DNA of 64,000 nt from Haliotis rubra (lineage: Eukaryota), in the NCBI RefSeq assembly GCF_003918875.1, contig NW_025767016.1, forward strand, positions 124,001-188,000. The letters are read 5' to 3'. The notes beneath the pieces were generated by a model. The model was not told the DNA's origin and ran no database searches. It saw nothing but the letters and a program-made list of their open reading frames with translations. A program made the translations under genes and the position numbers. How positions within the stretch are numbered: position 1 is the stretch's first letter; each line of letters begins with the position of its first letter. This document shows, piece by piece, positions 1 through 64,000 of the stretch.

Positions 1-1175
1 CAGGTCAACAATACAGACAGTCAGATCAGCAATACAGACACTCAAGTCAACAATACAGACAATCAGGTCAACAATACAGACAGCCAGGTCAGAAAAACAT
101 AGTCATGTGAACAACACACACAAATCAACAATACAGAAAGTCATGTGAACAATACAGACAGCAAGGTCAACAATACAGACAGACAGGCCAGCAATACAGA
201 CAGGCAGGTAAGCAATACAGAGAGTCATGTGAACAATACAGACAGCCAGGTGGACAATACAGACAGTCAGGTCAACAATACAGACAGTCAGGTCAACAAT
301 ACAGACAGCCATGTAAACAATACCGATAGCCAGGTCAACAATACCGACTGCCAGGTTAACAATACCGACAGCCAGGTCAGCAATACCGAGAGCCAGGTCA
401 ACAATACAGACAGCTAGGTGAACAATACAGAAAGTCAGGACAACAATACAGACAGTCAGGTCAACAATACAGAGAGTCAGGTCAACAATACAGAGAGTCA
501 GGTCAACTATACAGACAGTCAGGGACAGTCAGGTCAACAATACAGACAGTCAGGTCAACAATACAGACAGTCAGGTCAACAATACAGACAGTCAGGTCAA
601 CAATACAGACAGTCAGGTCAACAATACAGACAGTCAGGTCAACAATACAGACAGTCAGGTCAACAATACAGACAGTCAGGTCAACAATACAGACAGTCAG
701 GTCAACAATCAACAATAACAGACAGTCAGTCAGGTCAACAATATAGACAGCAAGGTCAACAATACATACAATCATGTGAAAAATACAGACAGTCAGGTCA
801 ACAATACAGAGAGTCAGGTCAACAATACAGAGAGTCAGGTCAACTATACAGACAGTCAGGTCAACAATACAGACAGTCAGGTCAACAATATAGACAGTCA
901 GGTCAACAATACAGACAGTCAGGTCAACAATACAGACAGTCAGGTCAACAATATAGACAGCAAGGTCAACAATACATACAATCATGTGAAAAATACAGAC
1001 AGTCAGGTCAACAATACAGACAGTCAGGTCAACAATACAGACAGTCAGGTCAACAATACAGACAGTAAGGTCAACAATACAGACAGCCAGGTCAACAATA
1101 CAGACAGTCAGGTCATCAATACATACAGTCATGTGAACAATACATAGAGAGAGGTGAACAATGCAGACAGTCATG
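1..1175. repeat. 21-bp minisatellite (CAGGTCAACAATACAGACAGT)n, open at window start
   Basis: About 55 tandem copies; explains the QVNNTDS / SGQQYRQ / VCIVDLT ORFs on both strands. Confidence 0.95.
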
Positions 1176-1179
1176 TGCA

Positions 1180-1860
1180 CCCGACCTAACCACACACCAC
1201 CACCATCACCCAATACACCCCAACCCCACCACACACACCCACTACCACCCAATACACACCAGCCCAACCACAAACCCACTACCACCCAATACACACCAGC
1301 CCAACCACACACCCCTGCCATCCAATACACACCAGCCTAACCACACACCCACTACCACCCAATACACACCAGCCCAACCACACGCCCCTACAACCCAATA
1401 TACACCAGCCCAACGACACACACCCACCCAATACAGACCAACCCTACCACTCACCAACATCCCTACCCAATACACACCAGCCCTACCACACACCAGCACC
1501 ACCACCCAATACACACCAACCCAACCACACACCACCACCACCCAATACACACCAACCCAACCACACACTCCCACCACCACCCAATACACACCAACCCAAT
1601 ACACACCAAACCACCCACACCACCCAATACACACCAACCCAACCACACACCACCACCACCCAATACACACCAGCCCAACCACACAACCACCACCACCCAA
1701 TACACACCAGCCCAACCACACACACCCACCACCACCCAATACACACCAACCCAACCACACACCCACCACCACCCAATACACACCAACCCAACCACACACC
1801 ACCACCACCCAGTACACACCAACCCTATCACACACCCACCCGACACACACCGAACCCATA
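1180..1860. repeat. C/A-rich degenerate minisatellite, unit about 33-36 bp (CCCAATACACACCARCCCAACCACACACCACCACCA-like)
   Basis: Recurrent CCCAATACACACC core, about 19 copies. Confidence 0.9.
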
Positions 1861-2171
1861 GCACCCATACACCCTACGTTGGTAAGCATGTAATTATATT
1901 GTGTTCATATACAGTTAATAAATATCAAGTCATTAAGCAGAAGGATTCCCATACAACTGAGTACATTCCTTGACACGACTTCTGTGATCCCAAGACAACA
2001 TAAAATGAATGTTAAAACTGACCTTTACATCACAGGGGCGTTCCAAGATACTGTTTTCAATACAAGTCTTTGTATCACAATTCATTTGTTGATTGTTGAA
2101 TCCTGAACTATAGAAATCAGTGATTGATATTATGAGCCAAGTCAATGTCCGCAGACTACATTTACATGCAA

Positions 2172-2312
2172 GTGAATGAGTGAGTTTAGTTCAGCAATAT
2201 TCCAGCAATATCACCAGCAATATCACACATTGTACCCATGTAGGGAATCGAACCCGGGTCATCGGTGCGACGGGCGAACGCTCCTTCCACTAGGCTAGCC
2301 TACCACCACCCA
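2172..2312 (-). mobile_element. tRNA-derived SINE with (ACTC)n tail, internally deleted
   Basis: Minus strand has A box TAGCCTAGTGG and B box GGTTCGATTCC; 12-bp TSD ATTTACATGCAA at 2160-2171 and 2313-2324; homologous to 30809-30945 and 49444-49606. Confidence 0.85.
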
Positions 2313-3411
2313 ATTTACATGCAATCAACCAAGCCCCCGACTCTAACTCGTCTATCTGTACCGCCACCACTCATACACAGCTTGGTCATTTGAGACCATT
2401 TGTAACCCGAAATCTCTGTACGGCCATTGTTAATATTTGGAAATACAAAGATTATTAGATTTTACGTGCCCTTTAATCGTTTAGAATTGCACAAAAAAGT
2501 ATGTGATGAGTAAATAAATGTTCACACATGGTCTTGCCCAGGATGTTCACAATCGTCAAACGCTGGACGGCAGTGTGAGACATGCCCTTCCTCGGGGACA
2601 CTTGCTCAGGGATGTCGTCTGCCCGCTACTTGGTAGTTGCTCGATCACTGATAAACAACCATCGCAAGATAGATTGTCACAGTCACAATCGTGCGACCTT
2701 AACAAGATAGAAATCTGGAGAACACGCTGTACTAGGTTTTCACCAAGATTATTTCAGAGAATGTTCTACATGTACGTGCAAATGGGATCGTTATGACATT
2801 GCCCCACGACATCCGGGTACACTGGACAGCTATGAAGCAAGAATACAAGACTGCTGACGTTTTTATATAATTCCAAAAAATATCTGTCGTGGGTACAGTT
2901 TTTAGAAAATATAACCCTTGAAATATCTGACTAATTGTAATTGCATAGATGATTTCGTCGGTATTTGTCTGAAACAGTTCTGGTGCCATGTTAGAGTTTA
3001 ACTCACTCACTCACCCACATATTGTAGGTGGATGCTCAAGACTTGCACACACATCATAGAGTAGACATCTAACACAAGTGTCACTTTCCTTGGCAATTTG
3101 CCATCTGCGCTATCGGATCTCGTTCAGTATGACTATACTGCACTGCACGATGCATATATGTAACATATGCAGTCAAGTCGGCATTATAATGGTTTATGCT
3201 TTCAAACCATGCTTTACCTCTCATCGTGTCGTTTAGGACAACATTCAAAGCACGTGTCATTTATGAAGTAAGGTTTAACCCTATGTGTAGAATAAAGAAA
3301 AGGGTTTTGACCTGAATTCTCATAGTTCACAATTACACTTTATTACAACTTGAATACAGATTGAGGTTAAGCAGAATTTCACTTTTCTAAGATGTCATAT
3401 CTATGACTCAC

Positions 3412-3557
3412 CTTGTTAGGATATTTTGTTATTGGAGATAGCCATTAAATCAAATCTGTATTAAGTGGTGCCATGAAGTGAACATCCTCGGCTAACTGAC
3501 GAGCCGCCGTCTTCCTGCCTGCACCCTTACGTTGAGAGACAAAGTAGCTTTTATATA
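3412..3557 (-). promoter_or_regulatory. candidate TATA box plus first exon of a minus-strand gene continuing leftwards
   Basis: TATATAAAAG at 3557-3548 and a strong donor AAG|GTGAGT at 3412/3411; downstream coding exons not identified. Confidence 0.35.
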
Positions 3558-3734
3558 CATAACATTCCATTGCATAGTCTATGGGTAGCTAAGGCACATT
3601 ATATTACCTCAATGTTGTGTAAGTATCAATAGCCTCATTAAGCAATAAATAGCATTTAAATCTAGGTTTTCATATCAATATAATCATTTCACTCCAACTT
3701 GGCCATTGTGAGACGTAAGATGGTTCCCGGCTCC

Positions 3735-3932
3735 TAGTCTGTCTCACAGTCCCTGAACCACATTAATTTCCCAACTGCCAAGCCCTCTCTGCAGTGCTAA
3801 AGCCCTAAATAAAGCAACTCTAGATTACCTCAGGTTCTGAATCTCTGGTCTCCCTAGGGCTCCTTTTCAATTTAAATGGGCTTGTTTGTTACTATCAAAA
3901 TTATATATATTCAGAGACTAAGCCTTAGTCTA
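3735..3932. mobile_element. 198-bp non-autonomous DNA transposon, AcademH-like, copy 1
   Basis: TAGTCT...TAGTCTA termini, 9-bp TSD CCCGGCTCC (3726-3734, 3933-3941); near-identical copy at 25580-25771. Confidence 0.8.
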
Positions 3933-4771
3933 CCCGGCTCCATGTGCGCGTCGTTAAGTATATTGGGATGTGAGGGAAGGGGCCCAGCCTATTTCGATAG
4001 CGGGCTAACTAGCCGAAGTAGAGCTGATTATTGTCAGTTGAGGTGTTTTCTTTGGCTACGCCACTTTCAGCTCTAATGTTAGCAGACAGCATGTAATGGT
4101 GTTCTTCCTGTAAATACAGGTTTCTACGTCACTTCCACACCAACTTGTAATGGTGTGCTCCATAAGTTGGTTGCTGTAAATGGTACAGTAAAACGCACTC
4201 GACTGAACTGCCTGTGAGGTTATACGACGTCGCGACCAACATGAGACGAACATGGCGCTGGGAAAGCAACACTGGTCGTTGTATGACTGCAGTATGCTTC
4301 TAAATGCCGAACACTGAGCAAATGGTATGTGTGGTAGTAGACCCATCAAGGTCCATGCTTGTCGACAAGGGGCAACTTTCAGGAACTGGCAGTCGGGTTC
4401 GATGACGTTGATGCATGTATTTGTATTCCAGTGTCACTGATCGATGTTCATGATATCGATCACTGGATTGCCTTGTCCTAACCCGATTGTTTATAGACCA
4501 CTGTCATGACATCACTGAATGCAGTGTGAGACAACAACGAGACAATGTAAACAACGGGAAATATTGCAAAACAAAAGCATGTCCTCTGAAACTTGTAAAA
4601 GAATCCTGATTTTTGTCCCCAGAGAATACAGAGAATTGTGTGGCTGTTGTGGTTTGAATAAGTTGCAACATGATTGATATTTTGTTTGAAGTATTTTCTT
4701 CCCAGGTTATAAAATACAATAATACAACTAAAACTCTCTAAACAGTAATTGATCTGGTGTTTGTTCGTTTG

Positions 4772-5015
4772 TGAGGTGAGGTGAGGTGAAATTGGGTTTA
4801 ACGTCGTGCTTGAGAATATTTCGCTCATATGACGACGTGCATGCGTGTGTATGTGTATGTGCGGCTGCTTGTACTAGCCCAGACTGAAGCTGGTTTTATA
4901 GTGTTAGCTCACTGAGATACCATGCCACAGTGAAGCATGAATACCCCACTTAGACACATTATACTGACCCCGAGCCGACAAGTCCTTGTTGTACCCATTA
5001 ATGCCGAGCGCCAGG
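4772..5015 (-). mobile_element. degenerate SINE-like fragment
   Basis: (CTCAC)n tail on minus strand preceded by a decayed ATATT-type tail motif like the other SINEs here; no intact pol III head. Confidence 0.45.
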
Positions 5016-6018
5016 CTTGTTCGTTTGTCGGGGCTGTGGGTGGAGTATATTGAACAGCACTAGGTTCATTACGTCAACCCATGCGTGTGGGAAGAGGTGG
5101 GGTGTGCTGCATGTGAAGGACGGATGGTGAGGCCGAAAGCTCTGATTGAGTCGTGTCATCGTGACCCCACGACGCTGGCCGTTGCAGATGTCTTCACTCA
5201 CTCACTTATTAACAGACAGAAGATAAATAGCTAGCATGACATTGCTTTTATGTGTCCATACATAAGTATAATTCGTATACTTCGAAAATATACTGCCCGT
5301 GTCTAGCCTGGTCTGGGGTTGGCGGTGAACATCGACGTTGAGCAGCAATTACCCTGTTGGGGAGGGTGACGCATTTGCTGTGACGAGTCGCCTCCCTTAA
5401 TTCATCGTTCTACCAAATCAGCTGTTTATCACCAAAATGTTAATTCCGCCAGAGATAACGTCTTCGTGTGTGTTTCGGTTCCATATAATGCTATAATGTA
5501 GGGATATTTAATTTATGTTTAAACTCAAATACTCTTAATCTGATACACGAAACTTTAGATAAAGAAAGCACTCAAAATGAAGATAAAATATAGTCGAAGA
5601 GTTTATTCTGATTGTTACAGGTTCAAACATGTCATGATTCATATATATTAACACGTCCCCATCATGACAACAATAAATTACAACATACAAAATAAGGCAA
5701 GAAAATAAATCAGACAAGATAATCATCTCAGGATTATGGGCTGAACACCTGGATACCAACAATTCCAGGTATATCAACAACAACATTCCAGCTATATGAC
5801 CGGGGTCTGAAAGTACTCTAGTCTGGACAAGAGGATCCAGTCATTGACATCATGAGCGTGAATCGACGCAAATGGGACTATGTCATGCATCAGTTAAGTC
5901 AGCGAGCCCCGCTGACTGGTCCCGTTAATCGTCTCTCACCCAAGCATTGTTTTGTTTAAGAATAATACTAACCAGGATCCTCACGGGTTTCTTTAGTCAA
6001 TGAAACGTGCCCATCAAA

Positions 6019-7417
6019 TCAGGCCATGTTCACATTGTCTTGCTTCTCAGGCGCCGTAATGTTTGTGGATGAAGTAAACACTGGCCTTGACTTGCTTCTG
6101 ATGATGACGAGGACTATCTTGGCAATTAGGGCTAACACGGCTAGCACTATGAGTACAATGGTGAAGATGGAATTTCCACGAGCAGCGTCATAGTTTTTGT
6201 CTAGACTGCCAGACAGAGCCCATATGACGACGCAATAGGGAGTGATGGTGTACCGGCTGTATTTGTCGAATAGGAAGAGGTCGGTGAGGACGAAGAGAAG
6301 CAAAGCGGTGGTGATAAAGCCGAGAGAGATTGAGGAAGCAGTGCTCTGGTCAATAGGAGGGTTAGCTCTGTAGGCAATCACAAAGCCCATGTTGAGGAAG
6401 GTAGCAGTGGTGGTCCACGCCGCATACATACCAAGCCCGTTGTGGACAAATACACGCATCAACGTATCTTCAATCTTCAGATTCAGTTTAGCAAGAACCT
6501 CCATGTTATCATTCAATGTTTTGTAGGAGATATACAAGCAGATGTACAGGGTGAACGCAATGGCGAACAGGAAGCTGAAGGACAGTTCGATGAGTTGGCG
6601 GTCAAAAAGAAGGAGCCAGCTGATGTTGAGGAACATGTTCAGGATGTACATTCCGAAGAAGGCCGGAGTAAGAAGAATGGGGTTGAGGTATAGGGGTCCT
6701 TCTTGGGTCTTCCTGCAAATACGGACCAAGGAGTAGATGATCCAGGCGGCCTGCCACGCATAGATCAGGCCCCAGATGCTGAAGGTCCAGCCGGCGGGGG
6801 TGATCTCCACGTAGAATGCGTCCGAGATGTCCCCGGTGGAATTCAGGAAGATACCTACGACAAACACAATGTGAAATGTAATACCACAGTTTAATTAATC
6901 ACTGTGGTATTACATTTCGAACAAAATCACATTACATTACGTAAAAGGGTTATTATGACGTATTTTTAAAGTTTGTGGTGCTGTATTCTAAAGGTAGGCA
7001 AACACAATGTGAAATACAATTACATTAGTTATTCAATAGTCACAGAAGCGGACATAGTGTTACCAATGTTACCCTCGTCGAATCATTGTAAGTATAAAAT
7101 CGTAAATAACGTTTAATCAAAAGATAAAAAAACAACACTCTTAACAAATTTTCAAATGCATATATTTCATATGCAAGTGCCTAAAATTCAAAACTGTAAC
7201 CACAAAAGACAGTAAGAACTTTCAACAGTCCAACTCGAACTGGCCATTACCGTCTTCGATCTGTCACAAACCCGGCATGCCTTGCGCCCAAGCTCGCCCC
7301 TGACTTACCTAAGCTGGTATCTGCCGCCAATCCGTTGAAGATGGCGGTGAGTATGAAGGCGAGCAGAGCCCCCACATTGAGGGCCTGCAACAACATTGGC
7401 GGGGGCGACTTCATCAT
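6019..7417 (-). CDS. TspO/MBR-like multi-pass membrane protein, paralogue 1 (314 aa; least derived motifs)
   Basis: Coding exons 7417-7309 (MMKSPPPMLL...DTSL, donor G|GTAAGT) and 6854-6019 (acceptor TCGTAG|GT); 945 nt in frame. Motifs EITPAGWTFSIWGLIY, LNISW, YAAWTTTATFLN; about 8 hydrophobic segments. Confidence 0.9.
6873..6918. repeat. perfect 18-bp inverted repeat (hairpin) in intron of paralogue 1
   Basis: GAAATGTAATACCACAGT / ACTGTGGTATTACATTTC with a 10-nt loop. Confidence 0.9.
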
Positions 7418-7489
7418 GAGCGATCGCAACCAAACCTGAAACCAAACACCTACAGGTTATTAATTGACTTAGCGAATGATTTGCGTTAA

Positions 7490-10400
7490 CCCCTGGATGC
7501 CGAATTCTTTTTCAGGCGCACATTTTCATACTGTTTGAAAAGTGAACGTTGTGCGAGAATTACGCTCGCGTGGTCCTGGATCTACGTACGGCTATAAAAT
7601 TACACAGAAATGTAGAATATTAAATTCTCCGCTTTTTTTGCGCACCGATAAAAGCACTGTGCTACGAATTTTTTAATTTGGCATCTTTACGGAAAGTGTG
7701 AGCGAAGAAAATGCAGCCTGATATCTGAACGACATAAGTGTATATGAATTGGGTTTATTTGCTCATACATAACGTTATACGCTCAACATTAAAAATGACT
7801 TGGAATACATGTCAAAAATGGATTTTCTTCTATGACGTCAAACGACGACAGAGAGGTCATACACCACTCTCCTACCCAGAGTTCCATGCGGCAAGCCAGC
7901 ATAGTACCTCTGCCACAGGCCAGAAAAATGTGACGATTCGTCACATCTTGCACCGTCCATTCAATATAATGTACAGATTTCTTTTACTCTTTTATTTTTG
8001 ACAAGTCTACATATCTAACTAAACATCTTTAATAGAATGGTTTAGTTTCACTGAGAAAATATCCAAAACATGTAACACTATTTCGATTTGCGTAGCGATC
8101 CTTTGTTTACATAGGTTGTACGGCTCCACGTGCTGTCATCGAAGCCGACGGAGAGCAAACGATGCAGCCAGTTTGATATCTAAATATGTACTGTCATAGA
8201 CGTAACTGTCGCAGTTGTGGAAGAATATATATGTAACAATGTAAAACATTGTGAAGAGAGCGCCGAAACGCTCTCGTGAGTCCAGTCTCTTCTTATAATG
8301 AATATGCGCGTTTGATTACAAACAAGAGAAAAGTCCGGTCACGTGATATGCAAATTAGCCTGTGGCAGTGATGTTATGTTAAGTCATCGCTGTGCCGGAG
8401 TGTGGTCATACACGTATAATGATAAAGGGGCATAACTCCGTTATGCTTAACACTAGGTCAGTGTAACTCAGATCACATGGAGAGAGAATTTGTTGTGGAT
8501 ACGGACGCTATAATTTACTTATTTTTTGTTCAAGGTGAACCAAACTATTCCAATTCAAAGTTCCCCAATGTGAGCGGATACGCTTTGATAGTTTCACAAT
8601 TTATAAGAAAAGATGACAACGTACTACATGTGAAAGGACGTAATAGCGATTTGGATGGCCCTATCCGATATATAAGTTAGTTCTTAGATTCCCATATACA
8701 TGTATTGTCCTGTTTGTGTAGATGTAATTTGACTAATTTTGCATCGTTATTACCAGAGTACTAGCCATATCTTCAAATGTAATGAAATTGCTGAAAATAA
8801 TACAACATTTTAGTTGACGTCATTTCTTGTTTTATGCATTTTGCGACGTCGGAAAAAGACGACATTGGTATGCTGATTAGTATACATCTCACCTAATTTC
8901 CATTAATTGTGTGAAAGGTCTCGGCTTCTATGTCAGAATTTAACACTCTTTAGACAAAACATAAAAATGACTGATTTTCCCATTTAAATAGTGTCCTGAA
9001 TATATCAACAATTAGACAGTTGGACTGTGTATCTAATTGTGAGCAACACGCGCACCTGTTTGGCATCAATTTAACGTAAATGAAAAATAACATTTCACAA
9101 CACCCGAATATTTTGTTTAGGATAAGAATTTTCTTTGTTAATGATTATGTAGCTATTTCTCTTCATAGGTATGCAATGGAAGGTGCAAAAAGATAGATTT
9201 TTATATATGGAACTAGTACGTACTATATATTAGAATACGGATGTAAGATTTGTCCGAATTAAGACGACATGGTTCATATATTTTTAAACAATTTTCGTAT
9301 AAATATAGTAAGAGTTTGATATCCTGTCATCACAATATTTCTAAATCGAATATGAATTGATTATATAACGAAAACAATGATAGTGAATCATAAAACATTT
9401 CCGACAAACGCGCACCTGGCCAATCAATATACATCATTAATTTCTCTATGAAACGACACAAAAAGGTGCAATGAACAAGACAATTCCTTTAAATAAGTGT
9501 GCATATATATTTCATAACATATATAAATCATTTTCATTAAATATTATCAGTTTTACTTATAAGGTTGAATTAATTCGACGTTCATTAACCTGTTCATGTG
9601 AAACTGCAATATTAGTCCAAATGCATTGAATATTGTACATCATAGGAACTAAAGTAATTGCAGTTATGGCTACGTTTGATCTTCTAACACTTGTGTAAAG
9701 GTTTAGAATATTGTGTACTGCACTAAATGTGTCAATTTCCTATGTAAATATTATTCAAACAATCAAAAACTTTCAAAGAATAAAACACCGTAAACCATAT
9801 ATGCACGTAAGATATATTGGACAAGGCTAAATGTAGATACTGAAGTCAGTTTCATGAAAAAGTATCTGAACTATACGCAAAATATACATCATAACACAGA
9901 CAGTGTAATCGGAAGGATTGGGCGATTGTGTTTACTCTTGTTCAACCGACCTTCACCTCAAAGAAATTGCCTAATATGTACAACAATGTTGACGTATGAC
10001 ATCACTACTGATGACCTATTTCTTACAAAATGGCGGCTTTGCTGACAAGAATACACAGGATTTTGCAAGGACCCTTCCATTGATTCAGGGATCGTTTGTA
10101 CATAAATATATATGACATGTAAGTAATCAGAATGATTCTGACTATCTGTGTATTGTTATATGTTTTTAGCATTTTCACTGTAAGTAAGGGAAGAAGCCAA
10201 AAATGCTGATAATTACAGTTGTCGTTCTGCGTGATTTTGCGTCAGTCATGGCCTCACGCCGCACGGAAGCTTTGACAATTTCTTATGAATTATAAAATCA
10301 TTGCATTGTATCTATTTATAATTTCCTATTTCTTGCTACGATACTCTTTCCATGCATATTCCAAAGGTATTGAGCCATTGCAAGCAATGAATAGACGGAT

Positions 10401-11140
10401 GAATGTTGAAAAATTTCAGAAAATGCTACGCAGTGTAAAATCGGAATTTGTCTTTGTTTACATTTCGAACCAGCGCAGTCTTTGGAGCACAGCGTTCGTT
10501 TTCACACCCAATTTGTTTCGTCTCATTTTATCTAGACAGTTGGTATTGGTGACAAAGACCAGTTGCAATTTATGGGTAATTCAGTGATGCATTTTTCGTA
10601 GCTGAATATGAAATATACGTGATGTAATAGGCGTCTCAATACCGGCCTTCGCGAAACGTGATTTTGTAAACACTATCCAATATGGCGGAAAGCGCTCTAC
10701 GGCGTTCGTGTAAGTGTATTTTCGAAAACATCCCAACCGATTCTAGATTCATCGGTAACGTTTCAGAATTATCATTAGCGATTTCATGTAAAACTGATAT
10801 CAGTGATCATGAATATGTTATTTTTGAAGTTCAATACACCCAGTAATTATCCGATTTTCACATTTCAAAACATACAGCAAATAACGCTGTGATTGCGATT
10901 TCGTACTGTGTCAAAAATGGCGACATCTTCGATGAAGCCTATTTTGAAAGGTCATTTTCAGCACTTGAGCTTCGTCTAAAATACAAGTGGATGGTATCAA
11001 GAAACATGGGAGATTTCCCGCAGAATTCGAAACTGTGAAGTGTATTTGTGTGCGTGGGATATTTTGATTTTTTGGGGACTTCAAATTGAGGGTTGAAGAA
11101 GAAGGACATATTATTATATGTCCCTGTGGCACCCAGGGGG
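7490..11140. mobile_element. piggyBac-like non-autonomous DNA transposon (3.65 kb)
   Basis: TTAA|CCCCTGGATGCC ... GGCACCCAGGGGG|TTAA: TTAA TSD with CCC/GGG termini; no transposase ORF recognised. Confidence 0.7.
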
Positions 11141-11674
11141 TTAACAGAGCAGTTCGTAAAATCCCGTTCACCTATCTGTAACAAGAGCTATATTACTACA
11201 TTGATATTATGACAAATCCAGAGGAATAATTAAAAAATGATCTCGGAAAGGTGTAGTGCGAAACCAACACAGTGTGCCAAGTGCAAACCTTACCTTCGGG
11301 GAATCATCACAGTTACAGATTATACTGTGACGTGGCATGACGTCACAATGCAACGTTCACAAACACTTTGTGACCCGACGTTGCCATGCGTTACAATAGC
11401 GGCTTACAATGGCAATGGTAAATACAATGATCAAATACATGTTTGGGTGGCACACTCAAATATTTATACTTATTACCTAAGAGGTCGAAAATATCGGGGT
11501 TCATTTTTTTCATACGATGCCCTAGGGCAAAATATCACTTTGTCATGGTGACGTGACGTCATGAACAATGCTATGACGTTGCGTTCTACATACGGCGACG
11601 GCGGGTAGCCAGCCTGTTTGAAAGTAGATTTGGGTTATTTTCCTCAATTTGACGACTTCGGTGATAAACAGAAT

Positions 11675-11790
11675 ATTATATGAGTGCCCATATCATACCA
11701 TGTTTACGACACTCGTGCCTAAATATCCGTATATCCCAACATTTTGGCACTCGTGTCGTAAACATAGTATGACATGGGCACTCATATAAT
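11675..11790. repeat. foldback with about 45-bp arms, probably a transposon end
   Basis: ATTATATGAGTGCCCATATCATACCATGTTTACGACAC pairs with GTGTCGTAAACATAGTATGACATGGGCACTCATATAAT with few mismatches. Confidence 0.8.
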
Positions 11791-11821
11791 ATCCTCAATA
11801 TATGTATATAGATGTGGGCAA

Positions 11822-11948
11822 GGGCCCCGTTTCACTAAGCTCTCGTAGGCCTAAGATCGTACCTCCTATGTTACAGTATAGCAGGTACCAATGCTACGAG
11901 AAAAGTTACGAGATCTTAGGCCTACGAGAGCTTTGTGAAACTGGGCCC
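11822..11948. mobile_element. MITE with 37-bp TIRs (Harbinger-like)
   Basis: GGGCCCCGTTTCACTAAGCTCTCGTAGGCCTAAGATC ... GATCTTAGGCCTACGAGAGCTTTGTGAAACTGGGCCC. Confidence 0.8.
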
Positions 11949-13732
11949 AGCAGTCCCTGGTACAGCATTGGTACCGTTGGTCCATTACACGTAAGTATAT
12001 AGGTTTAGGTGTTGCAGAGATGTATACATGAGGTAGGTCACGTTGCTAAAATTAGGATTAGGTAGATTTTTAGGTAGATTATATTAAACAGTAAGGTGTA
12101 TGACAATATTTCTATTTGATTACTTGTACACCTATATTTTACGATGAGAACACTAGTTACAATATTACTAATTAATATGGTAGAATATGCTTTATATGTT
12201 AACATTTTATGCCGAAAACATTCAATCCACAGAAAGCTTTACCCTCAGTTTAACCTCCACTAAATGCCACACTGGATGCTCTGCATGATCCTATATGAAA
12301 AGTGTTTAAAATAAGTGGTCAGCATGTCATTGCCTATTTACCTGAACAATAGATCTCCTGTAAAAGCCATAACTATCAGCTACTGAATTTTCATACCCAT
12401 TTTGATTAGACACCATGTGTATTGAACTATATGAACTATCCATTTATTGTAAAACGTACCGGTGAAAAGAAATAAAGTTATACAAAATGTGTTTAAAATA
12501 TATGAACTTAATATATATAAATTGCCCAAAATGTGTATGAAATGTATAAAAGGTGCTCTTGAATGATAAGTTGTATGAATAAATGAACGAACAAATGTAC
12601 ATGTTTGTGTTATGAAATAATGAAAATATAGACTAGAAATCATTTTGCCAGGACCAAATAACTTTTCCCAAACTATGTTTTTGACATGTGCCCTAGGTTT
12701 AATCCCCAACTTCCATTGTTTCGCTAATCCTTTATAAACTGACAAGGGTAAAATGTTGCGCCAGGCCCACTTGCCTGAAGGGGCTATAATGAGCAAATTA
12801 ACACGATTGTCGGCCTGGCGCTACCTCCTCGCTTACACTACTCCTTGCTCTATTGTTCCACTGATTGGCCAAGCTGGCCGCAGCACTTCAATGTTCACAA
12901 AAAGGCACAAAGTTTCTTCAGCTTCAGGCTGTATCAGCTGTTTCATGTTGCACCTTGTTCTGTTGTCATTTATTTGTTGTTTCCTCCGTGTTCCTTGTAA
13001 CGCCCTTGGCATATTACACCACAAATACTATTTTATTGCGGAGCAGTCCAGGTTTGAGTGTAAATCGAAACTTCTTTCCTGTTTTTTGTTTGTTTGTTTT
13101 TGTAAAAATTGTAATCATGAATTTTCAACTACACAATTACAGGTTCTACAATTTGTCCAGTTAAAGTTTGATACCCTGAACTCTATAGACTTAATGATAC
13201 ACGAGTTGAATTTATGTTTCGAGTTACGACTCGTTTACTTTTCATCATTGTACACTGGTCACAATTCGATTCATTTAAACATCAGCATTAAGAATTGGAA
13301 CATTTATAATGTTATGGAAAAGTTTCTGATTCTTGGTTTAATGTGACAATCTAGATTGATAGTGTTATTGTTTTTCTTATCACACACTGATCGTCTTTCT
13401 GTCTATCTCTGTTGCTGGATTTATTCCATATTTCTAAAAAAATGAGTCGGGGATCCATGGAATTGTAGAGAAGATTTCAATTCCATAGTTTCATTGACTG
13501 CAAAACATGTTCACGTGTGTTGTAAACAGTTCTTTTGTGAACAGTGTTGAAATGAAAATACGCTACGTCTTTTACGGGATCCGTTGTAGGTACCCCTTTA
13601 AAATATAAAATCAGGTATATAATATAAATGATGGGTGGTTAACATTACTGGAAACATTATTACACAAACTTAATACCACTATATCATTACATTGATCTCC
13701 CCTGTAAAGTAGCACTGGAACAGACCACTTAC

Positions 13733-13885
13733 CTTCTACACACTATTCAGTGTTGTATAGAGTTACGTTGAACTATAGGGTCGACCTGAGGCGTCTCGCA
13801 GTTTTCAAATCAGCGCTTATACAACCCTTTCGATGAACTGACCCGCGAACGGTGCATACCTAACTCACACGTGGTACAACGTGAC
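13733..13885 (-). promoter_or_regulatory. predicted promoter and non-coding first exon of paralogue 1
   Basis: Donor AAG|GTAAGT at 13733, TTGTATAAG at 13824-13816, CACGTGGTACAACGTGAC at 13868-13885; matching acceptor TTTCAG| at 7436 just upstream of the ATG. Confidence 0.55.
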
Positions 13886-14199
13886 TTCGCGTTTGATCCG
13901 CCCCTGTTAAATAAGCATCCTCATGTGTATGTCGCAGCTAATCAGGTTAGAATGCGGCGTCTATGGGCTGCGTTTGAGCGAGGCGTTCGCTCGTTGCCAA
14001 TCAATCATTGATACGAGAGACGTATAAATAGTAAAATTCTCAAACATTTCAAGAGTATGATTAAAAAGATAAACAGGTGATAAGACATTAAAAGATACAC
14101 ATAATAAATGGGGTACCAATAAGAATAACAGTCCAGGTATATAAAAATACTCCTTCGTTTAAAAAGTATAGTATGGCAGGTTCTGGAGGTGTGAAAGAC

Positions 14200-14558
14200 T
14201 AAATCTGGGTGTCCTAAAATATTACCCAAAAAGCTGTCTGGTTGACAGGTAATCAAGGTCTGGCCATTTTTCCTTGCTAGCATTGATGAGATCCTTTCGT
14301 TTTTCGTTGTAAAGCGGACAGGTTACAATCACATGTATCTCGTCCTCTATACAGTCTATATGTAGAAACAGAGTCTCTCATCTAGGGGAATATTTTCGTA
14401 ACGTCCTGTTTCCACTCTCAGCGGCGCTACTCCACATCTAAACATAGACATGGCACTTCTATGAGCTCTGGGTATAGGACATCTGACATAAGGTTCCGTT
14501 GTGTTTGAACATTCTGTAAGTTCTGAGTTTATTTCAGCTGGCACCATTGGTTCCCGTA

Positions 14559-14592
<34 letters not shown>

Positions 14593-14965
14593 TGCTGTAT
14601 ACCTCTGTAACGTAGCTCTAAGGACTAGTTTGGTTAAAAGCTTCTTCTCCGCAAGGATTATGTCCAAAGTTCAAGTCTCGAAGATGTGTTCTTATTCTAA
14701 CATTCCAGTTCTTTTTCGTTGTTGTAAACACTCTCTTGTTAATTTTTCTTGAACTTGTGTTGTTCATTCTTGCCCAGTGTCCAGCCGCGCTTGTCCACTG
14801 TCGTACTTCGGGGGGGGAATCCATCCGGAGTCACCATTTACAGCAAGATTTGGCGCCTACTTCCCCAATCCGAGATGGAACCTAATAGCTCTGTGGTGTA
14901 CAGCGTTGACCGGTGAATGGTTTGAGGTACCCCATATAGCGGATCCATAGCCCATGATCCAGTAG
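14200..14965 (-). mobile_element. degraded non-LTR retrotransposon ORF2 C-terminus (RTE-X-like), interrupted by (CA)n at about 14560-14590
   Basis: Peptides GYGSAIWG...RAIRFHLGLGK and FRCGVAPLRVETGRY...ERLC, then IEDEIHVIVTCPLY (CCHC) after a frameshift. Confidence 0.75.
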
Positions 14966-16352
14966 CCAATAGCCAACGTAAGTACCATACCAGGAAACAG
15001 TAAGAGGAGCGGACGATGTATATTACCTGTGGGGTACACTGTAAAAACGGCGTTTAGCATCTAAACACTACCGTTACATGTTTAATGTTAAACGCGTTTA
15101 GGATAGTGTTTAATATCTAAGCAGGACGGTGATATTACGCCTGATATCTAAACGTGTTTAGATTTTAAACACATTTCTAAACATGTTTTGATAAATTTCC
15201 ATGTTCTCATATGTTGTACATTTTACTTCTATTTCCACCTATTTCATATCAATATTGATTTGAGACAAACTAAATTTAAATATGCGTAGCTTGACTCTTT
15301 GTTCAAAAGAACTGTTTTGTTATACTTTGTGACAGGCATGACTAATCATTATAGTGCAGACTTGTTATAACGGTGTCTAAAATAACTGTCACTCATGTAC
15401 TAGTTTGCGAATGTAGATTGCAAACACATTACTTGAATCGTGTTCCTGTTTTTTGTTTGTTTGTTTTTTAATTGCATAAATGTTTTTTTACAACAAAAAA
15501 CAAATCATTCCGATTGCTATGGATATCATTACATGGAACATTCAAGTAAACAATATGTTCCTGTTTCGATCATCTCATTAATTGTCTCAAATCATCTGAA
15601 TATATTGTAAAGAATGATAAAAATTTGTATTGATTTTAATCCAAATATATATTCGTAGTAAATGCCTTTTATTTTTAAATATCAAGTCACATCTAGATCT
15701 AATTAATCTATTTTGTAAGGGTCGTTGAAAATAATATCACAAAACATCAATGATCTAGATCTAATGAGTATACAGTTATTTAGATTTAAAATGTTGAACT
15801 ACAAGGTTTTAAAATATTCTGATAGTGTTCAAATAGTTCAACAGTCATGATAGTTGATGAGTATAAAAAAACGTTCAATTGCGAGTATCTGTGAGAGACT
15901 TGAACACCCTTTCGCCGTTCCCGAACAGAACAAAGAGTGGACTCAGAGTGGTTCAGAGTAATCTCCCTTGCGATGTTTCGCCATTTTTGCCTCCATATTT
16001 CCCTAAACAGGTTTTAATGATCATTTGTATGTCTCTTATCCACAATGGATGAAAGGGCAACGGTAAAATATGTTTCTGAGTTCCTCAAACAAAACAACGT
16101 GTCAGAAGAAAATATCAAGGTGTTTGAAGGTAAGTTGAGACTATACAAGAAGCTTGCATGGTTCGGTCCACGTGGCCCGCCTTTTTTCAAACTAAAGCAT
16201 TGCAAACCTGTAAGCTCATGAGCACAAAACCTTTCGAAATTTAGAAATACTTTTTTAAATTATGTCATTTACAGTGAAAGCGTAATGTAAATTGTCTTTA
16301 GCACTATAGTATATTCACCCCGTAGCTTGGGAAAACAGAATGTAGGCCTACG

Positions 16353-16898
16353 GTCGTTGGTTTCACGTTAATTTTCGACTCGCTGTGCGCATGCGTAGAG
16401 CGTGTAAAAATATCAACTGGTCAACTTCCGGTTTGGTCGTATTACCTATAGTGTAAACACACTCAAAATAAAAGCGCTATGAAGATTAATTACGTGTGAC
16501 AACTGTTCATAGTTGAGTACATACATCCATTTGCCTATGCTTTTCAATAATTCATGTCCTATTTTGGTGGCAACTGCATCAGAGATGTGTTTTTTTAGTT
16601 GTGAGAAGGGGATGTGCAGGAAGGACGGTTGACGGGTGGTGGTGAGATGCGTTTATACAAGAGCTTGTTAACAAACGTAAGCTATTTATTTAACTAACCC
16701 CGGTCCTTTCCATTCATAAATGAATTGAGATCAGTTAAATTCGACATAAACCATATATCTGTTTTGATTTTTCCTTACTTTAGAGTGTGTTTACACTATC
16801 GGTAAAGCATACGACCAAACCGGAAGTTATCCAGTGGATAGTTTTTACACGCTCTGCGCATGCGCACTGCCAGTCGAAAAATAATGTGAAACCAACGA
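16353..16898. mobile_element. MITE with about 120-bp imperfect TIRs nested in the EnSpm element
   Basis: TCGTTGGTTTCAC...CTTCCGGTTTGGTCGTAT...TAGTGTAAACACACTC mirrored by GAGTGTGTTTACACTA...ATACGACCAAACCGGAAG...GTGAAACCAACGA. Confidence 0.8.
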
Positions 16899-18971
16899 AT
16901 GAGACAGGCACAGTTACTCAACACCCCTTTTTTCTGTGAAAGGGATAGATTTATATATCGTCTATATTACGTAAATACAGATAATTTTGGACCCATGAGA
17001 GATAGACCTTTTATAGTTGGCATCTCCACTGGCGTAGGAACGATACAAGCATGACAATTGGGGTTATTGTGTGTGAGGGGGGGAGGAGCTCAGACTGCTA
17101 AGTGAAGAGAAGAGGGGCCACGGATTGTTGTGAGAAGTGTAAGGGTGGGGGTTGGACCAGAGAAGATGACCAGTTATGGTATATCCAATATGGGAAACTA
17201 CAATTTGTGTTACTTGTTTTTGATATATTTAGCATCTTTAATCAGAGATGCATCATTATGTGCTATAATCAATATTATATGTTATATACTAGCCTATACT
17301 TTGGCAAAACATACGACTTCAAGACAGAGCCTGAATGAGGATGACCTTATGACCTTATTTATTGGTGCCAAATTTATCAAATCTGATATGTGATCATAAC
17401 TACTAGTAATTGTTGGGATCGGGGCTCGCAAACACTTCTCTAGTTTAAAATACAATTTACAATTTATGCATAATGAATGCATGTCAGCAAGAATTTTAGA
17501 TGAGATTGATTACTAAAAAATTACTTTTGTTTCAGCTTAACCATCCCACTATTAACAAGGCTAGTAACACCTTGAGACATTACAACATACAGATTAATAC
17601 AAACTTTGAAGATGAATCAACAGTGCAGCATGTGCCCGTTTTTTCTAACAGTAGACAGGAACTAACATATCATCTGCTGTCTCATCAACCTAATGCATCT
17701 AACTTCATAATACACTGTAGTGGAGCAGGGTGTGGAGCAAGTTTTAGGAAGTTAGATTCATTTAGAAGGCACTGTGAAAGGAAACAGGGAAAATGAAATG
17801 ATAATTCAGATCTTCGTATTTTATGTTATTGTTCAGAATTTTAGTATCCCATAATTGCCACTAATTTTGCCATGCAATAATACATGTTAATTTAGGGGTC
17901 ATTATTTTACAGCTACTTCTGAGATGGACCTGACAGAAGCTAAACAAGCTTTAGACATCGAGCTGAAAAAAACTCAGACTGAACAGGATAGGGCAAAGAT
18001 CCTTAAACTACAAAGAGTCACATTTAAAGATAGGAGAAATTTTGTTGCACGAGTTAGGGAAGATGGCAGCATTAGAGCTATAACAAATGAATATCCAAGT
18101 CTTGCAAAGAGTCTTTTGTAAGTGATCCAATATCATCCTGATTAAAAAACTACAGGAGAAACATTTACCATGTCTACACAATTACTCCTAGGCCAAATGT
18201 AGAGATAACATTATTATCAGGTAATATGATACACCCAGCTGTATCACCCTTACTGCATATCCTGATCATGTTGAACATCAGTGCTTGTCACCGTCCATTA
18301 AACCATGCAGTTAATACTCATGAAGTTGGTCTATGAACATGTGGACACTGTTTCAACAGCGGGGTAAACCTTGTTTGTTTTCAGCAACCTGATACATTCT
18401 TTGTCTAGTTCCACATTGACAATAATCTCTGGAGGATGGGAGTTGTCATACCAATTACTGGATAACACTTTTACTGCTGGTGAAAGATCCTAAAAGACAG
18501 GGACTTTTCTAACATTTGGCCTAGGACTACAGTTCCCATAAAAGTTCTAGTACAACAGCATTTTTGCCATACCCGAGAACATAATGTTCTATATTTGTCA
18601 GAAAATATTAGCTTTTTTATGCATAAATGTTTGTTTTACAGGTGGAGAAGGAATTTTCTTGATGAAATCAAACCTTGGTAAAAAAAAAAGGGGCATGATG
18701 GAAAAATTCAACGAGCTGCTTTCCGACATTAAAAAACTTATTGGTGTTAATGCAGTTGTGGTGAATAAATAAAATCTTTATTTAAGGCCAAATAGAAAAA
18801 AATTCTTGGTTCTCAGGCACCGCCGCATCAACCTGGAAGCTCCCAAGATCTTTTTTTATTTTCATTTTGAGCAGAACAAAGATTTTGACCCCTGGGTAGC
18901 CCATATTTTCTAATTTAAAAAAAAATAGACATGCAAATGTGTTGGACTTAGGAAAAAGGCAGGGGTAGGCT

Positions 18972-19240
18972 TTGTTTCCGGAGCACAACTCGAAAACCGT
19001 TCAATATCTTTCAACAAAACTTGGCAGTTATATGAGTCAGATGTCAAAGTGGTGCCTTTTGCTATTTGCAGCTTTTCCAATTTTTTGTTTTCGGTTTCCA
19101 TGGAAACGTTTTGGACTTAAGTCTCAAAAGGAAGGTGTGGCTAAAAATATCAAGTTGGACTTCAAGTAACTGTCAGATGATTTGTTCTTTCAACTTTGTG
19201 GGGGCCAGGGGGGATTTGTCATCGTCTGATGACTTGTTTT
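18972..19240 (+). mobile_element. probable Helentron-associated (HINE-like) fragment nested in the EnSpm element
   Basis: 3' end GGGGGATTT-GTCATC-GTCT-GATGAC-TTGTTTT: short terminal hairpin followed by a T run. Confidence 0.4.
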
Positions 19241-19621
19241 GAAAACCCATTGCCTGAGAACAATCAACAGTGCAGGTGTTGAAGTTATTGGAGACAACAA
19301 TTAAGATCGTGTCAAAATCGAAGAAAGCATTGCCAGATTTAATTACACGAATGGATGTAAGTTAACTATCTACAACAAGCTTTTGTCATTGCCTGAAGAA
19401 TTGTTGTAGTGTATATATTCAGTCAAAGATTATTTGTAGAAGTTATTTCAGAGAAATGAATGTTTTCATTTAATGTTTTAATATCTGCCATGTGGTATGT
19501 CTACTGATACATTCAACTTTCCTTCATTTGAATTTCAGGTGAAAGGTGCCGACTTCTCCTCACGAAGGAACGAAGCACCCAGACTGGTGCTAATAAATGG
19601 CACTAACACAAGCGCCTACAT

Positions 19622-20642
19622 TGTAGGAGACAACATACAGATGAAGGTCAGCAACACTGTACAGATGAAGGTCAGCAACAGGTTCAGGAGACAACATACA
19701 GATGAAGGTCAGCAACAGTGTGTAGGAGACAACATACAGATGAAGGTCAGCAACAGTGTGTAGGAGACAACATACAGATGAAGGTCAGCAACAGTGTGTA
19801 GGAGACAACATACAGATGAAGGTCAGCAACAGTGTGTAGGAGACAACATACAGATGAAGGTCAGCAACAGTGTGTAGGAGACAACATACAGATGAAGGTC
19901 AGCAACAGTGTGTAGGAGACAACATACAGATGAAGGTCAGCAACAGTGTGTAGGAGACAACATACAGATGAAGGTCAGCAACAGTGTGTAGGAGACAACA
20001 TACAGATGAAGGTCAGCAACAGTGTGTAGGAGACAACATACAGATGAAGGTCAGCAACAGTGTGCAGGAGACAACATACAGATGAAGGTCAGCAACAGTG
20101 TGCAGGAGACAACATACAGATGAAGGTCAGCAACAGTGTGTAGGAGACAACATACAGATGAAGGTCAGCAACAGTGTGTAGGAGACAACATACAGATGAA
20201 GGTCAGCAACAGTGTGTAGGAGACAACATACAGATGAAGGTCAGCAACAGTGTGTAGGAGACAACATACAGATGAAGGTCAGCAACAGTGTGTAGGAGAC
20301 AACATACAGATGAAGGTCAGCAACAGTGTGTAGGAGACAACATACAGATGAAGGTCAGCAACAGTGTGTAGGAGACAACATACAGATGAAGGTCAGCAAC
20401 AGTGTGTGCAGGAGACAACATACAGATGAAGGTCAGCAACAGTGTGCAGGAGACAACATACAGATGAAGGTCAGCAACAGTGTGCAGGAGACAACATACA
20501 GATGAAGGTCAGCAACAGTGTGCAGGAGACAACATACAGATGAAGGTCAGCAACAGTGTGCAGGAGACAACATACAGATGAAGGTCAGCAACAGTGTGTA
20601 GGAGACAACATACAGATGAAGGTCAGCAACAGTGTGCAGGAG
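19622..20642. repeat. 38-bp minisatellite (TGTAGGAGACAACATACAGATGAAGGTCAGCAACAGTG)n, about 27 copies
   Basis: Near-perfect tandem array inside the last exon of the EnSpm gene. Confidence 0.95.
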
Positions 20643-22815
20643 GCAATGCTGACACTCATGTTTTCCTACTACGCTTGGGATCTAAGTTATCCCAAACGTG
20701 TTCGACTACTTAGACTACTCCAATCTTATGTTCTTGGAGACAGTGCACCTTTTTTCAAGGGATCAAACTACCAGAAGTTTATGAAAGAATTGGAGGATAG
20801 TTTAAGTCAGTAAACACTTTCCAGTGACAATTACCAGTACCAACCAGACATGAACAATATAAAGTCCAGTTTTTATTGTGTTTACAGTATTTTGCAAATA
20901 TTGAAATGATTAAAATAATTCAGTTTACTGTGATGTTCATTTCATTTCAGTGCATTTTGTTTGCAAGGAAAATGTCCTGCACAGAAAAGATACATAATGG
21001 GTTAAGTTAATGTCTTGCTAAAGACCATAGGGTTCTGCATCATTGTTTGGGTAGATCTCATAATTTTGTAAATATTTTTCTTAAAACGTTTTAAAGAAAG
21101 ATTGATTGCCGTTTCTAACTTTGATGCGGGTTGGACCTAATCTCAATATGCTGTTTTTATTGTTTGAATTAGAATTTATTTTACCAAAACCATTTGGATT
21201 GTTTCTGCATTCTCCAAAAAAGTTTAGCTTTCCCCTATTCATTGCTATGTGTGTTTTATAGTACTTGATGAAATACTTCTGACCTTTTTAAAATTAAAAC
21301 TACGGCAAGAGATTTGGAAAGTTTGTGCTTGTATTTTGAACATCAATCATTGTTTTCTAGGAAGGCTTCTTTGAGTTCTTTATTTGTGATTTTATCAAAG
21401 GTGTTAACCAAATCAAATTAATTATGGGTACTGTATACACTCAGTGATTTCTTTAAACACTGGGCATGCATATACAGCCTGTAACATTTCACTGTTTTTC
21501 CATAACCTATATATCAAGTTTCGTAAAACTATAAATAAAATTGGTTTCTATGAACTTAATGCTCTCGCATTTTCAGGTGATAATCAGGATTATTTCGGTA
21601 CAACTATGTACTGATATGCTAAACACAATCCTAAACGCGTACCTATTCTGTTTTTTTACATGTTAAGGTAGCTAAACATGTTTAAGCATCTAAACATGTT
21701 TAGATGCTAAACTCATTTCTTAACATGTTTAGGTAACTAAACATGTAAAGGGAGTGTACACAATATCACATATTCGGTGTTTTTTTCTTCCCGAATAATG
21801 CGACCCCTTAAACGGTCAATATTGTTTCATTAAGTAAAAGATATATACATTGTTCACTGTCTGATTTTCTGACAAGATTTATAGTGATCCCCTGATTTAT
21901 CCTGGGTATTTAAGCTGAGCTTAAGGTGATGGTAAAATACGGATCAGCTTACTTATACAGCGACATGTATACACGTGTGTGTGGCACCATTGCCAGTATT
22001 GATTGCAACCCGCGTCGTACAGCTGTACCTGTACTGAATGCAGCGTCAAGCAAACACATAAACATATAGCCCAGATTGTAAATAGACTCTGCTTGTAGCA
22101 GAGATTTCTTATGAAGGTGTAAAGGGCTTTGTCGTTTCTATTTACGCCAGTTTTGTGCGCACAGAATCCAACCGTGGTGAATACCCCAACAGTCAAACAG
22201 TCTTATCCCCTTAATTGCGGAATTTAGGTCGGGTAATAACTCTTACCATCCAATGAAATTTACTATTAATCGATAACAACTTCTATGATACACTATTATG
22301 GCGACGGTTTGGGCAGGAGGGTGGGGATTTCTACCGAAACGTGGCTGTAATAGGGTATTAAATAAGTTGCTGTGTCTACTTTCTCTTCCGTCAACTTCCA
22401 TGAAATAAGTATCAAAGAATTTAGCCTTTGATAAACATTTTGAAGTTAGAAGGACACGAATACGTGACACTTTTATATAGACAACACCTTCTTTTATTCT
22501 TTATCACGATGTTTCAGAGCTACTTCTTGCTCGCGGCATCATCGGGTGAATGCTGCATGTATACTTGTTTCATAGCCTGACATGATAGACCAGGAAGTTG
22601 GATGCAGGTTGAAAGAGAACACACTGTTTTACCTCTGATAACGCGTAAGATGACAATCCTTTGTTCTGGGATGATGGTAAGTTGAGGAATCTGACTTAAG
22701 TACCTACGTCAACAGCTGAGGTATTTTGACTAACGGTTAATGTCAAAATATGAAATCAACATACCACAAAATGCAGTTCTTGAGAAAATGTGCAACTAGT
22801 GCATCAGTATCATTA

Positions 22816-23147
22816 GGAACCGTTAATGATTTAAGGCTAGGGGGTGGGATGATGTTGATTTAAAGTGGGCGTCACCCATTTTGTTCTGGGATGGCAAGGG
22901 GGGAGGGGGAAATAAATTTTGTTCACATGTATTAGGGGGTCAGCAATTCTGTACATAGAAATATTAAAACATTACGCTTTAAAAATATGGGAAGGGAGGG
23001 GGCATTGATTTTGTACATGACAGGGCGGGGTCACTTACTTTGTACATATATTTTAGGGGTCATTCACATTTACATGCTTCTCCATGAAAATCATCAACCA
23101 CCCCACCCCCCACTCCCACCCCCTAGCCATATATTATGAACGGTGCC
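22816..23147. mobile_element. PIF/Harbinger-like MITE
   Basis: TTA|GGAACCGTTAATGATTTAAGGCTAGGGGG ... CCCCCTAGCCATATATTATGAACGGTGCC|TTA; 3-bp TTA TSD. Confidence 0.7.
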
Positions 23148-24267
23148 TTACCCCATACATAAGCACTGTGATTATCAAAGGGCGAGGTTACACATGATTA
23201 ACGTTGGACGCTTGAATGTTCAACAACAACTAGTCATCAAGTAAATCATTTCAAGATAATCCTAATTTATCGTGATCAATCTTTGTCTCCATGAGGCCAG
23301 AGAATAAACTTACTCTTTTCCACATTTCGAGGCTAGGTTAAGGTTATTAATGAAGTCGTTCATCCTGAGCGATAAAGGATGTTCGTGATCATCAGACGGA
23401 GTTGGGTAGTTGAGGCTTGCACTGTTCTTTCGTTGTTCGCGGTTCGTGTGCAGATCGCCCAAACGCATAAGTGTGGGTTACCCTCACTTGTCCAGTCACA
23501 GCAAGAGTCTTTATGTTGTATTTACTTTGGAGATTCGAGGTCACATTATCAGGTCACGGTGTCCGATAAGGGTACGAGTCCCTACTGGTTGAATGTGTGG
23601 AGTAAACAGTTTCAAGATCATGTCTATGAAAATGCAAACATCCTTGGCAGTAAACAATGTATCATAAATCCAAATATATGTGTCTCTTTATGACTAAAGA
23701 CAACAAAACCGTTAAGTATCTGTATATTTCTTGATTATATGTGATAATATAGAAGTAGTACTTTATCTTTAACAAAGGATACATGATTTTTTTTCCATTT
23801 CTGGTCAATGAAAGGTTGGCTTGATTTCATAAACATTTCCTTTGTGAACTGTTAGTGTGCCGTATTTACCCGAGGTGTCACACAATTGTCATATGCCTCG
23901 TGTGGAAAGATCACAGCAACGTTACATGGGCCCCGAAAAAGTTTCAAAACGTGTATGCATGGTAGACATGTGGGGGACATTTCCAAATTTACGAATCAGG
24001 GCCTAGATTTTCGAAGCACTCTTAGCGCCAAGATAGTCGTAAGTTAATGTTAATGTATGGCACTTATCTTTCTGCCTTCAGTAGAAATTTGGAAAGGGCA
24101 TTTTCGCTTTTATTTGTGTGTTATTCATTATGTATGACCGGTAATGATACTGCCCTTGCTACCCCCTCCCCGACAGTTGTACATACTGTTGCCAGGAGGG
24201 GTTGTTGGTTCCTGTAATTACATCAGAATAAGTAGAACATGAAGTTTTAAACATGGGTTCATATGAT

Positions 24268-24742
24268 ATCAGTAATAATTATATATGATACTACAACATG
24301 TTAAAACTAACCAACAAACCATCAGTAATAATTATATATGATACTACAACATGTTAAAACTAACCAACAGACCATCAGTAATAATTATATATGATACTAC
24401 AACATGTTAAAACTAACCAACAGACCATCAGTAATAATTATATATGATACTACAACATGTTAAAACTAACCAACAAACCATCAGTAATAATTATATATGA
24501 TGCTACAACATGTTAAAACTAACCAACAGACCATCAGTAATAATTATATATGATACTACAACATGTTAAAACTAACCAACAGACCATCAGTAATAATTAT
24601 ATATGATACTACAACATGTTAAAACTAACCAACAAACCATCAGTAATAATTATATATGATGCTACAACATGTTAAAACTAACCAACAGACCATCAGTGAT
24701 AATTATATATGATACTACAACATGTTAAAACTAACCAACAAA
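24268..24742. repeat. 53-bp minisatellite, about 9 copies
   Basis: Unit ATCAGTAATAATTATATATGATACTACAACATGTTAAAACTAACCAACARACC. Confidence 0.95.
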
Positions 24743-24835
24743 CAACGATAACAAAACAATACAGAAGCCAATACGAAAATCGTCAAATTATAAATGAACC
24801 ATATATTACTCAATATACACAATATATACTGGATT

Positions 24836-24838
<3 letters not shown>

Positions 24839-24899
<61 letters not shown>
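24839..24899. repeat. (AT)n microsatellite
   Basis: About 30 AT units. Confidence 0.95.
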
Positions 24900-24900
<1 letters not shown>

Positions 24901-25579
24901 GTGCATTCCTAGTAAGCAGTTATAAAATCGTTCTTATATAACCGAACACATTGACCTATAAAATTGATGTTGTATAACCGAACACATTGACCTACATAGC
25001 GGGGCTGATACACACAAGCAAACGTTCACGTGGCCACGTGGTCAGCGAGCCGTGTTAACTCACGAAGCATGGTCTGCTTGCCTGACAGACTGCGTTCACA
25101 CAAAGCAATGCAAGCATTAGTCACGGTGATAAACGGTACCCCAACCTCTTTCAGCACAAACTGACTGATTGTCCACAAGGACATTAACGACCTATTCTGA
25201 TAACCAGGTGATCGCCTATTGTTACCTTCAAGAAACTGGATAACAACTTCAGTGATAACTGACATACATACGTTAAACACTCACTGGGATGCCAGTGCGC
25301 ATGAAACATATTCACAATACACATTTTATTGCTGGCAGACCCCAGGCTTATGAAGCGAGTTTTGGTCATTCTTGATGTGGCTTACACCAGAGACCATATA
25401 ATAGAGGGACGGCCCTCCCCAACAGTTTATCACTAACCATCAGCGCTACGGCCTGACATGTAACTGATACACATCGACACCCTGCTGCTAACTTCCCTCT
25501 ACCGGTACACATGCGCAACAAATTCTCAAATGAGCACACTGGTATGGTCTCTGCTTACACCGAGCACGGGGTGGTGGGG

Positions 25580-25771
25580 TAGTCTGTCTCACAGTCCCTG
25601 AACCACATTAATTTCCCTACTGCCAAGCCCTCTCTGCTGTGCTAAAGCCCTAAATAAAGCAAGTCTAGATTTCCTCTGAATCTCTGGTCTCCCTAGGGCT
25701 CCTTTTCAATATAAATGGGCTTGTTTGTTACTATCAAAATTAAATATATTCAGAGACTAAGCCTTAGTCTA
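25580..25771. mobile_element. AcademH-like non-autonomous element, copy 2
   Basis: Near-identical to 3735-3932; 10-bp TSD GGTGGTGGGG on both sides. Confidence 0.8.
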
Positions 25772-26089
25772 GGTGGTGGGGCAATATGGTACTTTGAGCG
25801 TTTACTCTTTACACGGTTTGATTTCCCACGGGTACAACGTTTAAAGGCGATTTCCACGAGTGCATTGTTTAAAGACGATTTCTTTTATTCCCTGTTTGAA
25901 ATTCCTGGAATATACCTGCATGAATATGTACATGAAACTAGAGTTGTTGTGTTGATGTGTTTCGTGTTCTATAACTCAGTCCTCAGTTGAGTTTAAGTAT
26001 ATTTCAGTGATTGATATCATGGTCAACATCAATCAGGTACAACCCTCAATCAACCAAGGCACAGAGCCTGTCCACCCGATTAACAAGTC

Positions 26090-29000
26090 TCCACTTGTAA
26101 CCACTAGGTTACCCCAACGCCCCACTGATGTAACCACTGGGCCACCCAACCGCCCTACTGATGTAACCAAGAGGTTACCCCAACGCCCCACTGATGTAAC
26201 CAATAGGTTACCCCACCGCCCCACTGATGTAACCACTAGGTTACCCCACCGCCCCACTGATGTAACCACTGGGTTACCCCACCGCCCCACTGATGTAACC
26301 ACTAGGTTACCCCACCGCCCCACTGATGTAACCACTAGGTTACCCCACCGTCCCACTGATGTAACCTCTAGGTTACCCCACCGCCCCACTGATGTAACCT
26401 CTAGGTTACCCCCACCGCCCCACTGATGTAACCACTAGGTTACCCCACCCCGCCACTGATGTAACCACTAGGTTACCCCACCGCCCCACTGATGTAACCG
26501 ATAGGTTACCCCACCGCCCCACTGATGTAACCACTAGGTTACCCCACCGCCCACTGATGTAACCACTAGGTTACCCCACCGCCCCACTGATGTAACCACT
26601 AGGTTACCCCACCGCCCACTGATGTAACCACTGGGTTACCCCACCGCCCCACTGATGTAACCACTAGGTTACCCCACCGCCCCACTGATGTAACCACTAG
26701 GTTACCCCACCGCCCCACTGATGTAACCACTGGGTTACCCCACCGCCCCACTGATGTAACCACTGGGTTACCCCACCGCCCCACTGATGTAACCACTGGG
26801 TTACCCCACCGCCCCACTGATGTAACCACTAGGTTACCCCACCGCCCCACTGATGTAACCACTAGGTTACCCCCACCGCCCCACTGATGTAACCACTAGG
26901 TTACCCCACCGCCCCACTGATGTAACCACTGGGTTACCCCACCGCCCACTGATGTAACCACTGGGTTACCCCACCGCCCCACTGATGTAACCACTAGGTT
27001 ACCCCACCGCCCACTGATGTAACCACTGGGTTACCCCACCGCCCCACTGATGTAACCACTAGGTTACCCCACCGCCCCACTGATGTAACCACTGGGTTAC
27101 CCCACCGCCCCACTGATGTAACCACTAGGGTTACCCCACCGCCCCACTGATGTAACCACTAGGTTACCCCACCGCCCACTGATGTAACCACTAGGTTACC
27201 CCACCGCCCCACTGATGTAACCACTAGGTTACCCCACCGCCCCACTGATGTAACCACTGGGTTACCCCACCGCCCCACTGATGTAACCACTAGGTTACCC
27301 CACCGCCCCACTGATGTAACCACTAGGTTACCCCACCGCCCCACTGATGTAACCACTAGGTTACCCCACCGCCCCACTGATGTAACCACTGGGTTACCCC
27401 CCGCCCCACTGATGTAACCACTGGGTTACCCCACCGCCCCACTGATGTAACCACTGGGTTACCCCACCGCCCCACTGATGTAACCACTAGGTTACCCCAC
27501 CGCCCCACTGATGTAACCACTAGGTTACCCCACCGCCCCACTGATGTAACCACTAGGTTACCCCACCGCCCCACTGATGTAACCACTAGGTTACCCCACC
27601 GCCCCACTGATGTAACCACTAGGTTGCACCCCACCGCCCCACTGATGTAACCACTAGGTTACCCCACCGCCCCACTGATGTAACCACTAGGTTACCCCAC
27701 CGCCCCCCACTGATGTAACCACTGGGTTACCCCACCGCCCCACTGATGTAACCACTAGGTTACCCCACCGCCCCACTGATGTAACCACTAGGTTACCCCC
27801 CTGCCCCACTGATGTAACCACTGGGTTACCCCACCGCCCCACTGATGTAACCACTAGGTTACCCCACCGCCCCACTGATGTAACCACTAGGTTACCCCAC
27901 CGCCCCACTGATGTAACCACTAGGTTACCCCACCGCCCACTGATGTAACCTCTAGGTTACCCCACCGCCCCACTGATGTAACCACTGGGTTACCCCACCG
28001 CCCACTGATGTAACCACTGATGTAACCACTGGGTTACCCCACCGCCCCACTGATGTAACCACTAGGTTACCCCACCGCCCCACTGATGTAACCACTAGGT
28101 TACCCCACCGCCCCACTGATGTAACCACTGGGTTACCCCACCGCCCCACTGATGTAACCACTAGGTTGCCCCACCGCCCCACTGATGTAACCACTGGTTA
28201 CCCCACCGCCCCACTGATGTAACCACTAGGTTACCCCACCGCCCCACTGATGTAACCACTAGGTTACCCCACCGCCCCACTGATGTAACCACTAGGTTAC
28301 CCCACCGCCCCACTGATGTAACCACTAGGTTACCCCACCGCCCCACTGATGTAACCCACTAGGTTACCCCACCGCCCCACTGATGTAACCACTAGGTTGA
28401 TGTAACCCCACCGCCCCACTGATGTAACCACTAGGGTTACCCCACTGCCCCACTGATGTAACCACTGGGTTACCCCACCGCCCCACTGATGTAACCACTG
28501 GGTTACCCCACCGCCCCACTGATGTAACCACTAGGTTACCCCACCGCCCCACTGATGTAACCACTAGGTTACCCCACCGCCCCACTGATGTAACCACTGG
28601 GTTACCCCACCGCCCCACTGATGTAACCTCTAGGTTACCCCACCGCCCCACTGATGTAACCTCTAGGTTACCCCACCGCCCCACTGATGTAACCACTGGG
28701 TTACCCCACCGCCCCACTGATGTAACCACTGGGTTACCCCACCGCCGCCCACTGATGTAACCCTGGGTTACCCACCGCCCCACTGATGTAACCACTAGGT
28801 TACCCCACCGCCCACTGATGTAACCACTGGGTTACCCCACCGCCCCACTGATGTAACCTCTGGGTTACCCCACCGCCCACTGATGTAACCACTAGGTTAC
28901 CCCACCGCCCCACTGATGTAACAACTGGGTTACCCCACCCGCCCCACTGATGTAACAACTGGGTTACCCCACCGCCCCACTGATGTAACCTCTAGGTTAC

Positions 29001-29295
29001 CCCACCGCCCCACTGATGTAACCCTCTAGGTTACCCCACCGCCCCACTGATGTAACCACTGGGTTACCCCACCGCCCCACTGATGTAACCACTAGGTTAC
29101 CCCACCGCCCCACTGATGTAACCACTAAGTTGCCCCACTGTTACCCTACCGCCCCACTGATGTAACCAGCTGGGTTACCCCACCGCCCCACTGATGTAAC
29201 CTCTAGGTAACCCCACCGCCCCACTGATGTAACCACTAGGTTACCCCACCGCCCACTGATGTAACAACGAGGTTACCCCACCGCCCCACTGATGA
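26090..29295. repeat. 33-bp minisatellite (CCCACTGATGTAACCACTAGGTTACCCCACCGC)n, about 95 copies
   Basis: Tandem array visible directly; explains the PTDVTTRLPHR / VVTSVGRWGNL ORFs. Confidence 0.95.
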
Positions 29296-29410
29296 GCAAA
29301 AAAGTGTTTGAGAACCAAGTGTACGTCGTATATTTAACATTAAATAATTCACCAACTACGTGAGGAACAACAAACTGTACCTTTCAGGGGAATCGTATGT
29401 TTGAATTTAA

Positions 29411-29692
29411 TTGACAACGACCGATACCCTCTCCATGACAAGTGTAATAGTTGACAACGACCGATACCCTCTCCATGACAAGTGTAATAGTTGACAACGA
29501 CCGATACCCTCTCCATGACAAGTGTAATAGTTGACAACGACCGATACCCTCTCTATAACAAGTGTAATAGTTGACAGTGACCGATACCCTCTCTATGACA
29601 AGTGTAATAGTTGACAACGACCGATACCTCTCTCTATAATAAGTTGACAGTGACCGATACCCTCTCTATAACAAGTTTGACAATGGCCGATA
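29411..29692. repeat. 40-bp minisatellite, about 7 copies, overlapping the 3' end of paralogue 2
   Basis: Unit TTGACAACGACCGATACCCTCTCCATGACAAGTGTAATAG starting at 29411, 29451, 29491, 29531, 29571 and 29611. Confidence 0.92.
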
Positions 29693-32600
29693 CGAAATGT
29701 ATGATTAATTTCAAGCATGGTCACGTTTTCCTTTGTGCTGTCGGTCTCTCGAGTGTGTCGGAAATACACGAGTACAAGTTTGACCACAAATGCGATGACG
29801 GACACGACAAGCAACACAACGGTGAATGTAGAGTTAACTGCCCCTGGTTGCCAGTTCTGGGCAATGCTACCAGAGAGCGCCACTATCAACACAAGGTATG
29901 GTGTGACGGTGTAGCGGGAATATTTGTCCAGGAACGTCCAGTCAGAGATAGAAAACAACACAAGCTCACCAGCAAGTATGCCAAGTGAAATAGTTGAGCT
30001 CGTTCTAGGTGTGATGGTAAAGTCTCTTTCATAGGCGAGAGCTGCTGCTAGGTTTAACAATGTGGCAATGGTGCACCACGTTGCATACGTGGCCAGGCCA
30101 TTCTGAACGAACACTCGCACCAGCCAGACATCTACCGTCCTGCCTTGTTCGACGAGGGTGGGTTCGTGATAGGCCATGTCGCGGTAGGACAGACCCAGGC
30201 AGATGTACGTGGACAGGTATGTGAGCAGCAGGAAGACCATGGACAACCATAGGTACTCCCGGTCAAACAGGAAGCTCCATCCCAGGACCACGCCCCAGTT
30301 GAGAGCGGACGTCAGGAACAACAACGGACTCAGCAAGGTCGGACTGACGTACACCGGGCCATTTGGGGCTTTCCTGATAAAAATAAAACTTTGGTTTAAT
30401 TCGAACAGAACTGAGCAGAAGCTGCAAACATCTTACAATATTTGATTGTTATTTTGTTGATTGATAGTTGTGAATAAGCTCGCATGTTACTTCCATGGTT
30501 GAGTGAATGAGAGAGGGAAACAAACAATCATGAGACAAGTTTACAAATTGATCCCTTATTATAACATATTTAACATAGACGCCGTGTCAGACAGTGGTAT
30601 TTATTGCCAAAAAGTTTTCCTGAACATCGATGGTTGGTGAATTAAATTTAACCACATGTAAATTTGAAATGCATTGTGCGATCCTATTGTGAAGGAGTAC
30701 TGCTTGTCTGAATAGCTGGGCAAGCCTTCCCTGAACATACTTGCTAACACAAAGCCGTGATTTTGCACACAAGTTGCACAGTTCAAAGTGGTTTTTATCA
30801 ACGAATTTGAGTGAGTGAGCTGGGTTTTACGCAGCTTTTAGCAATATTCCAGCAATATCGCGGCGGGGGACACCAGAAATGGGCTTAACATATTGCACCC
30901 ATGTGGGAAATCGAACCCGGGTTTTCGGCGTGACGAGCGAACGCTTAAACTGCCCCAGGGATTTGAAGATATAGGGCTCTATAGCAATCGAAATAACGCC
31001 CAGGTGATGTATTGCAACCCATCACCAGGCGGTGTGAAGCACATAAGTCATCACTTATGCAATACATGGTCAAAGCACTGCCCACCAGCATTTCGTTATG
31101 AATGTTGTTATTTTTTATGGTATCTAGTCTGTACCTAATGTACGTGAGAGCGACGTACGAGGAGATTTCCGACTGCACATAGGCCATCGCTAAGTGTTGA
31201 TTGGATACACATAAAAAACACCGAATTCTATCAGCTTACACAGACAGCTAATCTGTATTTAACAACTCACATCCGTGAACGGTTTTGTTATATACTGGCC
31301 CATTGTGTTGATTTCCTGTATTGTCAACCTAAAACCGTGGGTTAATTATCCATTGATCCTATGCGGGCATTAACCAATATCTCAATTCAGTCATGCACGT
31401 ATCAGGATATCATCTGTTTCCAAGAGCCCCTCTATTAACACAGGGTAGCACGCCAGTCGGGTTCAACTAAGGCAGCTTTATTTCAGTTCTACTACGGAGT
31501 CAGTTAAATGTGTCCAAAATTATGTCAATCTCATTAAAATCAGCTAGTTATAACCAGCGCTAAACAACGATCCGAGGACATCCCATTACGAGGCTCATCA
31601 GAACGACCTTTCATCCGACCAATTAGAACGTCGCTTCTCTTTATCCGAAAGTGACGGTTGGAATGTGTTTACTAAGCATGCAAACTCGGAAGGAATAACA
31701 TTGGAGAATCTAAACGTCAATTGGAGGCTGTACGACAGGTTCTGCCATATTATACTATCCGTCGCACAACTGAAAATCAAGAGAAGTCACTTTTCCAAAG
31801 CCTTTGAGGAGTGATGAAACATCTTGGCCATCTAGAATTCAAGAATTTTTGGGGGGTCAGAATTTCAAATTTTACAAATTTTCGATACTTTGGTAAAGTT
31901 ATATTCTTAAACGTAATGTTCAATAGAAGTCGTCAGTTTGAAAGATGATTTCGAAATGCTTGATGAAGCCGCTTTCTGATTGGTTGATGTCGACGTCTTG
32001 ATCGTCATGTCGTTCTTGAGTCAAAATTCTCAAAAGTCGTTCAGACAAGACTTGTCATGGGAAATCCTTTGATGTTTGCTTTGCGGTAGCGGCAACTAAG
32101 ATTTGAGATCAAAACGATAGAATATAGCTAGGGCGGATCTGGATCAGCGGATGGGATGACGTACCTGCAGATGTTGATGATGCCGTACAGCATCCACAGA
32201 GCTTGCCACACGAAGATGACACCCCAGATACTGAACGTCGGACTGGCGGGGGTGATCTCTATGGCATACTTGTCAGATATGTCTTTGACCTCGTTAATGA
32301 TAATTTCTGTAATGGAACATCGTCTAAGATTATTAATATTGTCTTTTATGAATGAACAGTGGGTGCAATCCTGCTCTCTGGAAGAATAAGTAGTCTGGGG
32401 CGGTGCTGTAGCAGGGTCATCAAGTAAGAGAGTCACACAGAAGGCCCGGCATCGATTCCCCACATGTGGGAAGCCCATTTCTGGTACCCCTCCCCATTAC
32501 TGACCACAACTGAACTCACTTTCCCAGAAACATCTAATGTGGCTCGGTGTCAAACACAGACAAACATTCCCCTATAGCAAACCTTAGGTCGAGGAGAATT

Positions 32601-32847
32601 GGACAAAACAAGAGTGAGAAGACATCAGTGACGGTCGTGGGTGCATTACCATCTTAATAGCAACCCGTGGAAACTCCTTATGGTCTTGAGTTCCGGGTGA
32701 TGCTTGATCAGAACGAGTGATGGGATGGCCGCTGTAGGCAATGGAGGTGTGACTCGAGGGTGGGTTCAACTGTATCTGCAATGCTAGGAGTAGATGGCTG
32801 TGTGGAAGTACATACTACAGGCAGTGGTATCGGGAAGGTGCGATTCA

Positions 32848-32882
<35 letters not shown>

Positions 32883-33895
32883 TCAGATAGTGTATGCATT
32901 CACACTTCAGAGAGTAGGGATTCACATATGTTCAGATAGTGTATGCATTAACACTCAGAGGGTAGGACTTCACATGTGCATTCATTTAGAATATGCATTA
33001 ATTACACAATGTCATTTAGAAAGTGGTCAAATGTAACATATGTTATATTTGGGATTACACTTTCTTAGTAAAGTACAGATTCTAGTACGTTTTGGGTTGA
33101 GTCCCATCCGGGATTCGAACCCACACCCTCAGAGTCAGGCACCAATCGCCAACACACAAAGCTAGCGGCACTAACCCGCTCAGCCACCAGAGGGATACAC
33201 AAAGTCCTCAGTCTAGACTACCAGTTGTCCGATTTCCATTTTTGTGGAAGTCGCGGTAGGTGAGCGGGTTAGGCGGATGGGACTCAACCCCCCAAAATAC
33301 TAGAATCTGTACTTTACTAAGAAAATGTAATCCCAAATATAAGACTCAGACAGGTGAGATTCACATGAGTGTTTACTTTAAGTTAGTTTAATGCATTAAC
33401 ACTCAGACAGGTGGCATTCGCATGTGTGTTCGGTAAGTGCATGCATTAACACTGAGAGAGGTGAGATTCACGTGTGTTCGGATAGTGCATGCATTAACGC
33501 TCCGACAGGTGGGATTCGCATGTGGGTTCCTTCAGTATATACATTAACACTTAGACAGGTGATATTCAAATGTGTTTTTCTTTAGGATTGCATTTAGGAT
33601 AGGATATGCATGTCCGTCATTTCCTTGTAAGTGTGTTCTTTATAAAAGTAGGTACTTTATATGCATTGACGCTCAGACATTGTGTGCACGTAGCACCTAC
33701 ACAGGTGGACTTCCACAACGTGATTTAGGCGCTGTTAACCTGGACAGAATGGGGTGTTTACTTACTATAGGAACCGCCCACTAGTTGTGGCATCCGTCCA
33801 AGGTAGATAGTCAACAAGTTGACAATGAACATTGCCCAGTTGACTAGCATGCTAATAACGAGGAAAGGAGAGTGTCCCCGCGTCATGGTAACCAT
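29593..33895 (-). CDS. TspO/MBR-like multi-pass membrane protein, paralogue 2 (350 aa, three coding exons)
   Basis: Exons 33895-33766 (MVTMTRGHSPFLVISMLVNWAMFIV..., donor A|GTAAGT; missing from the ORF track), 32306-32165 (EITPASPTFSIWGVIF) and 30373-29593; 1053 nt in frame. Confidence 0.85.
30809..30945 (-). mobile_element. tRNA-derived SINE, 5'-truncated, in intron of paralogue 2
   Basis: B box GGTTCGATTTCC, GCTGGAATATTGCT tail motif, (ACTC)n. Confidence 0.8.
32848..32880. repeat. (TG)n microsatellite
   Basis: Direct observation; a degenerate GCATTAACACTCAGACAGGTG-based repeat follows to about 33575. Confidence 0.85.
33014..33342. mobile_element. head-to-head pair of a second tRNA-derived SINE family, forming an inverted repeat
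   Basis: Minus copy has GGTGGCTGAGCGGGTTAG and GGGTTCGAATCCCGG; plus copy (about 33255-33342) is internally deleted; homologue at 58211-58370. Confidence 0.7.
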
Positions 33896-34159
33896 GGTTA
33901 CTGGATACCCTGAAAGGTAACAATAGCATATTAAATCATTGCCTTAGATTCAAATAACTTGCTACGTAGTAGCTAGTAGGGCTAATTATGAAGGAAAGCT
34001 AATATGGCATTATATGCATCCGAGGCTTGTGTGTATGACAACCTTGAGGTAATATAGAAAGCCTGCATTTAAACATGTATGCGTCACATCCATCCTTGAT
34101 TATATGGTGTATGGGGAACTTGGGCGGTACCAACTTAAAATTCAGGTGAAAGTTTCTTG

Positions 34160-34856
34160 GAGTATAACTGTAACTGGATCAGCTATTGTATACCACTGAG
34201 TTATATAATGATGGCAGGAGTAAAACTATAACTGGATCAGCTATTGTATACCACTGCGTTATATAATGATGGCAGGAGTATAACTATAACTGGATCAGCT
34301 ATTGTATACCACTGAGTTATATAATGATGGCAGGAGTATAACTATAACTGGATCAGCTATTGTATACCACTGCGTTATATACTGATAGAAAGGAGTATAA
34401 CTATAACTGGATCAGCTATTGTATACCACTGCGTTATATAATGATGGCAGGAGTATAACTATAACTGGATCAGCTATTGTATACCACTGAGTTATATAAT
34501 GATGGCAGGAGTATAACTGTAACTGGATCAGCTATTGTATACCACTGAGTTATATAATGATGACAGGAGTATAACTATAACTGGATCAGCTATTGCATAC
34601 CACTGAGTTATATAATGATGGCAGGAGTATAACTGTAACACGATCAGCTATTGTATACCACTGCGTTATATAATGATGGCAGGAGTATAACTATAACTGG
34701 ATCAGCTATTGTATACCACTGCGTTATATAATGATGGCAGGACTATAACTGTAACTGGATCAGCTATTGTATACCACTGAGTTATATAATGATGGCAGGA
34801 GTATAACTGTAACTGGATCAGCTATTGTATACCACTGCGTTATATAATGATGGCAG
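34160..34856. repeat. 58-bp minisatellite, 12 copies
   Basis: Unit GAGTATAACTRTAACTGGATCAGCTATTGTATACCACTGMGTTATATAATGATGGCAG. Confidence 0.95.
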
Positions 34857-36332
34857 CGCATGTGTGTTATTACCACCTGTTGAATTATATTGCATGAAAC
34901 ATGTTTGAACTGGTTGTGGATCTCGCAGTCGTTTCCTGGCATACCAATTGGTTAAAATGCCCTGTTCTGTTCTAAAATAGAGCTACCTTTCGACTTAGGA
35001 ACAAGGCGTGTAACTAGTTACCTGAGGGCTCTGGTTGTCCATATGTCCTCAGCCAGTGCCTTAAAATGACTCTTACCACTAACGAAGCATCATAGCGTTA
35101 ACACATTAACACTGTTTTGTTAAGGTATGCCAAATTTAACTGTATTGTAATATGTATTGTCACTTGGGTTGGCGTCGACTTTGTTGTACTAGATGCTTTT
35201 ACTTCCTTGTCAGTTGGTTCATTGTGTAGCAAACAATTGTCTGTAGCAACAATAACTAATTAAAAGCCTGTGGCTGTCGATCCGTATCCGTAATCCTCTT
35301 AACGGGCACCTGTTAGATAAACACCTGAATTGTTTCTATACACGTGTTGTCTTTGTCAGACTGACAATTTTCTGTGTTTTAAGTGGCCCTCAGGCCAATA
35401 GTACATGTGCAAAGTTTTAACAGTGCATTTATGCGCAACCTGCAAATTTGCGAATTATAGGGACATCAATAAATCAATAGATGCCCATCAACAATTTACA
35501 TTTTTTCTCAACCTCAATATGTGGTACAACACTAGGGCCACCTTAAACAATACGTCAACTTTTTCTGTGCGAAGCAGCATGCGGATTTTATGTCTTGCCG
35601 GCTGGTTGTAGAAAAAAATAAGACTAGTGTTGTGTTTGTGTCTCTGTAAAAGCTGCAACATCAGGTACAAACTTTCGGCTTGGACTCCGAACCGTTGTGG
35701 CCGCTATGTTACAGGTGTAGCTTCTACCATACGGATGTAGCAGCCTGTATAGCATTGCAAAATTATGTAAATACATTAAGTTATGCATGTGAGTACCAAA
35801 ATATTTTGTCCAGCCTCCTTTTGTAAATGTAAAACTTATGTATATTTCGATGGATAACCATATTATATCCTGCATACAGTGTAAAAGGATGACGAGGGGG
35901 ATATAGCCCAAGTCTTTACTGAATAAAGAATCGAATCGAATCTCACTCATTCCGGTCTTTGTTATCATTACTTATCTGGACTATAATAAAATTATGGGAA
36001 CTCACTGCTTTAATAATTGTAGCATCATTAGCGAATAAATTATATAAACATCGAAGCAAAAGAACATATTAACTCGAAAATTGGATTTTCCTAAAATCAC
36101 AAACGTTCCAAACGTTACTGGGCAAAAACAGTCACTGGAAGCTTAATGTTGGAAAACACAAAAATGTTGCATCAAACACATTACCATCGAATAGGCATTT
36201 CTGTTTGTTTTCGATCCACCGTCAAACATCCCCGTTGGATGCAACGTTCCTTTAACCATCAACTGTCTCATCGGCAGTAGGTGGATTTTACCTGGTTACC
36301 ATGGATATATGCAAACAAAACATGGTACTTAC

Positions 36333-36477
36333 CCGTGACAGGTGGAAGCGGTGGAAGTGTAGGTGTCAACTGGAAGTGCTTGTCACTCTCACCTTTCAGG
36401 TTGAGATTACAGATCAGCCTGTGGGTTTAATAAGCTACTTTGTGACCGGTCTTTGTGGAGATTTCACATGGACGTCG
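36333..36477 (-). promoter_or_regulatory. predicted promoter and non-coding first exon of paralogue 2
   Basis: Donors CGG|GTAAGT (36333) and AAG|GTGAGA (36393); TTATTAAA at 36433-36426; acceptor TTTCAG just upstream of the ATG near 33910. Confidence 0.45.
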
Positions 36478-38703
36478 TAATGTTGTGTCACATTATCGCG
36501 AAGGCTCCCAATACAGCAATGACTTCCAGAGGATGATGCCTTAAGTGAATGTCATTTGGAAGTTGGCTTGGAATCTGCACAACTGTACACACCAAACCAT
36601 CTGTACACGTACTCACACTGTGGTTCTGTCAGGGACGGGGTGTATTGACGAAAGGAGGGACAGTCTGACCTTTCAGCTGAACGCTGCAGTAATGGACCCA
36701 TGAAAACCTGTCATGTGTCGTCCAAAGGCACACCAAAATGTGGGGTTTATTTTCAAATACTACATATATATATATATACCAACTGTAGTAGTGAGTGAGT
36801 TAATATTTATCGGCAGTATTTCAGCCATACTGCCACGAGAACAATCAATTAACCTCTGACAATGAACAGTACAAATACTAGAGTATCACAGAGAAGGTAT
36901 GACTAACATGTAATCATAAAATGATATTATTAAAGAGAACAATACAATATATAAACGAGCTCACCAGCAACTGAAGGTAGATCACCATACTAGGGTGTGG
37001 ATAGAAGATTAACCCAAGTGTGTGCATGTTGCGTGCCTTTGTAGTGTCGGCGTTGGATGAACCGTAACACATTACAAGCTGGTATAATACACTCTTCTTT
37101 CATTTTGATGGTAAACACACAGGTGATTATGTAGTGGGGGTAATCCAGAACACAACACAACATATGAAAGATATCCTATAATTTCACATTGTGATTTGAA
37201 AACACATAAAACATTTCTGGCTCATGTTATTTACTTGAATGGTGACATTTAGGATTTCACTTAAACCAGATGTTTTTCGCGAGACCCTTAATCTATTAAA
37301 AAACATTAATAATTATTACATATACAGAGCATACTTTCTACAATTACTATAAAGGTGACTGCCCAGATACCACTGCTTGAACGCAGCTTCAAACCCCCAT
37401 TGAACCCAATATTGTTCAAGAAACCCATATGTGAATGAAATGAATATGTTTGAATCCATATGCAAATAATAAACCCGTACACACTGACCCTACATCAAGC
37501 TACCCAGGTCTATGCTGACAAGCGGGAACACGTTTGCTGACTCATCAACGTGGACTATGTTTTGGAGGGCCCGTTTTTTGAGAAACCAGGTCGCTAAAAA
37601 CAGACCATTTATTCCCTTCTGCATCCACACACAAAGTATGTTTTCTGGTCGTAAATTCATTCCATTTGTCCTGGGTATAGAATCACACTGGTCTGCCACT
37701 TATTATGAATAATTGTTGCAATGCAAAATATGTTCCTGTATACAAATCGTCATGATACGAATTACTTCTCAATACATCATCACAATTCTATGTATACCGA
37801 TACATTGCGATTTGGTACCAAATAAAAACCACTTGTGGGCCAGGACAGGTTAAGGATATATTATACAACAACCCATATCAATACGTCCTTTATTGTAGAA
37901 AAGACACTAAACTCCCCAATTTCATGTGCACACTTTTACACGGCCATTGCTGATTGCGGGTCACCTTGTTATGTAGAGCTGGCCGTCACACAAGGGTAGC
38001 AAATGCATTGTATAACCAGAACATTTGGCATTCAGTTTTTACACTTGAATAACAGCATCTGAACATGATGTCATTTGGGAGATCACTTTGTTACCTGACA
38101 CGGTAAAAAGTAAGATGTTTTCCTTCTGCTTTCGGGATTTAGTGCAAATAAGAGGCAAGAGAAGGTTATGCGATTTTGTAACAACCCACTGAACCTAAGT
38201 TTGGATTGTCTTTGGTATGAATTGGCTCACAACATTACTGATGGTTACTGCATCTTAACAGAACACCTGTGGAGTCTTTGACCGGACCAGTCTGGTTGTA
38301 ACACAAAACACTTGTAAAACATTTGCAAAAATACGCACTTTATTTCTGTCAAATGAAACGTTACATAGTTACAATAAAATGGATATGTCAGAACAAGACA
38401 TAATACAGGCTGGTTGAATGAACATATTACACAGTGAAATATTTTTTTGAAGTATCCACAGAGTATAAGGTAAATCGGAAACAGCAGTGATTTCCTCCGA
38501 ATGGTGAGCAAAAGATGTAATTGTGGTGTATAAAGAAACCAAACAATATAACGGCAAGAGTTAAAAACCCAAGGGTGGCATCCTTGTATGATCACAACTG
38601 ACAAAACATACCACGTTCCCGTAATGCACATAATTGTTAGAATGAATAATGCCCGTTTAGGGGTGATGTGATGTATAAAGAATTGTCATCAGATCTGGTG
38701 ATG

Positions 38704-41182
38704 TTACGCTGTTCCTCCGTCCTGCTTTGATTCCGTCGTTGGAACGAACACTTTCTGTCTCTGTGCGCCCCGGAAGTGACGCCACAGCATCACGACCACC
38801 TTCACCACTAAACACAACGCCGCCATAGCCAGTAGTACAGCTGTGAAGATGGAATTCCTCTTCGCAGGATTCCAGTTCTTAGTGATACTTCCGGAAAGGG
38901 CGATAACCACGACGATGTACTCGCTAAAAATATACCTCGTATGTCTGTCCAGTATTGTCAAGTCTGAGATAAAGAAGACAAGAAGTTCAAAGGTCAGGAT
39001 GCCTAATGCAATGGTGCTTGAAGTACTCTGATCAAACTTGGGATGGTCGCCGTAAGTCAGCGCAGTGGCAACGTTGAGGAGAGTAGCGATGGTGCACCAG
39101 GCCCCGTAAAACGCCAGTCCGTTTTGGACAAGTGCTCGGATGAGCCATATCTCCTTTTTTCGATCTTGTTTGATGAGTGTCTCGGTGTGTTCAGCAAGTG
39201 CTTTGCATGAGAGACCGATGAGTGTATATATAGAAATAGCGGTGAGTGCCAGGAACACAAAAGCTGCCCACACGAGCTCCCAGCACCATAGAAAGGTCCA
39301 GGAAATGACAATAAACCAGTTGAGGATGGAGACACTGAAGAAGGTCGCTGTGAGGAGGGCGGGACTATTGTAGACGTACCCATCGGGGGCACGGCGGCAG
39401 ATGTTGATGTGGGCGTAGATGGTCCAGATGGCCTGCCATACGTAGATGGCACCCCAGATGCTGAAGGTGGAACCAGAGGGTGTGATCTCGAGTGCAAATT
39501 TGTCCGAGATATTTCCAATCGTATTGGGGTAGAGTTCTGAAATATACAGTGAGAGCAGGAAGTCAGTTTTCTGATTTAATGTTGACCACTCATTCTGTTA
39601 CAACAATGCATTTAATAAACAGCTTATGTAGCATTGGAGTGAGTGAGTGAGTTAAAATCTTCACACCGGCAATATTTCAGCCATATAATGACGAGAACAA
39701 AGTTAGTATGTATGATAAATATAAACATTAGCAACGTACCACAGAATTCAAGTCTTAATACTAATCACTGCCAAATCTAAAAATGCAACTCGATAGGACA
39801 TATATTACCATGAAAACACGGGCTATGGTCCACCAAAAAACAAAGCTAGGCCCCCTTACTGCGGTTCATGGGGACTTACGATACTTCAGCTTCCTGCATG
39901 AATCCCCAGCGGATTTAAACCATCTCTTCAGCAACTGGTAGTTGTAAACAATGCTAGCCAGAATTAAAACAATACAATTGAAGCAATAAAATTCCGGTTG
40001 TCTGCAGTGTACTATAATACCATTATGCAATCATCAGGGGAGTAATCCTTTTACCATACTTCAACTCCATGAAATAGCAATATACTATAATATAATAATA
40101 GTTTTTGATTATATCAACCTCATTTAAAACACATCCATTCAAAAACTACTGATCAATCCTATCTGTTTTAAAACTCTGAAATTAAATGAGAGTTGATTGT
40201 GTTAAAGAGATCCTTTAAATTTGAAACTTTGTAATAAATATCCCTTGTGAGAGAAAATTCTGCACGCTCAAGCAAAACATGGTTGACCGTGATTGTCTCA
40301 TGACAAGGGATAAAAAATGGAGGATCTTCCCCTTTCAATAAATATTCATTTGCATATCTGCTGTGGCCAATACGACATCGTCGTAATATGGCCTCATCAA
40401 ATCTGGACTGACAGCCCAAGTATGCAGCATTGGAAACGTCCTCCTACACTCTTTGTGACATGGTCTGGACAATAAGATCCAACTTATTACTACTGTTTAT
40501 TAGCCTGTGGTGTGCAAGAGGTGTAACATTTTAATTGGCTGTGTGGAGTAGCACACCTGTGCCGTACCAGGATTTTCTGTTTGGTTGGATTCCGAGACAC
40601 CGATCCATGGGTTAACATGTATAGCAGTATACAGGCGCGATGGGTTTTGATACAAGGTTGGGTGTAACTTCCGACTTCCCTTTCGCATGAAGCGGACACG
40701 TTTATATAATGGATATGATAAGTACATACTGTTCGAATTCAACGGTACAAGTATATGTATAGTGATACGGACGAGTAGGAAGAAATGGTATACATGTATA
40801 CCCTTAAACCTCCTATTAAAGGTATGGTGACGACAGAGAACTCCCACGATAAGTAATTTCAAACGCACATGCTTTATACAAACTGTTAATATCTGTTGGA
40901 TGTTGCAAGTTCGATACTACTGGAGTCATGACAAACAGTAAATAGAGTTGTATGTTGTAAGTTGCAGGTGATAGATAGATAGAGGTGGACAGACAGCCGC
41001 TCTGTTTGAACCACATACAATCTTGCCATGTTGTGAAATGAAAATAAATATGTGACCAACGCACTTGTCTCGATACCCAGAAACTCTCTGGTGTTGCCCA
41101 GTAGACTGAGGAACTGGTTGGCGATGAACGCCACCAGGTTGCCTACCACCAAGGCAATGAGGAAAGGCGAGTGTCCGGCCAT
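38704..41182 (-). CDS. TspO/MBR-like multi-pass membrane protein, paralogue 3 (316 aa)
   Basis: Exons 41182-41065 (MAGHSPFLIALVVGNL...GIET, donor A|GTGCGT) and 39536-38704 (acceptor TTTCAG|AA); 951 nt in frame. The ORF track shows only the last 189 aa. Confidence 0.9.
39637..40420 (-). mobile_element. 3' fragment of an I/Nimb-like LINE with 3' UTR and (ACTC)n tail, in intron of paralogue 3
   Basis: ORF 40168-40419 RCRIGHSRY...LLKGEDPP...CHETITVNHVLLE is a decayed CCHC C-terminus; tail GCTGAAATATTGCC...ACTCACTCACTC; second UTR fragment at about 36790-37000. Confidence 0.75.
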
Positions 41183-41393
41183 ACTGGTCAGTGCTGGAGG
41201 GGGCAGCTGCAACAGAAGCATACATATCAAGAAGGTTGCCTTGCAGGGACTCTATCCGTAAAAGACGGGATTTGTCCCCTTATTTAGGTACTTAATATGC
41301 GCAACAAAGGTTCAAACTGAGAACAACGATCTGTGTACAGAGGCAACCGATACTCTGTTATGGGGACGTCGTAAGTACATCTGGACGTTATAG

Positions 41394-41503
41394 CTAAAAC
41401 CAAAGTGTATATCTACCATTCATCTAAACATGAACAAGAGTCCCAGAAGACTAGTGTTATCTTTTGATTCTACAACATCGCTCATCTACCAAGCGTTTCA
41501 GAC
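41394..41503 (+). repeat. 110-bp direct repeat, copy A (copy B at 46080-46189)
   Basis: CTAAAACCAAAGTGTATATCTACC...CAAGCGTTTC, about 3 mismatches between copies. Confidence 0.9.
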
Positions 41504-41611
41504 TTTCTTGTGTTTCCATTTTGTCAGGTTTTCGAAGTATAAGTATGATTGGGCCGGTGAAGCCGGGAACATTCTTGAAAGCAATTTACGATCCATCTGT
41601 TATATGGCAAT

Positions 41612-44600
41612 TAGACTGTAGATGATCCACCTGATGTATGACAACTAGATCCACCTGATGTATGACAACTAGACTGTAGACGATCAACCTGATGTATGAC
41701 AACTAGACTGTAGACGATCCACCTGATGTATGACAACTAGACTGTAGACGATCAACCTGATGTATGACAACTAGACTGTAGACGATCCACCTGATGTATG
41801 ACAACTAGACTGTAGACGATCCACCTGATGTATGACAACTAGACTGTAGACGATCCACCTGATGTATGACAACTAGACTGTAGACGATCAACCTGATGTA
41901 TGACAACTAGACTGTAGACGATCCACCTGATGTATGACAACTAGACTGTAGACGATCCACCTGATGTACCTGATGTATGACAACTAGACTGTAGACGATC
42001 AACCTGATGTATGACAACTAGACTGTAGACGATCCACCTGATGTATGACAACTAGACTGTAGACGATGTGATGTATGACAACTAGACTGTAGACGTTCAC
42101 CTGATGTATGACAACTAGACTGTAAACGATCCACCTGATGTATGACAACTAGACTGTAGACGATCACCTGATGTATGACAACTAGACTGTAGACGATCCA
42201 CCTGATGTATGACAACTAGACTGTAGACAGTCGATCCACCTGATGTATGACAACTAGACTGTAGACGATCCACCTGATGTATGACAACTAGACTGTAGAC
42301 GATCCACCTGATGTATGACAACTAGACTGTAGACGATCCACCTGTTGTATGACAACTAGACTGTAGACGATCCACCTGGTGTATGACAACTAAACTGTAG
42401 ACTGTAGACGATCCACCTGATGTATGACAACTAGACTGTAGACGATCCACCTGATGTATGACAACTAGACTGTAGACGATCCACCTGATGTATGACAACT
42501 AGACTGTAGACGATCCACCTGATGTATGACAACTAGACTGTAGACGATCCACCTGATGTATGACAACTAGACTGTAGACGATCCACCTGATGTATGACAA
42601 CTAGATCCACCTGATGTACTGACTGTAGAAGATCAACCTGATGTATGACAACTAGACTGTAGACGATCCAACCTGATGTATGACAACTAGACTGTAGACG
42701 ATCCACCTGATGTATGACAACTAGACTGTAGACGATCCACCTGATGTATGACAACTAGACTGTAGACGATCCACCTGATGTATGACAACTAGACTGTAGA
42801 CGATCCACCTGATGTATGACAACTAGACTGTAGACGATCCACCTGATGTATGACAACTAGACTGTAGACGATCCACCTGATGTATGACAACTAGACTGTA
42901 GACGATCCACCTGATGTATGACAACTAGACTGTAGACGATCCATCTGATGTATGACAACTAGACTGTAGACGTTCCACCTGATGTATGACAACTAGACTG
43001 TAGACGATCCACCTGGTGTATGACAACTAAACTGTAGACACAAACATTCAAACAATGGAAGATCCACCTGATGTATGACAACTAGACTGTAGACGGTCCA
43101 CCTGATGTATGACAACTAGACTGTAGACGATCCACCTGATGTATGACAACTAGACTGTAGACGATCCACCTGATGTATGACAACTAGACTGTAGACGTTC
43201 ACCTGGTGTATGACAACTAGACTGTAGGCAGATCCACCTGATGTATGACAACTAGATCCACCTGATGTATGACAACTAGACTGTAGACGATCAACCTGAT
43301 GTATGACAACTAGACTGTAGACGATCCACCTGATGTATGACAACTAGACTGTAGACGATCAACCTGATGTATGACAACTAGACTGTAGACGATCCACCTG
43401 ATGTATGACAACTAGACTGTAGACGATCCACCTGATGTATGACAACTAGACTGTAGACGTTCACCTGATGTATGACAACTAGACTGTAGACGATCCACCT
43501 GATGTATGACAACTAGACTGTAGACGATCCACCTGATGTATGACAACTAGACTGTAGACGATCCACCTGATGTATGACAACTAGACTGTAGACGATCCAT
43601 CTGATGTATGCCAACTAGACTGTAGACGATCCACCTGTTGTATGACAACTAGACTGTAGACGATCCACCTGGTGTATGACAACTAGACTGTAGACACAAA
43701 CATTCAAACAATGGAAGATCCACCTGATGTATGACAACTAGACTGTAGACGATCCACCTGATGTATGACAACTAGACTGTAGACGATCCACCTGATGTAT
43801 GACAACTAGACTGTAGACGATCCACCTGATGTATGACAACTAGACTGTAGACGATCCACCTGATGTATGACAACTAGACTGTAGACGATCCATCTGATGT
43901 ATGCCAACTAGACTGTAGACGATCCACCTGATGTATGACAATTAGAGTGGAGACGATCCACCTGATGTATGACAACTAGACTGTAGACGATCCACCTGTT
44001 GTATGACAACTAGACTGTAGACGATCCACCTGGTGTATGACAACTAAACTGTAGACACAAACATTCAAACAATGGAAGATCCACCTGATGTATGACAACT
44101 AGACTGTAGACGATCCACCTGATGTATGACAACTAGACTGTAGACGATCAACCTGATGTATGACAACTAGACTGTAGACGATCCACCTGATGTATGACAA
44201 CTAGACTGTAGACGTTCACCTGGTGTATGACAACTAGACTGTAGACGATCCACCTGATGTATGACAACTAGACTGTAGACGATCCACCTGATGTATGACA
44301 ACTAGACTGTAGACGATCCACCTGATGTATGACAACTAGACTGTAGACGATCAACCTGATGTATGACAACTAGACTGTAGACGATCCACCTGATGTATGA
44401 CAACTAGACTGTGGACGTTCACCTGATGTATGACAACTAGACTGTAGACGATCCACCTGATGTATGACAACTAGACTGTAGACGTTCCACCTGATGTATG
44501 ACAACTAGACTGTAGACGATCCACCTGGTGTATGACAACTAGACTGTAGACGATCCACCTGATGTATGACAACTAGACTGTAGACGATCCACCTGATGTA

Positions 44601-45895
44601 TGACAACTAGACTGTAGACGATCCATCTGATGTATGCCAACTAGACTGTAGACGATCCACCTGTTGTATGACATCTAGACTGTAGACGATCCACCTGGTG
44701 TATGACAACTAAACTGTAGACACAAACATTCAAACAATGGAAGATCCACCTGATGTATGACAACTAGACTGTAGACGATCCACCTGATGTATGACAACTA
44801 GACTGTAGACGATCCACCTGATGTATGACAACTAGACTGTAGACGATCCACCTGATGTATGACAACTAGACTGTAGACGATCCACCTGATGTATGACAAC
44901 TAGACTGTAGACGATCCATCTGATGTATACCAACTAGACTGTAGACGATCCACCTGATGTATGACAACTAGACTGTAGACGATCCACCTGATGTATGACA
45001 ACTAGACTGTAGACGATCCACCTGATGTATGACAACTAGAGTGGAGACGATCCACCTGATGTATGACAACTAGACTGTAGACGTTCACCTGATGTATGAC
45101 AACTATACTGTAGACGATCTGTAGACGATCCACCTGATGTATGACAATTAGAGTGGAGACGATCCACCTGATGTATGACAACTAGACTGTAGACGATCCA
45201 CCTGATGTATGACAACTAGACTGTAGACGATCCACCTGATGTATGACAACTAGACTGTAGACGATCCACCTGATGTATGACAACTAAACTGTAGACGATC
45301 CACCTGGTGTATGACAACTAGACTGTAGACGATCCACCTGATGTATGACAACTAGACTGTAGACGATCCACCTGATGTATGACAACTAGACTGTAGACGA
45401 TCCACCTGATGTATGACAACTAGACTGTAGACGATCCACCTGATGTATGACAACTAGACTGTAGACGATCCACCTGATGTATGACAACTAGACTGTAGAC
45501 GATCCACCTGATGTATGACAACTAGACTGTAGACGATCCACCTGATGTGTATGACAACTAGACTGTAGACGATCCACCTGATGTATGACAACTAGACTGT
45601 AGACGATCCACCTGATGTATGACAACTAGACTGTAGACGATCCACCTGATGTATGATGTACAACTAGACTGTAGACGATCCACCTGATGTATGACAACTA
45701 GACTGTAGACGATCCACCTGGTGTATGACAACTAGACTGTAGACGATCCACCTGGTGTATGACAACTAGACTGTAGACGATCCACCTGATGTATGACAAC
45801 TAGACTGTAGACGATCCACCTGGTGTATGACAACTAGACTGTAGACACAAACATTCAAACAATGGAAGATCCACCTGATGTATGACAACTAGACG
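41612..45895. repeat. 34-bp minisatellite (AACTAGACTGTAGACGATCCACCTGATGTATGAC)n, about 125 copies with higher-order variants
   Basis: Tandem array; variant with insert ACACAAACATTCAAACAATGGAA recurs at 43038, 43694, 44055, 44720 and 45845. Confidence 0.95.
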
Positions 45896-46079
45896 ATAAA
45901 CATGAACACTCAAACAAGGGGAGGGTCACACAGCGCCGGCCCAAACCTCGGTGTACCCTAGCTGTCTTGTTCTACTACATCTGTCACCAGGCAACGAATA
46001 CGGGATCGATGTGGCCCTTACAGAAGCAGATTCGTCTCGACATTCACAGCTAAAATTCAAAGATATTTAATCGATATTA

Positions 46080-46189
46080 CTAAAACCAAAGTGTATATCT
46101 ACCATTCATCTAAACCTGAACAAGAGTCCCAGAAGACTAGTGTTATGTTTTGATTCTACAACATCGCTCATCTACCAAGCGTTTCTGAC
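46080..46189 (+). repeat. 110-bp direct repeat, copy B
   Basis: Matches 41394-41503. Confidence 0.9.
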
Positions 46190-46315
46190 GATGAATAGCC
46201 AGCAATTACGTTGAACAGGAGTTATCACAGATTAGTTCAATTAGCTTAAATTCTGACACATTACTAGTTCCATTAGTTTAAATGATAAAATATACAGACA
46301 TTTCTGTTTACTTAC

Positions 46316-46429
46316 GGCAGAATGCTGTTTAGCTCTTCAACGTGTCCACCGAGTACCTCTCTCCCTTCTTATACAACAAAGCGCTCGGGTGTTGTGGCAC
46401 ACAGCCAATAACGTGGATGAAAACGTGAG
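46316..46429 (-). promoter_or_regulatory. predicted promoter and non-coding first exon of paralogue 3
   Basis: Donor GCC|GTAAGT at 46316, TTGTATAAGAA near 46376-46366, AACGTGGATGAAAACGTGAG at 46410-46429; acceptor TTGCAG| at 41207. Confidence 0.55.
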
Positions 46430-46689
46430 AAATATACGGGCTAGCCTGGAATGAATCCACTTAATCCATCGGCAAACCAGTACTGAAACAGTGTACTGAA
46501 GGGAGGTAACTACAGTAGTTGTGAATTCATTCAAGCGCATCAAGCGCATCAAGCGCAAGGGCAAATTGAGGCATTCCGACAGTGTGCGAATGGGTTTTCG
46601 CTCGCACCTCACCTTTGCACTTTCGTAACGAAACATGATGGCGCTCTGGTCCGAGGTACGAAATTGTGAATAAGGAGCACGGGCGAGCG

Positions 46690-47501
46690 TATGGCAAGCC
46701 GTTTTCACATGTATTAAGACATAAAAAAGGATATCTTTAATTGTTTTATAGAAAATATTATCTGTATTCTTTTCAAAGATATCAATAATGATGTCTGTAA
46801 ATAATTGAAGATATATTTAATTATTTTCTCATTTCTGATATCCAAACTAGAATTACTGATATCTTAAAATGTTATTGAGATATCAAGAACATGGTTCTTA
46901 ATATCTATAAATGTGTTTCAGATATCAATAAAACAATTCCATAATGTATATAAAATTGATTGAAGATATCTTCAATTCAGTCCAAGAATGTATGCATATC
47001 CACAAACGCAGTACATATATCTTTCATTCAAGTCTGGCCGTTACTAATATCTAAAATCAACTTAAAGGTATCAGTAATAATTTTGAAGATATCTATAATA
47101 CAAATAGCAGGAAAGAACGGCAAAGACATCTCAATTCAAGATATCTTTAATTCACTTTAAGATATCTCCGATTCAGTTTAAGATATCTGCAATTCAATTC
47201 AAGATAACTTTACAACAATTCAAGATGTCAGTAATTTCGCAATACATAGTATATATCGTCGATGTCTTTAATTTATTTCAAGATATTTCCAATTCAATTC
47301 AAGATAGCATCAATTCTTTTCAATAAATCATTAATATGCTACATCATATCCTTAATTCATTTCGCGATGTCATGAATTTTGCAATGAATGTTGCAGATTT
47401 CTATAATCCTCTTTCGAGATATTTGTAATTCATTTCAAGATATTCTTAAAACAACTTAACATATTAGTATGTCTTAAGAAATGTGAAAACGGTTTGCTAT
47501 A
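46690..47501. mobile_element. MITE-like DNA element with about 35-bp TIRs and internal GATATCT repeats
   Basis: TATGGCAAGCCGTTTTCACATGTATTAAGACATA ... TATGTCTTAAGAAATGTGAAAACGGTTTGCTATA; probable TA TSD. Confidence 0.8.
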
Positions 47502-49443
47502 CGCGTGCAATCCCCATAGCAACATTCCTTGTCCGTGAATGTTTATATGGAAGAAGATTGTATTTGAAAATGTGGACCTCTGTAACATTTTGACACACCC
47601 TCCCTTTCTTTTGCGTTGTGATATTTTTTTTTTGCTGTGTCACTGTTTTTCTCTTCATGACCCTGACTTAACATCTTTCCGCGCCCTCCTGAAGTAAATG
47701 AGCAGCCCTGTTTGGCCTCCACAGTCGGTTGAACTCGTAAATAAACGTTAAACATCTTTACCTAACAGAACACGTGTGATCATGGATCTTGCACAACCGG
47801 TTCTAACCAGTTACTCATATATGGGTCTGTTACATATGTTGATCACGTTTCCACACACGAGTAAACACATGGCCTGAACGATGTGAGAATTATACAAGGG
47901 AGGCTACTGCTGAAAGTATGTATTGTCGATGGGGTCAATGCAAAGTGGAGCATTGCAATGAGCGTACTACCGAAATGCTTCCAAATGACTAAATGTACAT
48001 AGCCGAAACACTCAGTTCCCGTTATAACGCGACTTGTTAGCGTGAATAGAGAGACATATCAGATTAGTTACTTGTAAAGTACCAGTTTCATTTACTCCCA
48101 TAGTGTTTACACAGCTATAGTTCTCACGTGAAAGTGTCACTGAAAGTGTTTTCATTTTTACCCTAAGATTTGTTTACTAATATCAGTTTGAGACTACTTT
48201 AAGTGTATATTGCAACAGGACACTAGATGTATAAAGAGCTCAAGTGGAAACTGACTGTATTGCATGTGATGATCGTTAAAGCCGTACCTTGAAATATGCC
48301 AGCCTCTTGGCGCCGGTCCCTACATACTCCAGCCTGGGTTAGATAATCCAGATACTGACTATAATCTTAATCCCCATTGTTCTAAGGATTAGTACGGTCC
48401 ACTGATTTTCATCCCTAAACAGACCTGCAGGCAAAAAGAGAACACCCCGTTTTCTTTGTGACCTGAGGCCAAGCGTGACTTTATGGACACCTACTTTTTG
48501 TTATGACTGGATGAGCATCTTTGACTCAATCAATCAATCTTTATTCTGTACTTAAAAGGCCACAGGCCTACAACACATTTATATACACAATATTTACAAC
48601 TGAGCAGCAGAAAAGCATATGTCAAATATTTACAGATTACAAATTTAAAGCAGATTTTCTATGTATAAATGCAAAATAGATATGCATCTTCGACTCACAC
48701 ACCCCTCCCTCCAGTGAACGCAACCCAACTTTCAATACAGTCTGCGAGTCCGTTCAAGAGGCATGATAAGTTATGTGTGTGAAATTCATAGTTTGATCAA
48801 ATACGTGAATCTAAATACTGATTCGCTGTTGCAAGTCTAAAACTCACTCTCCGGATATATATAAGTTCAATTAAAACAAATATTGACTTTTAAATTTATT
48901 TTGTGTGTAGACTCACTTCACTTATGGCTTGAGCAGTGCATCAAGGGCTGATCGAAAGAGAAACTACTGCGGTTCAGGGGCTGTGAGACGGACTAAGCTG
49001 CTGCTACGTGTCTCTAAGGAGATGAGATGAAGAAGCGCTTAAGATCAGTGCACATATATACTTTGTCTATGCGAGCGCGCGTGTGTGATTACATGTATCA
49101 TGTACAAATACGACATTTGGAATCCGGCTAGACAAAAATAACTTTCTATGATTTCAATGTAAGTATACAGCCATCAGCCTCCTAGATTTCGTTCACCTGA
49201 TAAAGGAGTGAAAATATTCCTAGAACTGATGTTGACATCCATTAATTTTCACTTCTAAATGTCATTAAAATGTCATGACGTACTGCTGTATTAATATTTT
49301 TATTACACAAGTTATGAACATATCCAAAGAATGCATAATGAATTGACTAATGATGCGAGTCGATTCTGTCAACAGTAACTAAGGATGGAACCAGCATCCC
49401 GGTTGTTCGGAATACGTTCGCGTCATGTATCACAGTGCATAAG

Positions 49444-49606
49444 GAGTGAGTGAGTTCAGTTTTACGCAGCTTTCAGCGATATTCTAGCAATATCACGGCT
49501 GGTGACACCAGAAATGGGCTTCACACATTGTACCCATGTGGGGATTCAAACCGGGTCTTCGGCGTGGCGAGCCAACGCTTTCTCCACTAGGCTACACCAA
49601 CGCCCT
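49444..49606 (-). mobile_element. full-length tRNA-derived SINE with (ACTC)n tail
   Basis: A box TAGCCTAGTGG, B box GGTTTGAATCC, TSD GTGCATAA (49435-49442, 49608-49615). Confidence 0.85.
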
Positions 49607-49702
49607 TGTGCATAAAGAACTTTACGCACACATAGCTTCACATTTATATTAACACATTCTCTACTGTAGACTGTTCTAACGGCCGGAGCCAGCATCCCTC
49701 TG

Positions 49703-49862
49703 TCACAGTCTAATACTCTGCTTCTCAGTGGTGGTCGGAAGTTCATCTCTGTTTCTGTCCGAGTCCCGACAATGTCGCCAAAACATGAGAACCATCTTGG
49801 TGATAAAGCATAAGATCGACACTCCCAATAGAACCGCTGTGAAAATAGAGTTTGTCTTTCCC
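49703..49862 (-). pseudogene. orphan 3' fragment of a cluster paralogue (last TM helix and tail)
   Basis: GKTNSIFTAVLLGVSILCFITKMVLMFWRHCRDSDRNRDELPTTTEKQSIRL*; homology ends abruptly at CCC 49860-49862, where sequence matching the non-coding flank at 54871 begins. Confidence 0.85.
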
Positions 49863-50576
49863 TGCGTCTTGCTATTGTACTGGATTGTTTTGAGAGTGAC
49901 AACAATTATGCCGTGTGGATGTGAAGTGAAACTTCCGATGTAGAATTCACTAATTAATAACATTATACAGGTTCAGTCAATTAAAGCATATTTTACAGAT
50001 AAATAATAAAAAAATAAAATATAATGATAAGGAGTCCTGAGACTTTCTTCATTTTCAGAAACTGTGGAAATCTAGACTTGCCACACATTCTAGACTTGCA
50101 TGGGCTACCTTGGGTATATAGTGCACCCTGGTTATGATGTCCCTGGTAATAATGTCACCCTGGATATAATGCCACGTATTCTCCTGGACAACCTGTGGCA
50201 TTATAACCAGGGTATACTGTATTTATTTCCGAGTCTGTACAACAGACTACATGTTAACCTTTCACGTTTGGACAGTGCAGAACTTGAGTTGATGTATTGC
50301 TGGTCCTTTGACAGCTATATCCTTCTCAATGATGTAATCATAAAAGAAATTCTAACAAATGTAAACATTTTATTTATATCTTTTTACAAAATAATGTGTA
50401 TATTTCAAAGACTAAACATGTACCCTTTACCCATGTACGAAACATGGTAATCACATTGCTTGGGACGTGTCACCAGCACGTAACACTGTACATAAAGAAC
50501 GTTACACGCACAAAAGTGCATATTGACATATTGTCATCACTATAAATAGTTCGTTCAGCTGGAACCAGCATCTATT

Positions 50577-52324
50577 TTACATTCTAATGCTTTGCTTCTC
50601 GGTGATGGTCGGAAGTATAATTTTGTTTCTGTCCGAGTCCCGACAATGTCGCCAAAACATGAGAACCATCTTGGTGATAAAGCATAAGATCGACACTCCC
50701 AATAAAACCGCTGTGAAAATAGAGTTGGTCTTTCCCGGGTTCCAGTTCTTGACCATACTTCCGGAGAGTGCGACGATGACAACGATATAGGGACTAAACG
50801 TATAGCGTGAGTATTTGTCCATAATTGTCCAGTCAGAGAGAGCGAAGACTGTCAGCTCAAGGGACAGGATGCTGAGAGAGATGGTGGAGGAAGTACTCTG
50901 GTCAAATTGTGGATGGGAGGTGTAAGTAAGAGCCATTGCAAGGTTGAGGAGTGTGGCAATAGTGCACCATGCACCATAGAAGGCAAGACCATTCTGCACC
51001 AGCATGCGCACCAACCAGATGTCCACTTTACGTCCTTGTTTCACCAGAGTGTCGTGGTGTTGTGCCAGTGCCCTGTAGGAGAGTCCTATGCAGATGTAGA
51101 TGGTGATGAAGACGATGGCGAGGAACACGAAGGCCACCCACACGTGGCCCCATCCCCACACGAAGGTCCAGGTGATGACGCACATCCAGTTGAGGATGGA
51201 GACACCAAAAAAGGTCGCAGTGAGGAGGGTGGGGCTGTTGTAGACGTAGCCATCGGGGGTACGTCGACAGATGTTGACGACAGCGTAGATGGCCCAGACA
51301 GCCTGCCATATGTAGATGGCGCCCCAGAGGCTGAAGGTGGCTGAAGAGGGCGTGATCTCGAGGTACCGTTGATCCGAGGCATCTTCCATTGATTGGCCGA
51401 AAATATCTGAAAGTTACAGTCACTGAGTTATTTTATGTGTCTTTATCTTCCAACAATATACATGTACTTTCAGCCTTCTACATAATGTGAAAACACGTTC
51501 GCCATTTCCTGGGTCTGTTTATAGCAATGGGGGTTTTAACAGAAGGAAGATATAGAACAGATACAGAATTATGTGTCCAGAAAATACTGTAAAATCTCAA
51601 CTACACCTGTTGTTATTTCCCACTGCTTAGTCACATTATGAGGAAACCATCGATGTGAAGCGAGGTATTTATTCTATCTGTACCACTGAGAGGTTAAGGA
51701 CCACAATCTTGAGTCCTGCACGTTATTTAAGTCTGTCATGAACTTACATCGGATGGTCCTTAACGTATTTTATGTGGTCTATGTCATAGGTGTAATGCCA
51801 TCTGGCCAAGGGGGTTTGATACAAAGGTAGTTACAACCCTACAAGTGTCGTGTTAAACGACATTGATGACATTAATCAAGCATGTTATCTTGCTGATTCA
51901 CAGCTTCAGCTGTCATAACCATGAACCCATGAAGATCCGGGTTAGAATTGACCTTCCGTAACCCATGCTTGTCGTACAAGAGGCGACTAACTGGATCGGG
52001 TGGTCAGGCTCGCTGACTTGGTTGACACATGTCATCGGTTCCCAATTGCGCAGATCGATGCTCATCCTGTTGATCACTGGGTTGTCTGGTTCAGACTGGA
52101 TTATGTTCAGTCCGCCGCCATTTAGCTGGAATATTGCTGAGTGCGTCGTAAAACTAAACTAACTCACTCACTCACTCACTCCAAAGAATGAGGTACTTAC
52201 TTATATCAATGCCCAACACCTCTCTGACTTGGGCCATATTCAGCGCACCAAATAGCTGATTGATGATGAAGAACACAAAGTTGCCAATGGCGAGAGCCAT
52301 AAGCAGAGGGGAGTGGAACGCCAT
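50577..52324 (-). CDS. TspO/MBR-like multi-pass membrane protein, paralogue 4 (317 aa)
   Basis: Exons 52324-52201 (MAFHSPLLMALAIGNFVFFIINQ...GIDI, donor A|GTAAGT) and 51406-50577 (acceptor TTTCAG|AT); 954 nt in frame. Confidence 0.9.
51925..52181 (+). mobile_element. SINE-like element with GCTGGAATATTGCT/(ACTC)n tail
   Basis: Related decayed copies at about 4340-4525 (+), 5785-5990 (-) and 54510-54663 (+). Confidence 0.7.
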
Positions 52325-53320
52325 CTTGTTTCAGCTAATCAGCGGTAAGCCAGACAACTTGAGCTGTTGAACAAAAAGACACTTTTATGAACACATGTAG
52401 CAGTGTTATTGTGATTGTCATTTGAATCAATGAGGTTATAGTTGTATCGCCATTAGATTTACCTGTACAGCAGCACTGAGACTGGGGATATGAGCCTGTC
52501 ACGAAGCATTGCGCCAATGTAATGATTGAGCCGTGCCATGTGCCAGCCAAGTGTTACGTTCAGAGTCATGATGTCATATTCAGAAACCCGTTCCTTATGG
52601 CTGTATACAGTTTTGTTTCAGCGTTTCAGTAAGTTTTATCATTGTGCCAATATCAGTTTGTGCCGGAAACTGATAGAAGCCGTTTAGTATTGTACGTCTA
52701 TTACTTGTTTCTAGAACGTATAAATGACCAAAACAAAAGCACGACAAATTAAAAAAAACCCAACTATACGTCGAGGCATAGCCAGTTTAATTTCTTCATG
52801 TTTTCACACGACACTGGCGATTTCTCCGGGAAAAAGGGATCACTCTGGGATATGGTATGCAGAGTGGTTGAACGTATCGCCACTTGACTGACGTGTATGA
52901 CCATCAGTATTGTTTATGTGTTTCTCATCTCATCCTCGACAAGCAATAGAACGAGCGGACGAAAAAACGACAACCTGAACACATTAAAAATGTTTCTCAT
53001 CGATTTCGTAAGTTATTTCAACGAATTGCTATGGTTTTGATCTCATGGTAATTATCTGTAAAACATTATAATGTAAATCAAGTCGCTTTGGAAACAATGC
53101 TTTTAAGATTTAGATAAAGAAAGATCAGGCTGACCCAGCATTTTATGAATGTGCACGGTAGTTTTCAGCACATCAGGGCATACGATTCCACAGCGTCTGG
53201 GAAAACCGAGATGAGAAAGCTGTTTGTATTTGACGTTGGTATTGGAATTCAGGGATGGTGGGAAATAGGAAACAGAAAAATTACGTACAGTCTAACACTG
53301 GATCACTACTGTACTGGGAT

Positions 53321-53470
53321 CACCTGACTGTACAGATGAGACACAGGTACACCTGACTGTACAGATGAGACACAGGTACACCTGACTGTACAGATGACAC
53401 ACAGGTACATCTGACTGTACAGATACGGCACAGATACACCCGACAGTACACGGAGAAGCCAGATACACTT
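53321..53470. repeat. 29-bp minisatellite, about 5 copies
   Basis: Unit CACCTGACTGTACAGATGAGACACAGGTA, decaying rightwards. Confidence 0.85.
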
Positions 53471-53677
53471 ATCCAATATAAGCTTATAGGGAACTTGCTA
53501 CTGTTTGTCCTGACGTAGTCGTAATTATAACAGTCTTTATTTTACATTAAACACGGTTATATTTGAAACATTTTGACATCAACATATTGGGAACGTAAAA
53601 CAAACAATCAGTATCGAAGTTTTGTTCACTATAATTTTTCACCATTACACACTGGCCAAACATGTCGCTGAACTTAC

Positions 53678-53841
53678 CTTACGCGTCTACCGTGTGGACT
53701 CGTTGTGGAAACGTCTCGAGACAACTAAGCGTAACCGCTGTTGCCTTCCTATAAATATCGGGTAAATCATGCGACAACTCGTTTGTAATGAAACATTCTC
53801 CACATGGTGAAACACGTGACGCACATATATAACAACACGTG
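53678..53841 (-). promoter_or_regulatory. predicted promoter and non-coding first exon of paralogue 4
   Basis: Donor AAG|GTAAGT at 53678, TATTTATA at 53757-53750, CACATGGTGAAACACGTGAC at 53801-53820, second CACGTG at 53836; acceptor AACAG| at 52364. Confidence 0.55.
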
Positions 53842-54870
53842 TCTTGAAAACACTCCCCACAGAAGGCAGGCTTGTCGTTATACAAAGGGACATAACTGCT
53901 GTAGAAGCTTGAATCAACGGCGATCCAATGAGAGGGTAAATAAACCTGCCGCCTTCGCAGAGGTCCGTGAAGCGGAACATCGCCTAAATCAGTATATGTT
54001 TCGTATGGAGAGTTTCTAAAACTGGATTAATCGACATTGTAAATTTTGACACACCAAAATGGATAACAGTTTTAGAAAGACGATATATTCCACAATATGC
54101 CACAAAGCTGTATTTATGTTATAAAGGGTCTGATGTGTTTATAAAATATGAACTCACACCACACACATGTTCCTGTTGCGCTTCTAATTACGTACTTCAG
54201 TAAATGTGTGATATTGAGTAAGGTTTTCTTCGTAGCTCCTCCTGCAATGCATCTTCTTATAAGAACTGTTATGTTTGTATTATCAAGATGCGCAATGTCA
54301 CAGTCTCGAAACTAAGATATTCTGAGCTAGGAATCCACATCAGTATTTCACGTTGCTACTGTACCCCTGTAGGTGTTCATCCTACCGCCATTATTGCAAT
54401 GTAGCACCGCATGGTACAATTGTTGCTTTGTGCATAGCGTTTAAGGAAATATTGTTTTTAGTTTTAAGGAGATTTCGAATTTAAAGACCTATGATAATTG
54501 TGAAGTTCTTGACACATGTCATCGAATACCAATTGCGTAGATCGATGATCATGCTGTTGATCACTGGATTGTCTTGTTCAGACTCAATTATTAACAGACC
54601 GCTGTCATAATGTTGAAATATTGCTGAGTGCGGCGTTTAACAACAAACAAACAAACAAACAAAGTTGTCGGGTGCTGACTGAGCCACAGTGCTGTTCATG
54701 TTTTATGCGATATTGTCAACTTATGATGGTATTATTTGAAAATCGAACACAAGAATAAACTGTAAGGTTTCGTTTCCTTCGGTCTTCAGTTTTAATATAA
54801 TGTAGATTTCGCATTATACATTTATATGACTTGTCAAACACAGTAACAACGCATTCTGTTTAATAGCATA

Positions 54871-56527
54871 CCCTGCGTCTTGCTATTGTATTGGATTGTT
54901 TTGAGAGTGACAACAATTATGCCGTGTGGATGTGAAGTGGAACTTCCGATGTAGAATTCACTAATTAATAACATTATACAGGTTCAGTCAATTAAAGCAT
55001 TGACGGCTCCCGCTACTCTGAGTTTGGTGTGACGGATCTTCCTGTAACTGTGGTCACCGTGTTAACTAGACCAACAACTAGTCTCTGAAATGAACATATT
55101 TTACAGATAAAACAGCTCATAATCAAAAAAATAAAATATAATGATAAGGAGTCCTGAGACTTTCTTCATTTTCAGAAACTGTGGAAACCTAGACTTGCCA
55201 CACATTCTAGACTTGCATGGGCTACTTGGGTATATAGTGCACCCTGGTTATGATGTCCCTGGTTATAATGTCACCCTGGATATAATGCCACGTATTCTCC
55301 TGGACAAACTGTGGCATTATAACCAGGGTATACTGTATTTATTTCCGAGTCTGTACAACAGACTACATGTTAACCTTTCACGTTTGGCCAGTGCAGAACT
55401 TGAGTTGATGTATTGCTGGTCCTTTGACAGCTATATCCTTCTCAATGATGTAATCATAAAAGTAATTCTAACAAATGTAAACATTTTATTTATATCTTTT
55501 TACAAAATAATGTGTATATTTCAAAGACTAAACATGTACCCTTTACCCATGTACGAAACATGGTAATCACATTGCTTGGGACGTGTCACCAGCACGTAAC
55601 ACTGTACATAAAGAACGTTACACGCACAAAAGTGCATATTGACATATTGTCATCACTATAAATAGTTCGTTCAGCTGGAACCAGCATCTATTTTACATTC
55701 TAATGCTTTGCTTCTCGGTGATGGTCGGAAGTATAATTTTGTTTCTGTCCGAGTCCCGACAATGTCGCCAAAACATGAGAACCATCTTGGTGATAAAGCA
55801 TAAGATCGACACTCCCAATAAAACCGCTGTGAAAATAGAGTTGGTCTTTCCCGGGTTCCAGTTCTTGACAATACTTCCGGAGAGTGCGACGATGACAACG
55901 ATATAGGGACTAAACGTATAGCGTGAGTATTTGTCCATAATTGTCCAGTCAGAGAGAGCGAAGACTGTCAGCTCAAGGGACAGGATGCTGAGAGAGATGG
56001 TGGAGGAAGTACTCTGGTCAAATTGTGGATGGGAGGTGTAAGTAAGAGCCATTGCAAGGTTGAGGAGTGTGGCAATAGTGCACCATGCACCATAGAAGGC
56101 AAGACCATTCTGCACCAGCATGCGCACCAACCAGATGTCCACTTTACGTCCTTGTTTCACCAGAGTGTCGTGGTGTTGTGCCAGTGCCCTGTAGGAGAGT
56201 CCTATGCAGATGTAGATGGTGATGAAGACGATGGCGAGGAACACGAAGGCCACCCACACGTGGCCCCATCCCCACACGAAGGTCCAGGTGATGACGCACA
56301 TCCAGTTGAGGATGGAGACACCAAAAAAGGTCGCAGTGAGGAGGGTGGGGCTGTTGTAGACGTAGCCATCGGGGGTACGTCGACAGATGTTGACGAGGGC
56401 GTAGATGGCCCAGACAGCCTGCCATATGTAGATGGCGCCCCAGATACTGAAGGTGGCTGAAGAGGGCGTGATCTCGATGTACCGTTGATCCGAGGCATCG
56501 CCCACAGACTGGCCGAAAATATCTGAA
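54871..56527. repeat. segmental duplicate of 49860-51411 (last exon plus 3' flank)
   Basis: Near-identical sequence including non-coding flank, apart from an indel of about 95 bp near 55000-55095 and a smaller indel. Confidence 0.92.
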
Positions 56528-57097
56528 AGTAGCAGGAAAGTTAACATCATGCATGTGGGAAAATATATTGTAATTTATCTTGTGGATAGACTAAATAATT
56601 TTGAAATTCAGGTTCGGCTTCTTTGTCTATAATATACTCATTGTAAAGTGCAAAAAGATTCCACAATATTATGCCAATAATTCATTTTAACAGACTTGAC
56701 AATATTCTTCATCTGTCAAAATATGTGTATTTGATTCACAATTAGAACCCAATTTCAATGTTATAGGATACCATGATGCATGTGCAATGTAAGATAACTA
56801 TATAATACGCACGCGTGGAACATGGGACATATGGCCTTGTAAACAATAAACTGGGCTTGACTGACTGAATGGAAAATGACTTTTTGGATGAAATATACGT
56901 CGCTGAGTCAGCACAGCCAATTCATTGTCGACTGATACACACTGGTGCATTCCTTCAATCATATGACACTTACTAGTATCAATGCCCAGCATTTTTCTGA
57001 ATTCCTCCATGTTCAATGCACCCATTATCTGATTGATGATGAAGAACGTCAAGTTGCCTGTGGCGAGGACGATGAGTAGTGGGGAGTGGGACGCCAT
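55693..57097 (-). CDS. TspO/MBR-like multi-pass membrane protein, paralogue 5 (317 aa)
   Basis: Exons 57097-56974 (MASHSPLLIVLATGNLTFFIINQ...GIDT, donor A|GTAAGT) and 56522-55693; 954 nt in frame. Confidence 0.9.
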
Positions 57098-57514
57098 CTT
57101 GAGTCAGGGACGTCTTAATCTCGATGTTTTCTGAAATTTAAATATCACGCATTACTTCCGTTTGCTATTAAGCGAACTATACTCATGAGGACAAATACCG
57201 TAACATATTGTGAACACTGGGTGTGCAACTAGTGTACTCGACTGAATAATTGCCATAACGGTTTATATTCACATCAAGGTGTATTCTGAGTGATTGACTC
57301 AGATATTGATTAATGACAAGATATATCACACCCACAGACAGACCGACAGACAGGCCGACATACAGGCAGACGTAGACAAACCAGAGACCATAAATAATCT
57401 TTGGACAAACATGAACACAATTCAATATTAATCCCCAATACACTGGTAAAAACTAAAACAGTATTGAAAGGAACCTAGGTTATTTGATAAGCTACATGTC
57501 AGAAATAACCTCAC

Positions 57515-57696
57515 CTTATGTATCAGAGCCTCCAGCAGCAAGGTCTCCAGACAACAGATGCGCTGCGGCAGTTTCCGACTTATAAAGCTGCTGGTTACAC
57601 AAGCGGGTTCTGCTCGTTATCAAACACTCTCCGCGTGGTGGGAAACGTGACTAAAAACTAAACACACCCGTGTAAGCAAACCCATACCGTCACGTG
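57515..57696 (-). promoter_or_regulatory. predicted promoter and non-coding first exon of paralogue 5
   Basis: Donor AAG|GTGAGG at 57515, TTTATAAG at 57586-57579, CGCGTGGTGGGAAACGTGAC at 57632-57651, CACGTG at 57691; acceptor TTTCAG| at 57131. Confidence 0.55.
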
Positions 57697-58210
57697 TGGG
57701 GACGTTTGGTGGGTGTACGAAGGGACATAATTGCTGTGTGCTCAGGAACACAACACAAAAGCCCCAGGGAAAGCCAGACCTGTTGTTGAACGACCAGTGT
57801 GACCTGAGCGTGGCCGACGTATAGCAGGTTCCCACTCCAGGCCACTGGCTGCGCCATTCACTGGGGTGTAGTCAGTGGAGTAAAACGCCACCAGCCAAAC
57901 AGGGTCAACTGGTATTGCATGGGGCAATCTTGTATCAGGTCTGCTACATTCAGTAAAAATTCATGGACACATTCACATGATTTGTTGACCATGTACATGA
58001 TCCATATTCATTAACGCAAGTCAGGGTTGCTAAGGCGAAAACGTATTGCCGTCATTAGTAGTTAATATTTGGTAAGGGATATGTACATAATTATATATAC
58101 GTTTTACCCTGAGTTACCTACCCTCTGGGGTTTTCTCGACCTCAGTTTTCATCTCTTGATTATTCTTTTCATAATCTCTCGGCACTATTTTTATATGAAT
58201 ACACAATACG

Positions 58211-58370
58211 ATTTAGAAAGTGGTCAAATGTAACACATGGGTTTTGGAATAACACTTTCTCAGTAAAGTACATATTTTAGTACTTTCATTGGGTTGAGTC
58301 CCATCCGGGATTCGAACCCACACCCTTACAGACAGGCACCTAATTGCCAGCAAAGTCAGCAGTCTAACCC
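58211..58370 (-). mobile_element. tRNA-derived SINE (same family as 33014-33190)
   Basis: GGGTTCGAATCCCGGATGGGACTCAACCC and body shared with the 33 kb copy. Confidence 0.7.
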
Positions 58371-58406
58371 TGATGGTGTGGCTTCGAAAACGTGTAATCC
58401 CAAATA

Positions 58407-58534
58407 TACTGAACAACATTAGAAACGCACCACACTAAAATGCACCGACGATAATCAGATATCATGGGTACTTTTCAATAAGACGGGGTTTATTTCGTAT
58501 GCCATGGGTGGTGCGTTTCTAATGTTGTTCAGTA
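58407..58534. mobile_element. Tc1/mariner-type MITE (128 bp)
   Basis: TA|TACTGAACAACATTAGAAACGCACCAC ... GTGGTGCGTTTCTAATGTTGTTCAGTA|TA; perfect 27-bp TIR. Confidence 0.85.
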
Positions 58535-59188
58535 TATACCATGTGTTACAGTATTTGTACTAGTCTCTTGGCATCACTAATTTCCTTACCTTGTTGACAA
58601 TGTAATATGTTTCCGAATATCAATACACAACAGAAATATTGTTTTTTTTATAGAGAACGTATGAATCTATGACAGTGTATGACGTTCAAAGACCAAGTTA
58701 ACAAGACATCAATGCTAAACATTTTCTTTGCATGTACTTCATTAATGGCTATATTGTACGACAGCATCATGTCGCCAACAACAACATGCTCTATCGAAAC
58801 AATTGTCCCTATCAGGAACCATGTTGATATAATGTAAACCATCTCCTGTGTCTATTTGATGCAGCCAGCAAACATTCGGTGTATACCCTCTTATCATAAA
58901 CCCCCTCCGGACAGGACCCTTAATTACCAACGCTATCTATAAATATTAGTTAACACCTCCTTTCGTCGGTCGATCTTACCTATGCTGATGTGTGTTGGTC
59001 AATGAGCTTGCACCACATGGCGAACTATCTACTTCAATAAAACCTGATTGACATGGTCAATCAGGAAGATCGGCTCAGATCACCGACAGAAGCGGACGAA
59101 GAGTGCAGCCGTGAAGGTCAAGGTAGCCGTCTCACCTACAGCAACGTCTGAGTGTAAGTGAACACCGGGAACATTGACCACGTGATGC

Positions 59189-59391
59189 TAGTCTGACTCA
59201 CAGTCTCCGAGCCGAGACGCATTATTTTCCCTTCTGCTTAGCCCTTATTGCAGTGATAAAGCCCTTAATGAGTAAGTCTAGATTTCCCCAGTTTCTGAAT
59301 CTCCCATCTCACTGGGGCTCCTGTTCAAATTTTAAGGGAATTGTTTGTTTCCATCAAAATGATACATATTGAGAGACTAAGCGTTGGTCTA
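59189..59391. mobile_element. AcademH-like non-autonomous element, diverged copy 3
   Basis: TAGTCTGACTCACAG ... GAGACTAAGCGTTGGTCTA; TSD not recognisable. A reverse partial copy ends near 48996. Confidence 0.65.
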
Positions 59392-59556
59392 ACTTTGTCC
59401 CGTTGTACCTCTGAACACTTTCCGCAACATGGTTGCTGTCGTCATAAACCTTTCACCTTTTGTTTTCCGTCATTATCAGCAACAATAGAAACTATGTTCA
59501 TCCATTCATGTTCCAACAATATAGCGTGGGAGAAAATCGCATATGTGGCTGGAGCA

Positions 59557-60865
59557 TATACATAGTTGTGTAACAGTGATAGAACGTCGTCAGTGTACAA
59601 TATACATAGTTGTGTAACAGTGATAGAATGTCGTCAGTGTACAATATACATAGTTGTGTAACAGTGATAGAACGTCGTCAGTGTACAATATACATAGTTG
59701 TGTAACAGTGATAGAACGTCGTCAGTGTACAATATACATAGTTGTGTAACAGTATAGAACGTCGTCAGTTGTTGTAACAGTGATAGAACGTCGTCAGTGT
59801 ACAATATACATAGTTGTGTAACAGTGATAGAACGTCGTCAGTGTACAATATACATAGTTGTGTAACAGTGATAGAACGTCGTCAGTGTACAATATACCTA
59901 GTTGTGTAACAGTGATAGAACGTCGTCAGTGTACAATATACATAGTTGTGTAACAGTAATAGAACGTCGTCAGTGTACAATATACATAGTTGTGTAACAG
60001 TAATAGAACAGTCGTCAGTGTCGTCAGTGTACAATATATACATAGTTGTGTAACAGTGTATTAGTAATAGAACGTCGTCAGTGTACAATATACATAGTTG
60101 TGTAACGGTGATAGAACGTCGTCAGTGTGTACAATTAATGAAGAACGTATACAATATACCATGAGTTGTGTAACGGTGATAGAACGTCGTCAGTGTACAA
60201 TATACATAGTTGTGTAACAGTAATAGAACGTCGTTAGTGTACAATATACATAGTTGTGTAACAGTGATATGAACGTCGTCAGAACGTCGTAGAACAGTCG
60301 TCAGTACAATATACATAGTTGTGTAACAGTGATAGAACGTCGTCAACAATATACGTTAGAACGTCGTCAGTGTACAATATACCTAGTTGTGTAACAGTGA
60401 TAGAACGTCGTCAGTGTACAATATACAGTGGTTACAATATATATGAAACAGTAATTGTGTAACAGTGATAGAACGTCGTCAGTGTACAATATACCTATAG
60501 TTCGTTAACAGTAATAGAACGTCGTCAGTGTACAATATACCTGGTTGTGTAACGGTGATAGAACGTCGTCAGTGTACAATATACATAGTTGTGTAACAGT
60601 GATGGAACGTCGTCAGTACCTAGTTGTGTAACAATAAGCGCACAATTCACAACGTGCTGTGAAGTAATAGAACGTCGTCAGTGTACAACAAGCATAGGAA
60701 CAGGTAGAACGTCGTCAGTGTCAAACGGCTATAGGAACGTCGTCAGTGTACAATATACCCTCCGAAAATCGTCAGTGTACAATATACATGGTTATTGTAA
60801 GTGTACAATATACATAGTTGTGTGTAACAGTGATAGAACGTCGTCAGTGTACAATATATATACAT
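59557..60865. repeat. 44-bp minisatellite, about 29 copies, degenerate in right half
   Basis: Unit TATACATAGTTGTGTAACAGTGATAGAACGTCGTCAGTGTACAA. Confidence 0.93.
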
Positions 60866-61023
60866 AATAAAACTGAAAAAGTAGGTAAATATATAATGCA
60901 GCACAGCTGCTTTTCGGATCAGACCAAGTTTCTTGTCGATGAACCTTATAACGTCGCATTTGACAAGCCGAATTTAATAGAGTGTCGTTGAGGCAGTGTT
61001 GCTTGAAAGCACTGCTTGAAATG

Positions 61024-61934
61024 TACGAGGGTTGATAAAAAAGTACGTAGCCTAACTATATAAAATCTCGATGTCCAATGTTTGAAAAGCTTCCATTTTA
61101 TTTTGAAGGAATCGTTAGCAAAGCCATATCCAATATTTCACATGTGTGTGTAATGTGGTTAACCAGATATTTGTCATCACAACACATTGGGGTATAATAT
61201 TTCTAACAAAATTGCAGAAAATGAAAAACGACTTGTCTTTTGGTACCTCTTGGATAATGGTATGCCTTCAGCTAATGTCATACAAAATATGTTCAGTATA
61301 GTATTGGATGACTTCCCGTCATGATCAACCGTCAAAAATCCGGATTGCCTGATTTGTATTTAGTCGGGCCATGATTTTTGAGGACACCCCCATTTTAATC
61401 TTTCAAAACATTATGTCCAGATATTCAAGCTGGCACTGTGTACAATATGTGAGCTGACACTTGTGTGAACATTCAGTATTTAGTTTGAACCCTTGGCATC
61501 ATGTATGCACAAGTGAAAACATTAGAATAAGCTATGCCCTAATGATTACGTCATCTGAAAGGGGGATGGGTAGTGTCTCCAAAACAAGCTCTCTCAGTCA
61601 ACATGAAGGGGGGCAGTCACTTTAACAAGCGATTTAATTTCAAATTGCTTTAATATCTAAGTGTGATTCTAGGGGACTTCTATCAATCTCAACACACCAA
61701 ATATTTCTTGTATATTTTGTTTCCTGAAGATTTTGATGCATTTATTGTCGATTTTGCGTTTTTTGAGGGTACAAAGATAAACGGTCAAACAAAATGGGGA
61801 TCGTGAGACTGGAACATAGCAAAACCAAATTGCTTGAGCTTGACAGGTAATAAGTAGAAAATTAAAAACATAAAAATAACTGCATTTGTATCGTTTTCTT
61901 GGTGATTCTACATACCTTTTGTTCGCCCCTCGTA
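61024..61934 (+). mobile_element. decayed mariner-like element
   Basis: TACGAGGGTTGATAAAAAAGTACGTAG ... CTACATACCTTTTGTTCGCCCCTCGTA imperfect TIRs; no intact ORF. Confidence 0.6.
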
Positions 61935-62965
61935 TACAGAGGATATATCACTAAACATTTCCCAACTGTAAACTCAGGACGGTTCACTTCTTCTTTCAGG
62001 CACACAGACAAATCATAGTGTGGTATTTGAAAATATTTTTTTTAAAAACGACAGAACACGTATCTGTATCAGTTGTTAATGTTATATTTATTGTCGTTGT
62101 TTGAATAAGATCACACCTTCAAATATATCTATCAAACGACGATTTTAGTCTTAGCGTAATCGTCAATAACTCCAAGAGAAAGGGAAGAGTGCGATTGAGT
62201 AAAAATTAACTATTTACAATAAACATAAATACAGGTAATGATCGACGCCAATCAAGCGAAATAAAACTATTTGTACATAAAATGACAGTTTTAAACGGTT
62301 GCCAGCACGTAACTCAAGCGTTTTGAACAGAGGTAATCTTGCACGAAGCGAGACGTGGATACGACACAACACAGCTAGATACAGTCACTGTCAGTCTAAC
62401 TCGCTTATAGTGGGTGCACTGAATGACTCTTCGATCAGCTGATCCGTGCGAGTTTTCTTCGCTTGAGGTTGGTCATCCGATGCCCAGGCTTGCTGTCCAC
62501 AGGAAGTAGTTCCTGGCCAAGTGATATCTACACATAAATGTCTGTCAACGCTGTGAAAATATCATTTAATAAATGTCAGTCTTCAACACTTAGCTATAAA
62601 CATTACTCCCAAGCTTTTAACTTGGTCGGGGAAATGACTGGTGGTGCAAACGTATCCAATGCTACTGACTTTGGTACATTGGTACATGTATGTGTTTCGT
62701 TGTAATCAATTACAACAATAAATGTATACAGGGATTTCAAAGCTCAAATGTTCCTCATCCAAGTGACTTCAGTCTACAAGATACAATAATTAGTCAGGCT
62801 AATTTGTCTATTTTCCTGGTGTCGCATATATATTCCATTACAGTATTTCTGTGGATGAGGTAATGTTTGGAGACGCCACATAAAAACGCACAGAATATGT
62901 ATCCTGAAAGAGAGCGAGGATACACACTGGTAGTCATGGTAACCATACTCGCAAGGCATCAACAT

Positions 62966-64000
62966 TCATGACACGACACACGAACTCTCAATGTCACAAA
63001 AACAGGGTGTTCCTTTTGACCAATTTCTCAACCTCCGTGTGTTTTCGTCAAGTCTGTCATTTTTCTTCCAGTCAATCATGGGACATTCCTCGAACGGTTC
63101 TGGCACAAAAGAATCATCGCAATTTATTATCAACAACCTTTTACTCAGGCGTTCTGTTCTCGAAGCTGCGTGGATAATGTGCTGCAATTCAAACCGATTG
63201 TTGAAGCCATTTTGTATGTATTCCTGTGTCAGTATGACAAGAAAGAGTCTGCTTGTATTGATGGCATTCACACTTGTGGGCATTTTGAGCTGGCCTATCA
63301 GTATGTCCCGACATGGTACGAAGACCTTGTTTCCTGCAGATTCCAAGATGGTCGTCAACTGACGACCAGCAGCCTCCTCAGTCTCCGGATGGGCTACAAA
63401 CACGTCATACTTCGGGGCTTCACTGTCTTCCTTGTTAAAACAACCGAGGGTTTCCGCGGTTTTCACACATCTCTTACATGGATAAAACGATCCTTCTAAT
63501 ATCTTATTTCTCACTGGAATCACAAGGCAGGTTGTCGTGAGCTTGGCTGTAAGCATAGCAATACCGACGAACACAAGAAATATTGAAATCATTATTGGTC
63601 CCTCAAATGTAGTTAAGAACCACATTATCCAGTCAAGGCCAGCCTCGTCGTTTTCGCAGTAATCATGCAGTAGCTGTTTCTTTGGTCTAATCCAACACGG
63701 CTCTTTGGCAATTGGGTCCGGGATGTTTGTGAAGTTGTAGAAGAAGAGGTCAGGCGTTCTTGGATGCAGAAGGATTGTGTGTGGATATTTCACTTCCCTT
63801 ATCTCCTCTCGTCGTGATGAAGCGTTGTAGATTGTTCGAAAAAACGAGAACTCGTGATAGTGGTATGTGTTCTTACAGACACATTGCCATCCTGTGCCCG
63901 TAACTGAGTTTCGCATGCGAAGACTTCCTGATCTTGTGAAAAATAGATCATTGTGACCTCCATTATGCCAGAACTCCCAGTACAGCAACACTGTTATGGA
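62966..64000 (-). CDS. single-pass TIR-domain receptor, 5'-partial, probable Ig-like ectodomain
   Basis: Frame open to the window edge; TM IMISIFLVFVGIAMLTA; TIR box 1 YDVFVAH, box 2 VFVPCRDILIG, AINTSRLFLVILTQEY, terminal IDW. Confidence 0.88.
   Translation of the reverse strand, partial: SITVLLYWEFWHNGGHNDLFFTRSGSLRMRNSVTGTGWQCVCKNTYHYHEFSFFRTIYNASSRREEIREVKYPHTILLHPRTPDLFFYNFTNIPDPIAKEPCWIRPKKQLLHDYCENDEAGLDWIMWFLTTFEGPIMISIFLVFVGIAMLTAKLTTTCLVIPVRNKILEGSFYPCKRCVKTAETLGCFNKEDSEAPKYDVFVAHPETEEAAGRQLTTILESAGNKVFVPCRDILIGQLKMPTSVNAINTSRLFLVILTQEYIQNGFNNRFELQHIIHAASRTERLSKRLLIINCDDSFVPEPFEECPMIDWKKNDRLDENTRRLRNWSKGTPCFCDIESSCVVS

Follow-up and report, generated by a model that had tools for sequence, protein, structure and literature searches.

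Long TspO-like proteins encoded by a tandem gene cluster of the abalone Haliotis rubra: gene structure, family history and possible function

The closest described system to the proteins considered here is the TspO/MBR family (Pfam PF03073), taken in this comparison as bacterial TspO and the mitochondrial 18-kDa TSPO, with BcTSPO (4RYI, 4RYM) and RsTSPO (8E7W) as structural references. What TSPO does remains a matter of dispute, although drugs and imaging agents are directed at it. Ligands of the family include porphyrins, PK11195 and cholesterol, and bacterial TspO has been shown to break porphyrins down in a light-dependent manner. Photo-oxidative stress induces canonical tspO (PMC7074977), and light induces MKAN_RS22250 of M. 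kansasii, a gene presumably of the canonical type (PMC9861118). A 64,000-nucleotide stretch of the H. rubra genome (hereafter the window) encodes five proteins, A–E, which resemble this family in a predicted five-helix bundle that can be superposed on TSPO, in an apparent match of motifs (P-x-G-W-x-F..W...Y ahead of helix 2, N..W within helix 3, Y..W...A..LN within helix 5), and in that some of their relatives exceed the PF03073 threshold. They differ in being about twice the size (314–350 aa, ~35 kDa), in having eight helices rather than the canonical five, the three extra ones with invariant residues of their own, in a longer loop 1 containing short helices, and in that the window copies return no Pfam score whatever.

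Two groups of uncharacterised proteins are also close. Prokaryotic long forms are homologous to the abalone proteins along their whole length and have an identical eight-helix plan and the same N-terminal motif (...N.LA....G..TG..SD.Y....PAG..FSIWG.IY.), but are shorter (234–300 aa, 25–32% identity, shorter loops), lack introns and occur as a single copy per locus; examples are Thermus thermophilus pTT27 TT_RS10490, Paracoccus zhejiangensis CX676_RS20940, Phaeobacter PGA1_RS18375, and genes of Terribacillus and of Asgard archaea. Vertebrate orthologues are of equal length, share 37–45% identity with the abalone proteins and keep the invariant residues, yet they number one or two copies, as opposed to five or six in the abalone cluster, and retain an ancestral tryptophan and asparagine that abalone copies B–E have lost.

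Gene models and recent history of the cluster

The original prediction described five intact, co-oriented paralogues and one fragment, all with a phase-1 intron after the first transmembrane helix. A tblastn search of the window with the two exons of gene E recovered five full copies and one fragment (E-values 2e-72 to 0), and exact gene models (Table 1) bear the description out: genes A–E and a C-terminal fragment lie co-oriented on the minus strand within 6019–57097, all reading frames are open, all introns are GT-AG, and the phase-1 intron after helix 1 is common to the five genes, whose products measure 314, 350, 316, 317 and 317 aa from A to E. Unlike the other four, gene B has an additional phase-2 intron, which had gone unmentioned. 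Large minisatellites lie between the genes of the cluster. The neighbouring TIR gene noted at the outset is likewise real, a TIR-domain ORF being found at 62966–63991 of the minus strand (PF13676, E 1.3e-8).

Table 1. Exons and related features of the cluster, in window coordinates
Feature	Coordinates	Strand	Remarks
Gene A exon 1	7417-7309	-	ATG at 7417; helix 1; donor GTAAGT; ends in phase 1
Gene A exon 2	6854-6019	-	helices 2-8 and stop
Gene B exon 1	33895-33766	-	ATG at 33895; donor GTAAGT; phase 1
Gene B exon 2	32306-32165	-	covers loop 1 and helix 2; the extra phase-2 intron comes next
Gene B exon 3	30373-29593	-	final 31 codons come from a 40-bp minisatellite
Gene C exon 1	41182-41065	-	donor GTGCGT; phase 1
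Gene C exon 2	39536-38704	-	tblastn match, intact ORF
Gene D exon 1	52324-52201	-	spliced contigs
Gene D exon 2	51406-50577	-	within the 98%-identical block taken over from gene E
Displaced original tail of gene D, with 3' flank	49930-49513	-	last 76 codons are 49930-49703
Gene E exon 1	57097-56974	-	contig piece ends at donor 56974
Gene E exon 2	56522-55693	-	intact ORF

The block containing exon 2 of gene D (49860–51414) is 98% identical to 54871–56530, and the adjoining segment 49858–49513 aligns over 348 bp at 82% with the D orthologue of H. asinina, in its tail and 3' flank. These alignments mark gene D as a chimera that bears exon 2 of E through a recent copy-over, and the fragment as the original tail of D, displaced by the copied block. 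In the H. asinina orthologue of gene B the reading frame ends one codon beyond ...NHTFR, and the comparison shows replacement of the H. rubra stop codon by the minisatellite.

Synteny across molluscs and expression had been proposed as checks; gene order in a second abalone species and contigs of D and E speak for functional genes. In H. asinina the order E-D-C-B-A-(F) is kept and each of A–E has an orthologue in place; the sixth paralogue, F, was not found inside the H. rubra window. For all five copies dN/dS against these orthologues is 0.07–0.19 at dS 0.25–0.32 (A, 96% identity, dN/dS 0.10; B, 0.07; C, 91% and 0.13; E, 93.5% and 0.13), a signature of purifying selection on every copy. Copies B–E are an expansion specific to Haliotis that arose by tandem duplication. 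Contigs from two sequencing runs, presumed to be RNA, confirm the intron of D to the base (in X1 record 5 and in X2 record 13 position 52201 is followed directly by the first base of exon 2), and the piece of X1 record 7 that covers exon 1 of E stops exactly at its donor. Gene D is thus spliced and transcribed, and gene E probably is too.

An ancient and widespread family

Full-length relatives are encoded at no fewer than 214 prokaryotic loci. Alignment of the animal and prokaryote profiles by hhalign (99.9%, E 4.8e-34) covers 248 columns across all eight helices, from animal columns 24–307 to prokaryote columns 15–266, while tblastn matches extend over query residues 6–312 in Cytophagales and 1–257 in Asgard archaea. 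An Atlas fold search gave bacterial clusters (TM 0.70/0.87 and 0.70/0.76) that superpose over 246–248 residues with an rmsd of 2.3–2.5. Among animals the family is present across invertebrates and vertebrates, the latter including sharks, coelacanth, amphibians, turtles, alligator, lizards, birds and Tasmanian devil (as LOC genes), as well as zebrafish (si:ch211-161h7.5 and si:dkey-29d8.3); no placental mammal is among the matches listed. An apparent lack of the family in tetrapods, where abalone queries had found none, was dismissed once a coelacanth query recovered amphibian, reptile, bird and marsupial members.

By these homology searches the long TspO-like family is ancient and very widespread. 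The description of the genes as a lineage-specific expansion therefore holds for B–E within Haliotis and fails for the family as a whole. The indexed literature contains no study of the family, and a single indexed paper names one zebrafish member, within a gene list; this and the homologue searches agree with the earlier statement that relatives in fish, invertebrates and bacteria are uncharacterised. Bacterial members already bear the NCBI pipeline name 'tryptophan-rich sensory protein'.

Relation to TspO: motifs, fold and presumed pocket

Searches of Pfam, NCBIfam and the PDB by sequence with the window proteins and the family profiles gave no significant match. In particular, PF03073 finds no match, even at E up to 1, in the large exon of any window protein, and none in the closest full-length orthologue (P0001). 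At the same cutoff the profile is matched by 16 of 84 relatives. Four animal members (P0054, 30.8 bits; P0009, 26.9; P0049, 26.5; P0005, 25.9) and two Bacillota long forms (Terribacillus, 36.7 bits; Fictibacillus, 33.3) exceed the curated gathering threshold of 24 bits, with matches that run from profile position 11 or 32 to 144 of 145, the best animal match spanning positions 11–144. The link to TspO is therefore made solely through these PF03073 matches of relatives and through the fold, and not by direct sequence searches.

The three stretches originally likened to TspO motifs, TPAGWTFSIWGLIY, LNISW and YAAWTTTATFLN, are all present in gene A, and within the long family these motifs are invariant or more than 90% conserved. 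Their spacing presumably fits that of the TSPO motif, and the alanine of the helix-5 motif would correspond to human A147 and RsTSPO A139; equivalence of the pocket residues to those of TSPO is suggested by this spacing together with the Pfam profile coordinates. The CRAC cholesterol-recognition motif that follows helix 5 in animal TSPO was looked for as L/V-x(1-5)-Y-x(1-5)-R/K; 25 of the 84 relatives have it, and of the window copies only B and C. A language-model feature search also placed nearby a fungal cluster bearing DUF1774 (PF08611), a family of fungal membrane proteins, at 0.87, below the 0.9 level of the tool, and this is recorded as a lead only.

Two AlphaFold models (pLDDT 93.2 and 92.7, pTM 0.89) show eight long helices, three of them C-terminal to the TSPO-like part, as had been predicted. 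In three VIA structure searches, the best natural match of both models is a crystal structure of bacterial TSPO: RsTSPO 8e7w_A aligns over 150 of 157 residues (Z 10.7, rmsd 3.6), BcTSPO 4ryi_A over 147 of 151 (Z 10.5–11.7; 11.4 for the second model) and BcTSPO 4rym over 151 of 154 (Z 11.8). Overall, 147–152 residues are aligned, or 96–98% of the TSPO chain at 13–20% identity, with Z values of 10–12, which lie in the range (below 13) where helical bundles may match by arrangement alone; the VIA scores of designed bundles are almost equal to these. In the Foldseek comparison against TspO structures that had been proposed as a further check, BcTSPO has the highest probability for both models (0.82 and 0.87), at weak E-values of about 2. 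That the first ~200 residues, helices 1–5, adopt a TSPO-like five-helix fold is thus largely supported at the level of predicted models, and the resemblance first noted from the motifs finds its backing in this ranking and in the Pfam matches of relatives rather than in scores of the window copies themselves. One element of the original prediction, an extra N-terminal helix arrangement, is not borne out: exon 1 encodes helix 1, whose counterpart in the superposition is helix 1 of TSPO, so that no transmembrane helix is added there, and the loop before helix 2 is longer than in TSPO and includes two short helices. Residues 208–300 match generic helical hairpins. Helices 6–8 contain several invariant residues (L219, R242, Y243, N269), which argues against the C-terminal extension being a passive anchor.

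The copies diverge within the presumed pocket. Gene A retains every residue that is invariant in the family, and would thus keep the ancestral pocket. In B–E the loop-1 tryptophan is replaced by proline, serine or alanine and the helix-3 asparagine by valine, at two positions at least 90% conserved in the family and situated inside the TspO-like motif stretches. Since both residues are replaced, B–E probably take a different ligand from A. The cluster may be regarded as a natural experiment, in which one ancestral-type copy stands beside four constrained, substituted copies.

Possible function and competing explanations

We are highly confident of the identity and evolutionary history of the cluster as set out above. 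The best explanation of the locus as a whole, with the role proposed below included, is that A–E belong to an ancient 'long' branch of TspO/MBR proteins of ~315 residues, a reading we consider reasonably probable. Helices 1–5 would form the TspO five-helix bundle, against which the three further helices would pack, and the conserved Trp/Asn/Tyr motifs of loop 1 and of helices 3 and 5 would line a pocket in the bundle. Its ligand would be a hydrophobic ring compound, for instance a tetrapyrrole, a pigment, a sterol or an oxidised lipid, as in TspO. By buffering, moving or degrading this ligand the protein would contribute to a defence against light-driven oxidative damage.

The last part of this proposal draws on scattered context. 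The Thermus pTT27 long form overlaps the gene for RudS by 4 nt, with fni-crtI nearby, and RudS genes occur in light-responsive operons (PMC11417400). In Paracoccus the long form closes an operon of genes for FAD-oxidoreductase, DUF1365, CFA synthase, MFS and SDR proteins; an ECF sigma/anti-sigma pair lies next to this operon, and the arrangement recalls RSP1091-1087, a singlet-oxygen operon (PMC7380195). Zebrafish si:ch211-161h7.5 rises together with per2, cry5, cry-dash and ddb2, in a comparison of melatonin with control rather than of light with dark (PMC11589825). The prokaryotic neighbourhood is not conserved, no family occurring in more than 4 of 97 neighbouring ORFs and the recurrences coming from one genus. 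Among these 97 ORFs from ~50 loci the Pfam scan thus found no operon partner conserved beyond one genus, and no photolyase. In tblastn searches, RudS, fni, crtI, FAD-oxidoreductase, DUF1365, CFA synthase, SDR and ligase were each co-located at no more than one of 80 loci, so the light-stress operon context is anecdotal rather than general. The D-box TTAYGTAA occurs 5 times in the window where 8.3 matches would be expected, and so shows no enrichment, and the zebrafish family genes are absent from the supplements of three zebrafish light-response studies. Taken together, a tetrapyrrole or lipid ligand and a role in photo-oxidative stress are put forward tentatively, as a possible function of the long proteins. 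Broader still is the notion that they constitute a cross-kingdom defence against photosensitiser and singlet-oxygen damage by handling membrane pigments of the tetrapyrrole type; it would fit the animal distribution, the co-movement with photolyase and clock genes in zebrafish, and the Thermus and Paracoccus operons, and we consider it doubtful in this general form. Photolyases, too, have an animal distribution that is not known to include placental mammals.

A different role for the same TspO-derived bundle we think unlikely: the eight-helix unit may be a transporter, a channel or a membrane enzyme, one acting on lipids for instance, rather than a protein that binds or senses a ligand, with no specificity for light or tetrapyrroles. 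The three added helices and the ~35-kDa size that set it apart from 18-kDa TSPO would be understandable on this account, as would the invariant residues of helices 6–8, the diversity of prokaryotic neighbours, MFS and ABC transporters among them, and the place of the Paracoccus member within a fatty-acid-modifying operon. Against it, no transporter or enzyme family is matched in Pfam, NCBIfam or the PDB, the C-terminal region (residues 208–300) finds only generic hairpins, and the best conserved motifs are those held in common with the TspO ligand pocket. The TspO resemblance itself could be convergent, the product of an unrelated multi-helix family with a similar five-helix arrangement and a few tryptophan-rich motifs. 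Blank PDB searches, window copies devoid of a Pfam match, Foldseek E-values near 2 and the high VIA scores of designed bundles all allow for this, but it is made highly improbable by six members that exceed the curated threshold over nearly the whole profile, by TSPO being the top natural match of two models over almost its entire chain at 13–20% identity, and by the NCBI name of bacterial members.

As for the cluster, it might be argued that only one or two copies matter and that the other paralogues, thrown up by an unstable region rich in minisatellites, are redundant or in decay, a region in which E has overwritten D to leave a dead tail fragment, a minisatellite has replaced the stop codon of B, and large repeats separate the genes. 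This we find scarcely credible, given five intact ORFs with canonical splice sites, an H. asinina orthologue for each copy in the same order, dN/dS of 0.07–0.19 for every pair at dS ~0.25–0.3, spliced transcripts of D in two runs and exon 1 of E in one.

On the preferred reading of A–E as long-branch TspO/MBR members, what is new is a second, larger TspO-derived family. It would reach from prokaryotes, both archaea and bacteria, into most groups of vertebrates, zebrafish, Xenopus and birds among them, and so offers relatives open to genetics through which the role of the TspO bundle can be studied. Abalone graze on algae and accumulate phototoxic chlorophyll breakdown products as well as bilin or porphyrin shell pigments. 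If the light-defence proposal were true, B–E, expanded and altered in the pocket, would have adapted to dietary tetrapyrroles, and sunlight defence would gain a membrane protein among its genes.

Organisation and rearrangement of the cluster

A search of the window with both exons of gene E, the rightmost copy, returned five full copies (genes A-E) and one C-terminal fragment near D, all on the minus strand and spanning 6019-57097. Gene models for A-E, built from splice sites read in the window sequence, have open reading frames and GT-AG introns throughout, confirming the five intact, co-oriented paralogues and one fragment of the original prediction. Also as predicted, a phase-1 intron 3' of helix 1 is common to all five genes, and the TspO-like motifs quoted earlier were found and are those of gene A; an additional, phase-2 intron in gene B had not been anticipated. 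At the protein level D and E are the most similar pair (94% identity); E shares 63% with C and about 50% with B, and A shares 39-43% with the remaining genes.

Coordinates of the TspO-like genes and neighbouring features (window positions unless another locus is named)
Feature	Position	Strand	Remarks
Gene A	exons 7417-7309, 6854-6019	-	314 aa
Gene B	exons 33895-33766, 32306-32165, 30373-29593	-	350 aa
Gene C	exons 41182-41065, 39536-38704	-	316 aa
Gene D	exons 52324-52201, 51406-50577	-	317 aa
Gene E	exons 57097-56974, 56522-55693	-	317 aa
Paralogue F (P0123)	L084:18473-20317, H. asinina CM074535.1	inverted	6.4 kb past A; 337 aa, 52% identical to A
TIR ORF	62966-63991	-	at least 341 aa; 5.9 kb upstream of gene E
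Large minisatellite arrays	26096-29294, 41648-45846, 1-1840, 19660-20646, 24268-24740, 34159-34856, 59556-60617		
High-copy dispersed repeats	51900-52200, 54500-54700, 54900-55300		flanking D exon 1 or downstream of E

The TIR receptor predicted beside the cluster is present as an ORF whose residues 197-321 form a TIR domain (PF13676, E 1.3e-8; PF01582, E 5.6e-7); it lies near the window end and may be incomplete, and no functional tie between it and the TspO-like cluster was found. Much of the intergenic space in the cluster consists of large minisatellite arrays, with unit lengths in the window of 33 bp (x96) and 34 bp (x123), as well as 21, 36-39, 38, 53, 58 and 44 bp, and long ORFs at 26007-26426, 28364-28795 and 418-1068 were rejected as genes, being repeat artefacts. 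The three intervals listed as dispersed repeats show very high summed contig depth and many false 'joints' in all four sequencing runs.

Judged from its sequence, gene D (49513-51414 region) is a chimera, in which its own exon 1 and intron are followed by the second exon of E, while the original D tail remains as the fragment. This reading follows from some 1.6 kb that D and E share at 98% identity (49860-51414 vs 54871-56530), from a few bases 5' of the exon-2 acceptor to beyond the stop codon, whereas the first exons of the two genes are just 79% identical. The fragment sits immediately downstream of this shared stretch, and over 348 bp it and the sequence 3' of it align with the end of the D orthologue in H. 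asinina and the flank that follows there. Gene B has been altered at its end by a 40-bp minisatellite (29411-29676): the terminal codon and stop present in H. asinina have given way to the repeat, which encodes 31 further residues missing from that species.

An eight-helix variant of the TspO fold

None of the window proteins A-E has a sequence match in Pfam or the PDB, and the profile evidence comes from their relatives. The TspO/MBR profile PF03073 is matched by 16 of 84 aligned family members, four of which exceed its curated 24-bit threshold, the best at 30.8 bits (residues 38-196 on profile positions 11-144 of 145), and two homologues from Bacillota reach 36.7 and 33.3 bits. Structural evidence was drawn, along the lines originally proposed, from AlphaFold models of two orthologues, that of D/E in H. 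cracherodii and that of A in H. asinina (pLDDT 93.2 and 92.7, pTM 0.89 each). Each model has eight long helices, and its first loop carries two short ones. In an exhaustive structural comparison bacterial TSPO crystal structures ranked first among natural proteins for both models, with Z 10.7 for RsTSPO (8E7W; 150 of 157 residues aligned) and 10.5-11.8 for BcTSPO (4RYI/4RYM; 147-151 of 151-154 residues). BcTSPO also had the highest Foldseek probability in both lists (0.82 and 0.87), at weak E-values. Since Z-scores of 10-12 can also arise between unrelated helical bundles, the case for TspO requires fold and profile evidence jointly. Taken together, these support a TspO-like identity at the level of superfamily and fold, although the predicted likeness does not make the window proteins Pfam members in the strict sense.

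The TSPO matches cover model residues about 4-207. Exon 1 encodes helix 1, the counterpart of the first helix of TSPO; there is accordingly no additional transmembrane helix at the N-terminus, where an extra helix arrangement had been suspected. The about three additional C-terminal helices do exist: helices 6-8 (about residues 208-300) follow the five-helix part shared with TSPO and match generic helical hairpins only. The family is a distinct eight-helix variant within the TspO superfamily.

An old family with a Haliotis-specific radiation

The closest database matches of the window proteins are Haliotis proteins (for gene A, H. asinina at 96% and H. rufescens at 87% identity; for gene E, H. 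cracherodii at 92%), which places the window in an abalone species distinct from all three. Abalone queries also matched molluscs, annelids, a brachiopod, a nemertean, hemichordates, echinoderms and amphioxus, and among vertebrates lamprey, sharks, coelacanth and ray-finned fishes, all matches being labelled uncharacterised. A coelacanth query (716 matches at E <= 1e-10) added, among its best 120, lungfish, many amphibians, turtles, alligator, a lizard, birds and Tasmanian devil; placental mammals did not appear among these 120 of 716, which is not proof of absence. Two or three copies share a contig or have adjacent locus tags in many species (including Littorina, Babylonia, Owenia, Asterias, Sinanodonta, Potamilus and Saccoglossus), and tandem duplication therefore recurs.

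A scan of one prokaryotic genome per species for the two best-conserved peptide patterns yielded at least 214 confirmed loci in Bacteroidota, Chloroflexota, Bacillota, Myxococcota, Rhodobacterales, and Asgard and other archaea, with ORFs of 234-300 aa that carry the same N-terminal motif as animal members. Profile-profile alignment of animal and prokaryotic sequences gave 99.9% probability over 248 columns spanning all eight helices, and structures predicted for bacterial clusters match the abalone model across 246-248 residues. This full-length homology among animal, bacterial and archaeal members makes the family old and widespread. The NCBI pipeline names bacterial long forms (the eight-helix type) 'tryptophan-rich sensory protein', no NCBIfam model covers them, and the 'seryl-tRNA synthetase' label on one of them (L087:6935-7633, Cereibacter sphaeroides plasmid c) looks like a mis-annotation. 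No study of any member was found in the indexed literature, where zebrafish member names occur in a single paper and within a table only; the expectation of uncharacterised relatives in fish, invertebrates and bacteria thus held. The lineage-specific expansion originally envisaged applies to B-E, which form one clade with four Haliotis sequences (P0001-P0004; support 100/99) with A outside, and not to the family itself.

Constraint, transcription and possible function

Synteny with H. asinina is preserved, with the same E-D-C-B-A order and orientation and a sixth copy, F, beyond A, whose counterpart was not found within the window and would fall just outside it. Genes A-E are all under purifying selection, as dN/dS against the H. 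asinina orthologues is 0.10, 0.07, 0.13, 0.19 and 0.13, respectively, at dS of 0.25-0.32 (codon comparison). Among public run contigs placed on 51100-57097, two of 1210 and 1148 nt (two runs, one study) fuse 52201 to the first base of D exon 2, reproducing the predicted splice exactly to the base. This intron-less form argues for a cDNA origin of the contigs, the runs themselves being only presumed RNA; a DNA run from the same organism reads through the D intron without a break. A piece of another contig covers E exon 1 and stops exactly at donor 56974.

By homology, the five-helix bundle would most likely bind a hydrophobic, ring-shaped ligand. The CRAC motif for cholesterol is not a conserved feature, occurring in 25 of 84 members. 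Several scattered observations hint at light or singlet-oxygen stress. On Thermus thermophilus pTT27 the long form overlaps a RudS gene by 4 nt, 1.4 kb from fni-crtI, and RudS genes have been described in light-responsive operons, this Thermus cluster being cited (PMC11417400). On Paracoccus zhejiangensis pPZ02 (L085:1-7717) it is the final gene of an operon (fasciclin, FAD-oxidoreductase, DUF1365, CFA-synthase homologue, MFS transporter, SDR, long TspO-like gene) adjoining a divergently oriented ECF sigma/anti-sigma pair, a layout resembling the singlet-oxygen-induced furan-fatty-acid operon RSP1091-1087 of Rhodobacter sphaeroides (PMC7380195), and in Phaeobacter it comes after a DNA-damage ligase pair. 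Photo-oxidative stress induces canonical tspO in Rhodobacter capsulatus (PMC7074977), and in Mycobacterium kansasii light induces 29-fold a TspO-family gene, long or canonical in form, that adjoins a photolyase (PMC9861118). In zebrafish, si:ch211-161h7.5 showed the strongest induction (log2 fold change +4.0) of a set also holding per2, cry5, cry-dash, ddb2 and soul5, the comparison being one of melatonin with control, not of light with dark (PMC11589825). A light-stress role is nevertheless doubtful, because no recurrent partner or photolyase emerged from the 97 genes neighbouring about 50 prokaryotic loci, the genes that accompany the long form in Thermus and Paracoccus almost never occur at the 80 prokaryotic loci, the window shows no enrichment of D-box motifs, and si:ch211-161h7.5 is not listed in the supplements of three zebrafish light-response studies. 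Gene A intron 1 contains a perfect palindromic D-box-like site, TTACGTAA, at 6937-6944; the window holds just three of this kind, a number not above chance.

Gene A retains all residues at least 90% conserved among the 84 relatives, and B-E each replace two of them: in loop 1, a tryptophan shared by 90% of members is P in B, S in C and A in D and E, and in helix 3 an asparagine shared by 92% is V in all four. C-E have also lost an aspartate at the end of helix 3, and the helix-5 motif Y..W...A..LN is unbroken in all five genes. Such changes could reflect decay, or an altered ligand preference; the latter appears more likely, since the substituted positions sit in motifs that seem to resemble TspO pocket motifs and the genes are constrained. 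The abalone cluster is a constrained, partly expressed, Haliotis-specific expansion, four copies of which have changed at two nearly invariant residues.
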